Positions 1 to 64,000 of a stretch of 64,000 nt of DNA are shown here, piece after piece. Numbering within the stretch: position 1 is the first letter of the stretch; each line of letters begins with the position of its first letter. The position numbers and the translations under genes were made by a program. Below the pieces are notes generated by a model that was not told where the DNA came from, made no database searches, and saw nothing but the letters and a program-made list of their open reading frames with translations. Origin of the DNA: a virus (taxonomy: Duplodnaviria > Heunggongvirae > Uroviricota > Caudoviricetes). The stretch lies in IMG/VR virus record IMGVR_UViG_2675903433_000022. One strand, 5' to 3'.

Positions 1-189
1 ATTACATACAAGTTGGCGAAAGAGGTTCAAGAGTTTCGAAAAGTCAGTGTCGAATCAGAGTCTACCAAAGCCGCAATAAACACTCTTATTCGCATGGGGT
101 TCACATGGGACGGTGGAGCTTACTGGCAAGCACCTCAACCCATTTTATCCGGCAATTAGGCGCTACAAATCCTTCTGCATGAATAAATA

Positions 190-210
190 AAGGCCATAAC
201 TTATGGCCTT
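190..210 (+). terminator. Stem-loop aaggccataacttatggcctt, first of three related aaggcca...tggcctt hairpins
   Basis: Inverted repeat read directly; related copies at 5432-5452 and 14574-14596; no strong T-run. Confidence 0.4.
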
Positions 211-297
211 AAATAAATTGTTTTCTACCTTTTCTTATTTGTGAAAATAAACCAGCACTTGGTAGTGCTTATGTAACAGCAAAGAAGAGAAAAACAC

Positions 298-747
298 ATG
301 AGTAACAAAATCGAAAACCCCGTAGTTCTCATTCACAAGCGTGAGAACCACGACTCCTATGCCGTGACGATCACCAATGGGAGTCACGATTTTTACGATG
401 GTCTGCTAATGGCCTCAGTGTCGCCTGATGAGGCAGACAACTCTTTTGCCGTCTTCGCTATGGTTGGTTACTACATGGCTGCCGAAATTGAGAAGTTGCG
501 GGCGCAGAGAGAAGCATTAGCGGCGGAGAATGCAGCCCTGAAAGAATCTGAGCGAGCATTCGATGCGATGTGTGCCGAGGAACACGGAGATAATTGGGTT
601 AGCGAATTAACGGAAGCCCCTGCTACCGACGCTTTTCTGGCTGAGATACGAGCGCAGGGCGTGGAGATGTTTGCTGAGTGCGCATACACACTTGAACATC
701 ATGATCACGCAGTAGCCTTCGCCGCTGAGCTTCGCAAAGGAGCATGA
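298..747 (+). CDS. Hypothetical phage early protein
   Basis: 149 aa ORF, first gene of a tightly packed plus-strand operon; stop is 1 nt from next start. Confidence 0.6.
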   Translation: MSNKIENPVVLIHKRENHDSYAVTITNGSHDFYDGLLMASVSPDEADNSFAVFAMVGYYMAAEIEKLRAQREALAAENAALKESERAFDAMCAEEHGDNWVSELTEAPATDAFLAEIRAQGVEMFAECAYTLEHHDHAVAFAAELRKGA

Positions 748-748
748 T

Positions 749-994
749 ATGGCAACCAATAAAACGTTAGAAGCCGCCAACTTATGGCAGATTGAGCGTG
801 CAAGGTTTGAAGCGGAACACCCGGATTTGCGAATAATGCTTAACCGTGTCGAAGAGCAACTGCATTGCAATATTATGGCGTCGGTCATCATGCTTAATGA
901 CCTTTCTTATACCGTTCGAGAAGTTAAGCGCAAAGCTAACGCGAAAGAAGTAAATAGCTCACCGAATACAAATGGTGATGTGAAATGCAGATAG
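749..994 (+). CDS. Hypothetical protein
   Basis: 81 aa ORF; RBS-like aaaggagca upstream; coupled to preceding gene. Confidence 0.5.
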   Translation: MATNKTLEAANLWQIERARFEAEHPDLRIMLNRVEEQLHCNIMASVIMLNDLSYTVREVKRKANAKEVNSSPNTNGDVKCR

Positions 995-1154
995 TGTTCT
1001 TCGGCTTGCTTCCACACCCAATTCGCCTTTGGGCGTCAACATCACTCATAAAGCCGCATGTCTTTTCTGATGGAACCGGTATTCCTGCATCAAAGCGTCG
1101 TACCGGTATCGCGGCGGCACGGCGTGCAGCAAGGAAACGCAGGAGAGCAAAACG

Positions 1155-1325
1155 ATGAAAAACCGTAAAGCAAAGATTCTATTAGTTCGTAGAAACGACC
1201 CTCGAGTCTTGCAATGGACAAGAATCAGCAACAGGAGAACGGGATTGTTCACTCATGTTGGTCAGATTATGCACTCATTTCGGGATGGTGGATTTTGGTT
1301 AAATCATGATCGTGTCGAAAATTAA
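1155..1325 (+). CDS. Small basic hypothetical protein (56 aa)
   Basis: ATG preceded by gcaggagagcaaaacg (AGGAG, 9 nt spacing); below the ORF-track size cut-off; translated by hand. Confidence 0.3.
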   Translation: MKNRKAKILLVRRNDPRVLQWTRISNRRTGLFTHVGQIMHSFRDGGFWLNHDRVEN

Positions 1326-1336
1326 GGTGAAAGAAG

Positions 1337-1660
1337 ATGACCACATCGCATTCTGCTATTACCCAGGAAAAAGCCTTCCACATACTCGAACGATTAGAGG
1401 CGCTTGCTACGGAGGAAGATATATCACTGGAGAAACTGGTTGAGTTCAGCCGTGTGATATTGCGTCGCAAGAACGATATGGAGCGACTGACATCTGGCGC
1501 TCAATCCTTATCAGTCAGGCGAACACTTTGTTGCAGCTTCTGCAACAAATCCCAGTACGCCGTCAAAAAGTTAATTGCTGGGGACGCCGTTTTCATCTGC
1601 GACGAGTGTGTGGATGTGTGCAACAGAATTATCCGGGGAGAGAAAGAGGGATCAGCATGA
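1337..1660 (+). CDS. Protein with C-terminal ClpX-type C4 zinc-finger domain
   Basis: C-terminus [35 protein letters not shown] closely resembles the ClpX N-terminal zinc-binding domain; RBS aaggtgaaagaag before ATG. Confidence 0.6.
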
Positions 1661-2178
1661 AATTTTCCAAATTTTCTGAGTTGGTGAATCGTATTTTGTC
1701 CAACAACCACAGCCATCGTCGCGATATGGATGTAACGATCGTTGTTCATTCGCCTGGTCGCATCGGTTCAACACCATCAGTTGAGGTTCAGTCAATTCAG
1801 GCGGGTTTTGATTGGGATGCCGGGAAAGTGATGATTTTTCCAGCACAGCCACTGACCACGCTAACACCGGAGCAGGTTGCTGATATTACTGAAAGTGTGC
1901 ACAAAGGCCAGTCATGGCACGCGTATCAGGAATACAAGAAGCATAAAGAGCAGTTGGAAAAATTGTCGATGGAGTTGGAAGCCGCTAAACAGAGGGAAAA
2001 AGATCTGTTTATGGAAAATGTTCGACTTAAGTCAGGTATAGCCGGTCTGATACACCTCGGTATTCGATATGCGGATGTTGAGGTCATGAAAATTGCTGGA
2101 GATGCCCAGCTTTCTACTCCATGCACTGACAGCATCATAAACAGCATTGCAACAGGCATTCGCATTACAGCAGAGTGA
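1657..2178 (+). CDS. Hypothetical protein
   Basis: ATG at 1657 overlaps previous stop (ATGA); RBS gagaaagaggga; the track ORF from 1528 is an in-frame upstream extension overlapping the previous gene. Confidence 0.55.
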
Positions 2179-2381
2179 GTGATATGGATAAAAATACCCC
2201 TGCTTACTGGAGTTTATCACTTGATACCGAATGCCCAAAATGCGGTCACAATTTCGATCTGCTTTGTGATGCTGATTTTTGGGAGTTTTCTGGAGCGAAA
2301 CAGGCGTGTGAAGAAATAGAAGGTTACGAAACATGCTGTCCAGAATGCAACCATGAATTTAAAACAGATTTTGTGTATTGA
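2175..2381 (+). CDS. Small zinc-ribbon protein
   Basis: Two CxxC pairs (CPKCGH...CCPECNH); GTG at 2175 overlaps upstream stop, alternative ATG at 2184. Confidence 0.5.
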   Translation: MSDMDKNTPAYWSLSLDTECPKCGHNFDLLCDADFWEFSGAKQACEEIEGYETCCPECNHEFKTDFVY

Positions 2382-2391
2382 AGCATAGCAA

Positions 2392-2913
2392 ATGACCACC
2401 TTTACCAAAGAACAACTAATTGATCATATTAATGATCGCAAAGATGTCCGTCAGAGAATGTTGGATACCGCAACGATTTCTTCTGGATTCCGAGAATATC
2501 TTGAAAGAGAGCTTGCCACCGATCAGATTGCCCTAGCGTCGCTGGAAGCTGAACCTGTTCTGTATCAGTCCTGCACTCGCCCCACTTGGAATAGCGGTGT
2601 TCCGTGGACGGAATGGAAAGAACGTAGTCGTGAGGGCTACGAAAACGATTTGCGCTTTACAGACACGCCTGACCATGCCGGTTGGATAAACAAATGTCGA
2701 AAACTATATACCACTCCGCCAGCGTCACTGCTACCTGACGGACTGGTTAAAGCCGTGCGCTTCTATGAACAGGTTAAGCGTGAAAATCCGCCAGTCGAAA
2801 CCGGAGCATGGAAAGACGCGGTTGACTGGGTGCTTAAAGAGGCTTTCCAGGCTGTATCAGTGTTGGAAAGCAGTAGAGAACACGAAGTTATTAGCCAGCA
2901 GGAGAAGGCATGA
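2392..2913 (+). CDS. Hypothetical protein, N-terminal paralogue of the 3108-3812 product
   Basis: 173 aa; starts MTTFTKEQLI, same as the ORF at 3108. Confidence 0.6.
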   Translation: MTTFTKEQLIDHINDRKDVRQRMLDTATISSGFREYLERELATDQIALASLEAEPVLYQSCTRPTWNSGVPWTEWKERSREGYENDLRFTDTPDHAGWINKCRKLYTTPPASLLPDGLVKAVRFYEQVKRENPPVETGAWKDAVDWVLKEAFQAVSVLESSREHEVISQQEKA

Positions 2914-3098
2914 GACAACTTTACACCATTGTTATCGCATTTGTTTTTGGTTTTGGCGGCATTTGCGTCGGTGAGAGTGCTGGCTATAACCGTGGATTAA
3001 GTGAAGGAGTTGCTATCAGCAAGGGGGATAAGTGGGATTGTGCTTACTCATACGTGACTGGATTCCTTATGTGTGATCGAACCCCAAAATATAAGTAG
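2910..3098 (+). CDS. Small membrane protein
   Basis: 62 aa, hydrophobic N-terminal segment IVIAFVFGFGGICVG; ATGA overlap with upstream stop. Confidence 0.45.
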   Translation: MRQLYTIVIAFVFGFGGICVGESAGYNRGLSEGVAISKGDKWDCAYSYVTGFLMCDRTPKYK

Positions 3099-3107
3099 AG
3101 GCTATCA

Positions 3108-3812
3108 ATGACCACCTTTACCAAAGAACAGTTAATCTCCCATGCACGCGAAAGCGTTAGTTATCTGGAAAACTTGAAAGGACGTGTTAGCAAAGAAGGT
3201 GCGGACTGCAAAGTTGTTATTGAGATGGTTGCACGAGATCTAAAACTGGCTCGAATTGCACTGACCTCACTTGAGACAAAACCAATAGGTGCATTCCACA
3301 TTGCAGAACAGCAAGTTGACGGTACAAGTGACTACATCAAGGATGGAGAGTGGCCTATTGATAATGGGACAATTGAAGTATACGCCGCCCCTCCAGTGCC
3401 AGTAGTACCGGAAGAAAAACCAATGCCTAATCCTCTTAGCATGTACGCGGTTGATGCTGTTGCCGCTATTGCAGAGGTGAGAGGCTGGAACGCCTGTCGT
3501 GCCGCTATGCTTCAGAGTCAAGATAATTGCATTAAGGATGGTTGGATAAGCTGTAGTGAGCGAATGCCTGTAATCGGCGAGCTAAATTGGAGAACTGGTT
3601 TTCCTTTGCTGATTACGTGTGAGATCGGCGTTATACCAGCTTATTACGGCTTTGTGAGCGTTAATGGGGATAAGCATTATGGTTTTATGGAAAGTTTTAA
3701 ATACGGAGACGATCGCGGCGGCCATCCTAAAACTAATGAATATGGTCTGATTAGCAATGTCACACACTGGATGCCGCTACCAGAACCTCCGCAGGAGTCG
3801 AAGAGTGAATAA
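3108..3812 (+). CDS. Hypothetical protein (paralogous N-terminus)
   Basis: 234 aa; MTTFTKEQLI start shared with the 2392 product. Confidence 0.6.
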   Translation: MTTFTKEQLISHARESVSYLENLKGRVSKEGADCKVVIEMVARDLKLARIALTSLETKPIGAFHIAEQQVDGTSDYIKDGEWPIDNGTIEVYAAPPVPVVPEEKPMPNPLSMYAVDAVAAIAEVRGWNACRAAMLQSQDNCIKDGWISCSERMPVIGELNWRTGFPLLITCEIGVIPAYYGFVSVNGDKHYGFMESFKYGDDRGGHPKTNEYGLISNVTHWMPLPEPPQESKSE

Positions 3813-4026
3813 AGCAGAGTTATTTCAGAAAATATCGGCTCTCGCGACTGAATGCCACGCTATAGCATCTGAGCTTGATGTTGGCGATGAACGAACCGAG
3901 ATGTTCGAAATATACAGTGTGCTGCGCAATCTCTGTCGGCGTGGCTACGCCACTCAAGTAGGGCGAATGACTAACCCACTACTCTCATCCTGTGATGAGG
4001 ATGACTCGGATGAGGATGACGAATGA
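3805..4026 (+). CDS. Small protein with acidic C-terminal tail
   Basis: GTG at 3805 preceded by AGGAG at 3793-3797; C-terminus DEDDSDEDDE; track ORF from 3757 overlaps upstream gene. Confidence 0.4.
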   Translation: MNKAELFQKISALATECHAIASELDVGDERTEMFEIYSVLRNLCRRGYATQVGRMTNPLLSSCDEDDSDEDDE

Positions 4027-4877
4027 TGCATAAATCAGTAGCCGGTGAGTTTCAGAAGGAAGTCGATAATACTACCGTTCTATTGGACGATATTTTAAGC
4101 ATTCTCGCGCTGCTTGAGGCTGGCGATTGGTCAGAACATTGCACTAAAACAGAGCTAGGCGGTCGGCTTGAAAGAGAGATTACACGACTTATTGGTGATG
4201 CGCAGGAAGCTACAGTCACTAGTTATGAGTTAATCGCTGAAGCCTGGCGTTTGATGGATGGACAAGATCCTAAAACCAGCGATTGGCATAGCAAGGCTTC
4301 GAAGTATTTAAATTCCAATAGGGTAGAAAAAGTTGATGATGTGAAACCGAAGCCAGTAGATCACGGTTTCCGCGATAACTGCGAATGCTCTAGTTGCCAG
4401 ACCACGGCCCGTATTTGTTCCGAATTGACAGATAAGTCCAGCCTAATCTACGAAGTTAATGTAGGCGGTAATACATGGGTCGAATGCACAAGAGCTGCAT
4501 ACGTAAGAGCAAAAGACAAGGGTGAATTAACCAGAGTTGTTACCCATCACCCAAATAATGAGCTTAAAGATCACCAGATTCGAGAACTAGTGAACGAGTT
4601 GCGGGATATTGCGGTTACGTATCACGGAACGCAGCAATTGCGGGAGAAAATTGCCAGAGCAGTGAACAACTCGCTCAAAGGTGGACAATCCCAACCGAAA
4701 CGTATACGAATTACACATATAGGTGAAAACGGAACAGAAATCCCCCAATTTTCTGTTGGGGACATCTTTGATGTACATGGAGAAGAGTTTGGTGAGCCTC
4801 ACATCACTATGCCTAGTGGCCATGTTTACTGGCTAAGAGCTATGGAGAAATATGGTGATAAATGGGAAGTGTTATGA
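4023..4877 (+). CDS. Hypothetical protein
   Basis: 284 aa; ATGA-coupled start. Confidence 0.6.
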   Translation: MMHKSVAGEFQKEVDNTTVLLDDILSILALLEAGDWSEHCTKTELGGRLEREITRLIGDAQEATVTSYELIAEAWRLMDGQDPKTSDWHSKASKYLNSNRVEKVDDVKPKPVDHGFRDNCECSSCQTTARICSELTDKSSLIYEVNVGGNTWVECTRAAYVRAKDKGELTRVVTHHPNNELKDHQIRELVNELRDIAVTYHGTQQLREKIARAVNNSLKGGQSQPKRIRITHIGENGTEIPQFSVGDIFDVHGEEFGEPHITMPSGHVYWLRAMEKYGDKWEVL

Positions 4878-5415
4878 GGGATGCGAAGTTATGACCAAAT
4901 TTGGAAAGCTGGAAGCTCATTTGCTGACTCGTAACTACCGCCATGATATACACCCATATAGACAGTGGATTGATGAAAGCGAAGGAGTTGTTACATTCCC
5001 TCTATACAGGTTTGATGGGATGTTGGCCGGGTATCAGACATACAGACCAGGCGCTCCTAAGCAGCATAGCAATCCGAAGATGGCCCGGTATTTCACACGA
5101 GCGCACGGCAGACAGCTACTATGGGGTACCTATCTTCCTTTAAAAGATGGACCGATATGGATAACTGAGTCGATTTTTAAAAGTGCAGCAGTGCACAACG
5201 CGGGCGGAAATTCGTGGGCGCTGTTAGGCTCGACTTTCTCAGCAGGATTACGTCGTCAACTGGCAATGCTGCCGTATGACTTTCGTGTAATAGGTGACAA
5301 TGATGCGGCTGGCGAATCACTTGTGAAGTCTTTCGGAAAAGGTTTTGTGGCACCGGATCTTGACGAGCTACAACCACATGAAGTGTCTAATTTGATTTTT
5401 AGCCATAGCCAATAA
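4852..5415 (+). CDS. Hypothetical protein
   Basis: Track ORF; alternative ATG at 4891 with GAGGGA RBS. Confidence 0.55.
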   Translation: MVINGKCYEGCEVMTKFGKLEAHLLTRNYRHDIHPYRQWIDESEGVVTFPLYRFDGMLAGYQTYRPGAPKQHSNPKMARYFTRAHGRQLLWGTYLPLKDGPIWITESIFKSAAVHNAGGNSWALLGSTFSAGLRRQLAMLPYDFRVIGDNDAAGESLVKSFGKGFVAPDLDELQPHEVSNLIFSHSQ

Positions 5416-5431
5416 GTATCACTTCTCCATT

Positions 5432-5452
5432 AAGGCCACAACTAGTGGCCTT
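5432..5452 (+). terminator. Stem-loop aaggccacaactagtggcctt at end of early operon
   Basis: Perfect inverted repeat immediately followed by the AAACAAtTTGTTT palindrome. Confidence 0.5.
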
Positions 5453-5465
5453 AAACAATTTGTTT
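5453..5465. promoter_or_regulatory. 13-bp palindrome AAACAAtTTGTTT (recurrent early-region motif)
   Basis: One of at least 11 intergenic copies read in the sequence. Confidence 0.45.
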
Positions 5466-5538
5466 TCTACGTTTTCTTATTTGAGAAAATCACGTTGTTG
5501 GCAGCTCATAGGCTTGTTGTTATACATAGCTGTATAGA

Positions 5539-5895
5539 TTATGAGCGTAAATTATTAGCGGATTTTAAGCCATATTCACCGTTATAGTAATTACTCGCGT
5601 TCCATTCATTGGGAAGCTCTTGTCTGTCCAATGTATAGTGGCGCACGATGTAACGACCTGCATCTTCTTCGAGGTACAGGCGGACATAGCCAATGTGAAT
5701 TACCGGTATGGGCGGCGTTCGTATTGCATAGATGTCGCGGAGATATACCGGTAGCTCGACAAATGCATCAGGTGCATCTGTGATGCTCGTTTTTTCACAG
5801 TATTCATATAACGCATCGTTGATATCGTTAAGGGATTCATGATCGTATATTTCCAGGTAATTACCCCGATCGCGATGGTACTCGATTTTAGCCAT
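5539..5895 (-). CDS. Hypothetical protein
   Basis: 118 aa, start adjacent to upstream stop (TGAATG on minus strand). Confidence 0.55.
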   Translation of the reverse strand: MAKIEYHRDRGNYLEIYDHESLNDINDALYEYCEKTSITDAPDAFVELPVYLRDIYAIRTPPIPVIHIGYVRLYLEEDAGRYIVRHYTLDRQELPNEWNASNYYNGEYGLKSANNLRS

Positions 5896-6480
5896 TCAAA
5901 ATCCCCTATTATCGTTTTGCATTTCTCTAATCCGGTCCAGAACAACTTCATGTTGGGCTTGGATAGCGGCTTTTTCGTTTTCAAGCCGGGCAATAGACTT
6001 CTCTAATTCTTTGCTGTACCAGGCAAGTTGGGTAAGGTTCATCCGGTTGTGATCGAGAGTTGGCGACACCTCGACGTGATCCCCTTCTTCCTGCCTTAAT
6101 GAGAAGAGATTCATCTCATCCCTTGAGGAAAATTCAGCAACAATTTCTTGTTGATGATCCGGTCGCTGCGGCATCCTTGCCAGTATAAATGGCGGTTCTA
6201 TTGAAAACATGAATGACGGTTTAGACCGTGTTTTGACCCATCTAGCTTGCTGTCTTTCGGCAAGTTCACAGGCTTCATCATAGTTATCTACAAAACCAAG
6301 CACGGATGGACGGTCCCACGCGCCACCATTCAGACAATAAACAACAATTTTCCCGTCAGGTTCTGTAACTCCATAGGGATGGTCCCACCAGGCGTCCAGC
6401 TGGGCTTTGGAGCGTTTCTCGTTAGGAGTGCAGTCAAAATTTTTGGGCAATGCAGGATCGAGAGGAATGCGGGCAGGCAT
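5896..6480 (-). CDS. Hypothetical protein
   Basis: 194 aa; RBS aaggaa 6 nt before ATG on minus strand. Confidence 0.55.
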   Translation of the reverse strand: MPARIPLDPALPKNFDCTPNEKRSKAQLDAWWDHPYGVTEPDGKIVVYCLNGGAWDRPSVLGFVDNYDEACELAERQQARWVKTRSKPSFMFSIEPPFILARMPQRPDHQQEIVAEFSSRDEMNLFSLRQEEGDHVEVSPTLDHNRMNLTQLAWYSKELEKSIARLENEKAAIQAQHEVVLDRIREMQNDNRGF

Positions 6481-6614
6481 GGCTAATTCCTTATTAATTG
6501 ATTAGTAACGAGGTTACGCTGATCCAGCGGTGATGAATAGTAGCAAAGCGCACAAAGTCATCAGAGGGGTTAAGACCCATAACGCGTTTGCACCAAAGGT
6601 GCATCTTTAATGTA

Positions 6615-6634
6615 TACTGTATGGATAAACAGTA
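6615..6634. promoter_or_regulatory. LexA (SOS) box tACTGTatggataaACAGta
   Basis: CTGT-N8-ACAG match to the SOS-box consensus TACTGTATATATATACAGTA, 19 nt upstream of the UmuD'-like start, overlapping a TATACT -10-like hexamer. Confidence 0.6.
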
Positions 6635-6652
6635 TTTTGAGGTGAAAACGCT

Positions 6653-7042
6653 ATGGGCTTCCCTTCTCCTGCGGCGGATTATGCTGAGAGCCGTATTTCT
6701 CTTGATCAGCAGATAATTAGACATCCTTCAGCGACCTACTTCATGAGGGCAGCTGATAGCCATCATCGTGAGGGAATATTACAGGGTGCATTGCTGGTGG
6801 TCGATTCCTCACTTACCCCGGTTGATGGTTCTCTGCTTGTATGCGCTCTGGATGGGGAATATCGCGTAAAAAGATACCGGAAGTATCCACGTCAGCATCT
6901 GGAGGATTTAAGAACCGGTAAGAAGGAAGCATTGCCAAAGGATGACGATGGATGCACGGGCAGCAATGCCGTGTTTGGTGTGATCACTCACATTATCAAC
7001 GACGCAAGAAGTGGCGAGTTTGATGATTGTCCCGTGATGTAG
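6653..7042 (+). CDS. UmuD'-like S24 peptidase-family protein, lacking the N-terminal arm
   Basis: Begins MGFPSPAADY, matching UmuD just after its self-cleavage site as remembered; conserved HPSATYF and VK motifs; RBS GAGGTGA; no umuC downstream. Confidence 0.7.
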   Translation: MGFPSPAADYAESRISLDQQIIRHPSATYFMRAADSHHREGILQGALLVVDSSLTPVDGSLLVCALDGEYRVKRYRKYPRQHLEDLRTGKKEALPKDDDGCTGSNAVFGVITHIINDARSGEFDDCPVM

Positions 7043-7054
7043 GAGAACTGATTA

Positions 7055-7078
7055 GGCGGTGCAATGCACCGCCTTTTT
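7055..7078. terminator. Bidirectional rho-independent terminator
   Basis: ggcggtgcaatgcaccgcc hairpin plus T-run, between convergent UmuD'-like gene and apbC. Confidence 0.6.
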
Positions 7079-7079
7079 A

Positions 7080-8180
7080 TCACACTGCGCGGAATGCGAT
7101 TTCGCCAGGTATTACTTCACCTTGCCAATACATTTGGGCAGCAACGCGATCTGCGAGGTCACGATAAATAGCCGTAAATTCGCTATCTGGACGACTAATA
7201 ACGGTTGGTGTTCCGTTATCCAGATCTTCACGAAGAGAGATATGAAGTGGCATTTGGCCTAACAACTGCGTGTTGTATTTCTCGGCCAGTTTCTGTGCGC
7301 CACCGGTGCCAAAAATTGGCTCGTGATGACCGCAGTTACTGCAAATATGCATACTCATGTTCTCGACAATACCGAGCACCGGAACCTCGACTTTCTCGAA
7401 CATCACAATGCCTTTTTTCGCATCGATCAACGCGATGTCCTGCGGCGTAGTTACCACAACCGCACCAGTTACAGGAATGTTCTGCGCCAGCGTCAATTGA
7501 ATATCACCAGTGCCCGGCGGCATATCGAGAACGAGATAGTCCAGATCAGGCCATAGAGTTTCCTGCAACATCTGCATTAACGCCTTGCTCGCCATCGGAC
7601 CACGCCACACCATCGCATTGTCGTCAGTTACCAGATAACCAATTGAATTGGTTGCCAGTCCATGAGACATAATCGGTGCCATGTGAGTACCGTCCGGTGA
7701 GGTTGGACGTTGGTTTTCCGCGCCAAGCATGGTTGGAATTGATGGCCCGTAGATATCGGCATCCAAAATACCAACTTTCGCACCTTCAGCAGCCAACGCC
7801 AGTGCCAGGTTTACCGCCGTGGAGGATTTACCAACGCCGCCCTTGCCTGAGCTGACGGCGATAATGTTCTTAACGCCATTAATGCCTGGTTGGTTTTTGA
7901 CGCGCTTAAGCGTGGCAATGTTGTACGACAGCTTCCAGTCGATAGCCTTTGCGCCAGTGATACGGAGCAGATCACCACTACATTGCTCTTTCAGGTCTTC
8001 AAAAGGCTTATTCCACACGAAAGGCATGATTAGTTCGACATGCAGTGTGTCATCCATCAACGCAACATGGTGTAACGCTTTAAGCGTAGTCAGGTTGTGT
8101 TTCAGGGTTGGGTGCTGAAAATTAGCCAGCGTACCGGCTACCATTGCTCTCAGGGCATCCGGCGATTTGGACTCGCTCAT
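7080..8180 (-). CDS. apbC: Fe-S cluster carrier ATPase ApbC/Mrp
   Basis: 366 aa; SSGKGGVGKSSTAVNLALALA Walker A, CSNCGHHEPIFG motif; ortholog-level similarity to enterobacterial Mrp; divergent from metG as in enterobacterial chromosomes. Confidence 0.9.
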   Translation of the reverse strand: MSESKSPDALRAMVAGTLANFQHPTLKHNLTTLKALHHVALMDDTLHVELIMPFVWNKPFEDLKEQCSGDLLRITGAKAIDWKLSYNIATLKRVKNQPGINGVKNIIAVSSGKGGVGKSSTAVNLALALAAEGAKVGILDADIYGPSIPTMLGAENQRPTSPDGTHMAPIMSHGLATNSIGYLVTDDNAMVWRGPMASKALMQMLQETLWPDLDYLVLDMPPGTGDIQLTLAQNIPVTGAVVVTTPQDIALIDAKKGIVMFEKVEVPVLGIVENMSMHICSNCGHHEPIFGTGGAQKLAEKYNTQLLGQMPLHISLREDLDNGTPTVISRPDSEFTAIYRDLADRVAAQMYWQGEVIPGEIAFRAV

Positions 8181-8337
8181 CCCGTCTCCTTTATTTTAAT
8201 TTGCGCAATTGTCGCCTTGTAGTGTACTCCAGCTACGGCATTTAATCATTTATGAGAAATGCTGTTATCACATGGCAGACATAAGGCCATTTTGTTACTA
8301 TCAAGCCCCTTTTCACTACAAAGAAGTAATGCCTACT

Positions 8338-10371
8338 ATGACCCAAGTCGCGAAGAAAATTCTGGTGACGTGCGCGCTGCCGTACGCTAACGGCTCAATC
8401 CACCTCGGCCATATGCTGGAGCACATCCAGGCTGATGTCTGGGTTCGTTACCAGCGAATGCGCGGCCACGAGGTTAATTTCATCTGTGCCGACGATGCCC
8501 ACGGTACGCCGATCATGCTGAAAGCACAGCAGCTTGGTATCACACCGGAGCAGATGATTGGCGAAATGAGTCAGGAACACCAGACTGATTTCGCAGGCTT
8601 TAACATCAGCTATGACAACTATCACTCGACGCACAGCGAAGAGAACCGTCAGTTGTCTGAGCTTATCTATACTCGCCTGAAAGAGAACGGTTTTATTAAA
8701 AATCGTACCATCTCTCAGCTGTACGACCCGGAAAAAGGCATGTTCCTGCCGGACCGTTTTGTAAAAGGCACCTGCCCTAAATGTAAAGCGCCAGATCAAT
8801 ACGGCGATAACTGTGAAGTCTGCGGCGCGACTTACAGCCCGACTGAACTGATCGAGCCGAAATCGGTAGTTTCTGGTGCTACGCCGGTAATGCGTGATTC
8901 CGAACACTTCTTCTTTGATCTGCCTTCTTTCAGCGAAATGTTGCAGGCATGGACCCGCAGCGGTGCGTTGCAGGAGCAGGTGGCAAACAAAATGCAGGAG
9001 TGGTTTGAATCTGGCCTGCAACAGTGGGATATCTCCCGTGACGCACCTTACTTCGGTTTTGAAATTCCGAACGCGCCGGGCAAATATTTCTACGTCTGGC
9101 TGGACGCGCCGATTGGCTACATGGGTTCCTTCAAGAATCTGTGCGACAAGCGCGGTGATACCACCAGCTTCGATGAATACTGGAAGAAAGACTCCACCGC
9201 CGAGCTGTACCACTTCATCGGTAAAGATATTGTTTACTTCCACAGCCTGTTCTGGCCTGCCATGCTGGAAGGCAGCAACTTCCGCAAGCCGACCAACCTG
9301 TTTGTTCATGGCTATGTGACGGTGAACGGCGCAAAGATGTCCAAGTCTCGCGGCACCTTTATTAAAGCCAGCACCTGGCTGAATCATTTTGACGCTGACA
9401 GCCTGCGTTACTACTACACTGCGAAACTCTCTTCGCGCATTGATGATATCGATCTCAACCTGGAGGATTTCGTTCAGCGCGTGAATGCCGATATCGTGAA
9501 CAAAGTGGTTAACCTGGCCTCCCGTAATGCAGGCTTTATCAACAAGCGTTTTGACGGCGTGCTGGCAAGCGAACTGGCTGACCCGCAACTGTACAAAACC
9601 TTTACTGATGCCGCTGAAGTGATTGGTGAAGCATGGGAAAGCCGCGAATTTGGTAAAGCGATTCGTGAAATCATGGCGCTGGCTGATCTGGCTAACCGCT
9701 ATGTCGATGAACAGGCTCCGTGGGTGGTGGCGAAGCAGGAAGGACGCGATGCCGATCTGCAGGCGATTTGCTCTATGGGCATTAACCTGTTCCGCGTGCT
9801 GATGACGTACCTGAAACCGGTACTGCCGAAACTGACTGAACGTGCAGAAGCATTCCTGAATACAGAACTGACCTGGGATGGTATCCAGCAACCGCTGCTG
9901 GGCCATAAAGTGAATCCGTTCAAGGCACTGTATAACCGTATCGATATGAAACAGGTGGAAGCACTGGTGGAAGCATCCAAAGAAGAAGTGAAAGCCACAG
10001 CTGCACCGGTAACTGGCCCACTGGCTGACGACCCGATTCAGGAAACCATCACCTTTGACGACTTCGCCAAAGTTGACCTGCGTGTGGCGCTGATTGAAAA
10101 CGCGGAGTTTGTCGAAGGTTCTGACAAACTGCTTCGCCTGACGCTGGATCTCGGTGGTGAAAAGCGTAATGTCTTCTCAGGCATCCGTTCCGCTTATCCA
10201 GATCCACAGGCACTGATTGGTCGTCACACCATTATGGTGGCTAACCTGGCTCCGCGTAAAATGCGCTTCGGTATCTCTGAAGGCATGGTGATGGCTGCTG
10301 GCCCCGGCGGGAAAGATATCTTCCTGTTAAGCCCGGATGCTGGTGCTAAACCTGGCCACCAGGTTAAGTAA
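8338..10371 (+). CDS. metG: Methionyl-tRNA synthetase
   Basis: 677 aa from [29 protein letters not shown] (HIGH motif), KMSKS present, C-terminal tRNA-binding domain; track ORF 8209 is an upstream in-frame extension. Confidence 0.95.
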
Positions 10372-10393
10372 TTAAACAACCTCTCTTCGCAAT

Positions 10394-10418
10394 GCCCGGC
10401 AACACGCCGGGCATTTTT
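10394..10418 (+). terminator. Rho-independent terminator after metG
   Basis: gcccggcaacacgccgggc hairpin followed by TTTTT. Confidence 0.7.
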
Positions 10419-10456
10419 CATATAGACACAATCCCTTCTGATTTACACAGTACCTA

Positions 10457-10469
10457 AAACAATTTGTTT
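10457..10469. promoter_or_regulatory. AAACAAtTTGTTT palindrome
   Basis: Perfect copy ~40 bp after the metG terminator; second copy at 10508-10520. Confidence 0.45.
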
Positions 10470-10533
10470 TCTGCCTTTTGTTGATGGAGATAATAAACCA
10501 CATAAGAAAACAACTTGTTTTGGAGTGGTTGAA

Positions 10534-10833
10534 ATGTTGAACATTACCCAAGCCTACCAGGTGGCATTGATCAGCTCATCTCATACATCAGAGGAAGATG
10601 CTCGCCGATTCATGATCGCAAGCAATGAGCTGGATTGGGTTTCACAAATTGAGTACGGTTGCATTGTCCACGCCGGGTTACAGGACGATGACTGGAAAGA
10701 TGAGTTGCGTCGATATGGTATATCCGAGGGCGCGATTGCGAACATTCAGAAAGTACTTGATGTAGGCTTTGACTCTGTACATTTTGATTGTGGCGCACCG
10801 GTCGTTGAAGGGCTTGAGTGCTGGCAATGGTAA
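10534..10833 (+). CDS. Hypothetical protein
   Basis: ATG with GGAG 8 nt upstream; 99 aa. Confidence 0.55.
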   Translation: MLNITQAYQVALISSSHTSEEDARRFMIASNELDWVSQIEYGCIVHAGLQDDDWKDELRRYGISEGAIANIQKVLDVGFDSVHFDCGAPVVEGLECWQW

Positions 10834-10869
10834 TCCGGCAATCGCTTCATACTAGATAACGGAGAATTT

Positions 10870-11055
10870 ATGCTTAAAGAAGACTCATATCTACTAAAGG
10901 CGCTTGAAATGCGTGGCGTTGAACCTACAGTGAAAAACGCTCACGATATCTACCTTCAGTTTTCGCCAGAGCTGAAACAGCTCATAAATAAATATGGAGT
11001 GAATGACTCCAGCGTCAAAGCCATGATAGATGATGAATTAGACCATCTCATCTAA
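10870..11055 (+). CDS. Hypothetical protein
   Basis: 61 aa; RBS acggagaattt before ATG. Confidence 0.5.
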   Translation: MLKEDSYLLKALEMRGVEPTVKNAHDIYLQFSPELKQLINKYGVNDSSVKAMIDDELDHLI

Positions 11056-11159
11056 CCAAACCGTTGATAATGGCGGTCACAATTTGATTCTTTTCTATAA
11101 GAATCCGTTGATCGCCACTACTCCCCTTCCATACCTGCAATCATATCCTTAAATATCAA

Positions 11160-11950
11160 TAGGTTATAGTTGTTTGCACAAACAAGAAAACAACTGAATA
11201 ACAGATCAACGAAACGTCAACGCTTTCTCCCGATTTGGTCTAAAAAATTGACGTTTTCACACATCACTTCTTATACCCGTAATTCTACGCAGCAGATAGC
11301 GCCACAGCGTTCAATTTTCACCACAGACGACTCAACACACTACCAACAAAAACACACGCTCAAAATCGCTCCCGTTGCGTTACACAACCATATAAACAAC
11401 TTATTTTCAGGTATAACAAAACAACTAAATAACACATACGCCATTACCAAAAACAACCAACCTCTTTATGGCAGGCTACCGAAAAGACCCACCTCTTCTT
11501 CCCAGGCTACCGGACAGCCAACCTAACTTTCACAGGCAATCCGAAAACATTCATACGCGCGATACCCACGACACGCCATTACCCAAACATCGAAGAAACA
11601 CCAGAATCACTGAAACCCCAACGAAGTCTGTAACCGCAAGGCTTCTCTCAATCCCAAAAGACACGAAACATAACAATCACGGGAAACGCCATTACCCAAT
11701 ACACGAATAACTACAAAAGCCCTTCACACACTCCAGACAAACAACTCAAACACAATAACGAAAGGAATAGCCCACCTGCCATTACTCCATATACGGAGAA
11801 GAACAATAACCATAACGACGAGAACACCCCATAGAAGAACCACCGCAAAACGAACGAAACCACATACACCGACAGAGAAAACAACACACCCAATCCACCA
11901 ACAGAAATAGTCGCCCTATAGAACGTTCTGGTAGGAGTGAGCATTAACGC
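11160..11950 (+). other. ORF-poor, strongly C+A-rich (G-depleted on plus strand) tract; possible non-coding RNA or origin-proximal region
   Basis: No ORF with an RBS; plus-strand composition skew visible by eye; terminator hairpin at 12035-12058. Confidence 0.3.
11457..11557. repeat. Three tandem ~30-bp direct repeats (CAGGCTACCGAAAAGACCCACCT-type), family 1
   Basis: Units read at 11472, 11503, 11533; related set at 14618-14705. Confidence 0.5.
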
Positions 11951-12034
11951 CTATAGAGAGGTTGAGACAGATAAAACACGAAGAAAACACAACATGTATA
12001 GCGAAGAAGCCAGGTATGTATAAGTGGGGAGGGA

Positions 12035-12058
12035 AGGAGGGGTGTCGCCTCCTTTTTC
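12035..12058 (+). terminator. Rho-independent terminator
   Basis: aggagg-ggtgtcg-cctcct hairpin followed by TTTTT. Confidence 0.5.
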
Positions 12059-12120
12059 GTATTTATTCAACTCCTGATTTTATCCCCCGTAACACCCCTA
12101 CGGTCAGCCTTCGGTCCATA

Positions 12121-12268
12121 CAGGGAAAAGGTTGCATCCCGCTACAGAAACGGCTGGATTGCCTTCGGGGAACGGCTGGAGGTTTTCAGGGAAACGGTCG
12201 AGCTGCCTTTGTGGATTTCGGGAAAAGGCTCGATGCCGGTTCAGGAACGGTGGCGTACCGGTATAGCG
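12121..12268. repeat. Six tandem ~22-25-bp direct repeats with core GGGAAA(C/A)GGCTG (iteron-like), family 2
   Basis: Cores at 12123, 12147, 12168, 12190, 12221, 12245; related set at 15304-15385. Confidence 0.5.
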
Positions 12269-12612
12269 AGAGAGAGTTGCGGCTACCCACCTGTAATGTG
12301 CGGTAAGAAGAGAGGCGCTCACGTGCAGGCGAACTTACTTACCGCTGGATTCCCTCTGAATGCCCAGCTACAGCGTAATTGTGCCAGACAGTCAGCGGGT
12401 CACAATCGATTTCAGTAGGTTTTCGGGGAGGGGATTATTCTGCCCACCAGCCATCTTCGGCCATTAAATCAGAATAATGTAAAAAGTGTACTCGGTACTG
12501 AACCTGAAAACTCACTGCCAAAACCACATTCACCGGAATAAAATCCTTTTTAGCCTTTGCGTTATTGCGATAATAACACCATCAAGAAAACATGTTGTTT
12601 AAGGATTGCTTT

Positions 12613-12942
12613 ATGTTTGCAAATATCGACATCAACCAAATCAAGAAAATGACTCAAAAAGAGTTTGACCAGTTTTATGAGCTGGAAGGTTGGTCTTCCA
12701 CTCTGATTAATTCAAGATGGGTGCTGGAACTGATGACTCGTGATGACGCACCTGCTTTGATGATCAGCGACCTGGGTGAAGATGCTGACTTTATGGATAT
12801 GAGCGAATTTTGTGTGGACACATACAACCGCAGCCAGAAGTACTACTTCACATGCGATAGCGAAAATGACGTGATTTCTAAGGTCTATCTTCACCTCGTC
12901 CAGCATTGGGACGTTCAGGAGTTTCTTGAAGTATTCGAGTAA
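12613..12942 (+). CDS. Hypothetical acidic protein
   Basis: ATG preceded by AAGGA (7 nt); track start 12592 falls inside the palindrome motif. Confidence 0.55.
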   Translation: MFANIDINQIKKMTQKEFDQFYELEGWSSTLINSRWVLELMTRDDAPALMISDLGEDADFMDMSEFCVDTYNRSQKYYFTCDSENDVISKVYLHLVQHWDVQEFLEVFE

Positions 12943-13096
12943 ACCCAACCAAAGCCAGCAATGCTGGCTTAACTTCATCTGTAGCCGCAGGGAAGAACCT
13001 GCATATCGCTCATGCGCCTGATCAATATGCTTTGTAGCCGTTTTCTTACTGGTATTATTTACGCCATTGAGAAAACAAGTTGTTTACGGAGTTGTG

Positions 13097-13408
13097 ATGA
13101 AAAAATCATTGGTTCTTGGTCTGGACAAAGACCAGAAGAGAAAAGAGAAGCCTGCACTGGTTGCTCAATTAACTTTGCTGGACATCGTTGCCAATGGGAC
13201 CTCTATTCGTCTGTTCCGTGAAACAGCGGTGTCTTTCGATAAAAACACCTTTACTCGTTATGTAATGAATGTTCGTCGCCAGCGTGGAAAAGGCTGGGTG
13301 GCATTTCAAAGAATGTGGCCGGAACATCAGCTCGAACTGGCTTTGATGGAAGTAAACCGCGTGGCCCAGCAAGAGATTCAGAGAGCATCAGTGATGGCAA
13401 TAGCCTGA
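13097..13408 (+). CDS. Hypothetical protein
   Basis: ATG with GGAG RBS, preceded by palindrome AAACAAgTTGTTT at 13073-13085. Confidence 0.55.
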   Translation: MKKSLVLGLDKDQKRKEKPALVAQLTLLDIVANGTSIRLFRETAVSFDKNTFTRYVMNVRRQRGKGWVAFQRMWPEHQLELALMEVNRVAQQEIQRASVMAIA

Positions 13409-13443
13409 TAATGTGCAAGTGGTAATTAGTCGACCGTACGACA

Positions 13444-13470
13444 GCCCCGCCATCCTTACGGGGCTTTTTT
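13444..13470 (+). terminator. Rho-independent terminator
   Basis: gccccg...cggggc hairpin plus TTTTTT. Confidence 0.6.
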
Positions 13471-13534
13471 GTATTGTAAGTACATACTTACGATCATAGA
13501 ATATAAAAATAACCAAGACACTACGGAGAGTGAA

Positions 13535-13930
13535 ATGACCGTTAAACGCGAAAAACTGACAGTTGATGTTTACTATGCCTCTGAAACCGCCGAAGGTAAG
13601 AATGTGGCAAAAATCACCGTTGTTACGTACAACACCGAAACTGGTGCCGAAGTACAGGCCAGTACGATCGTGCGTAAAGGTGATGCCTCCGGCGGCGAGT
13701 ACGCGACTCAATACCAGTCCATTCTCGATGCAACTGACCCGCTGCTGCTGAAAATCGAGAACTACTTCCGCCAGGTTGATGAAGAGGTGTTTGAAACCAT
13801 GATGAATATGGTTAACACAGTATTCGCCTCCAGCCTGAATACCAACACTACCTGGATTGGTCAGTACGGCCTGCGCATTACCTCCGGCATTCCTGCTGAC
13901 ACCTTAATCCCTGAAAGCGTATTCGCTTAA
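13535..13930 (+). CDS. Hypothetical protein
   Basis: ATG after ctacggagagtgaa RBS; track ORF start 13469 lies inside the terminator. Confidence 0.6.
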   Translation: MTVKREKLTVDVYYASETAEGKNVAKITVVTYNTETGAEVQASTIVRKGDASGGEYATQYQSILDATDPLLLKIENYFRQVDEEVFETMMNMVNTVFASSLNTNTTWIGQYGLRITSGIPADTLIPESVFA

Positions 13931-13941
13931 TCTTCTTTGAA

Positions 13942-13966
13942 TGGCGCGTAAACCGCGCCATTTTTT
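13942..13966 (+). terminator. Rho-independent terminator
   Basis: tggcgcg-taaac-cgcgcca hairpin plus TTTTTT. Confidence 0.6.
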
Positions 13967-14046
13967 ATGCCCGATAACAATTTGTTTTCTACCTTATCTG
14001 ATTTGTGAAAATGATTTCACTGAAGCAACTTAATAAGGAAACCATC

Positions 14047-14421
14047 ATGGGACTTGATATCTATATCGAGACACAGCCTAAAAACGATCTGAATAACGAG
14101 GCATCCAGAAAGCAGGTTGCTTACTTCCGTAAGTTCAATGCGCTCGTTGGGTGGATGGAGCGCAACGTAGGTGAAGTCGAAAATTGTGAGCTTTTAGAAT
14201 TAACGATGAATGACATTTGTTTTCTGAAGGCTCATTTGATGCACATAAACGAAAGTAATTGCGAAGAGTACTTGCCTACCCGGGAAGGCTTTTTCTTCGG
14301 CAGTCAGGAGTACGATGAAGGTTACTGGCATGACGTGGACAAGCTGAAAAAACTTGTGGAAGACCTGATCAGGAACCACGACTTTCACAATAACAGACTG
14401 ACGTTCTGCGCCTGGTGGTAA
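14047..14421 (+). CDS. Hypothetical protein
   Basis: ATG with AAGGAA RBS; track start 14005 lies in the promoter-like motif. Confidence 0.55.
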   Translation: MGLDIYIETQPKNDLNNEASRKQVAYFRKFNALVGWMERNVGEVENCELLELTMNDICFLKAHLMHINESNCEEYLPTREGFFFGSQEYDEGYWHDVDKLKKLVEDLIRNHDFHNNRLTFCAWW

Positions 14422-14573
14422 ATATGGGCGATTTCAAGAAACGCCTGAAGGAAAGAGCCGAGATGGTCAGAAAGCAAAACGCCTCTTCTGTCATCAGATA
14501 TGCAAGGCAGTTTAGTCGCAACAACAAATCAGTTGAGGAAAAGATCCTTAGCGTAATCGGGCGATAATTATTA

Positions 14574-14596
14574 AGGCCATCAGCATTGGTGGCCTT
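14574..14596 (+). terminator. Stem-loop aaggccatcagcattggtggcctt
   Basis: Third copy of the aaggcca...tggcctt hairpin family. Confidence 0.5.
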
Positions 14597-14617
14597 AAAT
14601 GACCATCCTGTTTCCCG

Positions 14618-14705
14618 CAGGCTAAAAACACCAACCTCTTACCTCCAGGCAACCGACAAACCCACCTGTTCCCGTCCGGCTACCGCAACTTTCCACTTTG
14701 ACGCC
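14618..14705. repeat. Three tandem ~30-bp direct repeats, family 1 (second locus)
   Basis: caggctaaaaacaccaacct / caggcaaccgacaaacccacct / cggctaccgcaac units. Confidence 0.5.
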
Positions 14706-14771
14706 TTATTCGTACAACGATAATTAACACCAACAAGAAAACAATTTGTTATTTACGATAAGGAATTAATC

Positions 14772-15254
14772 ATGAATTTTATCGCTACTGTAAACGCACC
14801 CGCACATGGCAATATCGTTGTAACGTTCTCTGACATTGAAAAACGAGTACTTGGTGCCTGGCGTCACAATGAGACGGTAGAACTGTCAGAACAAGAAAAA
14901 TGCATTATTTCACGCGACATCATTGGCAATCGTCGTTACTCGCGGGTATTTGAGAAAGCGTATGTGGTAAATTCTGGATTCGGAACGTTCGTCTTTCCGG
15001 TGCGCTCCGGGCGATTCTGCCAGTCCAAGCTGATTGAGTTCGCTACGCAGATTTCTGTCTGGATTAAAACTCAATCGTCGTTCAAATTTTCCGACGATGA
15101 AGCAGTATCGCAGGGGATGCGGATCGCCAACAATGCGATTAAATGCAAAAACATTACGTATACCGCTGGCGTTGATACATGGAAACTGTTTTGCGCTAAC
15201 TTTATGCTGAATGTATACGCAAGCAACCGCATCCACATCCTTGATGGCGTGTAA
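14772..15254 (+). CDS. Hypothetical protein
   Basis: 160 aa; RBS ataaggaattaatc; preceded by palindrome site 14739-14751; followed by terminator. Confidence 0.6.
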   Translation: MNFIATVNAPAHGNIVVTFSDIEKRVLGAWRHNETVELSEQEKCIISRDIIGNRRYSRVFEKAYVVNSGFGTFVFPVRSGRFCQSKLIEFATQISVWIKTQSSFKFSDDEAVSQGMRIANNAIKCKNITYTAGVDTWKLFCANFMLNVYASNRIHILDGV

Positions 15255-15263
15255 CTGAGAAGA

Positions 15264-15285
15264 GGGCCAGAAACGGCCCTTTCTC
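15264..15285 (+). terminator. Rho-independent terminator
   Basis: gggccagaaacggccc hairpin plus T-rich tail; the hairpin itself contains the GAAACGGCC core. Confidence 0.55.
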
Positions 15286-15303
15286 TATAGCCACCAGCTG
15301 CCG

Positions 15304-15385
15304 CAGGGAAATTTTCAGAAACGGCGAGGAACGCATTCATGAGCCGACGGGAAACGGCCAGGATTTTTTCGGGAAACGGCTGCAT
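15304..15385. repeat. Tandem GGGAAACGGC-core repeats, family 2 (second locus)
   Basis: Cores at 15306, 15319, 15350, 15372. Confidence 0.45.
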
Positions 15386-15870
15386 TCGCCTTTGTGTAGA
15401 AAAAAACATCGGGAAGCTGGTGGAATCCAACCAGCGGTTGTCGGACAGGTGAGCGGGGAAAATTATGATGACTTTCGTCGCCTGAGACATCCAGATTTCT
15501 TTCGTAGCGTAATCACATACGTGATTAAGTGGTGTGATTATGTGAAAAATCACGCGCACATAATACGCGAGCGGATACGGAACAAAACAAAATGCCGATC
15601 CGCGCCGACAATTAAACGCGGACACATAGCAAGAATAAAAGCCAATGATTAACCATACACCATAACGCAATATAACGCGATTTAAGCGCGTTAATGCGCT
15701 AAGTAATGGGTATGTACTGGTAAGGATATAAAAGCGCGTCTATGGCGTTATTTTGGCGCTTATTTTTATGTTGTTGGCTTGAGTCAAAGACAATAAAAAA
15801 AGCGCCATCATTGGCGCGTTATGGTGGAAGTATTGGAAACGAAAAAAGCGCCCATAGTGGGCGCTCGATT

Positions 15871-16101
15871 TTATTTGTGTAAACTGATTTTAAATCCCAT
15901 TTCTACAAACGCTTTTAACATTAAAAATATATCAGCGTCGTTCACGTCTGCTTTTTTTCGCTCCTGGTCGCTCAATAAGTCAATTTTGCGCGTCGTTTCA
16001 TCTATAAGCTCGACTGCGCGCCCAGCGTAACCAGCGATCCCAGCGATGCGATTAACATAATATTCATTATGGACGTTAACGCCAGCGATAAGAACAAACA
16101 T
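15871..16101 (-). CDS. Hypothetical small protein in AT-rich island
   Basis: 76 aa; RBS ttaaggagcttaatc before ATG on minus strand. Confidence 0.5.
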   Translation of the reverse strand: MFVLIAGVNVHNEYYVNRIAGIAGYAGRAVELIDETTRKIDLLSDQERKKADVNDADIFLMLKAFVEMGFKISLHK

Positions 16102-16120
16102 GATTAAGCTCCTTAAAAAA

Positions 16121-16324
16121 TTAAATAGAATTTTGAAGTTTTCCGATTAATGCGCTTAAACGTAAGTATTCACGTTTACGCTTGCAATCTCGCTTGTTGT
16201 TAAGCAAATCAGAAAACGTAAAATTTAATTGGTCGCGTTGCGCGATCAAATCATCGATTAATTCCAGTTTATAAGCGCGATACTTTGCGCGATATTCCGC
16301 GCGGATCTTGTCATAGCTGACCAT
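16121..16324 (-). CDS. Hypothetical small basic protein in AT-rich island
   Basis: 67 aa from MVSYDK; RBS aaaggag 8 nt upstream; track ORF extends to 16369. Confidence 0.45.
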   Translation of the reverse strand: MVSYDKIRAEYRAKYRAYKLELIDDLIAQRDQLNFTFSDLLNNKRDCKRKREYLRLSALIGKLQNSI

Positions 16325-16372
16325 CTTTAAAGCTCCTTTAAAGCGCCCACTATGGGCGCTTGATTCCATTAA

Positions 16373-17023
16373 TTACGCTTTGAAAGCATCAGCTAAATAA
16401 TTGTAGAAATCATTTTTAATGAAGCGATATTGCTGAGTACCAGCTTTCGCACTCCCAGCTCCTTTGACTTTTTCAACAAGTCCAAGACGTTCGCAAAGAT
16501 TGATCAACTGGTTGGCTTGAGTATAGCCAGCGTCCAATTTAATTTCACACGCTTTTTTAGCTTCATTCATTAAATCGAAAACAGCGCCATTGGTGAACGT
16601 GTCGATCTCGTCGTTAATCATATCGATTAAAGCGAATACACGAGATCCAGACATATCAGCGATGGAATAAACGCATTTACCAGATTTAATTGATTTAACC
16701 AGATAAACCAGTTTTTCCAGAGAATAACTATTAGTCATTGCATCACGGAAAAATACTTCTGGCGCTTGTTTGCTTGCTTTAATCGCATAGTAGAAAACAG
16801 AGCATAATTTTTCGTCTTCAACAGCGTTTACAACGTTGTTGATGAAGTAAGCAAGTTTAGTGGTCGCAGCTTGCATATTTGCTTTGTCTGCTTTAGTGTG
16901 CGTACCATTTTTATAATGTTCGTTATATGTTTGAGTTGCCAGATCTGCTTTTTCGCGCAGTTCATCGGATACAATGGAAGCAGCTTCAATGATGGATTTT
17001 TTAGAAATGATAATGTTAGCCAT
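16373..17023 (-). CDS. Hypothetical protein in AT-rich island
   Basis: 216 aa; RBS aaggaaaaattatc; locally low GC. Confidence 0.6.
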   Translation of the reverse strand: MANIIISKKSIIEAASIVSDELREKADLATQTYNEHYKNGTHTKADKANMQAATTKLAYFINNVVNAVEDEKLCSVFYYAIKASKQAPEVFFRDAMTNSYSLEKLVYLVKSIKSGKCVYSIADMSGSRVFALIDMINDEIDTFTNGAVFDLMNEAKKACEIKLDAGYTQANQLINLCERLGLVEKVKGAGSAKAGTQQYRFIKNDFYNYLADAFKA

Positions 17024-17306
17024 GATAATTTTTCCTTATGTAAATTTAAAATTTATTGTCGTTAGCGTCTTCGCTTTCGACGAGTTCAATTATCGATACA
17101 CGAAAAAAGATTGCAAGTGTTTTTTTAAAATTTTTTGCAGGGATGAAAGTCCTAGAAATAAAAGCGAGATCGTCGAAGGTGTTCCCTAAATAAATAATCG
17201 ATTCCGACTTTCGACCTTATATATATTTAGATTATTTGATTTATAGATATAAAGAAGTGATGTGAAAAATAATAACCGGACTTAGCCGGTTATTAACCTT
17301 ATAGAT

Positions 17307-17615
17307 TTATTGAACAGACTCTACAGCCTTACGATTGGTGTCAAATAGCGCATCAACGAACTGTGCCGATGACTCGCTAGATTCGCAATCCAACATTGCC
17401 CGTTCTTCATTTGCCACTTTCTTACACAGTTCCACATTCTCACCTATCGCTTTTCCTGCTTTTACGGCTGCCGAAAATTGATACATGCAAACTGATACAT
17501 TCTGAGACGTTGAGCACACGTCATTCATCAGCGACTGAATGACAGGCTTATAGTCCATTGCATTTGCCGCAACTGAGCAAAGTAAAAATAATGGTGGTAA
17601 CAATATCGATTTCAT
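17307..17615 (-). CDS. Small secreted (signal-peptide) protein
   Basis: N-terminus MKSILLPPLFLLCSVAANA resembles a Sec signal peptide; several Cys in the mature part. Confidence 0.55.
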   Translation of the reverse strand: MKSILLPPLFLLCSVAANAMDYKPVIQSLMNDVCSTSQNVSVCMYQFSAAVKAGKAIGENVELCKKVANEERAMLDCESSESSAQFVDALFDTNRKAVESVQ

Positions 17616-17618
17616 AAC

Positions 17619-18143
17619 TCAAAAAGGCAAAATTCGCTCAACCCAATCGAACAAAACAACTATTTTTCTACCGTTCTCGACACGTAGTGTAACCTGACAA
17701 GCATCTGCGCCTGCTGACACTCCCTCAATTTCACGGCCATCCGCCATGTACACCCTTATAGATTTGTTTGCTTTGTAGGCTTGGTTGCAAATTGCAAAAA
17801 AATCGCGGCGTGATGGCCGATTATCGACATAATCAGGGTGAACTGTTAGTCGACCTTTGAAATCGTGAGCGATACTGTCAACCACACCTGATTCAATTGT
17901 ACTAATGCGTTCAAGTGGGAGCCTTATACGATTTTCTTTATCAAAAGGGGCTGGGCAAAGGTCAACTTTGTTACGAGATGGCATGAGGCCATAAACGTAC
18001 ATGCAAAACGCCTGGCCATCTTCGAGAGTGACCCTTACAGGAATTTGTTCTCTGCGCCAGAACATCAGTAGTTTTTCAACGTTAGTGTAATCTCGCGGCC
18101 AGAGTTCAGCTTGGATACCGTAGGTAATATCTTTGGTTGTCAT
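17619..18143 (-). CDS. Hypothetical protein
   Basis: Start MTTKD directly after the upstream stop; track ORF to 18221 overlaps the upstream gene. Confidence 0.5.
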   Translation of the reverse strand: MTTKDITYGIQAELWPRDYTNVEKLLMFWRREQIPVRVTLEDGQAFCMYVYGLMPSRNKVDLCPAPFDKENRIRLPLERISTIESGVVDSIAHDFKGRLTVHPDYVDNRPSRRDFFAICNQAYKANKSIRVYMADGREIEGVSAGADACQVTLRVENGRKIVVLFDWVERILPF

Positions 18144-18147
18144 GTCA

Positions 18148-18612
18148 TCACAGAGTTGTTGGCAGAATGTCGATGTCACCAGAATTGCTGGTGAACACCC
18201 TGAACGCTTTTGTGTCTCCATTCTTCAGAGTCGTTTCTCGCTCTTGACGAGCGGGGTTTAGAGCACATAAACCTGCACCTTCAAGAGATGCACCCACAAT
18301 TAATTCTCCGGCATTTAAATGGAAAGTCGCTTTTTCGCCTGTAGCCAGTTTTGCGACAGTTTCGCCGTTGATGAAAATGGAAGCATCACATCCAGCTCCT
18401 ACAAAACCTGTGTCTCTCATTACCACCAACGTAGCTGGCGCTGCGCTTTGATACTTGAACACTTTGGCCTGCGGTGCTGGTTTGGCGTCATGGATTGATA
18501 TTGGGCGTGATTGGCACGCGGTAAGCATCAACACTGGTAACGTTAGTAGAGGGAGAAGCGAGTATTTCATGATAGTTTTAGAACAGAAAGTGAACAGTAT
18601 GGGAGACTTCAT
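18148..18612 (-). CDS. Putative lipoprotein
   Basis: Signal peptide with lipobox LTAC (…LPLLTLPVLMLTAC); RBS agggagacaaag before the first ATG; a shorter start at MKYSLL is possible. Confidence 0.6.
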   Translation of the reverse strand: MKSPILFTFCSKTIMKYSLLPLLTLPVLMLTACQSRPISIHDAKPAPQAKVFKYQSAAPATLVVMRDTGFVGAGCDASIFINGETVAKLATGEKATFHLNAGELIVGASLEGAGLCALNPARQERETTLKNGDTKAFRVFTSNSGDIDILPTTL

Positions 18613-18638
18613 CTTTGTCTCCCTAATTGATAGCGTGA

Positions 18639-18917
18639 TTATTTTAATCTGCTTAATAGCGTTTCGAGATCTTCCTTTGTCATATTAGAGTTCTCATAGA
18701 TACGCATGATTTTCTCACGAGTCTTAGCGGAAGCCCCGACAGAAGATATAACCTTGTCAAAGTCGGCCATTGTCAATTGTTCCAGAATGGTATTTATGAC
18801 TTCAGCCTTAGACATTTTGATATTTTTTTCTTTTAGTTTCACTTGAAACTTTCCAAGTTTGTCATTGGCCTTATCAGACAATGCTACCTGACAATAAGTT
18901 GTTTTCTTTTCACTCAT
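18639..18917 (-). CDS. Hypothetical small protein
   Basis: 92 aa, immediately downstream of the helicase gene on the minus strand. Confidence 0.5.
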   Translation of the reverse strand: MSEKKTTYCQVALSDKANDKLGKFQVKLKEKNIKMSKAEVINTILEQLTMADFDKVISSVGASAKTREKIMRIYENSNMTKEDLETLLSRLK

Positions 18918-18919
18918 AA

Positions 18920-20479
18920 CTAATCTCGTTTCAGAACTCCAAAATCGAATGCTCCATCAATAGGCAATACACCTTCTGCAAAGCCAGGTGTGGTGTCGAT
19001 GATGTGTTTTCGCTCATAAGAGTGAGACAACAGGTATTTGTTGCTAATGTCAATGAAATCAGTGATAAAACACACGTTTGCCTGATTTTTTTTGGCTCGT
19101 AAGCCACGACCGACACGCTGCCTCATTTCAACTTCTGCTTTCCCACCACCAGCAAGAATGACCGCACCAACGCTTGGCACATCAACACCGACATCCAGAA
19201 TAGTCGAGCCTATTAAAACATCTATTTCTCCAGACGCTAAACTGTTCAGCTTTGCTTGCCTTGTCGCCTGGTTAGATTCCCCATAGATGAAGTCAACTCT
19301 AAGGCCGGACTCTTTCATCATTTCCATCAGGATTTGCCCGTGGCGTTTAAGACGAACCAGAGTCATACAATTGAGAGAATGTTGCTTATAGAGCAATGCT
19401 TCGCGAACAATGGCCTCGTTACGTCCCAAATTATACACGATCCCCAACTGATAAGCCTTTTGGTAGGCGGTGCTCATACCAACTCTAAAATTGAGGTGTT
19501 TGTTGGCAAGTTCGGCCTTGATTCTGGCCTCGTCTGGCTTGTAGGCAACTTTATGATAAAGGAAGTACGGCTTTGCCAGAATGCCTCGATCAATCAGGTA
19601 CTTTTCTGTGACTTTAATTTCAATTCGCCCGGCCACCGCCATCAGGCGCATGTTGGCTTCCGTCGAATCCTTCATGAACGGCGTGGCTGTAAGCGCCAGA
19701 CGATAGTCTGCGTTCACACATAATCTGGCGATGTCATAGAAATTTGAGCCTGAAGACTCATGCGCCTCTTCCAGAATAAGAAGAGAGACACTTGAAAGGA
19801 AGCGTTTCACCAACTCCCGACGTTTGAGGTGGTAGCTTTTCTTATCTGGTGTTGCATCGCGTGGTGGTTCTTCGAGGAAACTTGCAAGAGTTTGAACTGT
19901 AGCGACGTTGATATGTCGTGATACCTGGAACTCACCCGAGCCAATGACTCCAACCTTTTGGTCTTTTAACCACGGTTCGCCATTTTCGGCGCGGTAGTCG
20001 ATGGATCTCTGGAAGTTTTCGGCCATTTGAAACATCAGAACAGAGCGGGTTGTTAAAAATAATGTCATTCGACCGATACGTGCAGCTGCTTTGCAGGCAA
20101 CGTTAGATTTCCCGCCACCAGTAGCGATCTGCGCAATCATCATTCCCTCTCGAACCAGTGTTTCCACAGTCTGATCCTGATACGCATAATCAGGATTGTA
20201 TGGGAATGGGTTAACCGCCGGATTTGGTTTACCAAGCGCCGGGGCTTTGTCTTTGCGGATATGAACACATTTGATGCCCGCCTTGTTCAAGTTCGCCGCT
20301 ACAGGCTTGGCAAAGCCAGCAGGGAACGAGTTTTTACTCCAGTTGAACATCGTGCTTGTGCCCTTCCAGTCGCCAGTCTCGACTTCGTAGCTCAACATTT
20401 GCTGCACCAGTTGCTTTACCTTGTCATCTGCGCCAGAAATAAGCGCATTTACTGCGTTAGATACAATCCGAACAGTCAT
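18920..20479 (-). CDS. Superfamily-2 DEAD/DEAH-box helicase
   Basis: Walker A IATGGGKS, DEAH-type LILEEAHE, TATP motif, C-terminal helicase motifs (GRGLR). Confidence 0.8.
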   Translation of the reverse strand: MTVRIVSNAVNALISGADDKVKQLVQQMLSYEVETGDWKGTSTMFNWSKNSFPAGFAKPVAANLNKAGIKCVHIRKDKAPALGKPNPAVNPFPYNPDYAYQDQTVETLVREGMMIAQIATGGGKSNVACKAAARIGRMTLFLTTRSVLMFQMAENFQRSIDYRAENGEPWLKDQKVGVIGSGEFQVSRHINVATVQTLASFLEEPPRDATPDKKSYHLKRRELVKRFLSSVSLLILEEAHESSGSNFYDIARLCVNADYRLALTATPFMKDSTEANMRLMAVAGRIEIKVTEKYLIDRGILAKPYFLYHKVAYKPDEARIKAELANKHLNFRVGMSTAYQKAYQLGIVYNLGRNEAIVREALLYKQHSLNCMTLVRLKRHGQILMEMMKESGLRVDFIYGESNQATRQAKLNSLASGEIDVLIGSTILDVGVDVPSVGAVILAGGGKAEVEMRQRVGRGLRAKKNQANVCFITDFIDISNKYLLSHSYERKHIIDTTPGFAEGVLPIDGAFDFGVLKRD

Positions 20480-20543
20480 AAACCTCTTTCCTTAGTGCCT
20501 TTTGTATGTTATTTGGCTATTATAATAAGTAAGTGATTACTTA

Positions 20544-21242
20544 GTGGATTGTAGCAATAAAATGGATGTAAAAATCACGATTTTGCAGGTTGATGTTGCC
20601 AACCTTCGCCCGAATACCTGGAACACCAATTCGGTTGGTGCGCAGAATTTTGAAAAACTGAAAGGTTCTATCGAAAAATTGGGCTTTTTTAAGCCAATTT
20701 TGGCTCGTGAACTTGAAGATGGATTTTTTGAAATCCTCGGCGGCGAACATCGCTGGCGTGCTGCTATTGAGCAAGGAATTTCAACGGTTCCGGTGCTTTC
20801 TGTGGGCAAAATTAGCGATGTCGTAGCTAAACAGATGTCACTGGTGGACAACGAGCGATACGGTGAAGACGACCAAATCGCATTGCAACGCTTCATTGAA
20901 GAAATTCAGTCAGAACTTGACTATCAACTGTCTGAAATCGCCCCGTATGACGACGAAATCTCGATGGTTTTAGCAAAAGAGGCGGCAATCGACCTTGAAG
21001 CACTGGAGGCGTTGTCTCGTGGTAGTGATGAGCCTGTCGATACCGACAAACGAGAGAAAACCGAACGTGTGGGGGCGGAACATCAGACCATGCGCTTCAA
21101 AGTAACTTTCGATGCGTCAGATCGTGTTGCAGAAACCATAAAAAACATCATCAAAGAGCAGGCTATTAACACCGGTAATGAAATGGAGAACGCTGGTGAG
21201 GCTCTGGTGTGGCTGGTCGACTACTACAAGGAGCGTATGTAA
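20544..21242 (+). CDS. ParB/Srx-fold (ParB N-terminal domain) protein 1
   Basis: VANLRPNTWNTN and GGEHRWRAA motifs typical of the ParB nuclease-like domain; start ambiguous (GTG 20544 or ATG 20562). Confidence 0.7.
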   Translation: MDCSNKMDVKITILQVDVANLRPNTWNTNSVGAQNFEKLKGSIEKLGFFKPILARELEDGFFEILGGEHRWRAAIEQGISTVPVLSVGKISDVVAKQMSLVDNERYGEDDQIALQRFIEEIQSELDYQLSEIAPYDDEISMVLAKEAAIDLEALEALSRGSDEPVDTDKREKTERVGAEHQTMRFKVTFDASDRVAETIKNIIKEQAINTGNEMENAGEALVWLVDYYKERM

Positions 21243-21910
21243 TGACCAAAAAGTTTGAAATCGTATATCGCGACCCGGCAGATCTTATTCCCTATGAGAT
21301 GAATGCCAAAAAGCATGATGAACAGCAGATCCGAGATCTGGCCGCAGCCATTAAAAAGCGCGGATTTGACCAGCCAATTACGGTCGATAAGAACGACGTA
21401 ATTATTACTGGCCACGGCCGCCGTGAGGCTGCAATTTTTGCTGGACTTGAGCGCGTGCCGGTTATTGTTCGCGATGATCTCAGTGATGACGAGGTTCGTG
21501 CGAAGCGCCTTGAAGATAACCGACTTGCCAGCATTGATTACGATGCAATTAAGCTACAGAAAGAGCTTGAGTCGCTTGTTCTGGACGATATCGAGGTTTT
21601 CGGCTTTGAAGAGCGTGAGTTGAATGTTCTCGTTGGCAGTATGACAGAAGAAATGGACACCGACTCGCTAGTTATCGATCTTGGCGAAGAAACTAAACGA
21701 CAGAAGGATGAACACACCGAGATCAGTCGCGAAGTTGCAGCGGAAGAAGTACGTGTTGTCGACGTATTGGGCTTTAAAACGCTTCCTGCTGGCTCTGCCA
21801 TTGTTGTTGGTGATTTGCTTGCCCACATGGAAGAAATGACGGGAGAGAGCGGGGTAGACGCATTTGTGGCATATGCGGAGAAGATCTCTTCCGGGGAGAT
21901 GGCTGCATGA
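21242..21910 (+). CDS. ParB/Srx-fold (ParB N-terminal domain) protein 2
   Basis: LIPYEMNAKKH...GHGRREAA motifs; ATG overlaps upstream stop (TAATG); RBS AAGGAG. Confidence 0.7.
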   Translation: MTKKFEIVYRDPADLIPYEMNAKKHDEQQIRDLAAAIKKRGFDQPITVDKNDVIITGHGRREAAIFAGLERVPVIVRDDLSDDEVRAKRLEDNRLASIDYDAIKLQKELESLVLDDIEVFGFEERELNVLVGSMTEEMDTDSLVIDLGEETKRQKDEHTEISREVAAEEVRVVDVLGFKTLPAGSAIVVGDLLAHMEEMTGESGVDAFVAYAEKISSGEMAA

Positions 21911-22572
21911 GCAAATACATCATCAACGTATCGTTTCAGACTCGCGTAAATAAAACCACGCGCACATTGGAAATCGCTGAGTCGTTCGGGCTTGGCCTGG
22001 ACGAAAAAGAGTGGACGCTTTACGACAATCTGGAGCTGGAAGTGAAGCAGGGCGATGTGGTGTACATCACCGGCCAATCCGGTTCCGGCAAATCCGTTGT
22101 GCTGCGCGAGTTGCAACGACAGATGAAGGATGAAGGGCTGTCTGTAGCCTCCATCGATGATTTTACCTTCGATAATGAGGTTAACGTCATCGATCAGTTG
22201 GGCAAAACGACCAGTGATGCGCTTGGGTTGTTATCTATGGCTGGTCTGAACGATGCATATCTGTTTGTTCGCAAGCCTTCTGAAATGTCAGACGGCCAGA
22301 AATATCGTCTCAAGATTGCCAAACTGATTGAGTCAGGCGCTAAAGTGTGGGCTGCTGACGAGTTCGGCGCTGTTCTCGACCGTGTAACCGCTCAGGTTGT
22401 GGCGTCTAACCTCCAGCGTGCCGCTCGAAAGGTTGGTGCGACGGTAATGGTGGCGACGACTCACGAAGACCTGAAGAACGCGCTGCGCCCGGATATGCAG
22501 ATCACCAAGCACTACAAAGAACGCGTGAAGGTGGAATATCACAATGGTAGTCATGATGAGGTCCATTCATGA
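21907..22572 (+). CDS. ABC-type ATPase (no transmembrane partner)
   Basis: Walker A GQSGSGKS, signature-like MSDGQKYRL, Walker B VWAADEF, H-loop TTHE; ATGA-coupled. Confidence 0.7.
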   Translation: MSKYIINVSFQTRVNKTTRTLEIAESFGLGLDEKEWTLYDNLELEVKQGDVVYITGQSGSGKSVVLRELQRQMKDEGLSVASIDDFTFDNEVNVIDQLGKTTSDALGLLSMAGLNDAYLFVRKPSEMSDGQKYRLKIAKLIESGAKVWAADEFGAVLDRVTAQVVASNLQRAARKVGATVMVATTHEDLKNALRPDMQITKHYKERVKVEYHNGSHDEVHS

Positions 22573-23459
22573 CGGACATCATCATTAAACGCTACCGCCC
22601 TGAAGAGTTTCCGCGTCATCTGGACTTTCTGGAGCGAATGACTGTTACAAAGGGAACTGTAGAGGACTGGCACGCTCTTAAGTCGCTTCACTACAAAACA
22701 GACGGCAAACCTTTCGCGCCAACTTACTATCGCTGCGAACTTGATGACCGTCTGGTGGGCGTCGTGGTTATGGCTTACCCGAAACTACTGTTGGCACCTC
22801 GCCACCGCATGTTTCCTAAGTTGAAACCAACCACTAATACCACCGTGGCTAACCAGTACTGGGGTCGGTACGTGAATAACAACTTTGCGGTGATCAGTCG
22901 CTCAGTTGTGGATACTCAGTATCGTGGCGTAGGCGTCTCTTATCGAATGATTAACCTGGTTAGCAGGATGCATGACCGGCCAATCATTGAGATCCAGTCC
23001 TCGATGAGCAAATACAATCCCTTCGCCATGAAAGCAGGGTTTAAGTTCATCCGCCCTGAGCGACCGAAGAGCTATGAAAGTGCACTGCGTGTATTCCAGC
23101 GCCATTTCCGTTCCGACCCGGGTGATAACGAGGCGATCGTCAAAGAGTTGTTCGCAATGAGCGAGTCTCGTCGTCGCCGTGCACTGCGTGATCTGGTGGC
23201 GGACTACCACAAGAACAGTTCCCTGGCAAAAGCTGGGCGGAATCGTGGCACTACGATTCAGGACATTGCCGACAGTCTGGTGGACGAGGCCAGCATTGTG
23301 AAGCTGCTCAAGGACATTCACAACCTGAGCTTTACGTCTCCGTTGTATGGTGTGTACCGAAACCCTGACTTTGGCCGTCGACTGCCTGACACGCTGCCAC
23401 TGCTGGCATTCGACAAACAACCTTTGGATAAACCGTTAGAAATTGCTTTACCGGCATAA
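22569..23459 (+). CDS. Hypothetical protein with GNAT-like acetyltransferase motif
   Basis: VVDTQYRGVGVSYRMINLV resembles GNAT motif A; ATGA-coupled to the ATPase gene. Confidence 0.5.
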   Translation: MTDIIIKRYRPEEFPRHLDFLERMTVTKGTVEDWHALKSLHYKTDGKPFAPTYYRCELDDRLVGVVVMAYPKLLLAPRHRMFPKLKPTTNTTVANQYWGRYVNNNFAVISRSVVDTQYRGVGVSYRMINLVSRMHDRPIIEIQSSMSKYNPFAMKAGFKFIRPERPKSYESALRVFQRHFRSDPGDNEAIVKELFAMSESRRRRALRDLVADYHKNSSLAKAGRNRGTTIQDIADSLVDEASIVKLLKDIHNLSFTSPLYGVYRNPDFGRRLPDTLPLLAFDKQPLDKPLEIALPA

Positions 23460-23468
23460 GGATTTGCC

Positions 23469-23735
23469 ATGACGTTAACCGACAAACAAAAGGACATCAT
23501 CAAAACGCTCAATCTCGGTTATGAGCGAGGTCATCTACTTGATCTGGACGAATTGCTTGAAGTTTTGCCGTACAAGACAACCAAGCAAAGTATCCAGTTC
23601 TCAATTCGCGCTCTGATAAAAAAGGGGCTGGTGGAGAAAGGGCATACGCGCCAACGCAGTGACAATCGCTATCACCGCCGGACTCTTGGGTTAACCACTT
23701 TAGGTCGAGCCAAAGCGAAGTTACTGGTGATGTAA
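23469..23735 (+). CDS. Small basic putative DNA-binding protein
   Basis: 88 aa; RBS AAGGA; sits immediately upstream of the packaging genes. Confidence 0.5.
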   Translation: MTLTDKQKDIIKTLNLGYERGHLLDLDELLEVLPYKTTKQSIQFSIRALIKKGLVEKGHTRQRSDNRYHRRTLGLTTLGRAKAKLLVM

Positions 23736-23758
23736 TCGGTCTGGGAGCTTATTTAAAG

Positions 23759-23815
23759 ACCTGCTTCTGTATATATAAATAATAAGTAACTTATTAAATA
23801 TATACGGAAGCAGGC
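23759..23815. repeat. ~56-bp imperfect palindrome, copy 1 (cctgcttctg-core-cggaagcagg)
   Basis: Second copy at 56808-56866 has an identical 36-bp core with the flanking stems reverse-complemented. Confidence 0.6.
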
Positions 23816-23877
23816 TTCGTAAGACATGCCAGACCTAATTAAACACCCCAGAAAACAAGTTGGTTAGCAGATGCAGT

Positions 23878-23890
23878 AAACAAGTTGTTT
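23878..23890. promoter_or_regulatory. AAACAAgTTGTTT palindrome upstream of terS
   Basis: Perfect copy, with an imperfect copy at 23853-23865. Confidence 0.45.
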
Positions 23891-23930
23891 TAGAGCGCAT
23901 GGACGCGCTCTGTGTGTTTTAGAGGGATCT

Positions 23931-24563
23931 ATGACGGTCGAAAAAGACGAGGTAAAAACTCGCCTGACACCAGCGGAGTGGGCCGAAGCTGAAGCCAAAT
24001 GGACGTCAGGCGAATATACACTCTCAAAGCTGGAGGAAGAGTACGGCATTCGTCGTGAAACACTCTCCAGACATTTCAAAAAGCGAGGATTAGAGAAAGG
24101 CGCGGACTCTGTTGGGAAGATGGTTCGTGAGTCTCTTAAATCTGACGCAGAGCTTCGCGCTAAAGCCCGTGCGGAAAAGATAGAAGAACGTCGTACACGT
24201 TATGACGGCTGGGCGTATGCGTTGGGGCAGATGGTGATGGTCGAAGTCACTACGGCCAAACGTGAGGGTAAGCCTTTAGGGGCGATTGAGGATTCTCTCA
24301 AGAGCTTACAGAGAGCCAGTAATACCCTTGCAAAATGCTTTGAAGTTTCGTCCAAAGCATTGGGCATGGATCATGCGGAAAATGACGAGGAAGAAATTCC
24401 GAACCTGGTATTTGGTGAGCTTACGCCTTCCCAGGTGGCGAAATTACGTCAGGAAGACGACGAGCCTGAAATCATCGATGACGAATTGCTTGAGACGTTG
24501 GAAGAAGAAGCTCTAAGCGAATTTGATGCGACAGATGATGGAATTGAAGGGGAGGACGAATAA
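23931..24563 (+). CDS. Terminase small subunit (putative)
   Basis: 210 aa directly upstream of and overlapping terL; HTH-like LSKLEEEYGIRRETLSRHF; acidic C-terminus. Confidence 0.6.
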   Translation: MTVEKDEVKTRLTPAEWAEAEAKWTSGEYTLSKLEEEYGIRRETLSRHFKKRGLEKGADSVGKMVRESLKSDAELRAKARAEKIEERRTRYDGWAYALGQMVMVEVTTAKREGKPLGAIEDSLKSLQRASNTLAKCFEVSSKALGMDHAENDEEEIPNLVFGELTPSQVAKLRQEDDEPEIIDDELLETLEEEALSEFDATDDGIEGEDE

Positions 24564-25819
24564 TGGCAATCCCGTCCTCGCTCAGTCTTGTGCAACTGCA
24601 TTCTGGACAGATGAAAGTCTTCCAGTCTCCGCATCGATTTAAAGTTGTTTGTGCTGGTCGACGCTGGGGAAAATCCCGGTTGTCGATCTCCACTATTATT
24701 CGTGCGGCGGCAAAGGAAAAAAAGCAAAGAGTCTGGTATGTCGCTCCTACTTACCAGATGGCTCGCCAGATTTTGTGGGACGATCTACAGGAAGTTCTGC
24801 CTCGTAAGTGGGTTAGGAAAAAGAACGACACCACGATGACAATCGTGTTGAAGAACGGTTCGGAGATCGCCCTCAAAGGTGCTGATAAGCCTGACACTCT
24901 GCGCGGCGTAGCGTTGCATTTTGTAGTGCTTGATGAATTTCAGGATATGAAGGCTGACACCTGGTACAAGGTGTTACGACCTACTCTTTCATCGACACGC
25001 GGCGGTGCACTGATCATTGGTACGCCAAAAGGCTTCTCGGAATTTCACAAACTGTGGACTATAGGCCAGAACGTAGAGCTGCAAAGAAAGGGACAGTGGA
25101 AGAGCTGGCAGTTTGTAACTGCCGATTCTCCGTTTGTACCTACGGCGGAAATTGAAGCTGCTAAGAATGATATGGACCCGAAATCGTTCGCTCAGGAGTA
25201 CCTGGCGAGCTTTGAGAACATGTCCGGGCGCGTTTACTACCCGTTCGATCGTAACGTGCATGTAAAACCGCTTCAGTTCAACCCTCGGTTGCCTATATGG
25301 GTAGGGCAGGACTTCAACATTGACCCGATGTCTTCAGTAATTTTGCAACCTCAGCCAAATGGTGAGCTATGGGCAATTGATGAATTGGTGCTCTTTTCCT
25401 CTAACACGGCAGAGGTTTGTGATGAGCTTGAGAGACGCTTCTGGCGCTGGAAATCACAGATAACGGTATTTCCAGATCCGGCAGGTGCTTATCGCCAACA
25501 TGCTCGCGGGGAGTCTGACGTCGACATATTCAAAGAGAAGGGATTCTTACGTGTCGATTATTCGAAAAAGCACCCGCCAATTGCGGATCGTGTTAATGCT
25601 GTTAACCGAATGCTGATGACCGCATCTGGAGATATCCGGTTGTATATCGATCCGAAGTGCAAGCATTTGATTGATTCACTGGAAAAAGTCATCTACAAGC
25701 CTGGAACACGAGATATGGATAAGACAGGTGGCATTGAGCATAGTGCAGACGCATTGGGCTATCCAGTACATCGTAGGTATCCAGTCAAAAACCGTGTTAT
25801 TCTTGGTGGTTCTCGATAG
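24563..25819 (+). CDS. Terminase large subunit
   Basis: 418 aa; Walker A-like VVCAGRRWGKS; gene order terS-terL-portal. Confidence 0.8.
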   Translation: MAIPSSLSLVQLHSGQMKVFQSPHRFKVVCAGRRWGKSRLSISTIIRAAAKEKKQRVWYVAPTYQMARQILWDDLQEVLPRKWVRKKNDTTMTIVLKNGSEIALKGADKPDTLRGVALHFVVLDEFQDMKADTWYKVLRPTLSSTRGGALIIGTPKGFSEFHKLWTIGQNVELQRKGQWKSWQFVTADSPFVPTAEIEAAKNDMDPKSFAQEYLASFENMSGRVYYPFDRNVHVKPLQFNPRLPIWVGQDFNIDPMSSVILQPQPNGELWAIDELVLFSSNTAEVCDELERRFWRWKSQITVFPDPAGAYRQHARGESDVDIFKEKGFLRVDYSKKHPPIADRVNAVNRMLMTASGDIRLYIDPKCKHLIDSLEKVIYKPGTRDMDKTGGIEHSADALGYPVHRRYPVKNRVILGGSR

Positions 25820-25834
25820 GTAAGTAATTATCTA
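25817..25834. promoter_or_regulatory. TAGGTAAGTAATTATCTA, copy of late-region ATAAGTAAGTA-type motif
   Basis: Intergenic between terL and portal; one of at least 14 related copies. Confidence 0.4.
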
Positions 25835-25845
25835 AGGTTATTCAA

Positions 25846-27420
25846 ATGGAATTGAACGACAAACAAATTAAGGATCTGGTGGCGCGACGCCACCCGGAAT
25901 ACGAAAAGAAAAAAGAACATTGGGACTTCCTCGCCAGCACTTACGCTGGCGGGCGTGGTTGGTTTACAGACAATATCTTTCGTTACTTTAAAGAGGGAGA
26001 TCAGGAGTTTAAGGAGCGAGTTGAGCGTGCTTATCGCTTCAACCACACTCGTGAGGTGGTAAACCTCATCAACAAATATCTCTTTAAAGAAGACATTCAT
26101 AGAAATATCGAAGAGGCACCAGAGCAGATCCGCAATTTCTGGAAACGTGCGACTCGCCAGAATGCCTCTATTGACTCATTTATGGCCGCTATTGATTTGC
26201 AGTCGTCTATTTACGGTCGCATATGGGTTGTTGTCGATAGCACGATGAGTGGTGATGTTGAGTCAGTAGCTGACGAGAAAAAGAAAGATGCTCGCGCCTA
26301 CGCCTACTGGATTTCACCTCAGCAAATGCTGGATGTGGCATGGGACGACGACGGGAATATGTTGTGGGCGTTAATTGTGGAAGTCGCTCGTGATGACGCA
26401 GATCCTTTTACTTCTACAGGTCAGGAATACCAACGTTATCGTCTGTGGACACAAAACGAGTGGTATCTGTTCCGTGAGGAAGTGAAGAAGGGCGCTGGTG
26501 GAGCAGGTCGCCGTCAGGCAAAAGTTATTTTAGAGGATAGCGGTGAGCATAATCTCGGCGTAGTTCCTGTGTTTCCTGTTGATTGTATTGGAGAAAGTGA
26601 ATCACCGTATTTCAGCCCATCGTTGATCGATGATATCGCTTATCTTGATCGTGCGGTTGCAAACTATCTGTCAAACCTTGATGCCATTATTCAGGATCAG
26701 ACATTTAGCCAGTTGGCTATACCGGTACAGTCGCTTTTACCTGGTGATGAAAACCACACTAAAGTGCTTGAAATGGGCACAAAGCGAGTCTTCACCTACG
26801 ATTCTGAAGGTGGAAACCAGCCGTTTTATCTGTCACCAGACCCGAAACAAGCTCAGATGATCATCACTACGATTAAGACGGTGATTAACGAAATCTACCA
26901 TTCAGTTGGTGTAGCTGGTGAGCGAACGAAGCAGGACAACGCACAGGGAATCGATAACTCATCTGGTGCCGCAAAAATGTATGACTTCCAGCGTGTAAAT
27001 AGCTTGCTTGTCACAAAAGCAGAGCGTCTGGAAAGGGCTGAACGCCAAATCATGCTACTGGTTGCGAAATGGATGGGGGTAGATCTGGACGAAGACCACT
27101 CTTTAATTGCGTATCCAGAAAGTTTCGATATTCGTGGCCTTACAGATGAATTTTCTGTTGCCGAGAAACTGTCATTACTTCAGGCACCGGACTCTGTACG
27201 TCGTCACCAGATGGAAATGCTTATTGAGAAGATTTTCCCGAACATTACTGAGGCGATGAAAAAGGAATTTGATAAAGATCTCTTGAATTTTCCGCCAAAA
27301 AATGATCTAAATACCCTTGAAAATAAGTCAGTACTTACTTATGATCGTGGTACAGCCCAAGAAAGCGGGCAAGATCAACCCCGAGGGAATGGGGACTCAT
27401 CTACTCAAGAGAACGAGTGA
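25846..27420 (+). CDS. Portal protein (putative)
   Basis: 524 aa, immediately after terL and before scaffold and capsid genes. Confidence 0.7.
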   Translation: MELNDKQIKDLVARRHPEYEKKKEHWDFLASTYAGGRGWFTDNIFRYFKEGDQEFKERVERAYRFNHTREVVNLINKYLFKEDIHRNIEEAPEQIRNFWKRATRQNASIDSFMAAIDLQSSIYGRIWVVVDSTMSGDVESVADEKKKDARAYAYWISPQQMLDVAWDDDGNMLWALIVEVARDDADPFTSTGQEYQRYRLWTQNEWYLFREEVKKGAGGAGRRQAKVILEDSGEHNLGVVPVFPVDCIGESESPYFSPSLIDDIAYLDRAVANYLSNLDAIIQDQTFSQLAIPVQSLLPGDENHTKVLEMGTKRVFTYDSEGGNQPFYLSPDPKQAQMIITTIKTVINEIYHSVGVAGERTKQDNAQGIDNSSGAAKMYDFQRVNSLLVTKAERLERAERQIMLLVAKWMGVDLDEDHSLIAYPESFDIRGLTDEFSVAEKLSLLQAPDSVRRHQMEMLIEKIFPNITEAMKKEFDKDLLNFPPKNDLNTLENKSVLTYDRGTAQESGQDQPRGNGDSSTQENE

Positions 27421-27441
27421 TAAGTAACAAAGGGAATTTTT

Positions 27442-28329
27442 ATGAAACTGTGGCAAATGCTTTTGGCCCGTCGTGGTCTGATGGATGTTGCTGAAGCGCA
27501 TGAGCGTGGGGGCGCTGGCGGTGTAGCTGCTGATAATGAGCAGAGTACACAAGATCCTGACAAGCAGGGTGAACAAAAAGAGCAGCCGAAGGGTGATGAC
27601 GAATACGCTGGCATGACTCATGAAGAGTTACTGGTCGAACTTCGCAAAACCAAGAAAGCTGGTGCTGAACTGCTGAAAGAGAACATGAAGCGCAAAGAGA
27701 AAGAGCGCACATTGGCCGATCAGCTTGCTCAGTACGGTGATATCGACCCGGCGCGTGCTCGCCAGCTTTTAGAAGCTGAACAGGCCGCAGAAAACGCACG
27801 TCGTGAGGCGGAGCAAGCTGAACTGGAGCGTCGTGGTGAGTTCGATGCTGTTAAAAAACAGATGATCGAAGCACACCAGGCAGAGCTGGCACAGCGTGAC
27901 GAACGTTATGCAGCACTGGAAAGTGAAAACGCATCACTGAAATCTCAATTAGTCGAGATGACCGTGGGCGCTTCCTTCAGTAACTCTCTCTTCCTACGTG
28001 ACAAAGTTCTGATGACTCCGGCAAAAGCCCGCGTGATCTACGGTTCTCATTTTGAAGTGGGTGAAGACGGTAGCGTAGTGGGTTATGACAAACCGGCAGG
28101 TCATAAAGAACGAGCTGTTCTGGTTGACGGTGAAGGTAAGCCGTTGCCGTTTGAATCCGCGATTGAACGCATTGTGCGGGCAGATCCGGAAGCTGACGCA
28201 TTGATGCGTAGCGAAGCCAAGCAGGGTGTAGGCTCACATTCCAAATCGACCTACACAATATCCCAACCGAAGAACAAGTCGACTATGGATAAGTTGGCCT
28301 CCGGTCTGGGGAAAATTGGACTTAAGTAA
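27442..28329 (+). CDS. Head scaffolding protein (putative)
   Basis: 295 aa, charged helical sequence with coiled-coil character, between portal and major capsid. Confidence 0.6.
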   Translation: MKLWQMLLARRGLMDVAEAHERGGAGGVAADNEQSTQDPDKQGEQKEQPKGDDEYAGMTHEELLVELRKTKKAGAELLKENMKRKEKERTLADQLAQYGDIDPARARQLLEAEQAAENARREAEQAELERRGEFDAVKKQMIEAHQAELAQRDERYAALESENASLKSQLVEMTVGASFSNSLFLRDKVLMTPAKARVIYGSHFEVGEDGSVVGYDKPAGHKERAVLVDGEGKPLPFESAIERIVRADPEADALMRSEAKQGVGSHSKSTYTISQPKNKSTMDKLASGLGKIGLK

Positions 28330-28354
28330 CATCTAAATCAAAGGGAATTGATAG

Positions 28355-29230
28355 ATGCCATTACTGCGTGAAGAAGCTGAAAAGCTGTCTAACAACGAAC
28401 TTGAACAGGGTGTGATCGAAACTATCATCGATCGCGATGACCTGTTTGCCATCCTGCCTTTTATGAAAATTAATTCAAAGGCATATCTGTACAACCGTGA
28501 AAAAACGCTGAGTGAAGCTACCTTCATCGACGTTAACGACACCATCCCGGAAGGTGCAGCAACCTTCGAAGAATGCGTTGCGAAACTGCGTATTCTGGCT
28601 GGTGACGTAGACGTTGATAAATTCCTGGCAACCACTATGGCCGACACCAATAACCAGTTGGCTATTCAGGTTCGTCAGAAAGTTAAAGGTCTGGCTCGTG
28701 CGTTCCGTCGCAATCTGATTTTGGGTGACTCCAGCACCAACAACAAAGCGTTTGACGGCATTCCACGCCTGATGCACGCAGATCAGAAGATCGATATCGC
28801 CGGTGCATCTATGACTTTCTCTATGTTCGACGAACTGGTCGATGCGGTGAAAGATCTTGGTGCTGACTGCATCATGATGCGTTCAGAGCACCTTCGTGCT
28901 TACCGTGCGCTGCTGCGTACAGTAAACGTAGGTCCGTCTGAAATCATGATGGAGAACTTCGGTCGTCCGATGCTGTGTCATAACGGCGTTCCGTTCATCA
29001 TCAACGACTTCATCCCGACCGATGCTGGCAAAGCAAGCATCTACTGCCTGCATCTGTCAGAAGAGAACGGCGTTACTGGTCTGTATGGCGGCGACAACGC
29101 AGGTATCGTTGTTGAAAACATTGGTACTGTACAGAACAAAGACGCAGTACGTACCCGTGTGAAGTGGTACTGCTCTCTGGCGAATAAGCACGATAAGGCT
29201 ATCGCTGCACTGACCAATGTAAAAATTTAA
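28355..29230 (+). CDS. Major capsid protein
   Basis: 291 aa after scaffold; strong RBS; followed by a strong terminator as expected for an abundant late product. Confidence 0.75.
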   Translation: MPLLREEAEKLSNNELEQGVIETIIDRDDLFAILPFMKINSKAYLYNREKTLSEATFIDVNDTIPEGAATFEECVAKLRILAGDVDVDKFLATTMADTNNQLAIQVRQKVKGLARAFRRNLILGDSSTNNKAFDGIPRLMHADQKIDIAGASMTFSMFDELVDAVKDLGADCIMMRSEHLRAYRALLRTVNVGPSEIMMENFGRPMLCHNGVPFIINDFIPTDAGKASIYCLHLSEENGVTGLYGGDNAGIVVENIGTVQNKDAVRTRVKWYCSLANKHDKAIAALTNVKI

Positions 29231-29262
29231 TCAGTGTAGTAGATAGGTAGTTATCTATGTTA

Positions 29263-29290
29263 AAGGGTGGGCTATACGCCCACCCTTTTT
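29263..29290 (+). terminator. Rho-independent terminator after capsid gene
   Basis: aagggtgggctatacgcccaccctt hairpin plus TTTTT. Confidence 0.6.
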
Positions 29291-29303
29291 GTAGGAGCGA
29301 GAA

Positions 29304-30224
29304 ATGCCAGAACAAAAGATGAAGATTACGGAAGAGGCATTTTCGGATTTTACGGGGCATATGTGCCGTGCCGGATTTACCAATTCTATCTCCGATGAAC
29401 CTTTAACCGAGCGGCAACAAAGTCAGCTATCTGCTTGTTTGCAGGCGGTTCCCCTCTCCCAATCCGTAAACATAACCCCGGCTTCACCGTCAGTTTTGGT
29501 TGGGAAAACTGTTCAACTTAGTGCAGGTATTAGTATGGGTAAGAGTGCCAGTTCATTCACCTGGAAGTCAGCCAATGACCAAATTGCAACCGTTAACGGC
29601 ACTGGATTAGTAACTGGCGTAGCACCAGGCAAAGTAAAAATTACTGCAACTGATCAGGAAACCCAGCTTTCCGCTTCAGTGGAAGTCACCGTAAATCCGG
29701 TAGCCGTTCAATCCGTAACGGTAACGCCAGAATCAACGTCTGTTGAGAAAGGGAAATCAGTCAGTCTGAAAGCGAATGTTCAGCCGTCAAATGCGACGAA
29801 TAAGGCTGTTACCTGGTCTTCCAAAAATGAAGATAAGGCAACGGTAGACCAGAGCGGGAACGTAACTGGTGTAGAAGTTGGCACTGCGACGATTGAGATC
29901 GTTTCCCAAGATGGTAGCAAAAAGGCAACTGCAACGGTGGAAGTAACTGCGCCTGTTGTGGCTGTTACCGGCGTCGAAATCGACCCAAATAGCACAACCG
30001 TTGAGGCAAACAAAACTGTTCAGCTGACCGCAAATGTCGAGCCGGCAGGAGCCACAAATAAAACCGTTACTTGGGAATCCAAAAATACCGAGTTTGCAAC
30101 GGTTGACAGCGAAACCGGTGTTGTAACTGGTGTTGCGGCTGGTACTGCCACAATCGAGGTTACTACCCAAGATGGTAGCCACAAAGCGACAGCAACTGTA
30201 GAAGTTACTGCCGCACAGGAATAA
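29304..30224 (+). CDS. Ig-like (Big_2-type) domain protein, probable head decoration protein
   Basis: Three tandem ~80-aa Ig-like repeats (VTVTPESTSVEKGKSV..., VTGVEIDPNSTTVEANKTV...). Confidence 0.65.
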   Translation: MPEQKMKITEEAFSDFTGHMCRAGFTNSISDEPLTERQQSQLSACLQAVPLSQSVNITPASPSVLVGKTVQLSAGISMGKSASSFTWKSANDQIATVNGTGLVTGVAPGKVKITATDQETQLSASVEVTVNPVAVQSVTVTPESTSVEKGKSVSLKANVQPSNATNKAVTWSSKNEDKATVDQSGNVTGVEVGTATIEIVSQDGSKKATATVEVTAPVVAVTGVEIDPNSTTVEANKTVQLTANVEPAGATNKTVTWESKNTEFATVDSETGVVTGVAAGTATIEVTTQDGSHKATATVEVTAAQE

Positions 30225-30268
30225 CCGATATTGGGCGGCGAAAGCCGCCCAAGTGGAGAGAAAGCGTT

Positions 30269-30703
30269 ATGAAACCAGCAAAAATTGTTTTATTAGAACC
30301 GCAATTTTCCGGTTATTCGGGAATGCTGTGTGGCGTTCAGTTCGAGAACGGGGTATCCGTAGCAGAGTTGCCTTTTATCGACCAGCAGAGGATTTGTGCT
30401 TCAATGCGAGCGTCAACAGTAGAGGGCAAAAATGTTTCTCCGTCTGCCGCATACAGTGATCGTGGTGAATTGACAGCAGACCTGATTACCGAGCCAGCAG
30501 CGCCTGACATTGTGCCAATGAAACGTGGGACACCAGATGAACCGGCCAAACAGATCCAGACTTTCACACGAGAAGAGCTGGAGTCAATTGCAGACAACGA
30601 AGGTATTGCCGGTCTACGAGTTATTGGTAATCAGGTTGGTGTCAAAGCGAAAGGAATTGTCGAAATGATTGAAGGCATCCTGAAAGCACAAGGCGGTGAG
30701 TAA
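30269..30703 (+). CDS. Hypothetical head protein
   Basis: 144 aa; RBS GGAGAG. Confidence 0.5.
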   Translation: MKPAKIVLLEPQFSGYSGMLCGVQFENGVSVAELPFIDQQRICASMRASTVEGKNVSPSAAYSDRGELTADLITEPAAPDIVPMKRGTPDEPAKQIQTFTREELESIADNEGIAGLRVIGNQVGVKAKGIVEMIEGILKAQGGE

Positions 30704-31536
30704 TGGCGCAGATCGACTCGTATCGTAGCGGTGAAGCTGTTTCTCTTTCATTTGCCTTCAACGTGCTGGATATCGAATCTGCCACCTACACAGTAAAGGA
30801 CAGCACCGGGGCTATTCTCGTTGATGGCGAGCCGCTAGAAATTACCAGCGGTCAAATGTCGATTCCGGTTGTCGTGTCGGCTGAATATAACCAGCTCTCT
30901 GAGAAAGAGCGAGATCTGCGGTACGTCATTGTGAAGGCTGTTGCATCGGGCCTGACGCATGAAGAGCGTCAAATGTATGTTCTGCTGAATAGTTTTGAAC
31001 TGTCGATACCAGAACAGTCGTTTGCAACTGTCGCTGATGCTCAAATGCAGGCGATCGATATGCTGAATGGGGACACTTTGCTGTCGGATGGTGAAGGCTT
31101 AATGCGCAAGCGTCTCATTGAGGCTACCAGACGAATTAAAACTTTACCGTTCTCAATCCGCAAAATTCTACGTATCGACTTTGACCGATACGATCGCCCT
31201 CAAAATATGCTGAATGTGTATGACATTCCGTGGGGAGCAGATGGAGCGTACCGGCATGATTTAGTCGATTGGGAAAAGATGACGCAGGAGAAGTTTGAAG
31301 AGTTCCCTGACTACTTCAAAGAAGCGTTGATGCTTGCCGTTGTCAACGAAGCGTGTGAGATCGCAAATGGCAATGATGTTGCCGCAGCACGAGAAGATGG
31401 CATTTTGTCAGAGTCCATCGGTGAAACAACCAACATGTACCGTACCGGCAAAGCTGCAAACGTGCATGTGGCTCGCAGTACCTGGCGCTTGCTGGTCAGT
31501 TACATCAACAACCGTATGATTGTTCGCCGTGCGTAA
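30703..31536 (+). CDS. Hypothetical head/connector protein
   Basis: 277 aa; TAATG coupling. Confidence 0.5.
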   Translation: MAQIDSYRSGEAVSLSFAFNVLDIESATYTVKDSTGAILVDGEPLEITSGQMSIPVVVSAEYNQLSEKERDLRYVIVKAVASGLTHEERQMYVLLNSFELSIPEQSFATVADAQMQAIDMLNGDTLLSDGEGLMRKRLIEATRRIKTLPFSIRKILRIDFDRYDRPQNMLNVYDIPWGADGAYRHDLVDWEKMTQEKFEEFPDYFKEALMLAVVNEACEIANGNDVAAAREDGILSESIGETTNMYRTGKAANVHVARSTWRLLVSYINNRMIVRRA

Positions 31537-31615
31537 CGCCAGTCGCATTATTTACTTTTGGTCGAAAGGTTTTTTGGCCAGTAATGAGAGCGACCGACAA
31601 CAACAGGGAGAGAGC

Positions 31616-31960
31616 ATGAATATTTCATGGCAAACAGAAATTGCGATCTACCGCTTTGGCGCAAAGAACGTTTACGGTGAGGCGCAATTACAATTCGTCA
31701 GGAAGACGAATGTCGGCGTGGTTAAGTTCGAACAGAGTAATGAGAAATCGTCAGTTCGTGCTGATAGCTCTGGTAGTCGTGGTAAGGCGAGTCTGGAGCT
31801 GTTTGATGCTGTGTTAGTTGTCCCTTTAGAAGCGGCTGTACAACTTGATGATGTGCTGATCCTTGAAGGTCAAAAATTAAAGGTGTCCAGTGTTCATCGT
31901 CGCTGGGGGCTACGAGGAAGACCAGGGCATCTTGAAGTGGGGGCGAATATATGGGTCTGA
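31616..31960 (+). CDS. Head-tail adaptor (putative)
   Basis: ATG with GGGAGAGAG RBS; small protein in connector region. Confidence 0.5.
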   Translation: MNISWQTEIAIYRFGAKNVYGEAQLQFVRKTNVGVVKFEQSNEKSSVRADSSGSRGKASLELFDAVLVVPLEAAVQLDDVLILEGQKLKVSSVHRRWGLRGRPGHLEVGANIWV

Positions 31961-32424
31961 AATACGATGCGCATCAGTTCAAACGTGCGGGGAATAGACT
32001 CAACAACAGCCAGAAAGCATTTAAGCGATATCTTATTCGGGACATGGAAAAGCTGGCGCGCTTGGTTGAGCGTCTTAGCCGTGCAATGGCCCCGCTGGAA
32101 ACCGGATCTCTGGAGACAGCCATCTTTGCCAGGGTGATTAAAGAAGGTTATTCAGGGCTGCGCATTGAGCTTTCTGTGTCTGGAGCAAAACCACGTCAGG
32201 GGCATCCGGGTGTAGAAGTAGGTGACTATGCTAAGTACATGGAGCTGGGTAAATACCGACTCGGTTATCTTTCTCGAATGAAGAACGTGACAAACCCACC
32301 AATTGCCGGTGTTAAACCCCGTGTTGGGCCACACTTTCTGGAAAGAGCGGTGGAAATTAGCGAGAAGCAGTTCTCAGAAGCGATTCTTGAGGCTGCCAGA
32401 AAAGCCGGTTTTACGAGAGGTTAA
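31951..32424 (+). CDS. Head-tail joining / tail-completion protein (putative)
   Basis: 157 aa, overlaps upstream stop. Confidence 0.5.
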   Translation: MGLKYDAHQFKRAGNRLNNSQKAFKRYLIRDMEKLARLVERLSRAMAPLETGSLETAIFARVIKEGYSGLRIELSVSGAKPRQGHPGVEVGDYAKYMELGKYRLGYLSRMKNVTNPPIAGVKPRVGPHFLERAVEISEKQFSEAILEAARKAGFTRG

Positions 32425-32425
32425 T

Positions 32426-32809
32426 GTGTTTATCGAAGCGTTTGCAAGTTTGATGCAGAAGGCAAAGATTGGCACGGTCGGGGCTGACATTTTCTGTCAC
32501 TACTTGCCTGCCAATGTGAAATCTGGCGTCCTGCTTATTAACCCAAATACCGGTATCAGCATCGATCATGAGCTACAGGGCTTTTACCACGAATCATTCA
32601 CAATAATTGTACGTGGTTCGTCAATCACTACGACGGTTGAGAAAGCCAATAAAATCATTGAGATGTTTCCAGTAGAGGAAACGGAATCTGGTGGTGTTTA
32701 TTTTCGACTGGTACGACCGATGGCGATGCCAATCATTTATCCCAAAAATGATGGAGCATTAATAGAAGCAGGCATTCCTGTTGAATTTGCTGGCTATTTA
32801 TTGAATTAA
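32426..32809 (+). CDS. Tail component (putative tail terminator)
   Basis: GTG start after upstream stop with GAGAGG RBS; track ORF from 32303 overlaps the previous gene. Confidence 0.45.
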   Translation: MFIEAFASLMQKAKIGTVGADIFCHYLPANVKSGVLLINPNTGISIDHELQGFYHESFTIIVRGSSITTTVEKANKIIEMFPVEETESGGVYFRLVRPMAMPIIYPKNDGALIEAGIPVEFAGYLLN

Positions 32810-32815
32810 CTCAAT

Positions 32816-32835
32816 TAGTAAGTATATACTTACCA
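32816..32835. promoter_or_regulatory. TTAGTAAGTATATACTTACC, late-region motif copy
   Basis: Directly upstream of the major tail gene. Confidence 0.4.
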
Positions 32836-32883
32836 TTAGCGCAATGAATGCGTAGAATTAACGGAAAAAGGAGTTTTCCATCA

Positions 32884-33630
32884 ATGTCTAATACCCATGT
32901 AAAAAACATCAAACTTGGTGCCTGTAAGGTGTCGTTTGGTGGTGTGGATTTGGGTTACACCAAAGGTGGTGTTCAGGTTGAAGTAGCCACTGAAACGCTG
33001 AAAGTCACCGTCGATCAGTTGGGGCAGACCGTAATTTCCGAATTAGTTCAGGGGCGCAACATTACCATCACCGCGCCTCTGGCTGAGTCTGTACTCCAAA
33101 ACATGGTTGACCTGATGCCTGGTTCTACTCTGAGCGAAGATGACAACTCTGTCACGATCACATCTGCACAGGGCGTTAACCTGATTGATGTGGCGAAGGA
33201 GCTGGTTCTGACTCCGCAGGACACCACCGACTATGTGTTGACCATCCCGAAAGCGGCAACCGCGGGCAACTTCACTATGACCTACCAGTCTGATGATGTT
33301 CGTGTGTTCTCTGTTCAGTTCAGCGCATACCCGGATGATGAAGGCGTTCTGGGCAAAATGAGCGGTCCTAAACCGGTAAAAACTGTGTCGATCTCACCGG
33401 AATCTCCAACCGTAAAAGCTGGAGAAACTGTGCAACTGACAGCCGAAATCACTCCAGCTGATGCCGCAGACAAAACCGGTGTTTGGGAATCCGAAGACCA
33501 GGAAAAGGCCACGGTAGATCAAACGGGTCTTGTGCGCGGTGTGGCGCAGGGTACTGCAAACATCTCCTTCACCAGCAATAGCGGTTCTAAGAAGGCAACT
33601 AAGTCAGTAACGATTAACCCCGCAGATTAA
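32884..33630 (+). CDS. Major tail protein with C-terminal Ig-like domain
   Basis: ATG with AAGGAG RBS; C-terminal Big_2-like domain; positioned before chaperone and tape-measure genes. Confidence 0.65.
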   Translation: MSNTHVKNIKLGACKVSFGGVDLGYTKGGVQVEVATETLKVTVDQLGQTVISELVQGRNITITAPLAESVLQNMVDLMPGSTLSEDDNSVTITSAQGVNLIDVAKELVLTPQDTTDYVLTIPKAATAGNFTMTYQSDDVRVFSVQFSAYPDDEGVLGKMSGPKPVKTVSISPESPTVKAGETVQLTAEITPADAADKTGVWESEDQEKATVDQTGLVRGVAQGTANISFTSNSGSKKATKSVTINPAD

Positions 33631-33643
33631 TCAGTAATTAAGC

Positions 33644-33669
33644 AGAGGCTCAGGATGGGCCTCTCTTTT
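33644..33669 (+). terminator. Rho-independent terminator after major tail gene
   Basis: agaggc...gcctct hairpin plus CTTTT. Confidence 0.5.
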
Positions 33670-33685
33670 AAAAGGATTTTAACCA

Positions 33686-34003
33686 ATGACCAAATTACTC
33701 GATCTAGATTCCATTCTGCCTCCGAAGAAAAGCATCAAATTTGGCGGTCAGGAATATCCCATCGTTGAAATGACGGTAGGTCTGTTCGTTTCCATCAAGC
33801 AGATGGAAGGAAAAGATCTCATGAACATGTCTCCTGTTGAGCAAGTGACAGCTTATGCAGATCTGGTTCGTAAGGTTATCCCTTCAGTGCCTGATGAAGT
33901 TCTTGAAAAACTGACTGTTCCGCAACTCCAGCAGATCTTCACCTTCGCTATGGAAGTGATTGATGAAGAAAACGAAAAAGCGGCTGGCGAAGGGGCAAAG
34001 TAA
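33686..34003 (+). CDS. Tail assembly chaperone (lambda G-like)
   Basis: 105 aa directly upstream of the tape-measure gene. Confidence 0.6.
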   Translation: MTKLLDLDSILPPKKSIKFGGQEYPIVEMTVGLFVSIKQMEGKDLMNMSPVEQVTAYADLVRKVIPSVPDEVLEKLTVPQLQQIFTFAMEVIDEENEKAAGEGAK

Positions 34004-34353
34004 TTTCCCGCGATGAATCCGGGACAAGGACCGTCTCAATAGATCTCGGATTCTATTTCAGTCGTGTAGTTGCTCACTACGCCGTGTCGCCATTAGAGCT
34101 ACTGAACGTTCCTCTCACGATGTTCTGGATGCTCAGTCGCAATATAGACCGTCTGCGTGCGGAAGAGGATGTCCGCAACTTACAAGTCGCTCGTGCGTCC
34201 CAGGCGGATGGCGAGGCTGTGAAGGCGTTCATGGAGGGTTTGCAACTCAGGATTGGAAGACCAGTCGTAACAGATAAAGTCTACGATCCAAGCCAGGATA
34301 AGGCAGACCCTGACGCCAAAGAGCAACTGATGCAAATATTTGGCAGAGGATGA
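33686..34353 (+). CDS. Tail assembly chaperone frameshift product (G-T-like), -1 slip near 33974-33980
   Basis: The -1 frame is open from 33967 to 34353 and overlaps the G frame only at 33967-34003, which contains the A-run GAAAAAG. Confidence 0.45.
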
Positions 34354-34360
34354 CAAGGGA

Positions 34361-37300
34361 ATGTCACAAAACGTAGAGTTTATCCTGTCGCTGGAAGACA
34401 AACAGTTTACAGCGTCAATCGATCGTGCGGGGAAACTGCTTACTCGATTTGGTGAGCAGGTAACAAAGCCTGCTCAAAAAATCCAAACCTTTGAACGCTC
34501 TTTGGGTTCGGTCGCCCGTATCACTGGCGTTCTGGAAAGCAAGCTCGATTCTACGGCAGATAAACTACAGGATGTAGCTGCCGGTTTTGAGCTTGCTTCA
34601 GATGCTACGCGTAAAATGCGTGGCAACATCACCAGCCTCAATTCTGGTCTTAAAGCCCTGATTGAGCGCGTCGATACGACAACTTCTTCAGTAGATAAAC
34701 TCACCGCGTCATTACGTAAAGTGCAATCAGAGCTAAATGATTTCTCTGATTGGGCGACCTATGCAAGCAAAAGCGCAAGCCGCTTTGGTACGGAGGTCAA
34801 AGAAGCCTCTGCGTCCGTGAGTGGCATGAATACGCGCCTTAATACCACGACGAAGCGACTCAGTAATTGGGGTGTCACAACGAGTCAGGCTGCCGAGGGA
34901 CTGAAAAAGGTTCGTGAGCAGATGGACGAAGTTATCGGACGTCAGCAACTGATTAGCAAGCCGGTACGCGTTCGTACATCTGGAAGTGGCGATGGTGGTA
35001 GCGGGCGGCGTAGCGGCGCTTCTGGCCATAGCGGTAAAAGTAACGAAGGAGGTATGTTCTCTGGCCTTCGTGGCAACATTTTCCTGCTTGGCGAGATCGG
35101 AGATGCAGCCAGAACGGTTACTGACATCATGTTTGGGTGGCAGAAGCCTATTGTTGAAGCTGCGGCCGAAATGGAACGTATGCGGGTGATGCTTCGAGGG
35201 TTGAATAAGGAGAAGTCCAACCCGGGCCAGGCTGCCGCTGATGATATGAAGTACATCGTAGACATGGCTCAAAATGCGCCGTTCGCGATGCAGGCGTTAA
35301 CAGACTCCTTCGTGAAGTTTCGTTCTGCTGGCTTAGATCCAACCGATGGTTCTCTGAAGGCGCTGGTGGACTCCGTTGCTCGTTTTGGTGGTGATAGTGA
35401 GCTGTTGAAACGTGCGGCTGTGGCCGTTCAGCAGATGTCCGGTAAGGGCGTTGTGTCAATGGAAGAGCTACGTCAGCAATTAGGTGAAGCCGTTCCTAAC
35501 GCGATGCAGGCAATGGCAGACGCCGCAGGCATCACTATGGGGGAACTGACTAAAGCCGTTGCCAGCGGTACGGTTGAGGCAAAACAGGCGTTGTCTCTGA
35601 TGTTTGTTGGTCTGCGTGCGGAGAATGAGAACGCAGCGAAAGACATGATGCAAACCTACACAGGTGCGCTGGCGCAACTTCAGACGTCATTCACGTTATT
35701 TGCTGATCGGGTTGGTCAGGCCGGATATCTGGATTCTCTATCGAAGGGGATGAAAGAACTGGCTTCAATCATGAATAGCGCCGAAGGGATTTCGTTTGCC
35801 AATTCTTTAGGCTCGGGGTTAACGACGGCAATTGATGGGTTGCGTCAGCTTGCTCAATGGTTAGCAAAGAACCAAGAGCTGGTAATTAATCTCGGTAAGG
35901 TCGTGGCCGCGATGGTTGCGTTCAAACTGATGCGAGCAGGGATCATGGGGGTAGTTGGCGCAGGCAGCCAGATGGTTAGCACCTTTGCCACGATGGCGAC
36001 CGCCATACAGACTCCATTTAACCTCGGCGCTACAGCAGTAACCCGATTCAATCGTGCGGCACGTATGGGGCTGGCTCCGATCCCCTCTCTTATTTTCGCC
36101 ATCCGTGGGGCGATTACTGGGCTTAAAGGCGCTTTTGCTGGATTAACGGCGTTCATTGCAGCAAACCCTATAGGGGCAGCATTTACAGTTGCCACTGTAG
36201 CTGTTGCTGGCCTAATCACGTACATGACCATGCTCCGCAGCGAAACTTCAAAGGTCGTTGACGAGATTAGGAAAATACCAGAGGCGATGACGGCGGCCAA
36301 ACGTGCACAAATGGCCGACCGCGCAGAAAAGCTCGAAAAGCAGATTCTTGCTGATCAACGAGCATTAAAAACTGGTGAGGGTGTTAATTACGTATCTAAC
36401 TCTGCCGGTGTTATTACTCACAAAGAGTCGAAGGCTGACATCGAAGCACGCCTGAAAAAAAATCAGGAAGAGTATCAAAAGATAACCGGCACGATAGCTC
36501 TTGGTGACGGCGCTGTAGCAAAGCGTTTGGCTAAAGAGGCTGCCGAATCTCAGATTGAGAAAATTCGAGCGGAAAACCAGATTTTCGCGGCAACATTCGT
36601 GAAAGCCCGGCAGGAGGCTCTGGAGAAGATCCAGAAAATCAATGATGACGGTTCACTTTCAGATGACGAAAAGAACAAGCTATTGGCACCGTTACGTGAA
36701 ACGGTAAACAAAAGCTATCTGGAGCCTGCGCAAAAACTGGTTGATTCACTTTCTTCTCGTAAGAATGCGACCGAGAAGCAAATCGCGACTCTTAATGATC
36801 AGCTTGAAAAAGCCAAAAAGGATGGAAATACCGAGCAGATCCAGAAACTGCAAGGCAGTATTCGTGGTTATCAGGAGCATTTGGAAGCCGTTGCTCAGGA
36901 GCTGACTCAGGCAGAGTTCGAGAGAGATAACGCGGCCAAAACTGGTAAGGGCGTAATGTCAAACCAGGGGACTGTTCTTGGGTTAGGTACAACTGATAAA
37001 GCTGCTCAGAAGGCGCTGGCGCAATATATGCGAAACCAGATGGATTCTGCGACTTATCAGCGTACTTTGCCTGACGGCACTCCGATGATGGACTTCGAAG
37101 GTAAGCCGATTATTGGGCCTAAACAACTCAAGACGCAGCTTAATTTGCAGAAAGCATCCAGTGCCAGCTCTCTGGAGAAAATGAGCGATGAAGAGCGTGC
37201 CGCAGCCATTGCTGCACTGACTAAAGCTCGTGAACAGGATGCAGCAGCTGCCGAGAAAGCAGCCCAACGATCAGCTAACGCCTCGCAGCGTGCGGCCAAG

Positions 37301-38914
37301 AAGGAACAGGCAGCGCAACAGAAACTGGCAGCCGGATACCAGAAGGCTCTGGACAAAGCCGATCAGCTTATGGGGCAAATGGGTGAAAGCTCTAAGGCTA
37401 CGGTATCGTTTGATCAGTCTCTTCGCGATACAACGAAATCGCTGACAGATTTGGCTAATGCGGTTCCTAACGAGTTCATCACTCAAGAGATGATCGACAA
37501 GGCGAAAAAACGTCTTGAGGACCTCAAAAATGCGACACCTGAATATCGCGAGATGTTTAATCGCCGCAATGTTGAGCAGATGATCTCCACTTGGGCACCG
37601 GAGGCGGATTCCATTATTAGTGCTGGCTATACGCCGTCTCGTGAAGAGAAAGTTGCTGATTTCGAAGACACCTACAACCGCAATCTTAAAGCGTTGATAG
37701 AACTTCGTGATAAGGCGTCTGATCCTAAAGTCGTGGCGCTTTATACAAAGAAAATCAATCAACTTATTGCTGCTGGCAATACCGCGCTTATTAAAGAGAC
37801 GGGGACTGCGACGCAGAAGTTGGCACTGGAATACGAAAACCTGGCAGAGCAGATCGAAAGCACCTGGACTGATTTGTTTAGTGGCTTAACTGATGTCCTG
37901 ACTGATTTCGTTATTAACGGGAAGATGAGCTTCTCCAGCCTATCTCAGTCCATTTTGAAAGATATCACCAATATGGTCGTGAAGTCGCAGATCACGCTGC
38001 CTCTAATGAACATGTTGGGGATGGGAACCACCGCAGCTGGTAGTTCACAGAGTGATAATTTGCTGACCGGGGTTGCTTCCGCCGTTGCCAATCAAGGTGT
38101 ACGAATGGGTAACACTGTTAACGGCGACAAATCAGTAGGAGAAGCAACGAAGGAGACGTCCAGTTCGGTAACTGGATTGGGGCAAACAACACAGCAGACC
38201 ACCAGCGCAATTGGCACAGCAACAAATGCGATTGGTAGCTGGGTATCAGGGCTATTTGATAGCACTGAAGCCAAAGATGCTGAGACAAAAGCAGTGAAGG
38301 ATTCCATCTTCTCGATGCAGAACCTCAGCTCTGTTACCGGCGCGCTGTCTGCCGCGTTTGCAATGCTTGGAGCTAATGCTTCCGGCTCTGGTAATAAGTG
38401 GTTGAGTTTTGGAGCAACGGTTGCATCTGGTCTTGTTTCAGCTTGGGCTGGCGGTGGTTTCGACAGCGTGACATCAAGCTCTGCTAAAACCGCAACCAGC
38501 AGTGTGGCTGACGGAACTAAAGGTATTCCTGCAATCCCGAAGTTTGCAAATGGAGGAATATTCGGAAAAGACGGCGTGATCCCGCTCCGGGCATACCAGA
38601 AAGGCGGTATTGCTAACTCACCTCAATTGGCGTTGTTTGGGGAAGGTTCTATGAATGAGGCGTATGTTCCATTGCCTGATGGTCGAACAATCCCTGTAAC
38701 GCTCAGTACCGATGGTATGAGTGGAGGAGGAAATGTTCTTTCTCCGGTATCAATTGAGATCAACGTCCATAGTGACGGTAGCACAACTGAATCCGGCGAT
38801 ACAGAAAGCATATGGAACAATGCCGCTCAACGGATGAAAGCAATCGCGCTTGAGACTATCGCTCAAGAGAAACGCCCTGGCGGATCACTCAACCCAAACA
38901 CTCAACGTAACTAA
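34361..38914 (+). CDS. Tail tape-measure protein
   Basis: About 1520 aa, helical N-terminal half, Gly/Ala-rich hydrophobic middle; alternative TTG start at 34340. Confidence 0.85.
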   Translation: MSQNVEFILSLEDKQFTASIDRAGKLLTRFGEQVTKPAQKIQTFERSLGSVARITGVLESKLDSTADKLQDVAAGFELASDATRKMRGNITSLNSGLKALIERVDTTTSSVDKLTASLRKVQSELNDFSDWATYASKSASRFGTEVKEASASVSGMNTRLNTTTKRLSNWGVTTSQAAEGLKKVREQMDEVIGRQQLISKPVRVRTSGSGDGGSGRRSGASGHSGKSNEGGMFSGLRGNIFLLGEIGDAARTVTDIMFGWQKPIVEAAAEMERMRVMLRGLNKEKSNPGQAAADDMKYIVDMAQNAPFAMQALTDSFVKFRSAGLDPTDGSLKALVDSVARFGGDSELLKRAAVAVQQMSGKGVVSMEELRQQLGEAVPNAMQAMADAAGITMGELTKAVASGTVEAKQALSLMFVGLRAENENAAKDMMQTYTGALAQLQTSFTLFADRVGQAGYLDSLSKGMKELASIMNSAEGISFANSLGSGLTTAIDGLRQLAQWLAKNQELVINLGKVVAAMVAFKLMRAGIMGVVGAGSQMVSTFATMATAIQTPFNLGATAVTRFNRAARMGLAPIPSLIFAIRGAITGLKGAFAGLTAFIAANPIGAAFTVATVAVAGLITYMTMLRSETSKVVDEIRKIPEAMTAAKRAQMADRAEKLEKQILADQRALKTGEGVNYVSNSAGVITHKESKADIEARLKKNQEEYQKITGTIALGDGAVAKRLAKEAAESQIEKIRAENQIFAATFVKARQEALEKIQKINDDGSLSDDEKNKLLAPLRETVNKSYLEPAQKLVDSLSSRKNATEKQIATLNDQLEKAKKDGNTEQIQKLQGSIRGYQEHLEAVAQELTQAEFERDNAAKTGKGVMSNQGTVLGLGTTDKAAQKALAQYMRNQMDSATYQRTLPDGTPMMDFEGKPIIGPKQLKTQLNLQKASSASSLEKMSDEERAAAIAALTKAREQDAAAAEKAAQRSANASQRAAKKEQAAQQKLAAGYQKALDKADQLMGQMGESSKATVSFDQSLRDTTKSLTDLANAVPNEFITQEMIDKAKKRLEDLKNATPEYREMFNRRNVEQMISTWAPEADSIISAGYTPSREEKVADFEDTYNRNLKALIELRDKASDPKVVALYTKKINQLIAAGNTALIKETGTATQKLALEYENLAEQIESTWTDLFSGLTDVLTDFVINGKMSFSSLSQSILKDITNMVVKSQITLPLMNMLGMGTTAAGSSQSDNLLTGVASAVANQGVRMGNTVNGDKSVGEATKETSSSVTGLGQTTQQTTSAIGTATNAIGSWVSGLFDSTEAKDAETKAVKDSIFSMQNLSSVTGALSAAFAMLGANASGSGNKWLSFGATVASGLVSAWAGGGFDSVTSSSAKTATSSVADGTKGIPAIPKFANGGIFGKDGVIPLRAYQKGGIANSPQLALFGEGSMNEAYVPLPDGRTIPVTLSTDGMSGGGNVLSPVSIEINVHSDGSTTESGDTESIWNNAAQRMKAIALETIAQEKRPGGSLNPNTQRN

Positions 38915-38956
38915 CTATCGACTGCCCCGGTCGGGGCAGTCTCACAAGGATGTGAG

Positions 38957-39292
38957 ATGGAAAGACAAACGTTTAATTGGTATCCAGATTACGAATCTGA
39001 AAAAAGCGTAAAACCGAATGTAACTGTACTTAATTTTGGTGATGACTACGAGCAGCGACAGGCTCAAGGTCTTAATCGTATTAAAGAAGAATGGTCGTTA
39101 ACCTTTACCAGATCATACAACGAAATTAATGCAATCGATGACTTCCTGACTGAGCGATCAGGCGTTGAATCGTTCTATTGGGTTAATCCAAGAGGCAAGC
39201 AGATTGTAGTTGTATGTGACAGTCATACGGTCAAGCGATATCAGGGGTACTGTGTCTTAACAGCTACATTCAGACAAGTATTTGAAGCTTAA
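38957..39292 (+). CDS. Minor tail protein (lambda M-like)
   Basis: 111 aa immediately after tape-measure gene. Confidence 0.6.
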   Translation: MERQTFNWYPDYESEKSVKPNVTVLNFGDDYEQRQAQGLNRIKEEWSLTFTRSYNEINAIDDFLTERSGVESFYWVNPRGKQIVVVCDSHTVKRYQGYCVLTATFRQVFEA

Positions 39293-39298
39293 GTATCT

Positions 39299-39324
39299 GG
39301 ATAAGTAAGTACTAATTTACTATC
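39299..39324. promoter_or_regulatory. GGATAAGTAAGTACTAATTTACTATC, late-region motif copy
   Basis: Intergenic before the L-like gene. Confidence 0.4.
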
Positions 39325-39374
39325 ATTGTGGCGCTGACAGGATGTTAGCGCCTACTTATTTCAAGGATGAAACA

Positions 39375-40073
39375 ATGGGAATTAAAGCTGATATTCAGAG
39401 CTTATCTCCCTCTGCACTCATTGAGTTGTTCGTACTGGATATGTCGAACACAACTTCAGGGGGGAAGCTATTCTTCCACGCCGGAACAAACGAACTGATG
39501 CAACCGGTCGTCTGGCAAGGGGTGACATACGAGCCGTGGCCAATCAAAGCATCAGGCTTTGACAAAACGGGCCAGGGAACGTTGCCACGTCCAAAAATTC
39601 AGGTATCGAACTTTGCCGGAACCGTCTCTGCGGAAGTTCAGGCGAACGACGATCTTGTTGGCTGCCGCATTATTCGCAAGATGACGCTGGCTCGCTTCCT
39701 CGATGCCGTTAATTTTAAAGACGGCAACCCAACAGCAGATCCAAACCAACATTTCCCGGATGAAATGTGGTTTATCGAACAGAAAACTCTCGAAACTCAT
39801 CAGGTTGTCGAGTTTGAATTGTCCAGTGTGTTCGATTTGATGGGGGTGCAACTGCCGTATCGTCAGATCATTAAAAACACCTGCCCGTGGAAATACCGAG
39901 GGCCAGAATGCGGCTATACCGGTCCATATTTCGACAAAAATAACCAGCAGACGTCTATGTCTGGTGCTGATTACTGCACAAAACGTTATGACGCCTGTAA
40001 TGCGCGTCGGAATTATTTTGCCAACGGAGTGATCCATTTTGGCGGGTTTATTGGAGCTACGCGATATGGGTAA
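39375..40073 (+). CDS. Minor tail protein (lambda L-like)
   Basis: 232 aa from MGIKADIQ; AAGGA RBS; Cys-rich C-terminus. Confidence 0.65.
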   Translation: MGIKADIQSLSPSALIELFVLDMSNTTSGGKLFFHAGTNELMQPVVWQGVTYEPWPIKASGFDKTGQGTLPRPKIQVSNFAGTVSAEVQANDDLVGCRIIRKMTLARFLDAVNFKDGNPTADPNQHFPDEMWFIEQKTLETHQVVEFELSSVFDLMGVQLPYRQIIKNTCPWKYRGPECGYTGPYFDKNNQQTSMSGADYCTKRYDACNARRNYFANGVIHFGGFIGATRYG

Positions 40074-40863
40074 TAAAGCAATCCCTGAGCTTGGCTCTGA
40101 CGTTATGCAGCAAATCTATCTCTGCGCCATAAATCGCTACCCTAATGAAGCGTGTGGCTTTCTGGTTAGAACTAATGGCGACAAATATCGCTTTATGGAA
40201 GCGCGGAATGTTTCGGAGAACCCGCAGAACACTTTTGTAATGCACGTTGACGACATTATGGCGGCAGAGGATGCGGGTGATGTTATCGCAATCTGGCATT
40301 CACATACTGATGAATCAGCAGAAGCATCTGATGTCGATCGTGCAGGCTGCGAAGCGACGGAAGTTCCGTGGATGATTCTGGCTATTCGCAAGAATGTTGA
40401 GGGAGATGCCCCTTTCCATTTTAGCGAGATGAATGTGATCACACCTGATGGTTTCGAAATGCCATACCTGGGCAGACCGTATGTATTTGGCGTATTCGAT
40501 TGCTGGATGTTGTGTCGGGATTATTTGAAGCGTGAGTTTAACGTCGAACTAAACCCGAACGCACACCTGCATATTCCATCGTGGTACACCGGCGATAACG
40601 ACATTCTCGATCAGAACTACCGTAACGAGGGATTGGTGCGTCTTGCGCCCGGAACAGAGCCTCAACGTGGGGACGTATTCTTTATCCAATACGGGAAAAT
40701 GCCTGACCACTGCGCGGTTTATATCGGCGATGGAATGATTCTTCATCACCAGATCGACCGCCTAAGTTGTCGTGCTTATTACGGCGGAATGTATCAGAAA
40801 CATACGACGCATCACTTGCGTCACAGAGACTTGCTCAAGGGAGATGAGACGTGTCTGAGTTAG
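40066..40863 (+). CDS. Tail tip assembly protein (lambda K-like: MPN/JAB plus NlpC/P60-type domains)
   Basis: HSHTDESAEASDVD (JAMM-like) and NlpC/P60-like Cys/His region; ATG overlaps the L-like stop. Confidence 0.7.
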   Translation: MGNKAIPELGSDVMQQIYLCAINRYPNEACGFLVRTNGDKYRFMEARNVSENPQNTFVMHVDDIMAAEDAGDVIAIWHSHTDESAEASDVDRAGCEATEVPWMILAIRKNVEGDAPFHFSEMNVITPDGFEMPYLGRPYVFGVFDCWMLCRDYLKREFNVELNPNAHLHIPSWYTGDNDILDQNYRNEGLVRLAPGTEPQRGDVFFIQYGKMPDHCAVYIGDGMILHHQIDRLSCRAYYGGMYQKHTTHHLRHRDLLKGDETCLS

Positions 40864-41441
40864 TTCATGTGCAGCTTGGCGGCCCTATGGCCAAACATTT
40901 TGGCCGCCACTGGCATCTAAAGGTGCGTAATACAAAACAGGCTCTGGATTTAATTGAGGCCAACAAGCCTGGGTTTAAAGCATGGATGAAGCGCAATATC
41001 AAAACCTATGACAGATACCACATCCAGATCACCAATAAACAGGGCCACAAGTGGTCTGTGGACGAGAGTGAATATCAGATGATGGGGCAGTCTGACAACA
41101 TAGCCAAAATCCGCATTACCCCTGTTCCGCGAGGAAGCGGCGGTTCTGCTTTTGGGTGGTTTCAGACGGTTGTTGGAGCAGTATTAATGGTTGCCTCGAT
41201 ATGGGTGCCCGCTCTTGCGCCTCTCGGTTTGTCACTGATGATGGGCGGTATAGCGCAAATCATATCTCCGCAAGCCACTAACGAAAGTGTGAGGCAGGCG
41301 GATAACTCGAACTCTTATTACTTTGATGGACCTCAAAACACAACAAACCAGGGGAACCCTGTACAGCTTATCTATGGCGAGGAAATTTTAGTTGGCTCAC
41401 AGGTCGTGAGTTCTTCTATCACCATCGACCAGCTTATGTAA
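40851..41441 (+). CDS. Tail assembly protein (lambda I-like)
   Basis: 196 aa with hydrophobic C-terminal half; GTG start with AAGGGAG RBS. Confidence 0.6.
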   Translation: MSELVHVQLGGPMAKHFGRHWHLKVRNTKQALDLIEANKPGFKAWMKRNIKTYDRYHIQITNKQGHKWSVDESEYQMMGQSDNIAKIRITPVPRGSGGSAFGWFQTVVGAVLMVASIWVPALAPLGLSLMMGGIAQIISPQATNESVRQADNSNSYYFDGPQNTTNQGNPVQLIYGEEILVGSQVVSSSITIDQLM

Positions 41442-41458
41442 TCAAGGATTTTTTGGAC

Positions 41459-44400
41459 ATGGAACAGTTCAAGAAGAAAAAATTACCGCTTTTTATTGCC
41501 GGTGCTGGTGGCAAGAAAAGTAAAAGCTCCAGCCGTACCCCGGTTGAAGCTGATGATACTGTCAATTCTCGTGCTATGGCAGCCATCCTCGACCTTCTTG
41601 GCGAGGGGGTTATCGGTGGCCTGGTAAATGGCGCAAAGTCGATCTTCATCGACGATTTACCGATCTTGAATGAAGATGGCTCTTCCAACTTCAGCGGTAT
41701 TACATGGGATTTTCGTGACGGCTCACAAGACCAGACGCCAATGGCTGGTTTTGATTTTGTCGAAACGCCTAAGTCCGTAAATATTCAGCTTAAAAAAACA
41801 CACGACGTTACGGTTTCAATCGATAACGATGAAGCTGATCGCGTTCGTGTCATCATGAAATTCCCCTCTTTACGTAGCGTTGATAAAAGCTCTGGCGATA
41901 CAAATGGCACTACGGTGAAGTACAAATTCCAGATCGCCAACGGAGACGCAACATTTTCTGATGTAGTGGCAGAAGGTGAGAAAAGCGTTGATATCACGCT
42001 AACGGCAAAGAAAACCGGCGTGTATTACCGTAGCTATGAGCTGAAACTACCTAAGCCTGGTCGTGCATACAAGGTTAGGGTGATTCGTCTTACAGATGAT
42101 AACAGTAGCCAGTACCTCTACAACGACACATGGGTTGATTCCATAGGTGAGATTGTCGACACGCCAATGAACTACCCTAACTCTGCTCTTGTTGGCTTGA
42201 AGGTCAATTCAGAGCAGTTTGGTAGCACAATGCCTTCCCGTTCGTATTTGGTGCGCGGTATCAAAATCCGAGTACCGTCAAACTACAACGAATACACCAA
42301 TACTTATGTCGGCGTATGGGACGGTACTTTTAAGCTGTTGTCTTCTTCAAACCCTGCGTGGATTCTCTACGATTTGCTTACCAATACTCGGTATGGTCTT
42401 GGGCAATTTGTGTCGGAATCCATGATTGACCTCGGCCAGCTCTACCAGATTGGTCGATATTGTGACGAAGAGGTCGATGATGGCTTTGGGGGTAAAGAGA
42501 AACGCTTTGCAATCAATACGCAGATCACCAGTCGACAAGACGCATACCGATTAATTCAGGATATTGCCGGTGCATTCCGCGGCATGGTGTTTTGGGCTGG
42601 TGGCATGGTTAACATCATGCAGGATAGCCCATCAGATCCAGTAATGATGTTTACCAACTCCAACGTCAAAGATGGACTGTTTACCTATAAAGGTTCTGCG
42701 CGTAAAGATCGCCCATCCGTTGCGCTCGTAACCTACAACAACAAGGAGGACGGTTATAAGCAAAACATCGAGTACGTTGAAGATCAGGACGCAATGCGCC
42801 GTTATGGTGAGCGTAAAACAGAAGTCGTAGCATTTGGATGTACAAGCCGAGGCCAGGCTCACCGAGTTGGTTTGTGGCTTTTGTATACCGCCAGAATGGA
42901 GTCGGATGTAATTACATTTACTGCCGGCTTAGACGCCTCATTTCTGATGCCCGGTGAAACCGTTCTGATTCAGAACAAATATCGTGCAGGTAAACGTAAC
43001 TCCGGTCGAATTGTGGAGTTTACCAAAAACAGCATCACTCTCGATGCGCCTGTGTCGTTAGCTAAAAGCGGCAGCTTTATTCGGATATTGAATCAGGAAG
43101 GCAAAATCGTTGAGCGCGATGTTCTTGAAACTGGCGAAAACATAACAAAGGTTACGTTTTCAAAAGCTCTGTCGTCAGCGGAAACGCCTGTTTTGAACGG
43201 TGTCTGGACAATTACAGAACCAGATCTCGAACCTATGCGCGTTCGCATCGTTAACATCGCTCAGGGGGAAACGTCGGGTAGCTTTGACATCACCGCTGTT
43301 GAGAACAATCCGTCTAAATATGAGGCAATCGACAATGGTGCAACGCTTATCCCGCAGAATACGACGGTATTGGACCCGACTTACTCTAAGCCATCTAATT
43401 TGCAAATCACTGAAGGGACTTATCTCTCAAGCCCGGGCAACCTGTCAGTAAAACTGACTGCAACATGGGAAGGAAAATCTCCAGAGTATTGGATTAGTTG
43501 GCGACGTTCTGATGAAAACAATGTATCGAACTGGCAATCGGCGCGTGTAACCGAAGAGCAATACGAAATCGTTAATGTCGCGGAGAATGGACGCTACGAC
43601 TTCCAACTGTATGCGGTTTCATTCAACGGTAAAAAAACAGAGATTATCAGTACCGTTTATCAGGTGTTGGGCACAATGACACCGCCGGATGCCCCAACGT
43701 CATTAACGGCCGTTGGAGACTATCGTAATGTGATACTGAATTGGGTTAATCCAGATTCGGTAGACCTTGATCACATTAATGTTTACGCATCCCAGACCAA
43801 CAATCTGGATACAGCGAAACTGATCGCAGAGTCTGCAAGCACCACCTTTACACATGCTGGTCTTGGGGATAGCGAAACGTGGTATTACTGGGTTCGAGCA
43901 TCGAACAAGCGAGGTATGTTAAGCCCTCCGAACTCAAACTTGGGTACAGAGGCGACAACTCGCGATGTACTGTCGTTCCTGGCTGGCAAAATTACATCTT
44001 CCGAGCTTGGTCAGGCTCTGCTTGAGGACATCAACAGCAAAGCCTCTCAAGAAGCAGTTGACGAGTTAAATGAGCATATCAACCAGAGCGTCGAATCTTT
44101 GGAGGGGTCGGTAAACGACGTTAAGGAAGATATAGCTGAATTAGATAAGCAGTTCAGCGATAACCTCGCGGGTTTTGAAATAAAATTCAACGAGCGTAGC
44201 GATGCTTTGGAGAACGCACAAACCGAGCTTAAAGGTGAGGTTTCGGCAACGATCGACAAGGTCAATGAAGCGTTTGAAAAAATTGATGCTGCTGATGCTG
44301 CAATTGTTGAAATCGAAAACACCGTATCTGAACACGATAAAGCTCTCGCTAATACAGTCGAGGCAATAAAGGCTGCAAGAGACGAAGCGGCGGCTCTTAT

Positions 44401-46183
44401 TGCTAAGGAAAGCGAGGCTCGTGTAGAAGGTGATGCCGCAAACGCTAAACAACTGGAAGTGTTGCAGTCGACGGTAGAGGAAAGTTCCGCAGCCGTTGAA
44501 GAAATGAAAAAGACGGTTGCAGAGGTCGATCGTGCCAGTGCAGAACTGACTACGAACATTGAGGCGTTAGCCAAAACAAATATTGACCTGGCTCTTCGTC
44601 AAGATGAAGACCAGCACAAGCAGATGGTCAATAACGCGAAGATCGCAACAACACAGAAAACCTTTGCTGATGATATGTCTGCAATGGCCACGAAGGTTGA
44701 GGAAATTCGCGTAGAAATTGGCGAAGACATTAAGGCCAGTATTCTGGAAGAGTCCACCGCTCGTGCCGATGGCGATGAAGCGTTGGCAAAGCGTGTCACT
44801 CAGCTGCAATCTAAGTTTGAAGGAGATATCAGCGCGGCGATTAGTACAGAACAGGAGGCTCGTACATCTGCCGATGAAGCTTTGACGAAACAAATAACTC
44901 AGCTTGAGTCGAAAGTAAGCAACGATATTGTCGCAGCCATTAAGGAAGAGCAAGAAGCCCGAGCAACGGAAGATTCGGCTCTGGCAAGCCAGATCACCCA
45001 ACTTCAGGCAAAAGTTGATGATGATATTTCTGCTGCAATACGCAGTGAGCAGGAGGCGCGTGCGAGCGGAGACTCTGCGTTAGCTAAACAAATAAACCAG
45101 CTTCAAGCAAAGGTTGACGGTGATATATCCGCCGCCATCACTCAGGAGCAGGAGGCCAGAGCAAGTGCTGACGAGGCGCTCTCACGAGAAATTAACAGCC
45201 TGCGGGCGCAGACCGGAACTGACATTGCCGCAGCCGTTGCTGTAGAGACAAAGGCAAGGACTGACGCCGATAGTGCATTGTCCAGCCAGATTACATCTCT
45301 TACAGCAAAAGCTAATGATCTCGAGGCGTCTCTTGCCAAAGAAACAACGGCTCGTGCAGATGGCGATACCGCTTTAACAAAAGAGGTTTCAAGTTTAAAA
45401 GCACAGACAGCGAAAGATATTAGTGCGGCCGTTGCAGTGGAAACGCAGGCTCGAACTGATGCTGACTCGGCGCTATCGTCTCAGATCACCAAGCTGACCT
45501 CTCAATACAAAGAGGATATTAAAGCGGCTGTAGCAACCGAAACGAAAACGCGTACAGAGCAAGATGCGGCACTGGCGACTCAAATCACAAACTTAGAGTC
45601 TCAAACAGCAGCCAACATTTCTGCGGCGGTCACAACTGAAACGACAGCGAGAACGCAGGCAGATAATGCACTAAGTGGGCGAATCGATACTCTGAAAGCA
45701 GAGGTGGATGGAAATACCGCGACAATTCAACAGCAGGCAACAGCCATTGCTGATACCAACAAAAAAGTCTCAACCGCGTGGACGTTGAAAATGGAGACTT
45801 CAACGAGCGGAGGGCAGAAGTATGTTGCCGGTATTGCGCTTGGTATCGACACCACCGGTCTTTCTCAGTTTTTGGTGCAGGCGGACAGATTTGGTTTGGT
45901 CAACTCTGTTAACGGGAAGATCACCACGCCATTTGTTATCGAAAACAGTATCGCCTATATGAATGGTGCGTATATCAAGGATGGCACAATCACCAATGCA
46001 AAAGTAGGCGATCTGCAATCTACCAATTTTGTTAGCGGTAGATCTGGATGGCGGTTCGGCAAAAATGGAACGCTTGAGATCAACGGTAATAGCGGCGGCA
46101 ATGGGCGATTGGTTATAAATGGTCAGCGGATTGACGTTTATGACGATAACAACGTCCTACGAGTAAGAATTGGCCTTCTGTGA
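41459..46183 (+). CDS. Tail tip / host-specificity protein (lambda J-like) with internal coiled-coil repeat array
   Basis: About 1570 aa following M-L-K-I-like genes; fibronectin-type region; ten or so 33-aa repeats. Confidence 0.8.
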   Translation: MEQFKKKKLPLFIAGAGGKKSKSSSRTPVEADDTVNSRAMAAILDLLGEGVIGGLVNGAKSIFIDDLPILNEDGSSNFSGITWDFRDGSQDQTPMAGFDFVETPKSVNIQLKKTHDVTVSIDNDEADRVRVIMKFPSLRSVDKSSGDTNGTTVKYKFQIANGDATFSDVVAEGEKSVDITLTAKKTGVYYRSYELKLPKPGRAYKVRVIRLTDDNSSQYLYNDTWVDSIGEIVDTPMNYPNSALVGLKVNSEQFGSTMPSRSYLVRGIKIRVPSNYNEYTNTYVGVWDGTFKLLSSSNPAWILYDLLTNTRYGLGQFVSESMIDLGQLYQIGRYCDEEVDDGFGGKEKRFAINTQITSRQDAYRLIQDIAGAFRGMVFWAGGMVNIMQDSPSDPVMMFTNSNVKDGLFTYKGSARKDRPSVALVTYNNKEDGYKQNIEYVEDQDAMRRYGERKTEVVAFGCTSRGQAHRVGLWLLYTARMESDVITFTAGLDASFLMPGETVLIQNKYRAGKRNSGRIVEFTKNSITLDAPVSLAKSGSFIRILNQEGKIVERDVLETGENITKVTFSKALSSAETPVLNGVWTITEPDLEPMRVRIVNIAQGETSGSFDITAVENNPSKYEAIDNGATLIPQNTTVLDPTYSKPSNLQITEGTYLSSPGNLSVKLTATWEGKSPEYWISWRRSDENNVSNWQSARVTEEQYEIVNVAENGRYDFQLYAVSFNGKKTEIISTVYQVLGTMTPPDAPTSLTAVGDYRNVILNWVNPDSVDLDHINVYASQTNNLDTAKLIAESASTTFTHAGLGDSETWYYWVRASNKRGMLSPPNSNLGTEATTRDVLSFLAGKITSSELGQALLEDINSKASQEAVDELNEHINQSVESLEGSVNDVKEDIAELDKQFSDNLAGFEIKFNERSDALENAQTELKGEVSATIDKVNEAFEKIDAADAAIVEIENTVSEHDKALANTVEAIKAARDEAAALIAKESEARVEGDAANAKQLEVLQSTVEESSAAVEEMKKTVAEVDRASAELTTNIEALAKTNIDLALRQDEDQHKQMVNNAKIATTQKTFADDMSAMATKVEEIRVEIGEDIKASILEESTARADGDEALAKRVTQLQSKFEGDISAAISTEQEARTSADEALTKQITQLESKVSNDIVAAIKEEQEARATEDSALASQITQLQAKVDDDISAAIRSEQEARASGDSALAKQINQLQAKVDGDISAAITQEQEARASADEALSREINSLRAQTGTDIAAAVAVETKARTDADSALSSQITSLTAKANDLEASLAKETTARADGDTALTKEVSSLKAQTAKDISAAVAVETQARTDADSALSSQITKLTSQYKEDIKAAVATETKTRTEQDAALATQITNLESQTAANISAAVTTETTARTQADNALSGRIDTLKAEVDGNTATIQQQATAIADTNKKVSTAWTLKMETSTSGGQKYVAGIALGIDTTGLSQFLVQADRFGLVNSVNGKITTPFVIENSIAYMNGAYIKDGTITNAKVGDLQSTNFVSGRSGWRFGKNGTLEINGNSGGNGRLVINGQRIDVYDDNNVLRVRIGLL
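44750..45700 (+). repeat. About ten tandem ~99-bp (33-aa) repeats inside the J-like gene
   Basis: Periodic units ALxxQIxQLQAKVxxDISAAIxxEQEARASxD read in the translation. Confidence 0.5.
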
Positions 46184-46211
46184 TGGTAGAAAAAAATATT
46201 TATATCGGTAA

Positions 46212-46236
46212 AAATAAGTAGGTAATTACTTAATGG
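46212..46236. promoter_or_regulatory. AAATAAGTAGGTAATTACTTAATGG, late-region motif copy
   Basis: Intergenic before the tail-fibre gene. Confidence 0.4.
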
Positions 46237-46276
46237 TGGGCAAGAATAGCCCACCAAATCAAGGAGCATATTCAAC

Positions 46277-49200
46277 ATGTGGTACAGGGAAGGTACTATC
46301 ACATTTACACAGGGCAGCAATACTCTGGTTGGGGCAGGGACAGCCTGGAACGTAACAGCTAATGGTGTGTTGCCGGGGATGATCGTCATTGGCCCCGACA
46401 ACAAGCTGTATGAGATCAAGCGCGTAACCAGTGATACGAACATTGTTCTCTCAGAACCTTATACCGGCGAAACTCAGTCTGAAGTTCCGTGCCGAATCAT
46501 TACGACCTATGAAGGCGACTTAACACAGTTTAGCGCGCGCTTTACTGCACTAATGTCGCGTATGTCGGCTGATTCCAAGTCCATGCGCAGTTGGTTGACT
46601 GCTCTGGATGAGGTGACAATCGAGCGTGAAGACGGTACAGAAGTGACCGTTAAGCCGCTAATGCAGATCGTCAACGAGCACAACGAAAACGTTGAGTGGT
46701 ATAAAAATAACACTGACGCGATTAATGCTGCTGGCGACAAAGCTAGTGAGGCGGCGGCCAGTGCTGCCGCAGCAGCAGAAAGCGCCAATACCGCTGGAGA
46801 AAAAGCCTCTCAAGCGTCTCAAAGTGCATCCGCTGCGGCATCTTCACAAAGTGCTGCAAGTGCGAGCGCAACTGCTGCGAAAAAATCTGAAACGAACGCA
46901 CAAGCTGCAAAAGAAGCGGCAGCAGAATCAGCATCTGTAGCGTCGGCCAAAGCATCGGAGGCAGCAACATCTGCGTCCAGTGCCTCTGCGTCTAAGGATG
47001 CAGCCAAAGCATCAGAGACTAACGCTTCATCGAGTGCAAACGCGGCGGCATCATCGGCAACAGAAGCTGCAAATTCGTCTAAGGCAGCAAAAACGTCAGA
47101 GACAAACGCAAAAGCATCTGAAACGGCAGCCGAACAAAGTGCATCGTCTGCAAACAGTTCGAAATCTGCGGCAGAAGCATCAGCGAGCGCAGCCTCAGCA
47201 AGTGCGGTTAGTGCTTCATCAAGTGCAACAGCGGCAGGAAAATCTGCGGATAGTGCATCGTCATCAGCGACAATAGCTACCACAAAAGCGACAGAGGCGA
47301 CAAGTCAGGCTACAGCTGCTAAAAATTCAGCATCGGCAGCAAAAACCTCTGAAACAAATGCAAAGGTCTCAGAAGACAATGCGGCTTCCTCTAAGGCGGC
47401 AGCTGCTGAATCTGCAAGTTCTGCGTCTGCATCAGCCACCTCAGCATCCGCTTCAAAAGATGAGGCGACCAAGCAGGCATCAGCAGCGAAGGGTAGTGCT
47501 TCAACGGCATCCACGAAAGCAACAGAGGCGGCAGGCAGTGCGACGGCTGCATCTCAGAGCAAAGCTGCTGCTGAATCCGCTGCGACCCGTGCAGAAGCTG
47601 CCGCTGATCGTGCTGAAGAGATTGCCGGTGCAGTTGCGATGGAAGATGCAAGCCTTACCACCAAAGGTGTTGTGAAACTTAGCAGTGCTGTCGACAGCAC
47701 CAGTGAATCTTTAGCCGCGACACCAAAAGCAGTTAAGACCGCATATGATAATGCTGAAAAACGACTACAGAAGGATCAGAATGGTGCTGATATCCCCGAC
47801 AAGGGCCGCTTCCTGAATAACATTAATGTTTACAGCAAAGGTGAAGTGGATAAGAAAAAGGGGATGCGATACGTTGTGGTAAATGCCCCGGCGGGTGTCC
47901 AGGAAGGTAAATATTATCCGTTAGTGATAAAAAGGAATGACAGCCATCGGGCATCCCGCGTTGTCATTTCAACGCCAAGTCGCACAGCTAATCACAGAAT
48001 GAATAACTGTGAGTTTAATGGTTTTGTTTGCGCAGGCGGCTGGACGGACCGGGGTAGCTATGCCTGTGGTATGTTCTGGGCTTATTCATCATCGGAACGC
48101 GCTATTCATTCCATTCTGATGAGTAATAAAGGCGATACCGTAGACAGCGTATTCTATATAGAAGGTGGGGCATTTCCCGTAGAGGTCTTTTTAGAAGAAG
48201 GACTCTCCGTTACTGCACCTGCTTCTGATTATGTTGTTGCTGAAACGACTTATAAATTTGGCGCAACTGATCCTTATTCTGAATCAGTTGCGGTAAATTT
48301 AATTTTAGATTTTAAACAAGGCAATGGATTTTATAGTTCGTATCCTGTTTTGAGTAAGTCAGACATTAGCGGTAATAAGGTTTACGCTAATGATGAAGTT
48401 ATTGTCCGTAGTCAGAATGCGTTAAGGATGATTGCTGGCGATTACGGTGTCATATGGCGAAATGATGGAGCAAATACTTACTTGCTGATGACTGATAAAG
48501 GCGACCAGTACGGTGGCTGGAACGGTCTTCGACCATTTGCTGTAGATAACGCAACAGGTGAAGTTACGATCAATACACCACTTAATTCTCCAAAAGGGGT
48601 TAAGGGGAATTCTGATACAGCTACGAAACTTCAGACTGCAAGAAAAATATCCGGTGTTCCATTTGATGGCTCTACTGATATCACTTTAACCGCCGCGCAT
48701 GTTGCCGCTTTCGCAAGAAGAGCAACAGGGTCATATGCGGATGCTGATGGTGGCGTGCCGTGGAATGCTGAATCTGGTGCTTACAATGTAACTAGAACAG
48801 GCGACAGTTATATTCTTGCCAACTTTTATACCGGTGTAGGTAGTTGCCGTACGCTTCAAATTAAAGCTCACTATAAAAATGGTGGTCTGTTCTACCGTTC
48901 CTCAAGAGATGGCTATGGTTTTGAAAGTGGTTGGGAGCAGGTTTACACGACTGGATTTATGCCTCAGCCGGCTGATATAAACGCACCAACCGCTGCCGCT
49001 GGATGGTTAAATAGTGGTAACGGAACGGCATTTACGACTGCTCAATTTATAACTTGGCTAAATAATCAGGGGGCATTTACAAACAAACATTGGATCGCAC
49101 GGTGCTCATGGACTTACGCCAACAATAATTATATAGACGACACTGGTTGCGGTAGGATCGATCTATCTGGTTCCGTGATTGAGGTGTTTAGTAATAAGGC

Positions 49201-50695
49201 AACAAGCCACTACACTATTCGTGTTACAACGACAACAACATCAGGTCATGGTGGTGTTAATAATGCGGAATTTATTTATGTGTACAATGGGAGTGATTAT
49301 GCGCCAGGCTGGCGTCGTTCTTATAACACCAGAAACAAACCAACAGCTTCTGATGTAGGAGCATTACCGCTTTCAGGTGGCACATTATCTGGGGGGTTAA
49401 CGTCTTCTGGTGAGATCGTTTCAAAATATGCAAATGGTTTCCGCATTGCTTACGGTAACTATGGGTTCTTTATCCGTAATGACGGCGGCAGCACATATTT
49501 CATGCTAACAGCATCAGGAGATACGTTAGGTTCATGGAACAGTTTGCGACCGATTACAATTAATAATACCAGCGGTGTTGTGTCTATTGGTAATGGACTA
49601 AATGTTACTGGTGGCGTAAATGGTAGCTTGAATGGCAATGCTTCAACAGCTACGAAGTTACAAACAGCGAGAAACATCAATGGTGTTAAGTTTGATGGTT
49701 CAGGCGATATCAATATTAATACATTGGTTTCTCGTGGCCGAGTTACGGCTTTAAGCGGTTCTACTCAAGGTACTGCTGGCATTCAAATGTACGAGGCGTA
49801 CAACAATAGCTACCCGACCACGTATGGCAACGTATTGCACATGAAAGGGGCGAGTGCTGCTGGTGAGGGCGAGTTGCTTATTGGCTGGAGTGGTACGAGC
49901 GGTGCACATGCGCCGGTTTTCATTCGCTCCCGAAGAGATACCACTGATGCGGCATGGTCAGCGTGGGCGCAGGTATATACTGCTAAGGATTCAATTCCTG
50001 GTGTGAATACAACCGGTAATCAGAACACTACTGGTAATGCCGCAACCGCCACAAAATTGCAGACAGCAAGGAAAATTGCTGGTGTGGCGTTTGATGGCTC
50101 TGCCGATATTACTTTGACTGCGGCTAACCTTAATGCCTATACGAAAACAGAGGTAACAAACCTTCTAAGTTCCTATGCAACCAGATCATCACTGACAGGC
50201 TATAGTGGCAACCTGGATATTATTGCTGAAACACTGGTTGTCAAATCAGGCGGTAGTGGAGGGTTTGCTATATGGGATATTGGCACAACTACTAGCGGTG
50301 CCAATATGTACATTGATCCAAACCCAGGTATCAATACAGTTTGGCGTTCAACATCTTCAAGGCGCTATAAAAAGGATATTGAAACATTACAAGATCGATA
50401 TGCTGATGAACTTTTGTCATTAAGACCTGTTTGGTATCGTTCAATTTGTCGAGGTGACCGAAAGGATTGGGGGTATTACGGCCTTATTGCTGAAGAGGTT
50501 GGTGAGATTGCCCCGCAATATGTCCATTGGCGTGAACCAACAAATAATGATTCTCCAGAAGATATTTCCTCAAATGGTATGGTCGCTGAAGGGGTGATGT
50601 ATGAGCGTTTGGTTGTACCACTCATTCATCATATTCAGCAATTGACCAAAAGGGTTGAGGAGCTTGAAACGAAGTTAAATTCACCTAAAGAATAA
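46277..50695 (+). CDS. Long tail fibre with C-terminal intramolecular chaperone (S74-type)
   Basis: 1472 aa; Ala/Ser-rich low-complexity region; three ATKLQTARKIxGVxFDGSxDI repeats; C-terminal YKKDIETLQDRYADELLSLRPVWYR resembles self-cleaving chaperone domains. Confidence 0.8.
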   Translation: MWYREGTITFTQGSNTLVGAGTAWNVTANGVLPGMIVIGPDNKLYEIKRVTSDTNIVLSEPYTGETQSEVPCRIITTYEGDLTQFSARFTALMSRMSADSKSMRSWLTALDEVTIEREDGTEVTVKPLMQIVNEHNENVEWYKNNTDAINAAGDKASEAAASAAAAAESANTAGEKASQASQSASAAASSQSAASASATAAKKSETNAQAAKEAAAESASVASAKASEAATSASSASASKDAAKASETNASSSANAAASSATEAANSSKAAKTSETNAKASETAAEQSASSANSSKSAAEASASAASASAVSASSSATAAGKSADSASSSATIATTKATEATSQATAAKNSASAAKTSETNAKVSEDNAASSKAAAAESASSASASATSASASKDEATKQASAAKGSASTASTKATEAAGSATAASQSKAAAESAATRAEAAADRAEEIAGAVAMEDASLTTKGVVKLSSAVDSTSESLAATPKAVKTAYDNAEKRLQKDQNGADIPDKGRFLNNINVYSKGEVDKKKGMRYVVVNAPAGVQEGKYYPLVIKRNDSHRASRVVISTPSRTANHRMNNCEFNGFVCAGGWTDRGSYACGMFWAYSSSERAIHSILMSNKGDTVDSVFYIEGGAFPVEVFLEEGLSVTAPASDYVVAETTYKFGATDPYSESVAVNLILDFKQGNGFYSSYPVLSKSDISGNKVYANDEVIVRSQNALRMIAGDYGVIWRNDGANTYLLMTDKGDQYGGWNGLRPFAVDNATGEVTINTPLNSPKGVKGNSDTATKLQTARKISGVPFDGSTDITLTAAHVAAFARRATGSYADADGGVPWNAESGAYNVTRTGDSYILANFYTGVGSCRTLQIKAHYKNGGLFYRSSRDGYGFESGWEQVYTTGFMPQPADINAPTAAAGWLNSGNGTAFTTAQFITWLNNQGAFTNKHWIARCSWTYANNNYIDDTGCGRIDLSGSVIEVFSNKATSHYTIRVTTTTTSGHGGVNNAEFIYVYNGSDYAPGWRRSYNTRNKPTASDVGALPLSGGTLSGGLTSSGEIVSKYANGFRIAYGNYGFFIRNDGGSTYFMLTASGDTLGSWNSLRPITINNTSGVVSIGNGLNVTGGVNGSLNGNASTATKLQTARNINGVKFDGSGDININTLVSRGRVTALSGSTQGTAGIQMYEAYNNSYPTTYGNVLHMKGASAAGEGELLIGWSGTSGAHAPVFIRSRRDTTDAAWSAWAQVYTAKDSIPGVNTTGNQNTTGNAATATKLQTARKIAGVAFDGSADITLTAANLNAYTKTEVTNLLSSYATRSSLTGYSGNLDIIAETLVVKSGGSGGFAIWDIGTTTSGANMYIDPNPGINTVWRSTSSRRYKKDIETLQDRYADELLSLRPVWYRSICRGDRKDWGYYGLIAEEVGEIAPQYVHWREPTNNDSPEDISSNGMVAEGVMYERLVVPLIHHIQQLTKRVEELETKLNSPKE
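46720..47650 (+). repeat. Low-complexity Ala/Ser/Lys-rich repeat region within the tail-fibre gene
   Basis: Repetitive ASxAAxSA units; generates spurious ORFs on both strands. Confidence 0.4.
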
Positions 50696-50755
50696 ACAAC
50701 TTCAATCGGGGCTGGAACTAAACCAGCCCCTGCTTAAAAGTATAAGGATATATTT

Positions 50756-51010
50756 ATGAGCTATGGTGCACAGGTATGGTCGCCATCAAGACAGGAGATG
50801 GTCGATGCGTTGGCCCCTGTTTATTACCTCGATTATTTTACTCCCTCTGGTTCTGGAAGTAGAACATATGAGGTTGAGGCGGGATTGGGAATCGACTATT
50901 ACATAATGGACGTAACCAATGGGAAATACACAAGTCTTACGGTTTCTGGAAATACCATTTCATGGTCTGGAGCTAGTGGCAATTTAAACATATTGGTTTT
51001 TCAAAAATAA
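50756..51010 (+). CDS. Hypothetical tail-fibre-associated protein
   Basis: 84 aa; AAGGA RBS. Confidence 0.5.
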   Translation: MSYGAQVWSPSRQEMVDALAPVYYLDYFTPSGSGSRTYEVEAGLGIDYYIMDVTNGKYTSLTVSGNTISWSGASGNLNILVFQK

Positions 51011-51618
51011 TGTACGGAAGCAAGATATATCGATCTGACGGGAAGGTCTGGATGTCTCCTTCTTTGTCTCCTATCGTTTTTCAGAGAAAGCAGGTTGTTT
51101 CTTTGTCTGGCGGGACAGAGTTTAACACCCAAATATCTCCAGATCGTTCACCGATGATTTTTGTTGCCTATTCGAAAGCTGTTTCATTAATAGCCAACAG
51201 AATAGTGCGTAACAACCAGGTGATTTACAGTTTCGGAGGTCAGGGTAGCGACTCTAGTGCCACGATATACGTATTTTCGAAAGGTATAGCCAAAAAAGAA
51301 ACTTGGGGCATGAGTTTTTTCAATGCGCGAGGAGAGGAGATCTATAATACGGCAAATATCCCACTTTCATTTACCTTTCTTAATAATACGGAGTGGAACA
51401 GTTCTGGAGGGCATGTTTTTGATTACCCGCCAGCGATAATCCCAACATATGCAAATGTGTTCGCGGTTCCAGTACCGGGCGGGGCCATGACAATGGTTTA
51501 TGGATATGCGGCATATGGAAATACTGTTAGTTCCATATTCGTAAACCAACTTAATGGCGGCCATAGTTTTAGCGTAAATGGCAGAGTACCGGTAATAAAT
51601 AGAAATCTGTATAACTGA
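51010..51618 (+). CDS. Hypothetical tail-fibre-associated protein
   Basis: 202 aa; TAATG coupling. Confidence 0.5.
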   Translation: MYGSKIYRSDGKVWMSPSLSPIVFQRKQVVSLSGGTEFNTQISPDRSPMIFVAYSKAVSLIANRIVRNNQVIYSFGGQGSDSSATIYVFSKGIAKKETWGMSFFNARGEEIYNTANIPLSFTFLNNTEWNSSGGHVFDYPPAIIPTYANVFAVPVPGGAMTMVYGYAAYGNTVSSIFVNQLNGGHSFSVNGRVPVINRNLYN

Positions 51619-51628
51619 TGAGTAAACG

Positions 51629-51859
51629 ATGAAAAGATTATTTCTAACAATAGCTGTTGTTCTCTCTCTTACTGGCTGTCAGAAATTGCCGACACCCATA
51701 TGTTATGGTGAGGCTATCATTGGTGGACAGGAGACAGTCATACCTATATATGCTGTTAAAAAGGTTAACGGCTATACCTTATACAAAGCGGGTAGCATCT
51801 ATAACTGGCGATGGGTTGGAGTAGGTGCTTTCTCATCAGTGCGTTGCAATGCTGAATGA
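51629..51859 (+). CDS. Small lipoprotein, candidate superinfection-exclusion (Llp/Cor-like position)
   Basis: 76 aa with signal peptide and lipobox LTGC; located directly downstream of the fibre genes. Confidence 0.6.
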   Translation: MKRLFLTIAVVLSLTGCQKLPTPICYGEAIIGGQETVIPIYAVKKVNGYTLYKAGSIYNWRWVGVGAFSSVRCNAE

Positions 51860-51879
51860 TAAGTAAGTACATACCTACA
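51859..51879. promoter_or_regulatory. GATAAGTAAGTACATACCTAC, late-region motif copy
   Basis: Intergenic before the lysis cassette. Confidence 0.4.
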
Positions 51880-51940
51880 ACAAGAAGGTGAAATGTGATA
51901 TAAATCCGCCATCCCGATTTGACTTTTCATGGAGGAAAAC

Positions 51941-52264
51941 ATGTCGAACGAGATGGCGGGCGTTACAACAGAGCAAGTTGAGCGTATTGCCGCGATCGTT
52001 GCTCGGGAGGTTGTTGGCAAATTAGGCAAAGAGCTACGTGAAGAAATTGGCCAGGAGGTCAATGATCAGCTGAAAACCTACTTTGGTGATATGACCCCGG
52101 CGCAACATAGTATTCAACACTCCAACCTGGACAAGCTCCTTAACCGGTTAGATTCCATCTCCAGTGGGTTCTTTGGCGGCATTGTTTCTAAAATAACGTC
52201 GTTCATTATTACCGCACTGCTTTTGGGGTTAGCCGCGTATGGCGTAAAAAATGGACTGCAATAA
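51941..52264 (+). CDS. Membrane protein with single C-terminal TM segment (possible holin-like protein)
   Basis: GGAGG RBS 5 nt before ATG; C-terminal ITSFIITALLLGLAAYGV. Confidence 0.45.
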   Translation: MSNEMAGVTTEQVERIAAIVAREVVGKLGKELREEIGQEVNDQLKTYFGDMTPAQHSIQHSNLDKLLNRLDSISSGFFGGIVSKITSFIITALLLGLAAYGVKNGLQ

Positions 52265-52277
52265 CAGGAGATCAAGG

Positions 52278-52970
52278 ATGAAGACTCCGAGAGGCATTCG
52301 TAATAATAACCCCGGTAATCTTGATAAAGGATCACCGTGGCAAGGTCTGGTTGCGAATCCAGACGAACCGCGTTTTTGCACGTTTAAAGACCCTGTTTGG
52401 GGGATTCGTGCGCTGGCGGTGACTCTAATTACCTACCACGACAAACGTCGCGCAAAAGACGGCTCAAGTATCGATACCATTCGTGAAGTTATTGAACGTT
52501 GGGCACCGCCGAATGAAAACAACACTGACGCCTACATTAATGAGGTGTCTAAAGCCGTTGGTGTAACCGCAGACATGATCATCGATCTGCATGATTACGA
52601 CATCCTTCGACCTTTGGTTGAGGCAATCATTCGCCACGAGAATGGCCGGGGTCCGCTAAAAACGCTGAACACCTGGTATGCGGCAGAAGTTATTGAGGAA
52701 GGTCTGCGTCGAGCTGGCGTTGTTAAGCCGGTGAAAACCGTGAAGGCTGTTCCTGTAACTAAAGAAACAGCAGGCGCAACTGTTACAGCAGGTATTGGTC
52801 TGGCGCAACTGGCCGATGTTATGCCGCAGGTTTCCGCTGCTATGGATAAGGCACAAGGCCATATCTCTAGCGGGGATACAGTACGCATCATCTTCGGTAT
52901 TGCCACTATTGTTGTGGCCGGATTCATTGCCTGGTCGCAGGTAAGAAAACACCAGAAAGGGATGGTCTAA
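52278..52970 (+). CDS. Lysis-module protein, possible cell-wall hydrolase with C-terminal membrane anchor
   Basis: AGGAG RBS; hydrophobic C-terminus IIFGIATIVVAGFIAW; position between putative holin and spanins. Confidence 0.5.
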   Translation: MKTPRGIRNNNPGNLDKGSPWQGLVANPDEPRFCTFKDPVWGIRALAVTLITYHDKRRAKDGSSIDTIREVIERWAPPNENNTDAYINEVSKAVGVTADMIIDLHDYDILRPLVEAIIRHENGRGPLKTLNTWYAAEVIEEGLRRAGVVKPVKTVKAVPVTKETAGATVTAGIGLAQLADVMPQVSAAMDKAQGHISSGDTVRIIFGIATIVVAGFIAWSQVRKHQKGMV

Positions 52971-52971
52971 T

Positions 52972-53223
52972 ATGCTAGGCAGCCTGATGACAAAGCTAAA
53001 AGTTGCTTTGATTACGCTGGCTGCCGTTCTTTTCGTTCTGGTCGGCGCTTACACGATGGGCGGGAATGCAGCACGACGAGCAATGGAAGAGAAGGCAAAA
53101 CAGGAAGACAGAAAACGACTTCAAAGCACAGTGGACGTCAAAAATGAAACACTTGATGAGTTACGGCGCAAGGATGCTTCTTCTGTTCATCATGAGTTGC
53201 ACAATAAGTGGTTGCGTGATTAA
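52972..53223 (+). CDS. i-spanin (Rz-like)
   Basis: 83 aa, N-terminal TM helix then charged coiled region. Confidence 0.6.
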   Translation: MLGSLMTKLKVALITLAAVLFVLVGAYTMGGNAARRAMEEKAKQEDRKRLQSTVDVKNETLDELRRKDASSVHHELHNKWLRD

Positions 53224-53374
53224 GCCTCAACCCGCTGGTGTGCTTTTCTGCGATGCGGCTACACCGCTATACATCAGCCGTGATGATCTCATGACCGAAG
53301 AGACTGAAAGAGAGGTGCTTTTTCACAATATGATAGGGGAGCGATTGTGTGGATGGGGCAGAAAAGTACCATAA
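53144..53374 (+). CDS. o-spanin (Rz1-like lipoprotein), overlapping the i-spanin gene in the +1 frame
   Basis: MKHLMSYGARMLLLFIMSCTISGC signal with lipobox; start lies inside the Rz-like gene. Confidence 0.55.
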   Translation: MKHLMSYGARMLLLFIMSCTISGCVIKPQPAGVLFCDAATPLYISRDDLMTEETEREVLFHNMIGERLCGWGRKVP

Positions 53375-53551
53375 CAGAAGAGGAGTTTTCTAACATAAAA
53401 TTTGCATATTATTAGAGCACAAGGTAGATTTGGCACATGGATGTCAAGTAAATCATCCCTTGCATTAATGCTGCGACGCATACTCGTAGCCTCTAAACCC
53501 TGACAAGGGTCGCCGCTATGACATTAAGTTAATACCGGCTAAGGTGGACAC

Positions 53552-53935
53552 ATGCTGAACGAAAAACGTTCTATACAAACAATTCGCGATTGCACGAGTG
53601 TTATCGCAACTCATGTGCTGAATAAGCGCAAACTTGAGGTGCGTAAACTTAACAACGATGCGACTGCGCCAAAAGACACTCGCTTCATCGTAACTTTCAA
53701 AGACGATGTTGAGAATGCTGGTGCCAGTGTAAAACCGTTGGCTGAAGCGATTTTCCTGAACGATCGTGTTCGTTTCATTGTGAAGCCAGCAAAACAATAC
53801 CCTGAATTAGCACGGTTTAGTGACCAATTCTCTGAAATTATTGAGAGTGCAATTCGCCGCTTTCTTAATACTCATGGTAGCATTGTCAGCAATACAACTG
53901 CTGATGGTACTGCTCTAAGATGGCACCTACACTAG
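53552..53935 (+). CDS. Hypothetical protein
   Basis: 127 aa; RBS ctaaggtggac. Confidence 0.5.
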   Translation: MLNEKRSIQTIRDCTSVIATHVLNKRKLEVRKLNNDATAPKDTRFIVTFKDDVENAGASVKPLAEAIFLNDRVRFIVKPAKQYPELARFSDQFSEIIESAIRRFLNTHGSIVSNTTADGTALRWHLH

Positions 53936-54672
53936 AACGCACATACTCTAAAAATCTTTATGAGTTTCCTCACCGTGGGGAAACTCGCGTTTCACGTTTT
54001 GGCTACCTCATCAACGAAGCATCGCTTTTCAAAATATCTGAAATAACCATTATCGAGCCTGATGATGATATCTGTCTGTATATCCTGATGGAGAAAGTTG
54101 GAGCACGAGATCAGGGTGAACTGATGGACTTCATTCTGGACAGAGGCGAAGATGGAATGTCTGATTCGGACATTATTCAAGCAATTCTGCGTTCCGACAT
54201 GCTCGATCAGAGCAGAAACACGATAGCAGGCAGAATTGCCTTGCGTGAATACACATTCATCGAGGATGGGGTAGAGATTGACTGCTATCAGATTGCAGGT
54301 GTTGAAACAGAAAGAGCAATAAGGCAAAGGGGACTGTGCAACCTCACGTATCGCTTCCTCCTTCATTGGTACGAACATCTTGTCTGTGATTACAATCAGA
54401 CCATTCCTGGCGCAAAAATCTGGGCCGGTCCATTAATGCGAACAGGTGATGTAAGAATTTACAACGCAAAAACTGAGACGTTCGAGGATGTGTTAGGCGA
54501 ATATGGGATGGGAAAAGAAACCGGCTTTTTGCCGTGGAACAGAGGATTGTTACTTGATCCAGAATTAAGCTCTTGGTTTCCAAATAAGGTGCAAGTTAAC
54601 GTTGAGAAATTTATCGTACTTATCATCTCCCGCAAAACAAGAACCCCAGTTGGTTTATATCTAAAAGATTAA
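53920..54672 (+). CDS. Hypothetical protein
   Basis: 250 aa, overlaps upstream gene by 16 nt. Confidence 0.55.
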   Translation: MAPTLERTYSKNLYEFPHRGETRVSRFGYLINEASLFKISEITIIEPDDDICLYILMEKVGARDQGELMDFILDRGEDGMSDSDIIQAILRSDMLDQSRNTIAGRIALREYTFIEDGVEIDCYQIAGVETERAIRQRGLCNLTYRFLLHWYEHLVCDYNQTIPGAKIWAGPLMRTGDVRIYNAKTETFEDVLGEYGMGKETGFLPWNRGLLLDPELSSWFPNKVQVNVEKFIVLIISRKTRTPVGLYLKD

Positions 54673-54677
54673 CAATT

Positions 54678-54700
54678 AGGCGACTTCTGTCGCCTTTTTT
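54678..54700 (+). terminator. Rho-independent terminator
   Basis: aggcgac-ttct-gtcgcct hairpin plus TTTTTT. Confidence 0.65.
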
Positions 54701-54800
54701 GTTAACAGCCATTGATTCTCGCCTAAAAATTCTAAGGCAGCACCTACCATTTAACCTTTACACAGCAGCCGTAGGCATTTAGGCTATATCACATATAAGA

Positions 54801-54813
54801 AAACAAGTTGTTT
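54801..54813. promoter_or_regulatory. AAACAAgTTGTTT palindrome upstream of parA-like gene
   Basis: Perfect copy 36 nt before the ATG. Confidence 0.45.
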
Positions 54814-54848
54814 CAGACAATAATAATAGACGCAAAGGGAACTCTCCA

Positions 54849-55517
54849 ATGACCAAGATCTTTGTGGTTGGCGGCACAAAGGGCGGGCCTGGCAAATCCA
54901 CTGTTGCCCAGCAAATTGCCGTTTGCCTGAAAGTCAAAAAGAAGAAGAAGGTTTATATCACTGATATAGATATTCAGCGCACGACAACAAGCTGGTGTGA
55001 AGACCGTCGACAGAACGAAGACCTTGAGCTGATTCCTTTTGCCTACGTTCAGGATGACATCATTAAGCACCTAAAATCGCTTCAGGGTAGAGCTGAGTTT
55101 GTAGTGGTAGATGCTGGTGGCTTTGACTCCGAAATTCAGCGACAAGCGATGCTGATGGCCGACGTTATCATTATCCCGCTGCGTCCTAAGCGTCGTGATT
55201 TGAAATCTCTGCGTGACATCGATCCTATTATCGACAATGTTCGTAATGTAAACGATAAAGTGAAGGTCCGCGCGGTCATGAACCAGTGCCCGGCTTTGCC
55301 ATCACAAGTGTCTCGCATTCTGGCGGCTAAAGAGATTGTCGAGACGTTTGGCATCGAGTCTGCGCCAGTCAATCTATATAACCGCAACGTCTACGATGAT
55401 GCGGAAGAGTCTGGTCGTTCTATCTTCGAAATGACCGGTAGCGAGCGCGACAAAAAGGCTGAAGCCGAGTTTGAAGAATTTGTAGATTATCTGTTGAGTC
55501 TGGAGGAAGAAGAATAA
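54849..55517 (+). CDS. ParA/ParF-family partition ATPase
   Basis: Deviant Walker A KIFVVGGTKGGPGKST; 222 aa (small type Ib ParA size). Confidence 0.85.
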   Translation: MTKIFVVGGTKGGPGKSTVAQQIAVCLKVKKKKKVYITDIDIQRTTTSWCEDRRQNEDLELIPFAYVQDDIIKHLKSLQGRAEFVVVDAGGFDSEIQRQAMLMADVIIIPLRPKRRDLKSLRDIDPIIDNVRNVNDKVKVRAVMNQCPALPSQVSRILAAKEIVETFGIESAPVNLYNRNVYDDAEESGRSIFEMTGSERDKKAEAEFEEFVDYLLSLEEEE

Positions 55518-55876
55518 TGTCCATGAAAATGGGTGACCTAGCAAAGCGCAAAGAGCCTGATGCACCGGCTAAGAACACAACTCCTTTGCGCCAACCAGTC
55601 AGACCACAGGGACGCCCGACTCGTGGCAAAGAGAAAATTAAGAGCCGCACGATGTCACTGGAGGACGAATACTTCGAACTGCTGGAGATGATGAAGTTCA
55701 TCCCTCGTTTCGAGAAATTCACCCGTTCAGACGTGATTCGCGCAGCCATTTTCCATCTGGCAGAGAAGTCACCGCAGGAAATCGAGGACATCGTGAAACT
55801 TAACGAGGCGATCACAGCTGCCGATGTCACGATGCGTACCGATGAAATCAAACGAGAGTTGATGAAAAAAGGTTAA
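55517..55876 (+). CDS. ParG-like small partition / centromere-binding protein (putative RHH)
   Basis: 119 aa, basic disordered N-terminus, TAATG-coupled to ParA-like gene. Confidence 0.55.
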   Translation: MSMKMGDLAKRKEPDAPAKNTTPLRQPVRPQGRPTRGKEKIKSRTMSLEDEYFELLEMMKFIPRFEKFTRSDVIRAAIFHLAEKSPQEIEDIVKLNEAITAADVTMRTDEIKRELMKKG

Positions 55877-55928
55877 AAATCATGCATTGGCGCAATGTAC
55901 GCGCCAATGCATAACTACAGTGTCAGCT

Positions 55929-56696
55929 TTATGCCGCGCTAACACTATGTTCAGTCCTAACCACCCCAACCTTCACAAAAGGGCTACCGTAGCTTGGTGG
56001 CTTCTTGATTAATTTGCCTACATACAGTTTTCTAATATGCTCATCGGCTATTCTGCCAACAAATTCATAACGTTTTGTGTCGGGGCCAAGAGCTATATCC
56101 CTTGTAAAGTACTGCTGAGAACCGGCTTTGACCCAGCATTCAATCCGATAAACTTCCATTATCAGCCCACCATATGTAGCGTAGGCATATTTGAGATTCT
56201 CGTCTCTTGGAACCTTTGCCCATACGCCACGCGTAGCTTCATATAATGCCAGAGCGGACATTCCTGACTTGTAGGTGCTGTTTAGCAGGAAGGCAAGACC
56301 GGCGTGCTCAGGAGCAATTTCAGTTTCCTCTTGCAGCACTAAGTGATGGTAGGCGTCCAGTGATATTCTGCCCATCATGGAACCACTTCCTCGTACCTTA
56401 TTCGTAAGCTCTCCGACCCCCATAAGGTCGATGCATGTCGCCTCAACAAGTTTGGCTGTGGTTTCATCCATACCATGACGAAGTATATCTATGCCTAATT
56501 TTTTATTAGCCAAAAGTTCTTTGATCCGCATGGATTTGGGAGAGTCATCGGGATACTTGATGTGATCGAGACAACGAGTCGATTTGCCTTTTCCTATGTA
56601 AAACGGTCTTTTCATCTTGTCTTCTGTATCATAGAGACAGTAAACATAGTATTTAGCCTTATCCAATGATCTCGCGTATACCGATAAATCGTCCAT
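55929..56696 (-). CDS. GIY-YIG nuclease-domain protein
   Basis: N-terminal YVYCLYD...PFYIGKGKSTRCLDHIK matches the GIY-(10-11)-YIG pattern; lone minus-strand gene. Confidence 0.65.
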   Translation of the reverse strand: MDDLSVYARSLDKAKYYVYCLYDTEDKMKRPFYIGKGKSTRCLDHIKYPDDSPKSMRIKELLANKKLGIDILRHGMDETTAKLVEATCIDLMGVGELTNKVRGSGSMMGRISLDAYHHLVLQEETEIAPEHAGLAFLLNSTYKSGMSALALYEATRGVWAKVPRDENLKYAYATYGGLIMEVYRIECWVKAGSQQYFTRDIALGPDTKRYEFVGRIADEHIRKLYVGKLIKKPPSYGSPFVKVGVVRTEHSVSAA

Positions 56697-56807
56697 TATT
56701 GCATCTCTTAGCTACTGACTAATGCGTTCTATTTTACACATAAGTTTTTAATCAATTTAACAGGCTCAAAGTGTAGAGCTTCTGGGCGTCTAAGACGACA
56801 AGTTATG

Positions 56808-56866
56808 CCTGCTTCCGTATATATAAATAATAAGTAACTTATTAAATATATACAGAAGCAGGTCTT
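56808..56866. repeat. ~56-bp imperfect palindrome, copy 2
   Basis: Core tatatataaataataagtaacttattaaatatatac identical to copy 1; stems reverse-complemented. Confidence 0.6.
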
Positions 56867-56945
56867 TTAAAAGACACCACCAGAACAACTCCCTTCCGTT
56901 TCCACTTCCAAAAACTGCCACCAGTCGCTATCATCCGCTCATTGT

Positions 56946-56967
56946 GATAAGTAAGTAACTACCTACC
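56946..56967. promoter_or_regulatory. GATAAGTAAGTAACTACCTACC, late-type motif copy
   Basis: Immediately upstream of the 56979 gene. Confidence 0.4.
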
Positions 56968-56978
56968 AGGTGAGCCAC

Positions 56979-57719
56979 ATGAGCCAAATCTTTTTCGATA
57001 CCATCGACAACGACCAGTACGACTTCATGACAGAGTGGAATACCGCTGTTATGGACAAGTGGGTCGCTGAAAACATTGGTTTGTCGCGCTGTAAAGACGA
57101 GGCTGAACTCTTCGAGACGAAGTGGTTTGATTATCGCGACATGCATCCTCTCATGGCCACCTGTCTTTTTACGGAGGCATACAAACGTCAGTACTCAAAT
57201 ATCATGCTGACGCACGGTCGCGAACACTTTGAAACAGCTCCGTTCACCACCGGGTTAAAACGCCTGCCTTATCAGGAGTTGTCGACTGCCAATAAAACGT
57301 CGCTATGGAAAGCACGCCAGTTTGCTGACCGCTATTGCTGCTCATACGACTACTTTATCTCCACCGTTCTTTCCGCAGCTGCACGACGACTGTGGGACAA
57401 GCTGCCGCGTCCGCAGCATTTGTGGCAGCCAGAACTGATTGAGATATTCGAAGATAAATTAGCCAGACGCGCAACAACCCGTCTGGATGACTCTCTGGTT
57501 AGCTTTAAGCATATGGGAGACATGCAGTTCAACCCGATTCAGGAAAGCTATTTTGAGTGGATTCTTGAGCGTTTACGCGCCATCCCCCGCAGCAAGCGCA
57601 TACGCGCAATTTTCTCCGCTATCTGGCTAATGGAAATCGTTCCAGAGCGCCTTATTTCCGCCCACTTTCCAGAAGAACTGGAAGAAGCACGGCGGTTTAT
57701 TGATCCCCTATCTAATTAA
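56979..57719 (+). CDS. Hypothetical replication-module protein
   Basis: ATG with AGGTGA RBS; upstream of the helicase gene. Confidence 0.55.
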   Translation: MSQIFFDTIDNDQYDFMTEWNTAVMDKWVAENIGLSRCKDEAELFETKWFDYRDMHPLMATCLFTEAYKRQYSNIMLTHGREHFETAPFTTGLKRLPYQELSTANKTSLWKARQFADRYCCSYDYFISTVLSAAARRLWDKLPRPQHLWQPELIEIFEDKLARRATTRLDDSLVSFKHMGDMQFNPIQESYFEWILERLRAIPRSKRIRAIFSAIWLMEIVPERLISAHFPEELEEARRFIDPLSN

Positions 57720-57730
57720 CTAATACTAGA

Positions 57731-57743
57731 AAACAATTTGTTT
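57731..57743. promoter_or_regulatory. AAACAAtTTGTTT palindrome upstream of helicase gene
   Basis: Perfect copy 20 nt before the ATG. Confidence 0.45.
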
Positions 57744-57762
57744 AAAAAACAAAGGAAAGCAC

Positions 57763-59103
57763 ATGACCGAACTTTGCCATACAGGACGCGGGCTGTCCGA
57801 AGAGTTTGATGAAGATTTCCAGAACAGACTGACGGCATATTTTTGTCGTGATCACGAGTTTCTTACTCGTGCGGGAGATCTGGTTGTGCCTAGCCAATTT
57901 GCCAATGCGGCCAATGCCATATTGGTTAATATGGTTTCGGGCTATTACCGTATGTACAAGAGCGCGCCCTCTTCATCTGCAATTCTGGATATGCTTAAGC
58001 GTGCGAAACGCGATAAGACTATCCGTGAGGAACTATTCGCCGATGTTGTTGCTGCGTTTAAGCGCATCCTTGCAGAAAAATTGTCCGATACCTCGTACAT
58101 GGTTGACCAGGTATCAACCTTCGCAAAAAGCGTAGCGTTTGATGATGCTCTGATTAAGGCTGCTGAACTGAAAGAGAAAGGCGACTTTCAGGGGGCGATG
58201 GCAATCATGGCCAAGGTTCAGCAGATTGGATCGAACGAAGCGACCGGAATCTATGACTACTACACCTCCGCAAGTGAGCGATTGAAAGCGCGTGAATATG
58301 AGGCTTCAGAGGAGTATGTGCCAAACAGCATTACAACTGGACTCCCTCTGCTCGATAGGTTGCTGTACCAAAAAGGCTGGGCGAAGCGTGAAATGGTGCT
58401 CTTCATGGGGTTCGCTAAATCCGGTAAATCGACCGCAATGGGTGAATTTTCCATAAACGCAACGCTTGCTGGCTACAATGTTCTGTATCTCTCGCTGGAG
58501 GTTCACACCACCATTTTATCCGACCGTTTTGATGCAAGATTGTCGGAGACAGAAATGTCCAAGCTGGTGGAACGGCGCGATGAGGTTCATCGTAAGTTGG
58601 CAGAGTTGGGAGCCACGAAGGGGATTGGTAGTTTGTGGGTGGTTGAGCGTCCGTCAGGAAGTATGTCACCGGCAGATCTGGACCGTATGCTTAACAGCAT
58701 GAAAGCCAACGGCATGGTGCCTGACATGGTTGTTGTCGACTACGCAGATTTGATGCGTGCCAGTTATGACCTTCGTGATGATCGCGCCAACATTCGTAGT
58801 ATCTACACCGATTTGCGCGCTCTTTATGACAAGCATAACGTTGCTGGTATCACGGCATCGCAGACAAACCGTGAAGGTGGCGCGTCAGAAGTTGCCACAA
58901 TGATGCACGCTGCCGACAACATCGAAAAAGTACGTATTGCTGACCTGGTAATAACGATCAACAAAACCGAAGAAGAAGAAGCGAAAGGAGAGGCTCGTCT
59001 CTACTTTGCTGGTTCACGTAACCAGCAGGGAGGGATCAGCATTCGCGTTAAACAAAACCTCGAACAAATGCGCTTCATTGAGCGAATCTTAGACGTTACC
59101 TAA
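57763..59103 (+). CDS. DnaB-like replicative helicase (RecA-fold)
   Basis: Walker A GFAKSGKST and DnaB C-terminal-domain-like motifs; adjacent to the primase gene. Confidence 0.7.
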   Translation: MTELCHTGRGLSEEFDEDFQNRLTAYFCRDHEFLTRAGDLVVPSQFANAANAILVNMVSGYYRMYKSAPSSSAILDMLKRAKRDKTIREELFADVVAAFKRILAEKLSDTSYMVDQVSTFAKSVAFDDALIKAAELKEKGDFQGAMAIMAKVQQIGSNEATGIYDYYTSASERLKAREYEASEEYVPNSITTGLPLLDRLLYQKGWAKREMVLFMGFAKSGKSTAMGEFSINATLAGYNVLYLSLEVHTTILSDRFDARLSETEMSKLVERRDEVHRKLAELGATKGIGSLWVVERPSGSMSPADLDRMLNSMKANGMVPDMVVVDYADLMRASYDLRDDRANIRSIYTDLRALYDKHNVAGITASQTNREGGASEVATMMHAADNIEKVRIADLVITINKTEEEEAKGEARLYFAGSRNQQGGISIRVKQNLEQMRFIERILDVT

Positions 59104-59184
59104 AAAATAAGCGTGGAGAACACCTCCACGCTTGATTCATTGGTGAAACAACTTTTCTTTTGCCAAACCACAAAAGAAAAACAC

Positions 59185-60366
59185 ATGAGCCTTTATGTTA
59201 TATCAACATTTAGGTTGGTCACAATATTGCCTGTTAAAAGTGGAATTATCGTGAGCGAGCTGAAAGAGCTAATTACCGAATTAGATTTTGAACAATGGTT
59301 GGACACTGAAGGTATCGTTTATCGACGTGGAGGCGTGAGTGCTCGCGGTCGTGAAGTGAATATCAAGGAGTGTCCGGTATGCGGCAGCTCCAACTGGAAG
59401 GTATATTTCAATCTGACCAGTGGTGTCGGCAAATGCTTCGCTGGTGATCATCCCGAAGAGATTCAGTTTAATAAGCTGGTCTTCCTCAAGCACTACAGCG
59501 GTAAATCACGACGACAGTTCGAGGAATATGTGCAGAACGCTCTTCTTTCCCAGGGGTGGGCACCAAAGAAAGAAGAGATAGTGCTTGCAAGCACAGTCGA
59601 GTTAGAGGGACCACTTGCACTCCCTCGTCATTACGAACTTCCTATAGATGGCCGTCTTCCAGACTATCTGGTTGAACGAAACATATCGCCTGAAATGGCA
59701 AAGTATTTTGACCTACGATACTGCGTCGAAGGCAAGCACGCTTATGTAGATCCGTATACAGATCAGGTTAAAGGACAGATATTCGATATGCGAATACTGA
59801 TACCGGTTTACGATCTGGATGGGGTAATGAAGACATTTCAGGGACGAGACATTACCGGTACAGCAGAACGCCGCTACCTCTTTCCTATGCAGCTTCCAGC
59901 TTCAGGTAAGTTTCTCTACAACGGCCATAATGCGGTCGGCAAACAGACTGTAGTTGTCTGTGAGGGGGCATTCGATGTTATGGGGGTTAAACGAGCTATT
60001 TTTGATGAAGAAACATTACGTGATTACGTGGAACCAATAGGAACGTTCGGGATGCATCTATCTGGTAACACCACTCAGGATGCAGAAGATCAGTTAGGCG
60101 CGTTCCTGACGCTCAAGGCGCGTGGGTTACGTAATGTGATCATGATGTGGGATAGTGAAAAGCAAGCTATACGCAACACTATGGCCGCAGCCAGGCGACT
60201 GACCAGTATCGGTCTTAATGTCAAAGTGGCGTGTTTGGGCGAGGAAGGACTCGACCCGGGCGATGCAACGCCAGAGCAAATCATCAAAGCCTATTATCGG
60301 GCAAAACCGTATACCAAGCAGTTGGAGTTACAAAGCAAGGTTTTGGGCATTAAGGCTCTATCATAA
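59185..60366 (+). CDS. DNA primase (zinc-ribbon plus TOPRIM)
   Basis: CPVCGSSNW...CFAGDH zinc ribbon; VVVCEGAFDVMG TOPRIM; start uncertain (ATG 59185 or GTG 59251); track start 59113 lies in a hairpin. Confidence 0.7.
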   Translation: MSLYVISTFRLVTILPVKSGIIVSELKELITELDFEQWLDTEGIVYRRGGVSARGREVNIKECPVCGSSNWKVYFNLTSGVGKCFAGDHPEEIQFNKLVFLKHYSGKSRRQFEEYVQNALLSQGWAPKKEEIVLASTVELEGPLALPRHYELPIDGRLPDYLVERNISPEMAKYFDLRYCVEGKHAYVDPYTDQVKGQIFDMRILIPVYDLDGVMKTFQGRDITGTAERRYLFPMQLPASGKFLYNGHNAVGKQTVVVCEGAFDVMGVKRAIFDEETLRDYVEPIGTFGMHLSGNTTQDAEDQLGAFLTLKARGLRNVIMMWDSEKQAIRNTMAAARRLTSIGLNVKVACLGEEGLDPGDATPEQIIKAYYRAKPYTKQLELQSKVLGIKALS

Positions 60367-60379
60367 CAATCACCTTTAA

Positions 60380-60401
60380 AATAAGTAGATGATTACTTAT
60401 C
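60380..60401. promoter_or_regulatory. AATAAGTAGATGATTACTTATC, late-type motif copy
   Basis: Intergenic after the primase gene. Confidence 0.4.
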
Positions 60402-60441
60402 TTTCTGTGAGAATACTTTCATCTGTTAGCTAGGAGTTGGT

Positions 60442-61224
60442 ATGAAAGACGAAATTCAGAAATTAGCCTGCGACATCATTGATAAAACTGGTTTAGAAAT
60501 CAGCGAGAGCAATCGGCTAGACATCATTGAAAAAGCCGTAAAAACAGCAATGGATCATATCGCCACTCGTTTGGTCGAGATCCCGCTACCGGGGCTACCT
60601 TATCTGAAGGTTAAGTTACACGTATGGGGTGAACCTTCTTGTGCACGGCGTTCTGCATTAGTTGTTTTTATTAGCAAAGAAAACCCGATCAGTCTTAAAG
60701 TGCAGGTTGGGGCATGGATGGATGGCAAAGTGATCTACACAAATACCGTTTTTTGTGCGTCAAATGACAGTATTATTGAAGAGGCTATTCAAGAATCACT
60801 TCTAACTATGCATAGCTTAGTTTTGCTGGAAGACAAGCAAAACTACGAAGAGTACTTACGGTCGATAAAAGGTGAGAGAACATTGTCACTTAAAGCCGAT
60901 TTCGTTACCCCGACAAACCTGTTGGAAGTCTTGCTTAATAAAGGGGCTAATGATGCCGTAAATGTAATCAGAGAGAGTGAGTATGCGTCTCTTTGCGACA
61001 TGTGCAAAAGCCAGTTGGATCTGGTGCATATCGTTATTGATGCTGGGAAGGCATGTGATGGCGTAATGGCGGAATTTGCTGGGAAGATGGTCAGGATTGC
61101 TAACGAATTACCGATGATAGAGCAAGAGGCTAAATCATACGCCACCAATCATGTCACAGAGCTTCTTGTCCCCTATCGCTTAGAAAGCAATCAGCGCAAG
61201 ATGATTAGCTGGGGAAGTTGGTAA
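60442..61224 (+). CDS. Hypothetical protein
   Basis: 260 aa; TAGGAG RBS. Confidence 0.55.
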   Translation: MKDEIQKLACDIIDKTGLEISESNRLDIIEKAVKTAMDHIATRLVEIPLPGLPYLKVKLHVWGEPSCARRSALVVFISKENPISLKVQVGAWMDGKVIYTNTVFCASNDSIIEEAIQESLLTMHSLVLLEDKQNYEEYLRSIKGERTLSLKADFVTPTNLLEVLLNKGANDAVNVIRESEYASLCDMCKSQLDLVHIVIDAGKACDGVMAEFAGKMVRIANELPMIEQEAKSYATNHVTELLVPYRLESNQRKMISWGSW

Positions 61225-61281
61225 TCTCTCCGCGCGTCGTTTTTTTTACGCAAACAATGATAGGTAAGTACAAGATTATTT

Positions 61282-61764
61282 ATGGCGATAGTTGTGAAAG
61301 CTGATTTGTCAAAAATCCCCTCTATTTCAGGAAATAATGGTTATTCACTTCGTTGTGAGGAAGTAAAGATAAACGGTGAGTCGGCATATTGCAGTTACTC
61401 CGTTTGCCAGCACACCATTCTTGCCTTCAAAGAAAGCCGTCTTCCTCGAACTTCTTTCCAGTCGTGCGCAACCGCTATTAAAGCAGGCAAATGCAAGGCG
61501 TTAAAAATGATGGTTGAAGAGATTCGTAAAGGAGAATCTCTGTATTTCGAAGATATGACCGCACTCATTAAGGAGGTTGAAGAACGGAATAAACAAGCCA
61601 GAACTATAAAACGAAAACGTGACAGTGTAACGATTAATAGCATGGTTAAGAAGAGCGCCACATCACAAACAGCGATCACTGACGTGTATGCGGCGTTGCT
61701 TGAAGAAACAACAAAAGAAACACATGAGCAAATCGATCAACATATGGAGGCAAAACAACAATGA
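61282..61764 (+). CDS. Hypothetical protein
   Basis: 160 aa; ATGA-coupled to the ligase gene. Confidence 0.5.
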   Translation: MAIVVKADLSKIPSISGNNGYSLRCEEVKINGESAYCSYSVCQHTILAFKESRLPRTSFQSCATAIKAGKCKALKMMVEEIRKGESLYFEDMTALIKEVEERNKQARTIKRKRDSVTINSMVKKSATSQTAITDVYAALLEETTKETHEQIDQHMEAKQQ

Positions 61765-63083
61765 AAAAGTTGATCGCACTTAAGCATAAGCTGGACGAAA
61801 TGAAAGCTATGGGAACCAATGCAAAAAAAGAGGCATTGGCCAACATGGATGACTTTGAACAAAGCATGGTTTCATTGATGCTCAACCCTTTCATCCGTTT
61901 TGGGGTAAAGAAATACAAAGTGGCAGAGCCGCTTAGTGAGTCCGTCCTAAGTGACGAAAAAGCCATTGATGTACTGAATAAGCTGGCCTCTCGCGAGCTG
62001 ACGGGGAGCGCAGCAATAGTTGCTGTTGAGTCTATCGTGGCGTCAATGTGCGCCGATGGGCAGGACGTCTTCCGTCGTTTCCTCTTAAAAGATCCGAAAG
62101 CTGGCGTTGGGATTAGCCTATGTAACAAGGTTTTTGAAAATCCCATTCCGAAATTCGAGGTGCAGCTGGCGTCACCGTATAAAGAAAAAGGCGACAAATA
62201 CCCCTTCAAGCCAAATCCTAAAGCCAAATGGCCGATGATTGGCAGCCTTAAGCTCGATGGTTTGCGAGTAATTTGTGAGGTTATTGTTGACGAGGAAGAG
62301 GTTAACTTCCTTTCTCGTACTGGTAATCCAATCACGTCTCTCGATCACCTAAAGCCAGCCATGCTCGAATTAGGCAAACTTTCAGGCCACAAACACATCT
62401 TCTTCGATGGTGAAGGAACAGCCGGTTCATTTAACCAGTCCATATCTGCATTGCGCAAAAAGAACGTGCAGGCAATTGGCGCTATTTATCATGTTTTCGA
62501 CTTCTTCCTACCGGAATGGCGAGCACAGGCTAAATCCAAAGAGTATGCAAAGACAGGTATGAAGCTGAAAGAGCGCCTGGCTATGCTGGTGGCGTTGTTC
62601 AAAAACGATCGCAGTGAAGGCTACACACAAGACATTCACCTGCATCCGTTCTATATCATCCATAGCCACGAAGACTTCATCGAACGCTTCATGAAACGCC
62701 TGGACGATAACGAAGAAGGGGAGATGGGCAAAGATCCGAACTCTGTTTACGAGTTTAAACGTACCCGCAGCTGGTGGAAGTTAAAAGACGAAGATTCAGA
62801 AGATGGTGAAATTATCGACTTTGAGCCGGGCGACCCGGACTCTGGTTTTGCCAACACACTTGGAAAAATTGTTATTCGTCTTGAAAACGGCGTCATCGTT
62901 CGTGCGAGCGGCATTAAGCATAAATATCTGGACGAGATCTGGAACAACAAAGAGAAGTACCGTGGTCGTATTGTCGAGGTTCATTGTCACGAGAAAACAC
63001 CGGACGGCAGCTTACGCCACCCACGACTGAAATGGCCGCGTTGCTTACGCGATACAGAAGATCGAATCGGAGATAAAGAATGA
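61761..63083 (+). CDS. ATP-dependent DNA ligase
   Basis: Motif I KLDGLR, motif III FFDGEG, C-terminal DPNSVYEFKRTRSWWKLK resembling T7-type ligase motifs. Confidence 0.85.
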   Translation: MKKLIALKHKLDEMKAMGTNAKKEALANMDDFEQSMVSLMLNPFIRFGVKKYKVAEPLSESVLSDEKAIDVLNKLASRELTGSAAIVAVESIVASMCADGQDVFRRFLLKDPKAGVGISLCNKVFENPIPKFEVQLASPYKEKGDKYPFKPNPKAKWPMIGSLKLDGLRVICEVIVDEEEVNFLSRTGNPITSLDHLKPAMLELGKLSGHKHIFFDGEGTAGSFNQSISALRKKNVQAIGAIYHVFDFFLPEWRAQAKSKEYAKTGMKLKERLAMLVALFKNDRSEGYTQDIHLHPFYIIHSHEDFIERFMKRLDDNEEGEMGKDPNSVYEFKRTRSWWKLKDEDSEDGEIIDFEPGDPDSGFANTLGKIVIRLENGVIVRASGIKHKYLDEIWNNKEKYRGRIVEVHCHEKTPDGSLRHPRLKWPRCLRDTEDRIGDKE

Positions 63084-63259
63084 TGCTCGGCTGGATGATT
63101 GCATTTTTAGCGGTTGGTTTTTTAATCGGTATTGTGGTGATGTCCAGTTGCATCAATGACTACATTAAAAGCGGTGTTATAGAACGACGCGGTCGTATTT
63201 ATCGCATTGTAGAAATAACCCACACAGTGAAGGAGATTAAGGATGATCGTATTAAGTAA
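63080..63259 (+). CDS. Small membrane protein (59 aa)
   Basis: ATG overlapping the ligase stop; hydrophobic MIAFLAVGFLIGIVVM; paralogous to the 63455 ORF; translated by hand. Confidence 0.3.
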   Translation: MMLGWMIAFLAVGFLIGIVVMSSCINDYIKSGVIERRGRIYRIVEITHTVKEIKDDRIK

Positions 63260-63458
63260 GCGGGAGAAGGAAACGCTTCATGAAATCAGTAAGTGGCCGG
63301 AGTTCCCTGAGTACTGGAAGCCTAAAACGCGAGCTAAGTTAGAGCGTTTAGGGTTGGTTGCAAACGTTTCTGAAACGAAGTGTTCGGCCAACTACCAGTT
63401 AACTGATAAAGGGAAAGTATTGCTACAGCAATTAGTAGAATCAGGAGTGTTAAAATGA
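63243..63458 (+). CDS. Hypothetical protein
   Basis: 71 aa; AGGAG RBS 7 nt upstream. Confidence 0.5.
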   Translation: MIVLSKREKETLHEISKWPEFPEYWKPKTRAKLERLGLVANVSETKCSANYQLTDKGKVLLQQLVESGVLK

Positions 63459-63607
63459 TTCCATACATCTCATTAGCTTTTATGGGTGGCTTCCTTATTG
63501 GCTTCGGCATCTGTCGTGATTTAATTAAGCAGGAACTTAAAACCAAAACACTGTGCATCGGAAAGCGTGTGTATCGGGTAGTTCATGAAACAAAGGTTAG
63601 AAAATGA
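63455..63607 (+). CDS. Small membrane protein (50 aa)
   Basis: AGGAG RBS; hydrophobic LAFMGGFLIGFGIC; ATGA coupling on both sides. Confidence 0.3.
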   Translation: MIPYISLAFMGGFLIGFGICRDLIKQELKTKTLCIGKRVYRVVHETKVRK

Positions 63608-63894
63608 TCAATTTAACTTCTTGGAACTGGTGGTTGGCCACCTATTTCTTAGCGGCCGGAGTCGCATTCGCCTTTTACGTAGGTCAGTTAGTCGTAAAAC
63701 TGTTGCTGATTAAATTTGCTAGTCATAAACGTATCGATGATGGTCTGTGGCGTCTTGGCACCTTGGTGGAAACTCGCTACGGGCAACTTAAGGAGAACGA
63801 AACCATTACTATCCAAGCGAAACGATTCACTGCCACCATCACAAGAACACCTAGTCGTAGAGTGGCCTTGATCAAAAAAGTTACAACCGAATAA
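63604..63894 (+). CDS. Membrane protein
   Basis: 96 aa, N-terminal TM WWLATYFLAAGVAFAFYV. Confidence 0.5.
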   Translation: MINLTSWNWWLATYFLAAGVAFAFYVGQLVVKLLLIKFASHKRIDDGLWRLGTLVETRYGQLKENETITIQAKRFTATITRTPSRRVALIKKVTTE

Positions 63895-64000
63895 AAATAC
63901 AATGATAAGTATTTACTTACTTATCATTTATGTATAAGATGACTTTGTTTTCGTTGAGACGCGACTGTTTGAACTTAAATACAAGTGCAAACGAAGAAGT

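Follow-up and report, generated by a model that had tools for sequence, protein, structure and literature searches.

A recurrent 13-bp palindrome at promoters of an SSU5/pHCM2-type phage-plasmid, a putative operator of an element-encoded repressor

A short palindrome, AAACAAnTTGTTT, recurs along a 64,000-nucleotide stretch of phage DNA (hereafter the window), which raises the question of what reads it and to what effect. A preliminary description had listed 12 copies upstream of early and replication genes and had proposed that they are operators of a dimeric regulator or part of an element-specific promoter class. The window represents a phage-plasmid of the SSU5/pHCM2 type and is close to Escherichia phage Cyrano. 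Plasmid-like phages of this type are a widespread family, in which the motif is found on about 20 promoters.

Frequency and location of the motif

All 12 listed positions hold a copy: seven are exact (starting at 5453, 10457, 10508, 13073, 23878, 54801, and 57731) and five have one mismatch (211, 12588, 13975, 14739, and 23853). We identified a 13th in the window, a decayed copy at 11394 (Table 1). In 100 dinucleotide-preserving shuffles of the window, the expectation was 0.01 exact copies and 0.46 copies with at most one mismatch, compared with 7 and 13 observed, and none of the shuffles matched these counts. The motif is thus far more frequent than expected by chance. The complete relatives Cyrano and SSU5 have 18 and 20 sites, respectively (~0.3 expected), nearly all intergenic. 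We measured the intergenic enrichment on the fully annotated Cyrano, of which 13.2% is intergenic: 9 of the 9 exact sites (binomial P ~1e-8) and 15 of the 18 one-mismatch sites (binomial P ~3e-11) are outside genes, an excess that agrees with the placement initially described. Two of the three Cyrano sites that appear to be genic correspond to mis-called start codons. We found no published description of this motif in the literature.

The association with early and replication genes was drawn too narrowly. Sites are found ahead of parA (54801) and of the small terminase gene (23853/23878) too, and in the complete relatives ahead of cobT-like, nrdB-like, and tciA-like genes; partition, packaging, and nucleotide-metabolism operons bear them as well. 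Most copies had been placed 15-45 nt upstream of a start codon. This is a good approximation for seven sites (11-40 nt) but not for those over a -35 element (58-74 nt), nor for 5453, which has no downstream gene on the + strand because the genes on either side of it converge, at the boundary of a P1/P7-like inserted module (5204-7033). Several copies were said to directly follow a terminator hairpin: those at 211 and 5453 do adjoin one, whereas 13975 and 10457 come 15 and 41 nt after theirs.

Table 1. Motif sites, promoters, and candidate readers in the window (mismatches relative to AAACAAnTTGTTT; promoter elements are predicted).
Feature	Position	Strand	Sequence	Context
Site, '-35 type'	211..223		AAATAAATTGTTT, 1 mismatch	Abuts hairpin 190-210; last TTT of site + TCT form -35-like TTTTCT; -10-like GAAAAT 243-248; gene 298-747, Eae-like; orthologue in Cyrano at 85818
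Site, '-35 type' cassette	5453..5465		Exact	Hairpin 5430-5454; GAAAAT 5485-5490
Site, upstream half of 51-bp pair	10457..10469		Exact	Over -35, centre ~-38; -10 GATAAT 10489-10494
Site, downstream half of 51-bp pair	10508..10520		Exact	13 nt past GATAAT (~+8 to +20); SD GGAG 1 nt later; gene 10534-10833 (DUF5983); pair also in Cyrano (93114/93165), SSU5 (88319/88370), and relative L100
Decayed tandem pair	11394..11431		AAACAACTTATTT, then AAACAACTAAATA 25 bp on	Now within an ORF; exact and tandem in distant relatives L084 (2129/2154) and L086 (1598/1623)
Site	12588..12600		AAACATGTTGTTT, 1 mismatch	13 nt past GATAAT (12569-12574); gene probably starts at 12613
Site	13073..13085		Exact	14 nt past TATTAT (13053-13058); SD GGAG 2 nt on; gene start 13097
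Site, '-35 type'	13975..13987		TAACAATTTGTTT, 1 mismatch	Follows intrinsic terminator; GAAAAT 14007-14012; likely start codon 14047; orthologues in L084, L086, L087, and L088 share the same T1 variant
Site	14739..14751		AAACAATTTGTTA, 1 mismatch	14 nt past GATAAT (14719-14724); gene 14772-15254
Tandem pair, 25-bp spacing	23853..23890		AAACAAGTTGGTT (23853-23865) and exact (23878-23890)	CCTAAT 23834-23839 upstream; leader of small-terminase gene (23931); terminator-like hairpin 23892-23911 directly past pair; pair, incl. G11 variant, kept in Cyrano, SSU5, and L058
parA promoter	54757..54813	+		TTTACA 54757-54762, 17 nt, TAGGCT 54780-54785
parA site	54801-54813	+	Exact	15 nt past TAGGCT (~+9 to +21); parA 54849-55517
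Helicase promoter	57700..57743	+		TTGATC 57700-57705, 16 nt, AATACT 57722-57727
Helicase site	57731-57743	+	Exact	3 nt past AATACT, spans predicted start point; gene 57763-59103
Candidate reader: 119-aa ParA partner	55517..55876	+		
Candidate RNA reader: FljA-family protein	17619..18143	-		Pfam PF03614
Candidate lytic readers: two ParB_N-domain proteins	20544-21910			
Candidate lytic reader: 88-aa winged-helix-like protein	23469-23735			Just upstream of terS sites
Candidate lytic reader: 71-aa protein	63243-63458			

Conservation and promoter geometry

The dyad is perfect, since all six arm positions are complementary, including those next to the centre. Among orthologous sites, 0 of the 144 arm columns vary, against 111 of the 600 flank columns (P = 7e-12), while the central base differs in 6 of the 12 orthologous loci. 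At loci picked without a motif filter, 78 of the 79 helicase loci and all 54 parA loci have an exact site, with T, A, or C at the centre. The motif is identical even in relatives at only ~72% DNA identity, and in elements from Escherichia, Salmonella, Klebsiella, Enterobacter, Citrobacter, and Cronobacter.

The sites sit within the predicted RNA polymerase footprint of sigma-70-like promoters, all between -45 and +21. They occupy three positions: over the -35 element (centre near -38), across the start site (helicase, near +4), and most often at ~+8 to +20 (near +14). In 14 of the 27 independent loci, a -10-like hexamer (GATAAT, TATTAT, and similar) is found 12-14 nt upstream of the motif; the final T of the -10 is present in 25 of the 27. 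The helicase promoter, TTGAnC-16-nAnnAT, is retained in four diverged versions and ends 3-5 nt ahead of the motif. There are 15 nt between the motif and the end of the parA promoter, TTTACA/TTGTCA-17-TAGGCT, whose -35 and -10 are kept in the diverged relatives L210 and L213. Sites of the '-35 type' overlap TTTTCT, 16 bp before GATAAT or GAAAAT. Two paired layouts recur, with copies 51 or 25 bp apart. Three differing positions within this interval fit an occluding repressor and do not fit a fixed promoter element. Hence, the proposed element-specific promoter class is disfavoured: the position of the motif varies relative to the -10 and -35, and the hexamers look like those of sigma-70. Neither the annotated genes of the complete relatives nor the screened proteins of the window include a phage RNA polymerase or sigma factor.

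What reads the motif

The sequence best supports the other half of the initial proposal, namely that the copies are operators of a dimeric regulator, given the perfect dyad, the free centre, the invariant arms, and the three promoter positions. We estimate at about 0.58 the probability that AAACAAnTTGTTT is a double-stranded DNA operator of a dimeric, sequence-specific repressor encoded by the element. One such protein would bind every copy as a dimer. Since every copy is inside promoter DNA needed by RNA polymerase, the bound protein would block polymerase binding or promoter escape. It would restrain about 18-20 dispersed sigma-70-type promoters jointly, i.e., those of the small early gene cluster and of the helicase-primase-ligase, nucleotide-metabolism, terminase/packaging, and parA operons. 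Tighter control would be expected where a promoter has two sites, either on both sides of its core at 51-bp spacing or in the leader at 25-bp spacing. We infer both the sign of this regulation, repression, and its mechanism.

In RNA-seq data of Cyrano lysogens, the first genes past the sites have values of 5.7-13 for a background median of 9.8, with the exception of parA (50, and 89 for its partner gene), CYRAN_111 (25.5), and the helicase (21) (PMC9928086, Table S1). In other words, motif-bearing genes are silent in these lysogens apart from the parA operon, the helicase and CYRAN_111 being above background. The strongly expressed lysogeny genes of Cyrano have no motif site. A site-bearing operon at moderate expression looks like the pattern of an autoregulated repressor operon.

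The leading candidate for the repressor, still a tentative one, is the 119-aa partner of ParA, a protein with a basic, disordered N-tail. Its best-conserved stretch is KSRTMS(L/I/M)EDEY...TRSDVIRAAI; its putative DNA-reading stretch is invariant across the family. The protein is expressed in lysogens and its own operon bears a site. It would then combine partition with global repression, as omega of pSM19035 and KorB of RK2 do. We found no repeat array near parA that could be used as a separate centromere. The CI-like repressor of Cyrano was rejected for this role, since its own control region lacks a site and SSU5, with its 20 sites, does not encode it.

The signal might instead be read in RNA, which we regard as unlikely. 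The motif would then be an mRNA 5'-leader element bound by the FljA-family protein, which would keep ribosomes from binding and make the message less stable, as FljA of Salmonella does through the fliC leader, and would add a post-transcriptional check on lytic, replication, and partition transcripts that leak through while the element is a plasmid. The FljA-family protein has two tandem Sm/Hfq-like domains, and its gene is part of the conserved core of the element, shared by every relative examined. Most sites lie on the sense strand between the predicted start point and the SD, and the motif has the core CAAGUUG in common with the fliC-specific part of the leader, although this match covers just 8 of the 12 arm bases and was spotted after the fact. 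The FljA target is, moreover, not known as a palindrome. The geometry also argues against an RNA signal, since the spacing of the motif is tighter to the -10 than to the SD. Six of the 33 loci (4 of the 13 window sites), about a fifth, are upstream of the -10 of the promoter that they overlap, usually just past a terminator, and should thus be missing from its transcript. At the helicase, the conserved -35 and -10 set the start point within the left arm, so that the RNA would lack the full palindrome. Finally, no fold is predicted for the 13-mer (MFE 0 kcal/mol), and the MFE structures of all seven inferred leaders, whose z-scores are unremarkable, lack its hairpin. Complementarity extends to positions 6 and 8, which could not pair across a triloop. 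No compensatory changes are seen because the arms never vary.

It is more doubtful still that the reader is a DNA-binding regulator of the lytic phase and not a lysogenic repressor. Such a regulator, bound after induction, would switch early promoters off, set the timing of the packaging operon, or act as an activator at the -38 sites. Four proteins could act in this way (Table 1); each has a counterpart in SSU5 with 70-90% identity. In favour of this reading, the palindromes bound by ParB-family proteins are compact and conserved through the centre (the KorB site likewise has 13 bp and a single central base). The 88-aa protein has weak winged-helix matches to Sta1, Lrs14, and the LexA N-terminus, and its gene is directly ahead of the terS double site. 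A centre near -38 resembles the position of a class II activator, but sites at +4 and +14 are positions of a repressor. Since none of the four genes rises above background in lysogens (5-9.5), they fail to explain why ordinary-looking sigma-70-type promoters are silent there, and no domain evidence links any of them to the motif sequence.

A host transcription factor or nucleoid protein of Enterobacterales, recruited by the element to tie its promoters to host physiology, is improbable: the motif is identical across six host genera while each candidate element-encoded reader drifts to ~50% identity, but the putative DNA-reading stretch of the ParA partner is invariant, so this divergence is no argument against an element-encoded protein; repeated occurrences in IMG/VR were seen only in contigs of 90-112 kb, the size typical of the family, and we know of no matching E. 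coli operator consensus (PurR, KdgR, LacI-family, CRP, FNR, Fur, LexA).

Comparison with known systems

The proposed operator has counterparts in several known systems. In RK2 (IncP-1), the KorB operators OB (TTTAGCSGCTAAA) and the KorA operators are likewise 13-bp palindromes with a single central base. About a dozen copies are dispersed at promoters, including those of replication and partition operons; some overlap the -35 or lie immediately before it. There too, the regulator is a component of the partition system and has a site in its own operon. Yet, the sequence is unrelated. KorB is a ParB-family HTH/CTPase, whereas the protein encoded next to ParA in the window lacks a ParB_N domain, and the two genes that do encode one, located elsewhere, are silent during lysogeny. 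The sites described here are mostly at +8 to +20, none is seen to be at a distance, and the targets are phage lytic genes.

Omega (pSM19035) and ParG (TP228) are small type-Ib centromere-binding proteins that are also repressors. As in these systems, a small ParA that lacks a DNA-binding N-domain is encoded just ahead of a small partner whose N-tail is basic and disordered, and the par operon bears a site and is moderately expressed while other targets are off; one protein would couple partition and global repression. However, omega and ParG recognise repeat arrays (units of 7 bp or 4 bp) instead of single 13-bp palindromes, the ribbon-helix-helix fold of the partner is only putative here, and there are about 20 targets over a 108-kb phage genome compared with 3-4 plasmid promoters. 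The plasmid prophage P1 also keeps its lytic operons off, including the replicative helicase (ban), by scattered C1 operators that overlap promoters. These are asymmetric 17-mers read by a monomer, and the C1 operator sequence does not occur here.

Lastly, some sites are reminiscent of the T4-type PeSL (promoter-early stem-loop), since repeated cassettes of a terminator hairpin and an early promoter flank small early ORFs. Such cassettes are found repeatedly where modules meet (211 and 5453; 85602 and 87625 in SSU5), sometimes beside inserted opposite-strand genes. PeSL are defined by a promoter and a stem-loop, without an invariant dyad operator, whereas the dyad described here is also present at otherwise unrelated promoters (parA, helicase, terS, cobT-like, and nrdB-like).

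Abundance, placement and conservation of the palindrome

The 13-bp motif, AAACAAnTTGTTT (AAACAAGTTGTTT), is genuine: a regulatory site under strong selection throughout the family, and of a well-known kind. All six of its arm positions are complementary, and the central base is free. Each of the 12 positions listed in the preliminary description holds the motif, seven exactly and five with one mismatch, and a 13th site, absent from that list, was found at 11394. The frequency is above chance, with 7 exact and 13 near-exact sites for 0.01 and 0.46 expected from shuffles. The left half-site, AGAAAACAA, occurs 14 times for 1.2 expected, and only four of these copies are outside full sites, in coding or non-promoter contexts.

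Intergenic enrichment was tested in the annotated genome of Escherichia phage Cyrano, the SSU5-like, ciprofloxacin-inducible pLF82 phage-plasmid of E. coli LF82 (PMC9928086). This genome has 9 exact and 18 one-mismatch sites. All nine exact sites are intergenic, compared with 13.2% of the genome (P ~1e-8), as the preliminary description had proposed, and two of the three seemingly genic sites result from mis-called start codons. SSU5 carries 20 sites, for ~0.3 expected, and a 16-mer scan of IMG/VR revealed multi-copy loci in contigs of 90-112 kb among the matches listed. The motif had been assigned to early and replication genes; these are indeed among its targets, but the assignment was too narrow, since the motif also precedes parA and the small terminase gene. 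Targets elsewhere in the genome include cobT-like, nrdB-like and tciA-like genes, among others.

Among orthologous sites, none of the 144 arm columns varies, compared with 111 of the 600 flank columns, and the central base varies in 6 of the 12 loci. To remove selection bias, we anchored loci on start codons only, with no motif filter. The perfect motif (12 of 12 arm bases) was then found in 78 of the 79 helicase loci, where the central base is T in 47, A in 20 and C in 11, and in all 54 parA loci. Relatives at ~72% DNA identity, and elements of Nissabacter, Enterobacter and Klebsiella, also have the motif unchanged. Hence, the arm bases are under strong selection and the center is neutral, which at the sequence level is the signature expected of a protein reading two identical half-sites. 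Co-variation between the motif and its candidate readers was uninformative: the motif is identical in relatives whose FljA-like protein and ParA partner (both described below) are only 52-57% and 48-64% identical, respectively.

Coordinates of the features discussed in the text (positions in the window; motif sites by start coordinate)
Position (strand)	Feature	Remarks
190-223; 5430-5465	Hairpin-plus-motif cassettes	The second directly precedes the insertion of the P1/P7-like module
211; 5453; 10457; 13975	Motif, '-35 type' sites	Each after a hairpin or terminator
5204-7033	P1/P7-like module	upf93.6, upf94.2, LexA box and humD; 90-91% identity to P7, SJ46 and P1 variants; not in Cyrano
7080-8180 (-)	MinD/ParA-like ATPase	Expressed in Cyrano lysogens
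8209-10371	Phage-encoded methionyl-tRNA synthetase	Divergent from the ATPase gene
10457/10508	Motif, pair 51 bp apart	-35 site and +8 site
11394	Motif, 13th site	Decayed pair
17619-18143 (-)	FljA-like protein	
20544-21910	Two ParB_N proteins	
23469-23735	88-aa protein	Winged-helix-like
23853/23878	Motif, pair 25 bp apart	Tandem leader sites of the small terminase gene (terS)
23892-23920	Terminator-like hairpin AGAGCGC-atggac-GCGCTCT, then GTGTGTTTT	Small-terminase leader, between tandem sites and SD
54801	Motif	parA
55517-55876 (+)	119-aa partner of ParA	Gene overlaps the parA stop codon
55929-56696 (-)	GIY-YIG (LEM-3-like) nuclease	After the par operon
56808-56862	AT-rich 17-nt inverted repeat	94% complementary, arms 21 nt apart, embedded palindrome
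63243-63458	71-aa protein	

Promoter context and the level at which the motif is read

Alignment of the contexts revealed two placements. At the '-35 type' sites, the T's that end the motif, three in number, join a TCT to make the hexamer TTTTCT, which is followed after 16 bp by a -10-like GATAAT or GAAAAT and is homologous to TTTACT in sister promoters. Taken as a -35 element at this distance from the -10, it puts the center of the site near -38. The other sites are downstream of a -10. Of 27 independent loci, 25 have the final T of a -10 at 14 nt before the motif, 14 have a good hexamer (GATAAT, TATTAT, TACATT and similar) 12-14 nt upstream, and 20 have AGA or AGT as the three preceding bases, so that the motif would be at about +8 to +20. 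Diverged relatives conserve two promoters, those of the helicase and of parA, well enough to fix their positions. The former (TTGAnC, 16 nt, then TAGTAT, TACGAT, CATAAT or AATACT) ends 3-5 nt before the motif, which places the predicted start point inside the left arm; the latter (TTTACA or TTGTCA, 17 nt, TAGGCT) ends 15 nt before it. The motif sites are thus predicted to lie within the footprint of RNA polymerase (about -55 to +20).

Paired layouts recur at unrelated loci. The 51-bp pair is also found in Cyrano, SSU5 and two other relatives (sequences L084 and L100), and a 25-bp tandem is found both at terS and in L084 and L086, where it is the counterpart of the decayed pair at 11394. Genes on the opposite strand have the entire arrangement in mirror image (L110, L090). 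The position of the motif relative to the -10 and -35 takes at least three values. It is not fixed, and we have abandoned the suggestion of the preliminary description that the motif might be part of an element-specific promoter class.

Some '-35 type' promoters keep only the left half of the motif at the +8 position (AGAAAACAAC or G, then unrelated sequence), as in L101 (612-680), L156 (331-400) and L084 (reverse complement, 4842-4900). This is either a decayed operator or an A-rich left half with a role of its own. Given the hairpin in the small-terminase leader, the packaging operon may be controlled by attenuation or antitermination.

We rank first a putative DNA operator, with a probability of roughly 0.58. 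That the motif is instead read in RNA, in the manner of FljA, comes second and seems unlikely. In 27 of 33 loci, the motif lies in the inferred transcribed leader, on the sense strand and 1-33 nt before the SD, and its core CAAGUUG is common to the fliC-specific leader segment, although only 8 of the 12 arm bases match there. Five points put the DNA operator above this reading. Six loci lie outside the transcript of the promoter they overlap. The predicted start point of the helicase promoter falls inside the motif, so that neither there nor at these six '-35 type' loci is the motif fully in the leader. The 13-mer has a minimum free energy of 0 kcal/mol, its hairpin was found in none of the seven inferred leaders, the z-scores of these leaders are ordinary, and Rfam 15 gave no match at or above the gathering score on either strand of the whole window; folding and Rfam thus give no support to a stable RNA hairpin or a known RNA family as the basis of the motif. 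A hairpin would leave positions 6 and 8 unpaired, yet these are complementary. Finally, it is the distance to the -10 that is constrained (mostly 12-14 nt), not the distance to the SD.

Candidate readers and their expression in lysogens

The window, Cyrano and SSU5 have six conserved candidate readers in common: the partner of ParA, the FljA-like protein, the 88-aa and 71-aa proteins, and the two ParB_N proteins. In published RNA-seq of Cyrano lysogens, where most prophage genes are silent anyway, the genes with a motif are at background except for the parA operon, the only motif-bearing operon clearly expressed (50 and 89, for a background of 9.8). This looks like the pattern of an autoregulated repressor operon, by analogy with such systems. 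Only the partner and the FljA-like protein are expressed among the six candidates. By far the most expressed Cyrano gene in lysogens is CYRAN_43 (~7000, for a background of 10), which belongs to the integrase-repressor block described below.

The partner is our leading, if tentative, candidate for the reader of the putative operator. ParA itself has 222 aa and matches the full NF041546 ParA_partition profile (E = 2e-33, below the curated cut-off), as well as MipZ, AAA_31 and CbiA. In its neighbor we found no Pfam domain. The N-tail of this neighbor is basic and disordered, and an invariant stretch of it, KSRTMS(L/I/M)EDEY...TRSDVIRAAI, resembles in sequence the strand and two helices of ribbon-helix-helix proteins. 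Two distant homologues have sub-threshold RHH_1 matches exactly in this register, and there is a weak aCcr1 match; every stronger test of a ribbon-helix-helix fold in the partner failed. If the partner is the reader, segregation and lytic silencing would be one system, comparable to those of RK2 and pSM19035 but found in a phage.

The FljA-like protein matches PF03614 over the full profile (E = 2.5e-84) and is modeled as two tandem Sm/Hfq-like domains with no HTH. Its gene is a syntenic core gene, conserved in all SSU5-type relatives examined, and follows those of a UvsW helicase and a ~100-aa protein. A word-indexed protein search did not reach genuine flagellar FljA, so the family link rests on the Pfam match and the fold. 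To our knowledge, the FljA family is known only as a post-transcriptional switch of flagellar phase variation. That such a tandem-Sm protein reads the motif on the nascent or mature mRNA leaders of ~20 phage operons is, we think, slightly less probable still than an RNA reading at large. If so, the family would have another regulon, much larger than its first, the plasmid state would be kept partly by a genome-wide translational repressor, and Salmonella FljA would belong to a family of phage regulators, having been domesticated or exchanged.

The genes of the two ParB_N proteins lie 33 kb from parA and are silent in lysogens. Less probably, the reader is of an unusual kind. The CI-like repressor of Cyrano (CYRAN_45) was rejected, because no site, even at two mismatches, is present in the region controlling its gene, where a different palindrome, GGTAAGTGCTTACC, is found instead, and because SSU5 has its 20 sites but no homologue of the repressor or of its divergent neighbor. 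In Cyrano (OV696614, 40268-43038), an integrase, this repressor and a divergent small gene form a block that is absent from SSU5, with GGTAAGTGCTTACC between the last two. SSU5_116, a 'repressor-like protein' among early promoters, was also rejected, since neither the window nor Cyrano nor any of four other relatives has a homologue.

Known systems, relatives and module junctions

The logic of the motif appears to be that of regulons with scattered operators, as known from large plasmids and plasmid prophages (KorB/KorA of RK2, omega of pSM19035, C1 of P1), but it belongs to none of them. The KorB operator OB likewise has 13 bp, with one base between its palindromic arms, and is scattered over promoters, but its consensus is TTTAGCSGCTAAA, and KorB is a ParB-family partner of ParA (ParB_N plus HTH), whereas the neighbor of ParA here lacks ParB_N. 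As in the type Ib omega/ParG systems, ParA is small, lacks a DNA-binding domain at its N-terminus and is encoded just before a small partner. Those systems have arrays of short repeats upstream of parA, in contrast to the single 13-bp palindrome here; no repeat array was found in 54300-57000. The P1 C1 operator is an asymmetric 17-bp sequence of the ATTGCTCTAATAAATTT type, unlike this symmetric 13-mer. The motif also differs from the LexA (SOS) box CTGT-N8-ACAG, which is separately annotated before humD in the P7 homologue of the P1/P7-like module.

Full-text literature searches gave no description of the motif sequence or of SSU5/pHCM2 regulation, and no operator, promoter map or regulator for phage-plasmids of this type. 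An invariant 13-bp site on ~20 promoters offers an experimental handle on how these elements choose between plasmid maintenance and lytic growth, and a ready-made list of putatively co-regulated operons. Clinical Enterobacterales commonly carry such phage-plasmids: 704 PLSDB plasmids, from Klebsiella, Escherichia, Enterobacter, Salmonella, Citrobacter and Cronobacter, match a 4.5-kb probe taken from the window.

By megablast, Escherichia phages CMS-2020a, PhiR41_1 and Cyrano (all ~108 kb) match window 5000-15000 at 95-97% identity, and 1.8 kb of this region is common to P1/P7-type phages. The window is the counterpart of Cyrano ~85.6-108.4 kb plus 1-38.3 kb. Small early genes are followed by a minus-strand block, two ParB-like genes, terminase, head, tail and lysis genes, then parA and helicase-primase-ligase genes. 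The relative L090 (E. coli CP125919, 385-398 kb) is collinear with window 12.2-22.9 kb at ~72% DNA identity; its record was deposited as a 5.2-Mb chromosome, which may reflect either integration or a join made during assembly.

The hairpin-plus-motif cassette, AAGGCCAnnnnnTGGCCTT followed at once by the motif, occurs twice in the window and twice in SSU5 (85602 and 87625), at module junctions; the SSU5 copies again adjoin an inserted opposite-strand gene. Such recurring terminator-plus-promoter cassettes recall the PeSL cassettes of T4-type phages. They may likewise be recombination hot spots and may help explain the uptake of foreign modules such as the P1/P7-like humD block. Within 1-16000, terminator-like hairpins are in excess (33, for 14 expected) and strict sigma-70 consensus matches are fewer than in shuffles (13 vs 25). 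The GIY-YIG gene resembles an insertion of the homing-endonuclease type; at its position, Cyrano has another gene, on the plus strand (CYRAN_30). The AT-rich inverted repeat, upstream of the gene preceding the helicase, could be an origin-like or terminator element.

Follow-up and report, generated by a model that had tools for sequence, protein, structure and literature searches.

The question raised by this locus is why a phage-plasmid should carry a small gene for a protein with the host unfoldase ClpX's zinc-binding domain (ZBD, ClpX C4 type), and what such a protein might do to host proteolysis. RpoS, SOS mutagenesis (UmuD'), clean-up after trans-translation, the activation of toxin-antitoxin systems and the stability of phage replication proteins all come under ClpXP control, and all adaptor-dependent ClpXP routes converge on the ZBD. 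The window, that is, the whole stretch of 64,000 nt analyzed here, is an SSU5-like phage-plasmid, because its structural genes are 98.9% identical to those of Escherichia phage Cyrano and 82.8% to those of Salmonella phage SSU5, and because its first 12 kb match circular E. coli plasmids of about 109 kb (such as pEC881_2 and the 109-kb plasmid of O104:H4 2009EL-2050). SSU5 itself is without the ZBD gene. SSU5-like plasmids are common in clinical E. coli. Judging from sequence and predicted structure, the small gene would most likely interfere with or redirect host ClpXP degradation.

A ClpX-type zinc-binding domain behind an orphan helical hairpin

The gene is an intact ORF running from an ATG to a TGA stop at 1658-1660, the ORF upstream of it ends with a stop codon at 1323-1325, and its product of 107 aa carries the ZBD at residues 63-105 (Table 1). 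The preliminary description had likened the C-terminal 40 residues to the C4 zinc finger of ClpX, and this likeness was borne out. The residues it quoted are exactly residues 65-104, and the HMM search it had proposed, against the Pfam profile zf-C4_ClpX (PF06689), returned a significant match of 57.5 bits with respect to a gathering score of 27 (E 1.2e-15), with residues 65-100 aligned to profile positions 2-38 of 39. By sequence search of the PDB, the best solved relatives were the E. coli ClpX ZBD structures 2DS5/1OVX (E 1e-14). An AF2 model of the whole protein (mean pLDDT 80) predicts a treble clef for the ZBD, which superposes on the solved ClpX ZBDs 2DS5, 2DS6, 2DS7 and 2DS8 with an rmsd of 1.1-1.3 A (1.2 A for 2DS5) and a TM(target) of 0.75-0.82, at 71% identity over 38 columns. 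The ligand cysteines C66, C69, C88 and C91, whose possible loss in homologues had been raised beforehand, are invariant in the 27 homologues of the family as well as in 55 other ZBDs. At full length the protein matches PHROG 6797, a phage family of unknown function, with residues 1-106 on profile positions 1-106 of 107 (E 2e-57). The ZBD is a bona fide member of PF06689 and the whole protein a member of PHROG 6797; the resemblance to the ClpX ZBD is far beyond chance. The window protein is not a ClpX, however, as the AAA+ module is absent; the NCBIfam ClpX equivalogs TIGR00382 and PRK05342, which have cut-offs of 359 and 370.75, gave only 41.9 and 39.8 bits, over no more than model positions 4-48.

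The sequence fact in itself is not new, since databases already label the domain, without giving a function. Public databases hold the identical protein either as 'ClpX C4-type zinc finger protein' or as 'carboxylate--amine ligase'. We rejected the second name, given that the protein has no ligase domain, that PF06689 was the sole Pfam find and that the N-domain is without a family; the label is a propagated misannotation. It is widespread in NCBI (D6 H7U15_gp034, P88 SF19_gp19 and many E. coli and Salmonella entries), and newer PGAP records name the family 'ClpX C4-type zinc finger protein'. The 90% cluster containing the window protein also has proteins of 173-176 aa, including the 176-aa representative and one named 'EA22-like protein'; by length alone, these members would fit the product of the downstream gene (173 aa in the window, 176 aa in PhiR41_1).

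The ZBD had also been described as free-standing, and this part did not hold, as a conserved N-terminal domain of 55 aa precedes it. A profile of the N-terminal 60 residues gave 11 matches among 1.84 billion (1.84e9) representative proteins. All the complete N-domain matches carry a C-terminal ZBD, and what remains consists of family fragments, either truncated or frameshifted, and of spurious translations of repeats; P0121, P0128 and P0129 were discarded as N-domain relatives, being repeat artefacts. No N-domain relative was found by the PDB profile search or in Pfam at E <= 10, and Foldseek against the PDB and BFVD returned no structure resembling the N-terminal part. The hairpin is an orphan domain, occurring only ahead of the ZBD of the window-protein family. 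The heptad-like hydrophobic spacing in both helices suggests a possible four-helix bundle that would lock a homodimer, and the stretch L42-R-R-K45 is nearly invariant across the family. Within the SSU5/D6 clade, conservation is higher in the N-domain than in the ZBD; the hairpin therefore appears to be no passive appendage, and its conservation suggests that the protein may be more than a passive decoy.

Table 1. Positions of the ZBD gene, its parts and its surroundings in the window.
Feature	Position	Strand	Basis or remark
Accessory block, one-directional, of tightly packed small genes (Ea22/EaA/DUF551/toprim type), 5.2 kb	298..5415	+	holds the ZBD gene
Hairpins bounding the accessory block	190-210 and 5430-5454		
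Shine-Dalgarno-like AAGGTG	1324..1329	+	7 nt 5' of the ATG; sequence read directly
Whole ZBD gene: N-terminal helical hairpin, linker, ClpX-type ZBD	1337..1660	+	ORF and full-length phrog_6797 match
Two-helix hairpin, residues 10-52 (helices 10-26 and 31-52)	1364..1492	+	predicted structure, pLDDT 82-91 over residues 11-50
Flexible Ser/Gly-rich linker, residues 53-62	1493..1522	+	pLDDT <50 at residues 56-59; S53, S57 and S59 conserved
ClpX-type C4 zinc-binding domain (treble clef), residues 63-105	1523..1651	+	Pfam match at 65-100, NCBIfam, PDB, model
First zinc knuckle C66-S-F-C69 (= ClpX C14..C17); F68 = ClpX F16	1532..1543	+	family alignment
Second zinc-ligand pair C88-D-E-C91 (= ClpX C36..C39)	1598..1609	+	family alignment
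Downstream gene, 173 aa, no family	1657..2178	+	ATGA overlap (1657-1660) with the stop of the ZBD gene

Genomic setting, mobility and selection

The preliminary description placed the gene in an early operon, a term that would apply to the accessory block only by analogy with the ea region of lambda. Immediately downstream, the 173-aa gene is conserved in SSU5-like relatives only, and the family as a whole does not share it as a partner. The second gene downstream of the ZBD gene, 2184..2381 (+), encodes 65 aa with two CxxC pairs (CPKCG…CPECN), a small zinc ribbon whose match to the Rad50 zinc hook is sub-threshold only. The products of 2392..2913 and 3108..3812 (both +) have the N-terminus MTTFTKEQLI in common, and the C-terminal motif GLVKAVRFYEQVKRENPP.ETGAWKDAVDWVLKEA of 2392..2913 recurs directly downstream of the ZBD gene in P88/UTI89-type prophages (L003 6333..6671; L011 5159..5473). 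The shared start and the recurring motif reflect a shuffling of modules between accessory genes of the ea type. Between the toprim gene and a gene for an S24 peptidase lie two genes of 118 and 194 aa (5539..5895 and 5896..6480, both -), and the segment 5470..6399 does not align with pEC881_2 and looks like a local insertion or replacement. The S24 peptidase (6653..7042, +) is of the UmuD'/HumD type, with 129 aa, and shares 99% identity with its counterpart in pEC881_2. The phage-plasmid also carries homologues of apbC (iron-sulfur cluster carrier; 7080..8180, -) and metG (methionyl-tRNA synthetase; ~8209..10371, +), a trait found in all its close relatives. No tRNA genes were found in the window.

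A word-indexed search recovered some 30 full-length clusters, which without exception come from Escherichia, Shigella or Salmonella, and beyond those clusters matches cover the ZBD only. We did not retain the idea that stand-alone ZBDs are widespread in bacteria: most of the short matches are frameshifted ClpX N-termini, and they were not used as support. In the alignment of 27 family members, F68, G82, I87, V92 and C95 are invariant together with the four cysteines. Two subfamilies can be distinguished, the SSU5/D6 type, which includes the window protein, and the P88/UTI89 type, with about 44% identity between them in the N-domain and about 68% in the ZBD. By nucleotide search, a copy is present in 220 of 5426 complete E. 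coli genomes (~4%), at 106 places on plasmids and 127 on chromosomes.

The surroundings of the gene vary with the element that carries it. P2-like (P88/UTI89-type) prophages have it between gene A-ParM-StbB and the portal gene, and in D6 (P1-like) and SSU5-like elements it adjoins Ead/Ea22-family genes. Comparing upstream and downstream genes revealed no partner gene conserved across the SSU5-like, D6 and P2-like contexts; Ead/Ea22-family genes recur nearby. Since the flanking genes differ between contexts, the gene moves as a single-gene module with no dedicated phage partner, and since no neighbour is conserved across the three contexts, any partner must come from the host.

Purifying selection acts on both domains, with dN/dS of about 0.2-0.4 in divergent pairs; for the hairpin the values are 0.12-0.42 in all pairs except L005-L009 (1.14, 9 substitutions). 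The codons of the ZBD share only 58-65% identity with clpX of E. coli K-12, with saturation at synonymous sites (pS 0.79-1.0), yet in the five loci compared the amino-acid identity to the ZBD of E. coli ClpX comes to 59-76%. A nucleotide search at E 1e-10 did not match host clpX. Recent capture from host clpX was rejected on the grounds of synonymous saturation and of the missing nucleotide-level match. Synonymous saturation at 59-76% amino-acid identity implies that selection, not recent capture, maintains the ClpX-like sequence, and the protein sequence has been kept in this way for a long time.

The docking pocket and candidate functions

In ClpX, F16 and I46 make up a hydrophobic pocket, which overlaps with the lambda-O site and with the region to which TF, SspB and RssB bind (PMC7804408). 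In the phage family, F68 (ClpX F16) is invariant, and position 98 (ClpX I46) is I, V or L in 29 of 29 proteins. Other positions have moved. The window protein reads KLIAGD where ClpX has K26-L-I-A-G-P31, and across the family P31 is replaced by D/E in 26 of 29 members, K26 by L/Q in 9, A29 by T in 7 and Y/F34 by C in 6; all four positions lie in the beta-hairpin, residues 78-86, and are near-invariant in other ZBDs. P88-type proteins retain AGP. Identity of the ZBD to that of ClpX ranges from 46% to 80% across the family. The sub-lineage of P0019, P0021, P0024 and P0028 is 72-84% identical to the window protein in the N-domain and only 49-61% in the ZBD, which is 46-59% identical to ClpX, and P0022, with up to 80%, has an SSU5-type N-domain joined to a P88/ClpX-like ZBD. 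In one sub-lineage the hairpin of the ZBD (…KLIITGEGVCIC…) is strongly diverged, whereas the N-domain ahead of it has hardly changed. The two domains have discordant histories, through either inter-domain recombination or a diversifying ZBD hairpin. A diverged ZBD next to a kept N-domain suggests that specificity may have been altered and that the N-domain function may be essential.

We consider the protein most likely to be a mimic of the ClpX N-domain that would titrate ZBD-docking adaptors or substrates away from ClpXP, with a rough probability of 0.4. This is the most economical reading in view of the retained pocket, the self-sufficiency of the isolated ZBD, the inhibition by ZBD in trans and the precedents of phage protease inhibitors. 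Added in trans, the ZBD reportedly inhibits the degradation of lambda-O and MuA. The ZBD is the docking platform of RssB, and the XB peptide of SspB competes RssB/sigma-S off ClpX (PMC7226468). On its own, ClpX ZBD(1-52) is a self-sufficient module that binds XB-containing peptides at 35-82 nM (PMC12373786). Phage inhibitors of host ATP-dependent proteases are represented by T4 PinA and T7 gp4.5, which act on Lon, and by lambda RexB, which acts on ClpP (PMC10286901). The idea of a ClpXP decoy or modulator, already put forward in the preliminary description, fits with a ClpX-like sequence kept despite saturation, with the conservation of F68 and I98 and with the lack of a conserved partner gene.

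The steps of binding and inhibition that we infer would be the following. With its ClpX-type fold and docking pocket kept, the phage ZBD would vie with those of the host ClpX hexamers for adaptors such as SspB and RssB, for tethering partners such as UmuD and for N-domain-dependent substrates of the lambda-O/MuA type. As an outcome, adaptor- or N-domain-dependent ClpXP proteolysis would be slowed selectively, and direct degradation of the ssrA type would be unaffected. The hairpin might keep two chains joined in a stable ZBD dimer of high avidity, or it might provide a second specific contact. Stabilized phage or plasmid proteins, higher RpoS, or a block of protease-triggered toxin-antitoxin suicide are possible benefits for the element. 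UmuD' is a ZBD-tethered ClpXP substrate, and the S24 peptidase of the element is, speculatively, a candidate beneficiary of a ZBD decoy; no S24 peptidase neighbours the ZBD gene in the P2-like carrier loci examined.

Several observations sit less well with a decoy. The relaxed K26, A29 and P31 count against it, because these positions are essentially invariant in other ZBDs, and the conserved N-domain suggests something other than a simple decoy, which would not need one. A stoichiometric decoy would also have to be abundant. All window ORFs were scanned for SspB-XB-like LR[VIL][VIL]K motifs or C-terminal AA degrons, with one match, in a spurious antisense ORF; among the element's own proteins no XB-like motif or obvious ClpX degron was found.

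It is possible, if rather unlikely, that the protein acts on ClpX itself. ClpX ZBDs are obligate dimers, and the phage ZBD might heterodimerize with a ClpX ZBD, or the hairpin might dock on ClpX; once on the unfoldase, the hairpin would recruit a specific protein for degradation, as a phage-made adaptor, or block the N-domain or the pore. The hairpin is strictly family-specific and always fused to the ZBD, and in the SSU5/D6 clade it is the more conserved of the two domains, as expected of an effector end. The identity to the host ZBD, in the five loci and up to that of P0022, makes mixed dimers conceivable. However, ClpX ZBD dimers are said to be very stable and pre-formed within hexamers, which makes subunit exchange doubtful. 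The L42-R-R-K45 stretch bears a faint likeness to LRVVK, the XB motif of SspB, and to LKxh, the consensus for ZBD binding put forward in PMC7226468, but LRRK lies in a predicted helix, whereas XB binds extended. We regard as improbable the version in which the hairpin would be the effector and the ZBD a plug into host ClpX (by mixed dimers or docking), making the protein a virus-made adaptor that re-programs ClpXP substrate choice. A chosen host or rival-phage protein would then be sent to degradation, and the fast-evolving ZBD hairpin might reflect an arms race.

The second alternative, which we also hold to be unlikely, is that the ZBD serves as a generic treble-clef binding module with a target outside ClpXP, such as a phage or host regulator or nucleic acid, and that its ClpX likeness reflects ancestry only. 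ZBDs do exist outside ClpX: in cyanobacteria, for instance, they are found joined to sigma factors (PMC11119718), and in P0034, P0057 and P0110 a ZBD is fused to a second zinc ribbon; the drift of the ClpX-invariant K26, A29, P31 and Y/F34 in part of the family points in the same direction. Yet surface and core remain ClpX-like over saturated synonymous divergence, the F16/I46 pocket residues are retained, and the confinement of the family to elements of Escherichia, Shigella and Salmonella fits with adaptation to one host machine.

Quite improbable, in our view, is a role in prophage exclusion or defence, in which the ZBD would bind ZBD-recognized proteins of superinfecting phages or transposons (lambda-O-like initiators, MuA-like transposases) and disturb their function or turnover. 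Temperate elements are the only carriers, and in P2-like prophages the gene lies between replication gene A (with ParM/StbB) and the portal gene, an interval reported to be the variable P2 locus often holding anti-phage genes. In D6 and SSU5-like elements, however, it sits among ea-type genes of unknown role, and the gene, small and single, encodes no effector domain. No PADLOC-DB 2.0 model matched the ZBD protein or six neighbours at E <= 0.01, and assignment to a known defence system was rejected for this reason. Finally, although the surrounding block is mosaic, with truncated Ea22-like genes, the reading of the gene as a functionless leftover of a captured 5' end of clpX, or as an annotation artefact, is effectively refuted by its distribution (an intact ORF with a ribosome-binding site, conserved over three phage types and in 220/5426 complete genomes), by purifying selection on a protein with an added conserved domain, and by its divergence from clpX, with no nucleotide-level host match at E 1e-10.

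Relation to known systems and meaning

With the ClpX N-domain, the phage ZBD shares the C4 treble clef, the ligand spacing, about 70% of its residues and the F16/I46 pocket residues. Unlike ClpX, the window protein is without the AAA+ module and cannot unfold, and its ZBD is C-terminal, behind a novel helical hairpin, whereas that of ClpX is N-terminal; in addition, most members have Asp/Glu at the ClpX-invariant P31, and some are relaxed at K26 and A29.

As a ClpX N-domain mimic, the protein would resemble RexB (ClpP-dependent proteolysis), PinA and gp4.5 (Lon) in being a small accessory protein of a phage that presumably dampens a host AAA+ protease, which might favor the stability of phage proteins or counter toxin-antitoxin suicide (PMC10286901). 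It differs from them in having no sequence relationship and in that they are not described as mimics of a protease docking domain, and its own function is a proposed one. The anti-adaptors IraP, IraM and IraD block the delivery of sigma-S to ClpXP by RssB. If the phage ZBD titrates RssB, the same net effect would be expected on this one pathway; indeed, the sites on RssB that IraD and the ClpX ZBD occupy overlap (PMC7226468). The Ira proteins, in contrast, have unrelated folds, are host-encoded and are RssB-specific, whereas a ZBD mimic would be expected to affect several ZBD-dependent routes.

Other phages also carry a ZBD without the ATPase, as seen for phrog_12435 (65-aa profile), for a 65-aa 'Clp protease' of Pseudomonas phage PP9W2 and for an ORF of Caulobacter phage Cr30. 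These proteins differ from the window protein in being ZBD-only, with no N-terminal hairpin, are unrelated to it outside the ZBD and are equally uncharacterized; among the papers searched, none dealt with the ZBD-only miniproteins of phrog_12435, PP9W2 and Cr30, or with any phage or stand-alone ZBD protein like that of the window. In Cr30 (L012, NC_025422.1), the ZBD-only ORF of about 70-79 aa is at 1522..1761 (+), where the record annotates just a 41-aa hypothetical protein. ATPase-less ClpX ZBDs recur in unrelated phages and are an unstudied theme.

In conclusion, the gene is real, under selection and mobile, and encodes a well-defined ZBD of the ClpX type together with an orphan helical domain; the function that we propose for it would be a variation on phage modulation of host AAA+ proteases. 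The new part is the idea of a protease modulator that may copy the docking domain of the protease itself; if true, it would be the first natural one to work in this way, and it might offer a ready-made tool to switch off adaptor-dependent ClpXP degradation. For the prophages and phage-plasmids that carry it, a competing mobile ZBD would then be a compact and selective means of rewiring host proteolysis.

Follow-up and report, generated by a model that had tools for sequence, protein, structure and literature searches.

An apbC-metG module in an SSU5-type phage-plasmid of Escherichia coli and Shigella

The window analysed here, a 64-kb stretch (64,000 nucleotides) of phage DNA, carries two genes of host type, apbC (mrp) and metG. 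They are divergently oriented and intact within a phage genome, as the sequence-only reading had proposed; the open reading frames, full-length Pfam matches and surrounding phage genes agree. The features discussed below are as follows.

5432-5465, plus strand: composite of an AAGGCCA…TGGCCTT hairpin directly followed by the palindrome AAACAANTTGTTT, left of the block
6615-6634: LexA box of humD, readable as CTGT-N8-ACAG
6653-7042, plus strand: humD, UmuD-like S24 peptidase (Pfam Peptidase_S24), left neighbour of the block
7054-7074, plus strand: hairpin terminator between humD and apbC
7080-8180, minus strand: apbC (mrp), Fe-S cluster carrier P-loop ATPase, 366 aa, intact (ORF and Pfam)
8181-8337: apbC-metG intergenic region, 157 bp, predicted divergent promoter region
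8338-10371, plus strand: metG, methionyl-tRNA synthetase (MetRS) of the dimeric type with a C-terminal tRNA-binding domain, 677 aa, intact
10391-10415, plus strand: intrinsic terminator 3' of metG, 10-bp stem with 7 GC pairs, then a T-run
10457-10469 and 10508-10520, plus strand: two copies of AAACAANTTGTTT flanking the presumed promoter of the next gene
10534-10833, plus strand: DUF5983 gene (Pfam E=7.5e-13), right neighbour, where the element backbone resumes
20544-21242: ParB_N protein
54849-55517: ParA-like ATPase

ApbC matches the ParA/NUBPL family (PF10609) at E=2e-102 over residues 103-346, corresponding to profile positions 2-245 of 246. Its translation shows GKGGVGKS and CSNC, and so both the deviant Walker A P-loop and the C-terminal CXXC cluster-binding motif of ApbC/Mrp/NBP35 ATPases are present. 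MetG matches tRNA-synt_1g at E=4.6e-166 (residues 8-397, profile positions 1-390 of 391), Anticodon_3 at 416-540 and tRNA_bind at 581-674, with the HIGH (HLGH), KMSKS and zinc-knuckle (CPKC…CEVC) motifs all readable; its mechanically called ORF begins further upstream, at a TTG at 8209. Compared with K-12, apbC is 83.8% identical in nucleotides and 93.8% in amino acids, and metG 94.4% and 98.8%. The K-12 mrp(apbC)-metG locus (b2113-b2114) has the same two genes, the same divergent layout and a conserved metG-proximal leader, with 89% nucleotide identity overall, but it is flanked by yehE and yehF, which are unrelated to the humD and DUF5983 neighbours found in the window.

Homology to the E. 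coli chromosome is confined to 7084-10372, bounded by the stop codons of apbC and metG, at which it just ends; junction alignments revealed no mobile-element scars. The block had earlier been taken to start at 6600, which includes humD and its LexA box. Both are part of a P1-like module spanning 1987-7032, which is about 92% identical to P1/P7 and also matched by SJ46, and neither is host-derived. Of the flanking terminators described for the block, the right one does follow metG, whereas the left hairpin carries its T-run on the plus strand and therefore terminates humD, not apbC. The right terminator is kept in six other phage-plasmids and not in K-12, and is element DNA non-homologous to the E. 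coli chromosome. The claim that the flanking genes all keep one orientation fails, since 5539-6480 lies on the minus strand.

The left neighbour varies among relatives. Plasmid pZ1323HEC0016-2 has der, a ribosome-biogenesis GTPase gene, in place of humD; it lacks the 7054-7074 hairpin, and block sequence is shared there from about 7070. In p2014C-4015-1 the 3' end of humD adjoins apbC with no humD coding sequence annotated, and the region further left encodes a GNAT acetyltransferase and a polysaccharide deacetylase. On the right, the DUF5983 gene is common to most relatives, including a divergent lineage discussed below, and is replaced by a DUF1380 gene in pZ1323HEC0016-2. The apbC-metG junctions themselves are identical in six relatives.

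Repeated signals lie on both sides of the block. The palindrome AAACAANTTGTTT, previously noted at 5453 and 10457, is confirmed there and has five further exact copies at 10508, 13073, 23878, 54801 and 57731 (7 exact copies vs 0.01 expected; 13 vs 0.46 when up to one mismatch is allowed). The pair at 10457-10520 is kept in all phage-plasmids compared, even where the downstream gene differs. The AAGGCCA…TGGCCTT hairpin occurs three times against an expectation of 0, at 190 and 5432 as first read and at 14573 rather than 14574, and the hairpin-palindrome composite of 5432-5465 recurs at 190-223.

The intergenic region would be the source of expression for both genes. Its metG-proximal ~70 nt are conserved and include a TGnTACTAT extended -10-like motif, and a consensus promoter scan of 8181-8337 found no strong sigma-70 site. 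The distal part has a "long" Citrobacter-like architecture: mixed windows from 8130 and 8193, covering most of the region, have 64-67% identity with Citrobacter werkmanii as against 44-55% with E. coli, and the best non-element BLAST matches are Citrobacter at 77-79%. In the alignment, a segment of ~25 nt is common to the element and Citrobacter and missing from Escherichia and Salmonella.

The window is best explained as a phage-plasmid of the SSU5 supergroup, from its E. coli/Shigella branch and akin to pECOH89, pSLy3 (clade J) or pWPMR2 (clade K). It holds a complete SSU5-like siphovirus structural and packaging module, with PHROGs matches to terminase, portal, tape measure (phrog_1292, full length), tail J and fibre, and also encodes DnaB, primase and ligase. 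Alongside the ParA-like and ParB_N genes we identified no rep gene within the 64 kb, and an Rfam scan of the whole window matched no family. Its closest records are the Escherichia phages CMS-2020a, PhiR41_1 and Cyrano, which at 95-97% nucleotide identity match 78%, 78% and 67% of the window's first 20 kb, and plasmids such as pAVS0968-B; the PhiR41_1 record is that of a phage and names MG1655 as its host. SSU5 itself is 79.7% identical over 15751-18484.

The apbC-metG cargo is already known: over 200 records of plasmids and phages carry its annotation. In PLSDB, 208 plasmids carry the block (191 Escherichia, 6 Shigella), 203 of them non-mobilizable. Most carriers are circles of about 105-115 kb, pECOH89 included, and the phages Cyrano, PhiR41_1 and CMS-2020a carry it too. 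Across the 5,426 complete E. coli genomes, the window-type allele (95-98% identity) occurs at 224 places, every one a plasmid. About 4% of such genomes carry the block, and it is worth recognising in surveillance. The window's own allele is distinct: its best PLSDB match, the S. sonnei plasmid NZ_CP099775 (110,949 bp), is 98.0% identical, and nothing in PLSDB or the complete E. coli genomes reaches 99%. Plasmids of the pECOH89, AnCo1-2 and pSLy3 kind and the three phages share backbone, block position and right junction with the window, their block genes being annotated as metG/apbC, "MetRS", "Mrp" or, wrongly, "MinD". A search among relatives found the block in the E. coli/Shigella/E. albertii branch (pECOH89, pAVS0968-B, Cyrano, PhiR41_1, CMS-2020a), and neither nucleotide search nor tblastn detected it in SSU5, SJ46, P1 or Klebsiella phage-plasmids.

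A synthetase gene of this kind is indeed unusual on a phage, with any MetRS match present in just 28 of 50,697 phage records; those matches that were inspected or lie on very short records resemble host DNA. An Acinetobacter "phage" with metG proved to be a chromosomal contig (neighbours dcd, pfs and emrB), and a Pseudomonas one is an unannotated record marked "UNVERIFIED", so convergent metG capture was rejected. Genuine phage MetRS genes do exist, both in a jumbo phage of Microcystis and in phages of ~635 kb. Such jumbo-phage and giant-virus synthetases (for example that of Microcystis phage MaAM05) are virus-encoded class I enzymes, as in the window, but their homology is distant (24-29% identity) and the genomes that carry them are lytic and very large, whereas the window has a near-host-identical copy in a temperate plasmid-prophage.

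The native apbC-metG locus coexists with the element copy. It is present between yehE and yehF in all 5,426 complete E. coli genomes, at ~90-91% identity to the window, and strain PRO_A-1482-6W-A_ESBL has plasmid and chromosomal copies together. Both genes of the block are under strong purifying selection, with dN/dS of about 0.02-0.03: against K-12 the values are 0.026 for apbC and 0.022 for metG, and among element alleles they are at most 0.015 for apbC (dS 0.11-0.31) and at most 0.017 for metG (dS 0.08-0.21).

These results bear on whether the block is a neutral passenger or an artefact, be it a recent pick-up, an assembly chimera or a native locus caught between two prophage remnants. The abrupt end of chromosomal homology at both stop codons could resemble a splice, and the plasmid record ESBL242, which keeps just the last ~200 bp of metG, might mean that loss of the block is tolerated. 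ESBL242 is nevertheless weak evidence and ambiguous as a natural deletion, as its assembly may have broken at the chromosomal metG of its MG1655 host. Independent assemblies, used in place of read mapping, place the same junctions in more than 200 circular plasmids and four phage records, and the native locus lies elsewhere in every genome with other flanks. The window is accordingly one element, as first proposed, and not two prophage ends; a chimera or a chromosome with two prophage remnants was rejected on distribution and junction identity. Element alleles that differ at dS of up to 0.2-0.3 with dN/dS at or below 0.017 in both genes are also incompatible with neutral decay, and we regard the passenger or artefact reading as barely credible.

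Among 11 MetRS sequences (6 element, 5 Escherichia) we found no element-specific residue that could indicate an altered or dominant enzyme. The identity to K-12 and the dN/dS of 0.02 point to a fully functional wild-type MetRS. A second aminoacyl-tRNA synthetase gene carried by a mobile element is an established means of resistance, as with plasmid ileS2/mupA, which protects against mupirocin. The element MetRS might by analogy guard against an inhibitor or toxin that targets MetRS, and an extra dose could by itself titrate an inhibitor. However, every residue of the element enzyme also occurs in a chromosomal Escherichia MetRS among the sequences compared, which makes an insensitive variant unlikely, and the available literature implicates no such inhibitor. 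We judge this reading quite improbable. The lack of element-specific residues suggests in turn that any effect would come through dosage rather than through an altered enzyme.

In epidemic Shigella sonnei, the available literature already ties phage-plasmid metG to survival of antibiotics. According to Tam et al. 2024 (medRxiv 10.1101/2024.10.27.24316207, as cited in PMC12452169), the metG of the S. sonnei phage-plasmid pWPMR2 promotes antimicrobial survival; as summarised in PMC12452169, its expression gives rise to an antibiotic-surviving subpopulation, and phage-plasmid metG is present in "multi- and highly variable copies". Elements like pWPMR2 have been placed in S. sonnei and in E. coli CC131, CC23 and CC73 (bioRxiv 10.1101/2025.09.12.675607). 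The pWPMR2 type and the window are alike in being SSU5-supergroup phage-plasmids of Escherichia/Shigella with an additional metG beside a retained chromosomal one. They differ in that the summary in PMC12452169 gives the pWPMR2 type multiple or highly variable copies, whereas the window has one, encoding a wild-type-like protein. In the available accounts of pWPMR2 metG (PMC12452169; bioRxiv 10.1101/2025.09.12.675607) apbC goes unmentioned, and the papers that first announced the pECOH89 and AnCo1/2 genomes say nothing of metG.

We conclude, with a probability of roughly 85%, that the 3.3-kb block of apbC and metG has long been established as an accessory module in E. coli/Shigella SSU5-type phage-plasmids, is kept by selection, and through its extra metG would raise host antibiotic survival. 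The block would have been taken from an enterobacterial chromosome as one unit, trimmed to the two stop codons, with its own divergent promoter region retained, from which it is probably expressed, and terminators supplied by the element. Each carrier cell would then gain an additional, fully functional wild-type MetRS, together with an additional ApbC that is more diverged, at a gene dose that would track plasmid copy number and should climb with lytic replication. Expression of the phage-plasmid metG would produce a tolerant or persister-like subpopulation that survives antibiotics, to the benefit of the host and hence of the element. A temperate, plasmid-living phage with a working copy of an essential translation enzyme can alter host physiology without a classical resistance gene. 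To what was known, our analysis adds the purifying selection on both genes, the lack of element-specific MetRS residues among the 11 sequences, and discordant gene histories.

MetRS and ApbC could also serve chiefly the element's own lytic cycle, host tolerance being a by-product. More charging of Met-tRNA and fMet-tRNA might help when dozens of genome copies need translation initiation, much as synthetase genes are believed to assist jumbo phages and giant viruses, and MetRS is truly encoded by some large phages. The element already duplicates host replication and nucleotide functions, with DnaB, primase and ligase in the window and dnaE, dnaG, rnhA, dam, dfrA and nrdAB reported for pECOH89 (PMC3999498); der occupies the same spot in pZ1323HEC0016-2, and a host-identical MetRS is expected if host tRNAs must be charged efficiently. 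Yet the block appears to have a host-type promoter region instead of sitting in an element operon behind palindrome sites, and the phenotype in the available published accounts is on the host side. We therefore consider a primarily lytic role unlikely, though less so than an inhibitor-protecting one; it and the host-survival reading can both hold.

The histories of the two genes disagree: the element's apbC, like the intergenic region, lies outside the sampled Escherichia as a whole, and metG nests within. For apbC, dS to K-12 is 1.18, against 1.2 between K-12 and Citrobacter and 1.38 between K-12 and Salmonella; for metG it is 0.27, against 0.34 between K-12 and E. albertii. Part of this gap arises because the native synonymous rates of the two genes differ, the apbC/metG dS ratio being 1.5-1.8 natively vs 4.3 here. 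In neighbour-joining bootstraps of the apbC ends, the element clade falls outside an Escherichia clade of 100% support, whereas element metG alleles fall inside Escherichia (Escherichia-only clade 0%), with pECOH89 metG beside K-12. When 100,044 species genomes were scanned by peptide pattern, no ApbC donor above 95% amino-acid identity appeared among the matches listed, the best of which (Salmonella, Citrobacter, Escherichia) are all equidistant; protein clustering at 90% merges all enterobacterial ApbC alleles and is uninformative on the donor.

The ApbC homologue search also exposed, through cluster P0077, the divergent lineage noted above (L093-L096). This rarer lineage has an apbC 76% identical in nucleotides and 81% in amino acids to that of the window, with synonymous sites saturated, and yet shares element-specific residues with it; its metG is 96.9% identical to K-12. 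Together these patterns suggest that the capture was ancient and that metG afterwards recombined with host alleles. Evidence for recent conversion of the window's own metG is weak, its longest stretch identical to K-12 being 126 nt. A fuller version, which we put forward tentatively and at somewhat less than even odds, is that apbC and the promoter region are ancient residents, in at least two deeply diverged lineages outside sampled Escherichia, and that metG has been repeatedly overwritten by or exchanged with the host chromosomal metG.

If this apparent allele traffic between element and chromosomal metG is real, the phage-plasmid would be a long-term shuttle of essential translation-gene alleles between Escherichia and Shigella lineages. 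Since metG is a tolerance locus in evolution experiments, the shuttle could move tolerance alleles too. The apbC gene is conserved as strongly as metG, and on the same premise independent purifying selection on it would imply an unrecognised Fe-S carrier role in the biology of the element.

The host-type genes apbC and metG form a divergent pair inside a phage genome, as the sequence-only reading had proposed. The block and its borders comprise the following features:

6615-6634, LexA box, with humD
6653-7042, humD, left neighbour of the block
7054-7074, hairpin terminator between humD and apbC
7080-8180, minus strand, apbC, 366 aa
8338-10371, plus strand, metG, 677 aa
10391-10415, strong terminator right of metG
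right of this terminator, two copies of the 13-bp palindrome AAACAANTTGTTT, then a DUF5983 gene

The two genes are separated by a 157-bp spacer, and Pfam domains cover both proteins end to end: tRNA-synt_1g (E=4.6e-166), Anticodon_3 and a C-terminal tRNA_bind for MetG, and the NUBPL/ParA Fe-S carrier family (E=2e-102) for ApbC. The MetRS translation contains HIGH, KMSKS and zinc-knuckle motifs, and that of ApbC a P-loop and CXXC. Other genes of the window code for a large terminase, portal, tape measure, J-type tail tip, tail fibre, DnaB helicase, primase, ligase and DEAD-box helicase, together with a ParA-like ATPase and a ParB_N protein. Over 67-78% of their length, its first 20 kb align with the Escherichia phages CMS-2020a, PhiR41_1 and Cyrano at 95-97% identity, with only patchy matches (~80%) to SSU5 and Klebsiella phage-plasmids. 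Its best matches in complete E. coli genomes, pAVS0968-B among them, are circular non-mobilizable plasmids with a size of ~105-115 kb. The window belongs to the E. coli/Shigella branch of the SSU5 supergroup of phage-plasmids. A 2025 bioRxiv survey (10.1101/2025.09.12.675607) gives the metG-carrying element of Tam et al. (see below) the name pWPMR2 and assigns it to this supergroup. It puts the share of S. sonnei with SSU5-group elements at 18% and records elements like pWPMR2 in E. coli CC131, CC23 and CC73.

Homology to the chromosome spans 7084-10372, from one stop codon to the other, and junction alignment shows that the metG terminator and all DNA rightward are element DNA. The right junction is identical in all six relatives aligned, and the left junction is identical wherever humD adjoins. 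In the related phage-plasmid pZ1323HEC0016-2, der stands in place of humD and sequence is common with the window only from ~7070 on, which assigns the 7054-7074 hairpin to the humD module. Of the two terminators that had been proposed to flank the block, the right one follows metG as described, and the left one belongs to its neighbour. Since der replaces humD in this plasmid and the humD module (1987-7032) is P1/P7-like, at ~92% identity to P1 and P7, the DNA left of apbC is a variable hot spot and apbC-metG the conserved unit. The module holds Ea22/EaA-like genes, a DNA-binding protein gene and the LexA-regulated humD, and its identity to P1 and P7 indicates exchange between the two phage-plasmid families, which are found together in E. 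coli. The der gene of pZ1323HEC0016-2 (NZ_CP148383.1, 1279-2751) encodes the ribosome-biogenesis GTPase EngA, an essential host translation-related gene, and lies immediately left of apbC.

Two repeated signals on either side of the block show that it sits in one element, and both proved stronger than first described. Within the window, AAACAANTTGTTT has 7 exact copies against 0.01 expected, and 13 copies at <=1 mismatch against 0.46 expected (211, 5453, 10457, 10508, 11394, 12588, 13073, 13975, 14739, 23853, 23878, 54801 and 57731), while the AAGGCCA…TGGCCTT hairpin has 3 copies against 0 expected. The majority of AAACAANTTGTTT copies precede the start of a plus-strand gene by 13-75 nt, with the DUF5983 gene, a parA-like gene, dnaB and packaging genes among the genes concerned, and terminator hairpins directly precede two copies. 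The palindrome looks like an operator for an element-encoded regulator; we found no description of it. An ORF-poor tract of ~0.9 kb (11070-11960) is strongly A+C-rich (GC skew -0.35, AT skew +0.33), contains GCCATTACYC three times, and corresponds to a stretch left unannotated in related plasmids and phages. It has no Rfam match; a non-coding RNA, or a role in replication or packaging, could account for it.

The possibility that the block is an assembly artefact or a chromosomal locus is excluded by its distribution. A native apbC-metG locus, flanked by yehE and yehF and ~90-91% identical to the window, is present on the chromosome in every one of the 5,426 complete E. coli genomes. These genomes hold the window-type allele (95-98% identity) in 224 places, all plasmid-borne, and the junctions recur in relatives. 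One strain carries both copies (plasmid hit H8, chromosome hit H83). In PLSDB, 208 plasmids carry the window-type allele (191 from Escherichia, 6 from Shigella, and also E. albertii), 203 of them non-mobilizable. The related plasmid ESBL242 (NZ_KP792123.1) keeps only the final ~200 bp of metG; either the rest was truly lost, or the MG1655 host's own metG may have broken the assembly.

The cargo was also called unusual for a phage, and a tblastn search agrees: MetRS of any kind occurs in only 28 of 50,697 phage records, and many matches sit on very short records. The convincing cases are four E. coli phage-plasmids, a jumbo Microcystis phage and ~635-kb phages. Contigs of 'Acinetobacter phage MD-2021a' with metG (CAKLQF020000011.1) were rejected as ordinary chromosomal DNA, with dcd, pfs, mrp and emrB adjoining; together with OQ572407.1 ('Pseudomonas phage Y5', UNVERIFIED and unannotated), they probably entered the phage database as contaminating host DNA. 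Although rare among phages, metG cargo is common, annotated and published within the E. coli/Shigella SSU5 branch. As a metG-carrying phage-plasmid is already known, the remaining interest lies in the equal conservation of apbC and in how an ancient, diverging apbC contrasts with a metG that resembles the host's.

Nei-Gojobori estimates of divergence for apbC and metG
Comparison; gene; dN; dS; dN/dS
Window vs K-12; metG; 0.006; 0.27; 0.022
Window vs K-12; apbC; 0.031; 1.18; 0.026
Between element alleles (six); metG; –; 0.08-0.21; ≤0.017
Between element alleles (six); apbC; –; 0.11-0.31; ≤0.015

The low dN/dS values indicate that both genes were kept functional during residence on the element, and apbC is no decaying passenger. 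Comparing six element and five Escherichia sequences, we found no residue in the window MetRS that is absent from chromosomal Escherichia MetRS; at most of the eight positions where it differs from K-12, the derived state is the one in K-12. ApbC carries the element-specific fixed changes W41L, S58K, A59P, A69G, H303N and L350M and a different N-terminus.

Evolution experiments with E. coli recurrently yield tolerance-by-lag mutations in metG. Phage-plasmid metG promotes antimicrobial survival, according to Tam et al. as summarised in PMC12452169. This effect fits the standing of metG as a tolerance-by-lag target. Because the window MetRS is wild-type in sequence, we favour a dosage or regulatory effect of the extra metG over an altered enzyme, possibly exerted via its distinct upstream promoter region. 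A live alternative, compatible with a host-side effect, is a phage-centred role in which the extra gene supports translation in lytic replication; relatives carrying der at the same site and the duplication of many host replication genes in this family speak for it.

To compare the histories of the two genes, we calibrated dS between K-12 and E. albertii, Salmonella and Citrobacter (apbC 0.62, 1.38 and 1.2; metG 0.34, 0.91 and 0.74, respectively). Element apbC therefore lies at other-genus distance from E. coli and element metG only at other-Escherichia-species distance, a contrast to be read alongside the different native synonymous rates of the two genes. Sliding windows and segment BLAST place the apbC ends at 76-82% identity to all sampled sequences, the apbC middle at ~91% to E. 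coli, and metG at 91-96% to Escherichia. For the 150-nt windows across the intergenic region (starts 8130 and 8193), identity is 44-55% with E. coli and 64-67% with Citrobacter werkmanii; a ~25-nt intergenic segment is present in Citrobacter and missing from Escherichia and Salmonella, and the metG-proximal ~70 nt are conserved everywhere. In neighbor-joining bootstraps, the apbC ends give an Escherichia clade with 100% support and leave the element clade outside it, at the end of a long branch, while element metG alleles nest within Escherichia (Escherichia-only clade, 0%). The pECOH89 metG adjoins K-12 in the tree, with 100-nt bins of 0-1 differences; the window's own metG allele offers weak evidence of a recent conversion tract. 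The simplest reading, drawn from only seven element alleles, is that the block was captured long ago from a lineage outside Escherichia or near its base, and that metG has since recombined with alleles of host chromosomes.

A rarer lineage (L093-L096) comes from draft E. coli assemblies and was not found in the 5,426 complete genomes. It shares the metG-to-DUF5983 junction of the window. Its apbC is 76% (nt) and 81% (aa) identical to that of the window, with dS ~1.8 and dN/dS 0.06, and its ApbC shares the element-specific residues NKP at 57-59 and M350; its metG is 96.9% identical to K-12 (dS 0.13). The intergenic region is unique to this lineage, of which DAFUVE010000025.1 (64,060 bp) is an example. 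Left of apbC lies host-like cargo (ydeI-like, hokD, a yhjA-like peroxidase, cytochrome b562 and hsdS), its ydeI/hokD part ~87% identical to the E. coli chromosome, and right of DUF5983 are an IS605-type tnpB and an Rpn-family gene.

Follow-up and report, generated by a model that had tools for sequence, protein, structure and literature searches.

The open reading frame located shortly downstream of a predicted SOS box in the analysed stretch of viral DNA (64 kb, here called the window) is assigned to the phage gene humD by a curated family model, which matches the predicted protein across its full length. We consider it very probable that this gene forms a cassette with the LexA box in front of it on an SSU5-type phage-plasmid, and that it supplies a pre-cut UmuD' working through the UmuC protein of the host. 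The identity of the gene as such is ordinary and nothing new: humD is a characterised phage gene, which was described in 1999 (McLenigan et al., J Bacteriol 181:7005) and is annotated in RefSeq. This identity had been missed by the original prediction, which described an SOS-controlled, pre-truncated UmuD'-like protein without UmuC. What our analysis corrects or adds is the SSU5-type backbone, on which only a small cassette is P1-derived or P1-shared, the box-plus-gene unit, whose recombination boundary lies about 10 nt before the box, and, at the family level, the decay of the protease dyad together with a conserved C-terminal tail. The features of the region are listed in Table 1.

Table 1 Features of the humD region in the window. 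The positions refer to the 64-kb window; the strand and the basis of each assignment are indicated.
Feature	Position	Strand	Basis
lxr ('LexA-regulated function'), 194 aa, divergent neighbour of humD	5896..6480	-	P1 Lxr homology
-10-like hexamer TATACT, candidate humD promoter element	6613..6618	+	Read from the sequence; assignment inferred
Predicted LexA operator (SOS box) TACTGTATGGATAAACAGTA	6615..6634	.	Consensus match, conservation, P1 annotation, umuDC geometry
Shine-Dalgarno GAGGTG, 8 nt before the ATG	6639..6644	+	Read from the sequence; conserved in relatives
humD, pre-truncated UmuD' homologue	6653..7042	+	NCBIfam NF051876, PHROG 811, PDB 1UMU, P1 identity
Predicted intrinsic terminator between humD and the convergent apbC	7054..7079	+	Terminator scan

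The humD ORF (coordinates with stop codon included) encodes 129 aa, beginning with MGFPSPAADY as had been noticed before. It reached 219.8 bits with the NCBIfam equivalog model NF051876.1 "HumD family translesion DNA polymerase" (cutoff 120), with residues 1-129 aligned to profile positions 1-129, and PHROG 811 ('UmuD-like protein') covers the protein with profile positions 21-140 aligned. The profile search for Peptidase_S24 (PF00717), which had been suggested along with the original prediction, also gave a match above the gathering cutoff (E=1.6e-9, 37.9 bits, cutoff 23.3), and the NCBIfam UmuD subfamily model scored 87 bits, which is below its cutoff of 110. A tblastn comparison revealed that Escherichia phage Cyrano encodes a protein with 100% amino acid identity and that HumD of phage P1 is 91.5% identical. 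In near-identical plasmids with the same gene context, RefSeq names the product 'HumD family translesion DNA polymerase', and some database records call homologues 'LexA-like peptidase S24' or 'LexA family transcriptional regulator'. All four PDB matches (1UMU, 1I4V, 8GMT and 1AY9) are UmuD or UmuD', the top match being UmuD' 1UMU (E=6.7e-23), where query residue 2 falls on chain residue 1.

The same starting point was obtained in the alignment with K-12 UmuD, in which HumD corresponds to a Met followed by UmuD from Gly25 onwards, i.e. right after the Cys24/Gly25 self-cleavage bond, so that residue 2 of HumD aligns with the residue that begins UmuD'. A longer N-terminus or a pro-form is ruled out by a TGA in frame at 6638..6640, five codons before the ATG of humD, and by further in-frame stops upstream. 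The protein, beginning with Met-Gly, possesses neither the N-terminal arm nor a self-cleavage site, and judged from this architecture it would work like the product of the self-cleavage and not like the proenzyme. The truncation at the self-cleavage site, which the original prediction had put forward from the first residues of the protein, is thus borne out by the alignment and the upstream in-frame stop, and the truncation together with the conserved predicted LexA box supports the proposal that a pre-activated UmuD' form would be made under SOS control. With E. coli UmuD', the accessory subunit in pol V (UmuD'2C), HumD shares 42% identity over 119 aa starting from Gly25. In contrast to HumD, which is made directly, E. 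coli UmuD' requires RecA*-mediated self-cleavage, and umuD is encoded in an operon with umuC, whereas humD has no umuC in an operon. The comparison of humD in the window with P1 yielded a dS of 0.74, a dN of 0.042 and a dN/dS of 0.057, and humD is under strong purifying selection.

The predicted LexA box TACTGTATGGATAAACAGTA matches the consensus TACTGTATATATATACAGTA at 17 of 20 positions, and all three mismatches are located in the central spacer. Since the bare pattern CTGT-N8-ACAG, which had been the starting point of the original prediction, is not above chance in the window (two matches compared to 0.86 expected, and at least two in 22 of 100 shuffles), a test with the 20-mer consensus was needed. 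According to this test, no site in the 64 kb other than TACTGTATGGATAAACAGTA deviates from the consensus by 3 mismatches or fewer, and in 100 dinucleotide-preserving shuffles such a site never arose. The second match of the bare pattern, at position 13211, is a poor box, which probably occurs by chance. The gap between the box and the ATG amounts to 18 nt (6635..6652), and the K-12 umuDC operator, located 19 nt before the ATG of umuD, has the same geometry, with a distance of 18-19 nt in both. In the genome record of P1 (AF234173), the homologous 20-mer is found 19 nt before humD and carries the label 'LexA binding site in the regulatory region of lxr and humD', and humD has been termed a LexA-regulated SOS gene (PMC9603915). 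From the sequence we infer that the humD copy in the window is probably repressed by LexA.

As had been proposed, the box is overlapped by TATACT, which extends into its left arm; the last T of the hexamer is at the same time the T of the required CTGT arm. The consensus scan of positions 6300..7200 returned no passing sigma-70 promoter, and by manual inspection only TATACT and a weak TTGCAC about 19 nt upstream were found in front of humD. Because no canonical sigma-70 promoter passed the scan, the hexamer is referred to as a candidate promoter element here. The predicted operator overlaps this likely -10 element, and hence binding of LexA would be expected to occlude the promoter. However, any such occlusion is tentative, since there is no promoter from the scan and since the P1 record puts a predicted PhumD about 480 bp upstream, within lxr. 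Downstream of humD, the terminator, which was called strong, is formed by a 9-bp stem, in which 7 of the pairs are G-C, and a subsequent T-run, and because of this terminator humD is likely to be monocistronic here, unlike in P1.

The arrangement of box and gene is maintained among relatives. IMG/VR contains 478 confirmed relatives in viral contigs, and we fetched 80 of these loci. In all of the 80, CTGT-N8-ACAG is kept at a distance of 16-19 nt before the ATG, with 16 variants of the box and at least five unrelated upstream flanks, i.e. the arms of the box are conserved and the spacer and the flanks vary. The exact hexamer TATACT is present in 28 of 50 distinct box contexts and the A at its position 2 is conserved in at least 90%; a -10-like nATACT is conserved where it overlaps the left box arm. 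The Shine-Dalgarno sequence occurs as GAGGTG, GAGGTA or GAGGCG. Every locus that was recovered by the N-terminal pattern of the family has the M-G-F-P-S-P start, and loci with an M-GFPSPA start, mostly without adjacent umuC, are distributed over dozens of Enterobacterales species. A disruption by internal stops was seen in the humD homologue of the relative BTP1. The boundary of the unit is visible in the closest relative with a complete genome, CMS-2020a (CP053388.1, L163), whose homology to the window begins at position 6605 and which lacks lxr. Because this homology starts 10 nt upstream of the box, we conclude that the box belongs to humD and that the two move together. CMS-2020a additionally contains a second good LexA-like box (CACTGTATAAGTAAACAGTA, 4 mismatches) at position 17663, in a part of the element that the window does not include.

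According to the nucleotide comparisons, the backbone of the element is that of an SSU5-type (siphovirus) phage-plasmid, which has only a small cassette in common with P1. Between 10.4 and 64 kb, the window shares about 93-98% identity with CMS-2020a, Cyrano and PhiR41_1 and about 75-80% identity with Salmonella phage SSU5 and its Klebsiella relatives; a classification of the whole window as a P1-like phage-plasmid was rejected on the grounds of these backbone matches. Homology to P1 is limited to positions 5913..7041, a cassette of 1.13 kb (1131 nt, 89.4% nucleotide identity) comprising lxr, the box and humD. As judged from the loci compared, the cassette as such consists of the LexA box and humD, and the divergent lxr is optional, since it is present in 23 of the 80 IMG/VR loci and absent from CMS-2020a. 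Lxr of the window has 90% amino acid identity with P1 Lxr over 189 aa (E=4e-133) and matches PHROG 6164 (unknown function) over its full length; neither a Pfam nor an NCBIfam domain was detected in its 194 aa. RefSeq (PGAP) labels its homologue 'DNA-binding protein', and the dN/dS of lxr between the window and P1 is 0.26.

P1 HumD resembles the protein of the window in its length (129 aa), the M-GFPSPAADY start, the position of the LexA box (P1 variant TACTGTATAAATGAACAGTA), the divergent lxr and the missing umuC partner. The two elements differ in their backbones (Punavirus in the case of P1 and SSU5-type siphovirus phage-plasmid here), at 3 positions of the box spacer and in what follows humD, which is the phd-doc addiction module in P1, whereas here the terminator, the convergent apbC and then metG are found. 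N15 gp26, phiKO2 gp23 and lambdoid orphans (HK140, Pocitis76 and many Enterobacterales prophages), with 46-73% identity to HumD, share the pre-truncated start, the C-terminal tail and the lack of an adjacent umuC, and for phiKO2 a lexA site is annotated before the orphan UmuD-like gene. Their divergent neighbour is dinI instead of lxr; in several of them the catalytic Ser is replaced by Thr or Tyr, in Pocitis76 the Lys is replaced by Arg, and some are located behind another small ORF and have no box within 80 nt. Mobile elements are also known to carry umuDC-like operons, such as mucAB, impAB, rumAB and samAB on plasmids. The corresponding operons of Klebsiella phage ST846-OXA48phi9.2 and Cronobacter phage ENT39118 likewise encode an S24 protein of the UmuD type, and in ENT39118 an SOS box (TACTGTATAAATACACAGTA) is located 20 nt before the ATG. 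In contrast to humD, these operons encode a full-length cleavable UmuD, annotated with 145-160 aa, in which the GDSM motif is intact, and a umuC homologue immediately downstream.

Beyond these relatives, we observed a second class of proteins of about 104-117 aa starting with MGFPSPA(A/T)D, which share only about 25-39% identity with HumD and are found in Raoultella, Pantoea, Kosakonia, Klebsiella, Silvania and related genera. At these loci (L136, L138-L140, L143-L149, L151, L153-L157, L159, L161 and L162), umuC is absent within 2.5 kb, and mostly there is no LexA box within 80 nt.

The original prediction had also stated that the window provides no umuC partner. Indeed, a tblastn search of the 64-kb window with six diverse UmuC proteins (best E=0.086) and a search with an HMM built from the same six proteins (best E=0.45) both revealed no umuC, and the same applies to the complete CMS-2020a genome (107,648 bp; UmuC HMM, best E=0.28), to which 86% of the window aligns with 89-98% identity. 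The host, on the other hand, would nearly always contribute the partner gene, since umuC is present in 5423 of 5426 complete E. coli genomes.

Taken together, these data suggest the following course of events. In the undamaged lysogen, host LexA would occupy the operator, which overlaps the likely -10 element, and humD would be off. Upon DNA damage, RecA* would induce self-cleavage of LexA, and humD would be transcribed as a monocistronic mRNA ending at the hairpin downstream of the gene. The RecA*-mediated self-cleavage of UmuD normally delays the activation of pol V. Because HumD already has the form of UmuD', with neither arm nor cleavage site, this slow step would be skipped, and a HumD dimer would assemble with the chromosomal UmuC of the host into a pol V-like translesion polymerase, which would raise damage tolerance and mutagenesis. 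The 1999 study of HumD reportedly found that the protein forms dimers, that it binds to UmuC and to RecA filaments, and that its over-expression restores mutagenesis. Since HumD of the window is 91.5% identical to P1 HumD, it is likely to substitute functionally for UmuD' in the same respects (dimer formation, binding of UmuC and RecA*, SOS mutagenesis); the complementation of UmuD' and the interaction with UmuC and RecA* are taken from the P1 literature and annotation, and the note on HumD in the P1 record reads 'functionally complements E. coli UmuD''. In the citing literature, HumD is treated as activated UmuD. Both humD and lxr of P1 are dispensable for lytic growth, and a benefit of humD to the element is therefore only presumed.

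With regard to the protease residues, about which the original prediction had asked, the alignment to UmuD placed S36 and K73 of HumD at the positions of Ser60 and Lys97; both residues are thus present, and the GDSM motif is degenerate, reading A-DSH with one residue deleted. Among 45 distinct pre-truncated orphan UmuD' homologues (loci L086-L162), the position of the nucleophile is occupied by Ser in 11, by Thr in 23 and by other residues in 11, and the position equivalent to Lys97 by Lys in 25, by Arg in 14 and by other residues in 6. Because only 11 and 25 of the 45 orphan relatives have retained Ser and Lys, respectively, the Ser-Lys dyad is probably vestigial in the HumD family. The C-terminal tail NDARSGEFDDCPVM, in contrast, is strongly conserved across the 45 homologues, and UmuD has no such tail; HumD of the window carries about 10 extra C-terminal residues (GEFDDCPVM) compared to UmuD. 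At the sequence level, the drift of the dyad and the tail absent from UmuD show that HumD differs from a plain copy of UmuD', and the pattern fits a protein that has no need for self-cleavage and that kept the body of UmuD' while gaining a family-specific C-terminus. One could go further and propose that the orphan HumDs, with their decayed dyad and the acquired acidic tail NDARSGEFDDCPVM, have gained an interaction partner or a regulatory property not found in UmuD', such as an altered turnover by ClpXP or Lon or an altered binding of UmuC or RecA*, which the tail may confer; we regard this proposal as unlikely. If true, phage-plasmids found in about 14% of the complete E. coli genomes would, in a way that has not been described, reprogramme when SOS mutagenesis takes place in their hosts.

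The tail is also central to a related view, which we consider decidedly improbable, namely that HumD acts mainly as a modulator of the SOS machinery of the host and not as a productive subunit of pol V, for instance by titrating RecA* filaments, forming heterodimers with the UmuD of the host, disturbing the UmuD2C checkpoint or the turnover by ClpXP, or displacing pol III, with the conserved C-terminal tail as a new interface. The high conservation of an extension that UmuD lacks, at a time when Ser is left in only 11 and Lys in 25 of the 45 homologues, would be in line with such a role, and so would the nonessential nature of P1 humD for lytic growth and the stand-alone ClpX zinc-finger protein (1337..1660) encoded on the same element. 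However, a loss of the dyad is expected in any pre-cut UmuD' and is no argument against a function in pol V, and neither the tail nor the ClpX-like ORF is tied to HumD by evidence obtained here. In addition, the P1 record states complementation of UmuD', and the literature treats HumD as activated UmuD, both of which argue against this view.

Two further explanations are exceedingly unlikely in view of the data. The orphan state of the gene, with no umuC in the window, its degenerate GDSM motif and the existence of disrupted relatives such as BTP1 with its internal stops would also be seen if the ORF were a decaying, non-functional remnant of umuDC that has lost its 5' end and umuC. Such a remnant is at odds with a dN/dS of 0.057 at a dS of 0.74 in the comparison with P1, with the M-G-F-P-S-P start kept and 478 relatives in viral contigs, with the conservation of the operator, the Shine-Dalgarno sequence and the C-terminal tail, and with the existence of a curated equivalog family; selection and conservation together effectively refute it. 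Likewise, we see practically no room for the ORF being the C-terminal domain of a LexA/CI-type repressor or of an anti-repressor-like regulator, an alternative close to one that had been named as refuting the original prediction and that would agree with the common S24 fold and with the LexA-type labels on some database homologues. The LexA model scored only 27.2 bits (cutoff 110.95), which reflects nothing but the shared protease domain, compared to 219.8 bits for the HumD and 87 bits for the UmuD subfamily model, and the four PDB matches are without exception UmuD or UmuD'. Moreover, nothing is located N-terminal to the S24 domain, no HTH domain is present, and the upstream stops make a DNA-binding domain impossible. 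The repressor assignment is refuted by these model scores, the PDB matches and the upstream stops, and HumD as a pre-cut UmuD' remains our preferred explanation.

With this assignment, humD is a textbook case of a mobile element that short-circuits a checkpoint of its host. The delay caused by RecA*-dependent cleavage normally makes pol V a last resort, and encoding UmuD' directly would remove this delay. Of 5426 complete E. coli genomes, 774 contain a match to the region 6400..7100 (start of lxr, box and humD) with a nucleotide identity of at least 80%, in most cases on plasmids. Since 774 of the 5426 genomes match and umuC is nearly universal, a modulation of damage-induced mutagenesis by P1- and SSU5-type phage-plasmids may be widespread in clinical E. 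coli.

Right after humD, the window contains a complete chromosomal-type gene pair, i.e. apbC (mrp; 7080..8180, minus strand), encoding an iron-sulfur cluster carrier, and metG (about 8332..10371, plus strand), encoding methionyl-tRNA synthetase, both far above their NCBIfam equivalog cutoffs. The DNA of this pair is 89% identical to E. coli K-12 mrp-metG over 3298 nt, and because the identity is only 89%, the pair does not represent a recent capture from E. coli. The pair adjoins humD in 23 of the 80 IMG/VR loci and in E. coli plasmids of about 107-128 kb, and the phage-plasmid survey literature that we searched makes no mention of humD, umuD, metG or apbC. On the other side of the cassette, a 118-aa ORF (5539..5895, minus strand; PHROG 5797, unknown function) starts immediately after the lxr stop codon; this ORF lies outside the part shared with P1. 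Neither tRNAs nor Rfam families were found in the 64-kb window.

The 107-aa ORF at 1337..1660 (plus strand) ends with 40 residues that represent a ClpX-type C4 zinc finger (PF06689, E=1.2e-15). The ORF, a member of PHROG 6797 (unknown function), encodes a stand-alone version of the domain that docks adaptors and substrates to ClpX. UmuD and UmuD' are substrates of ClpXP. Based on its domain composition, the ORF could serve as a decoy for ClpX substrates or adaptors. A toprim/primase fragment of 187 aa (4852..5415, plus strand), called 'toprim domain-containing protein' in RefSeq, covers only positions 142-334 of the 435 profile positions of PHROG 849 'DNA primase' and lies within the variable region 4673..6604, which is absent from CMS-2020a. 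Finally, the ORFs at 2392..2913 and 3108..3812 (both plus strand), one of which contains DUF551, have the N-terminus MTTFTKEQLI in common. Located in the variable region before humD, they resemble a pair of paralogous accessory genes of the Ead/Ea22 type.
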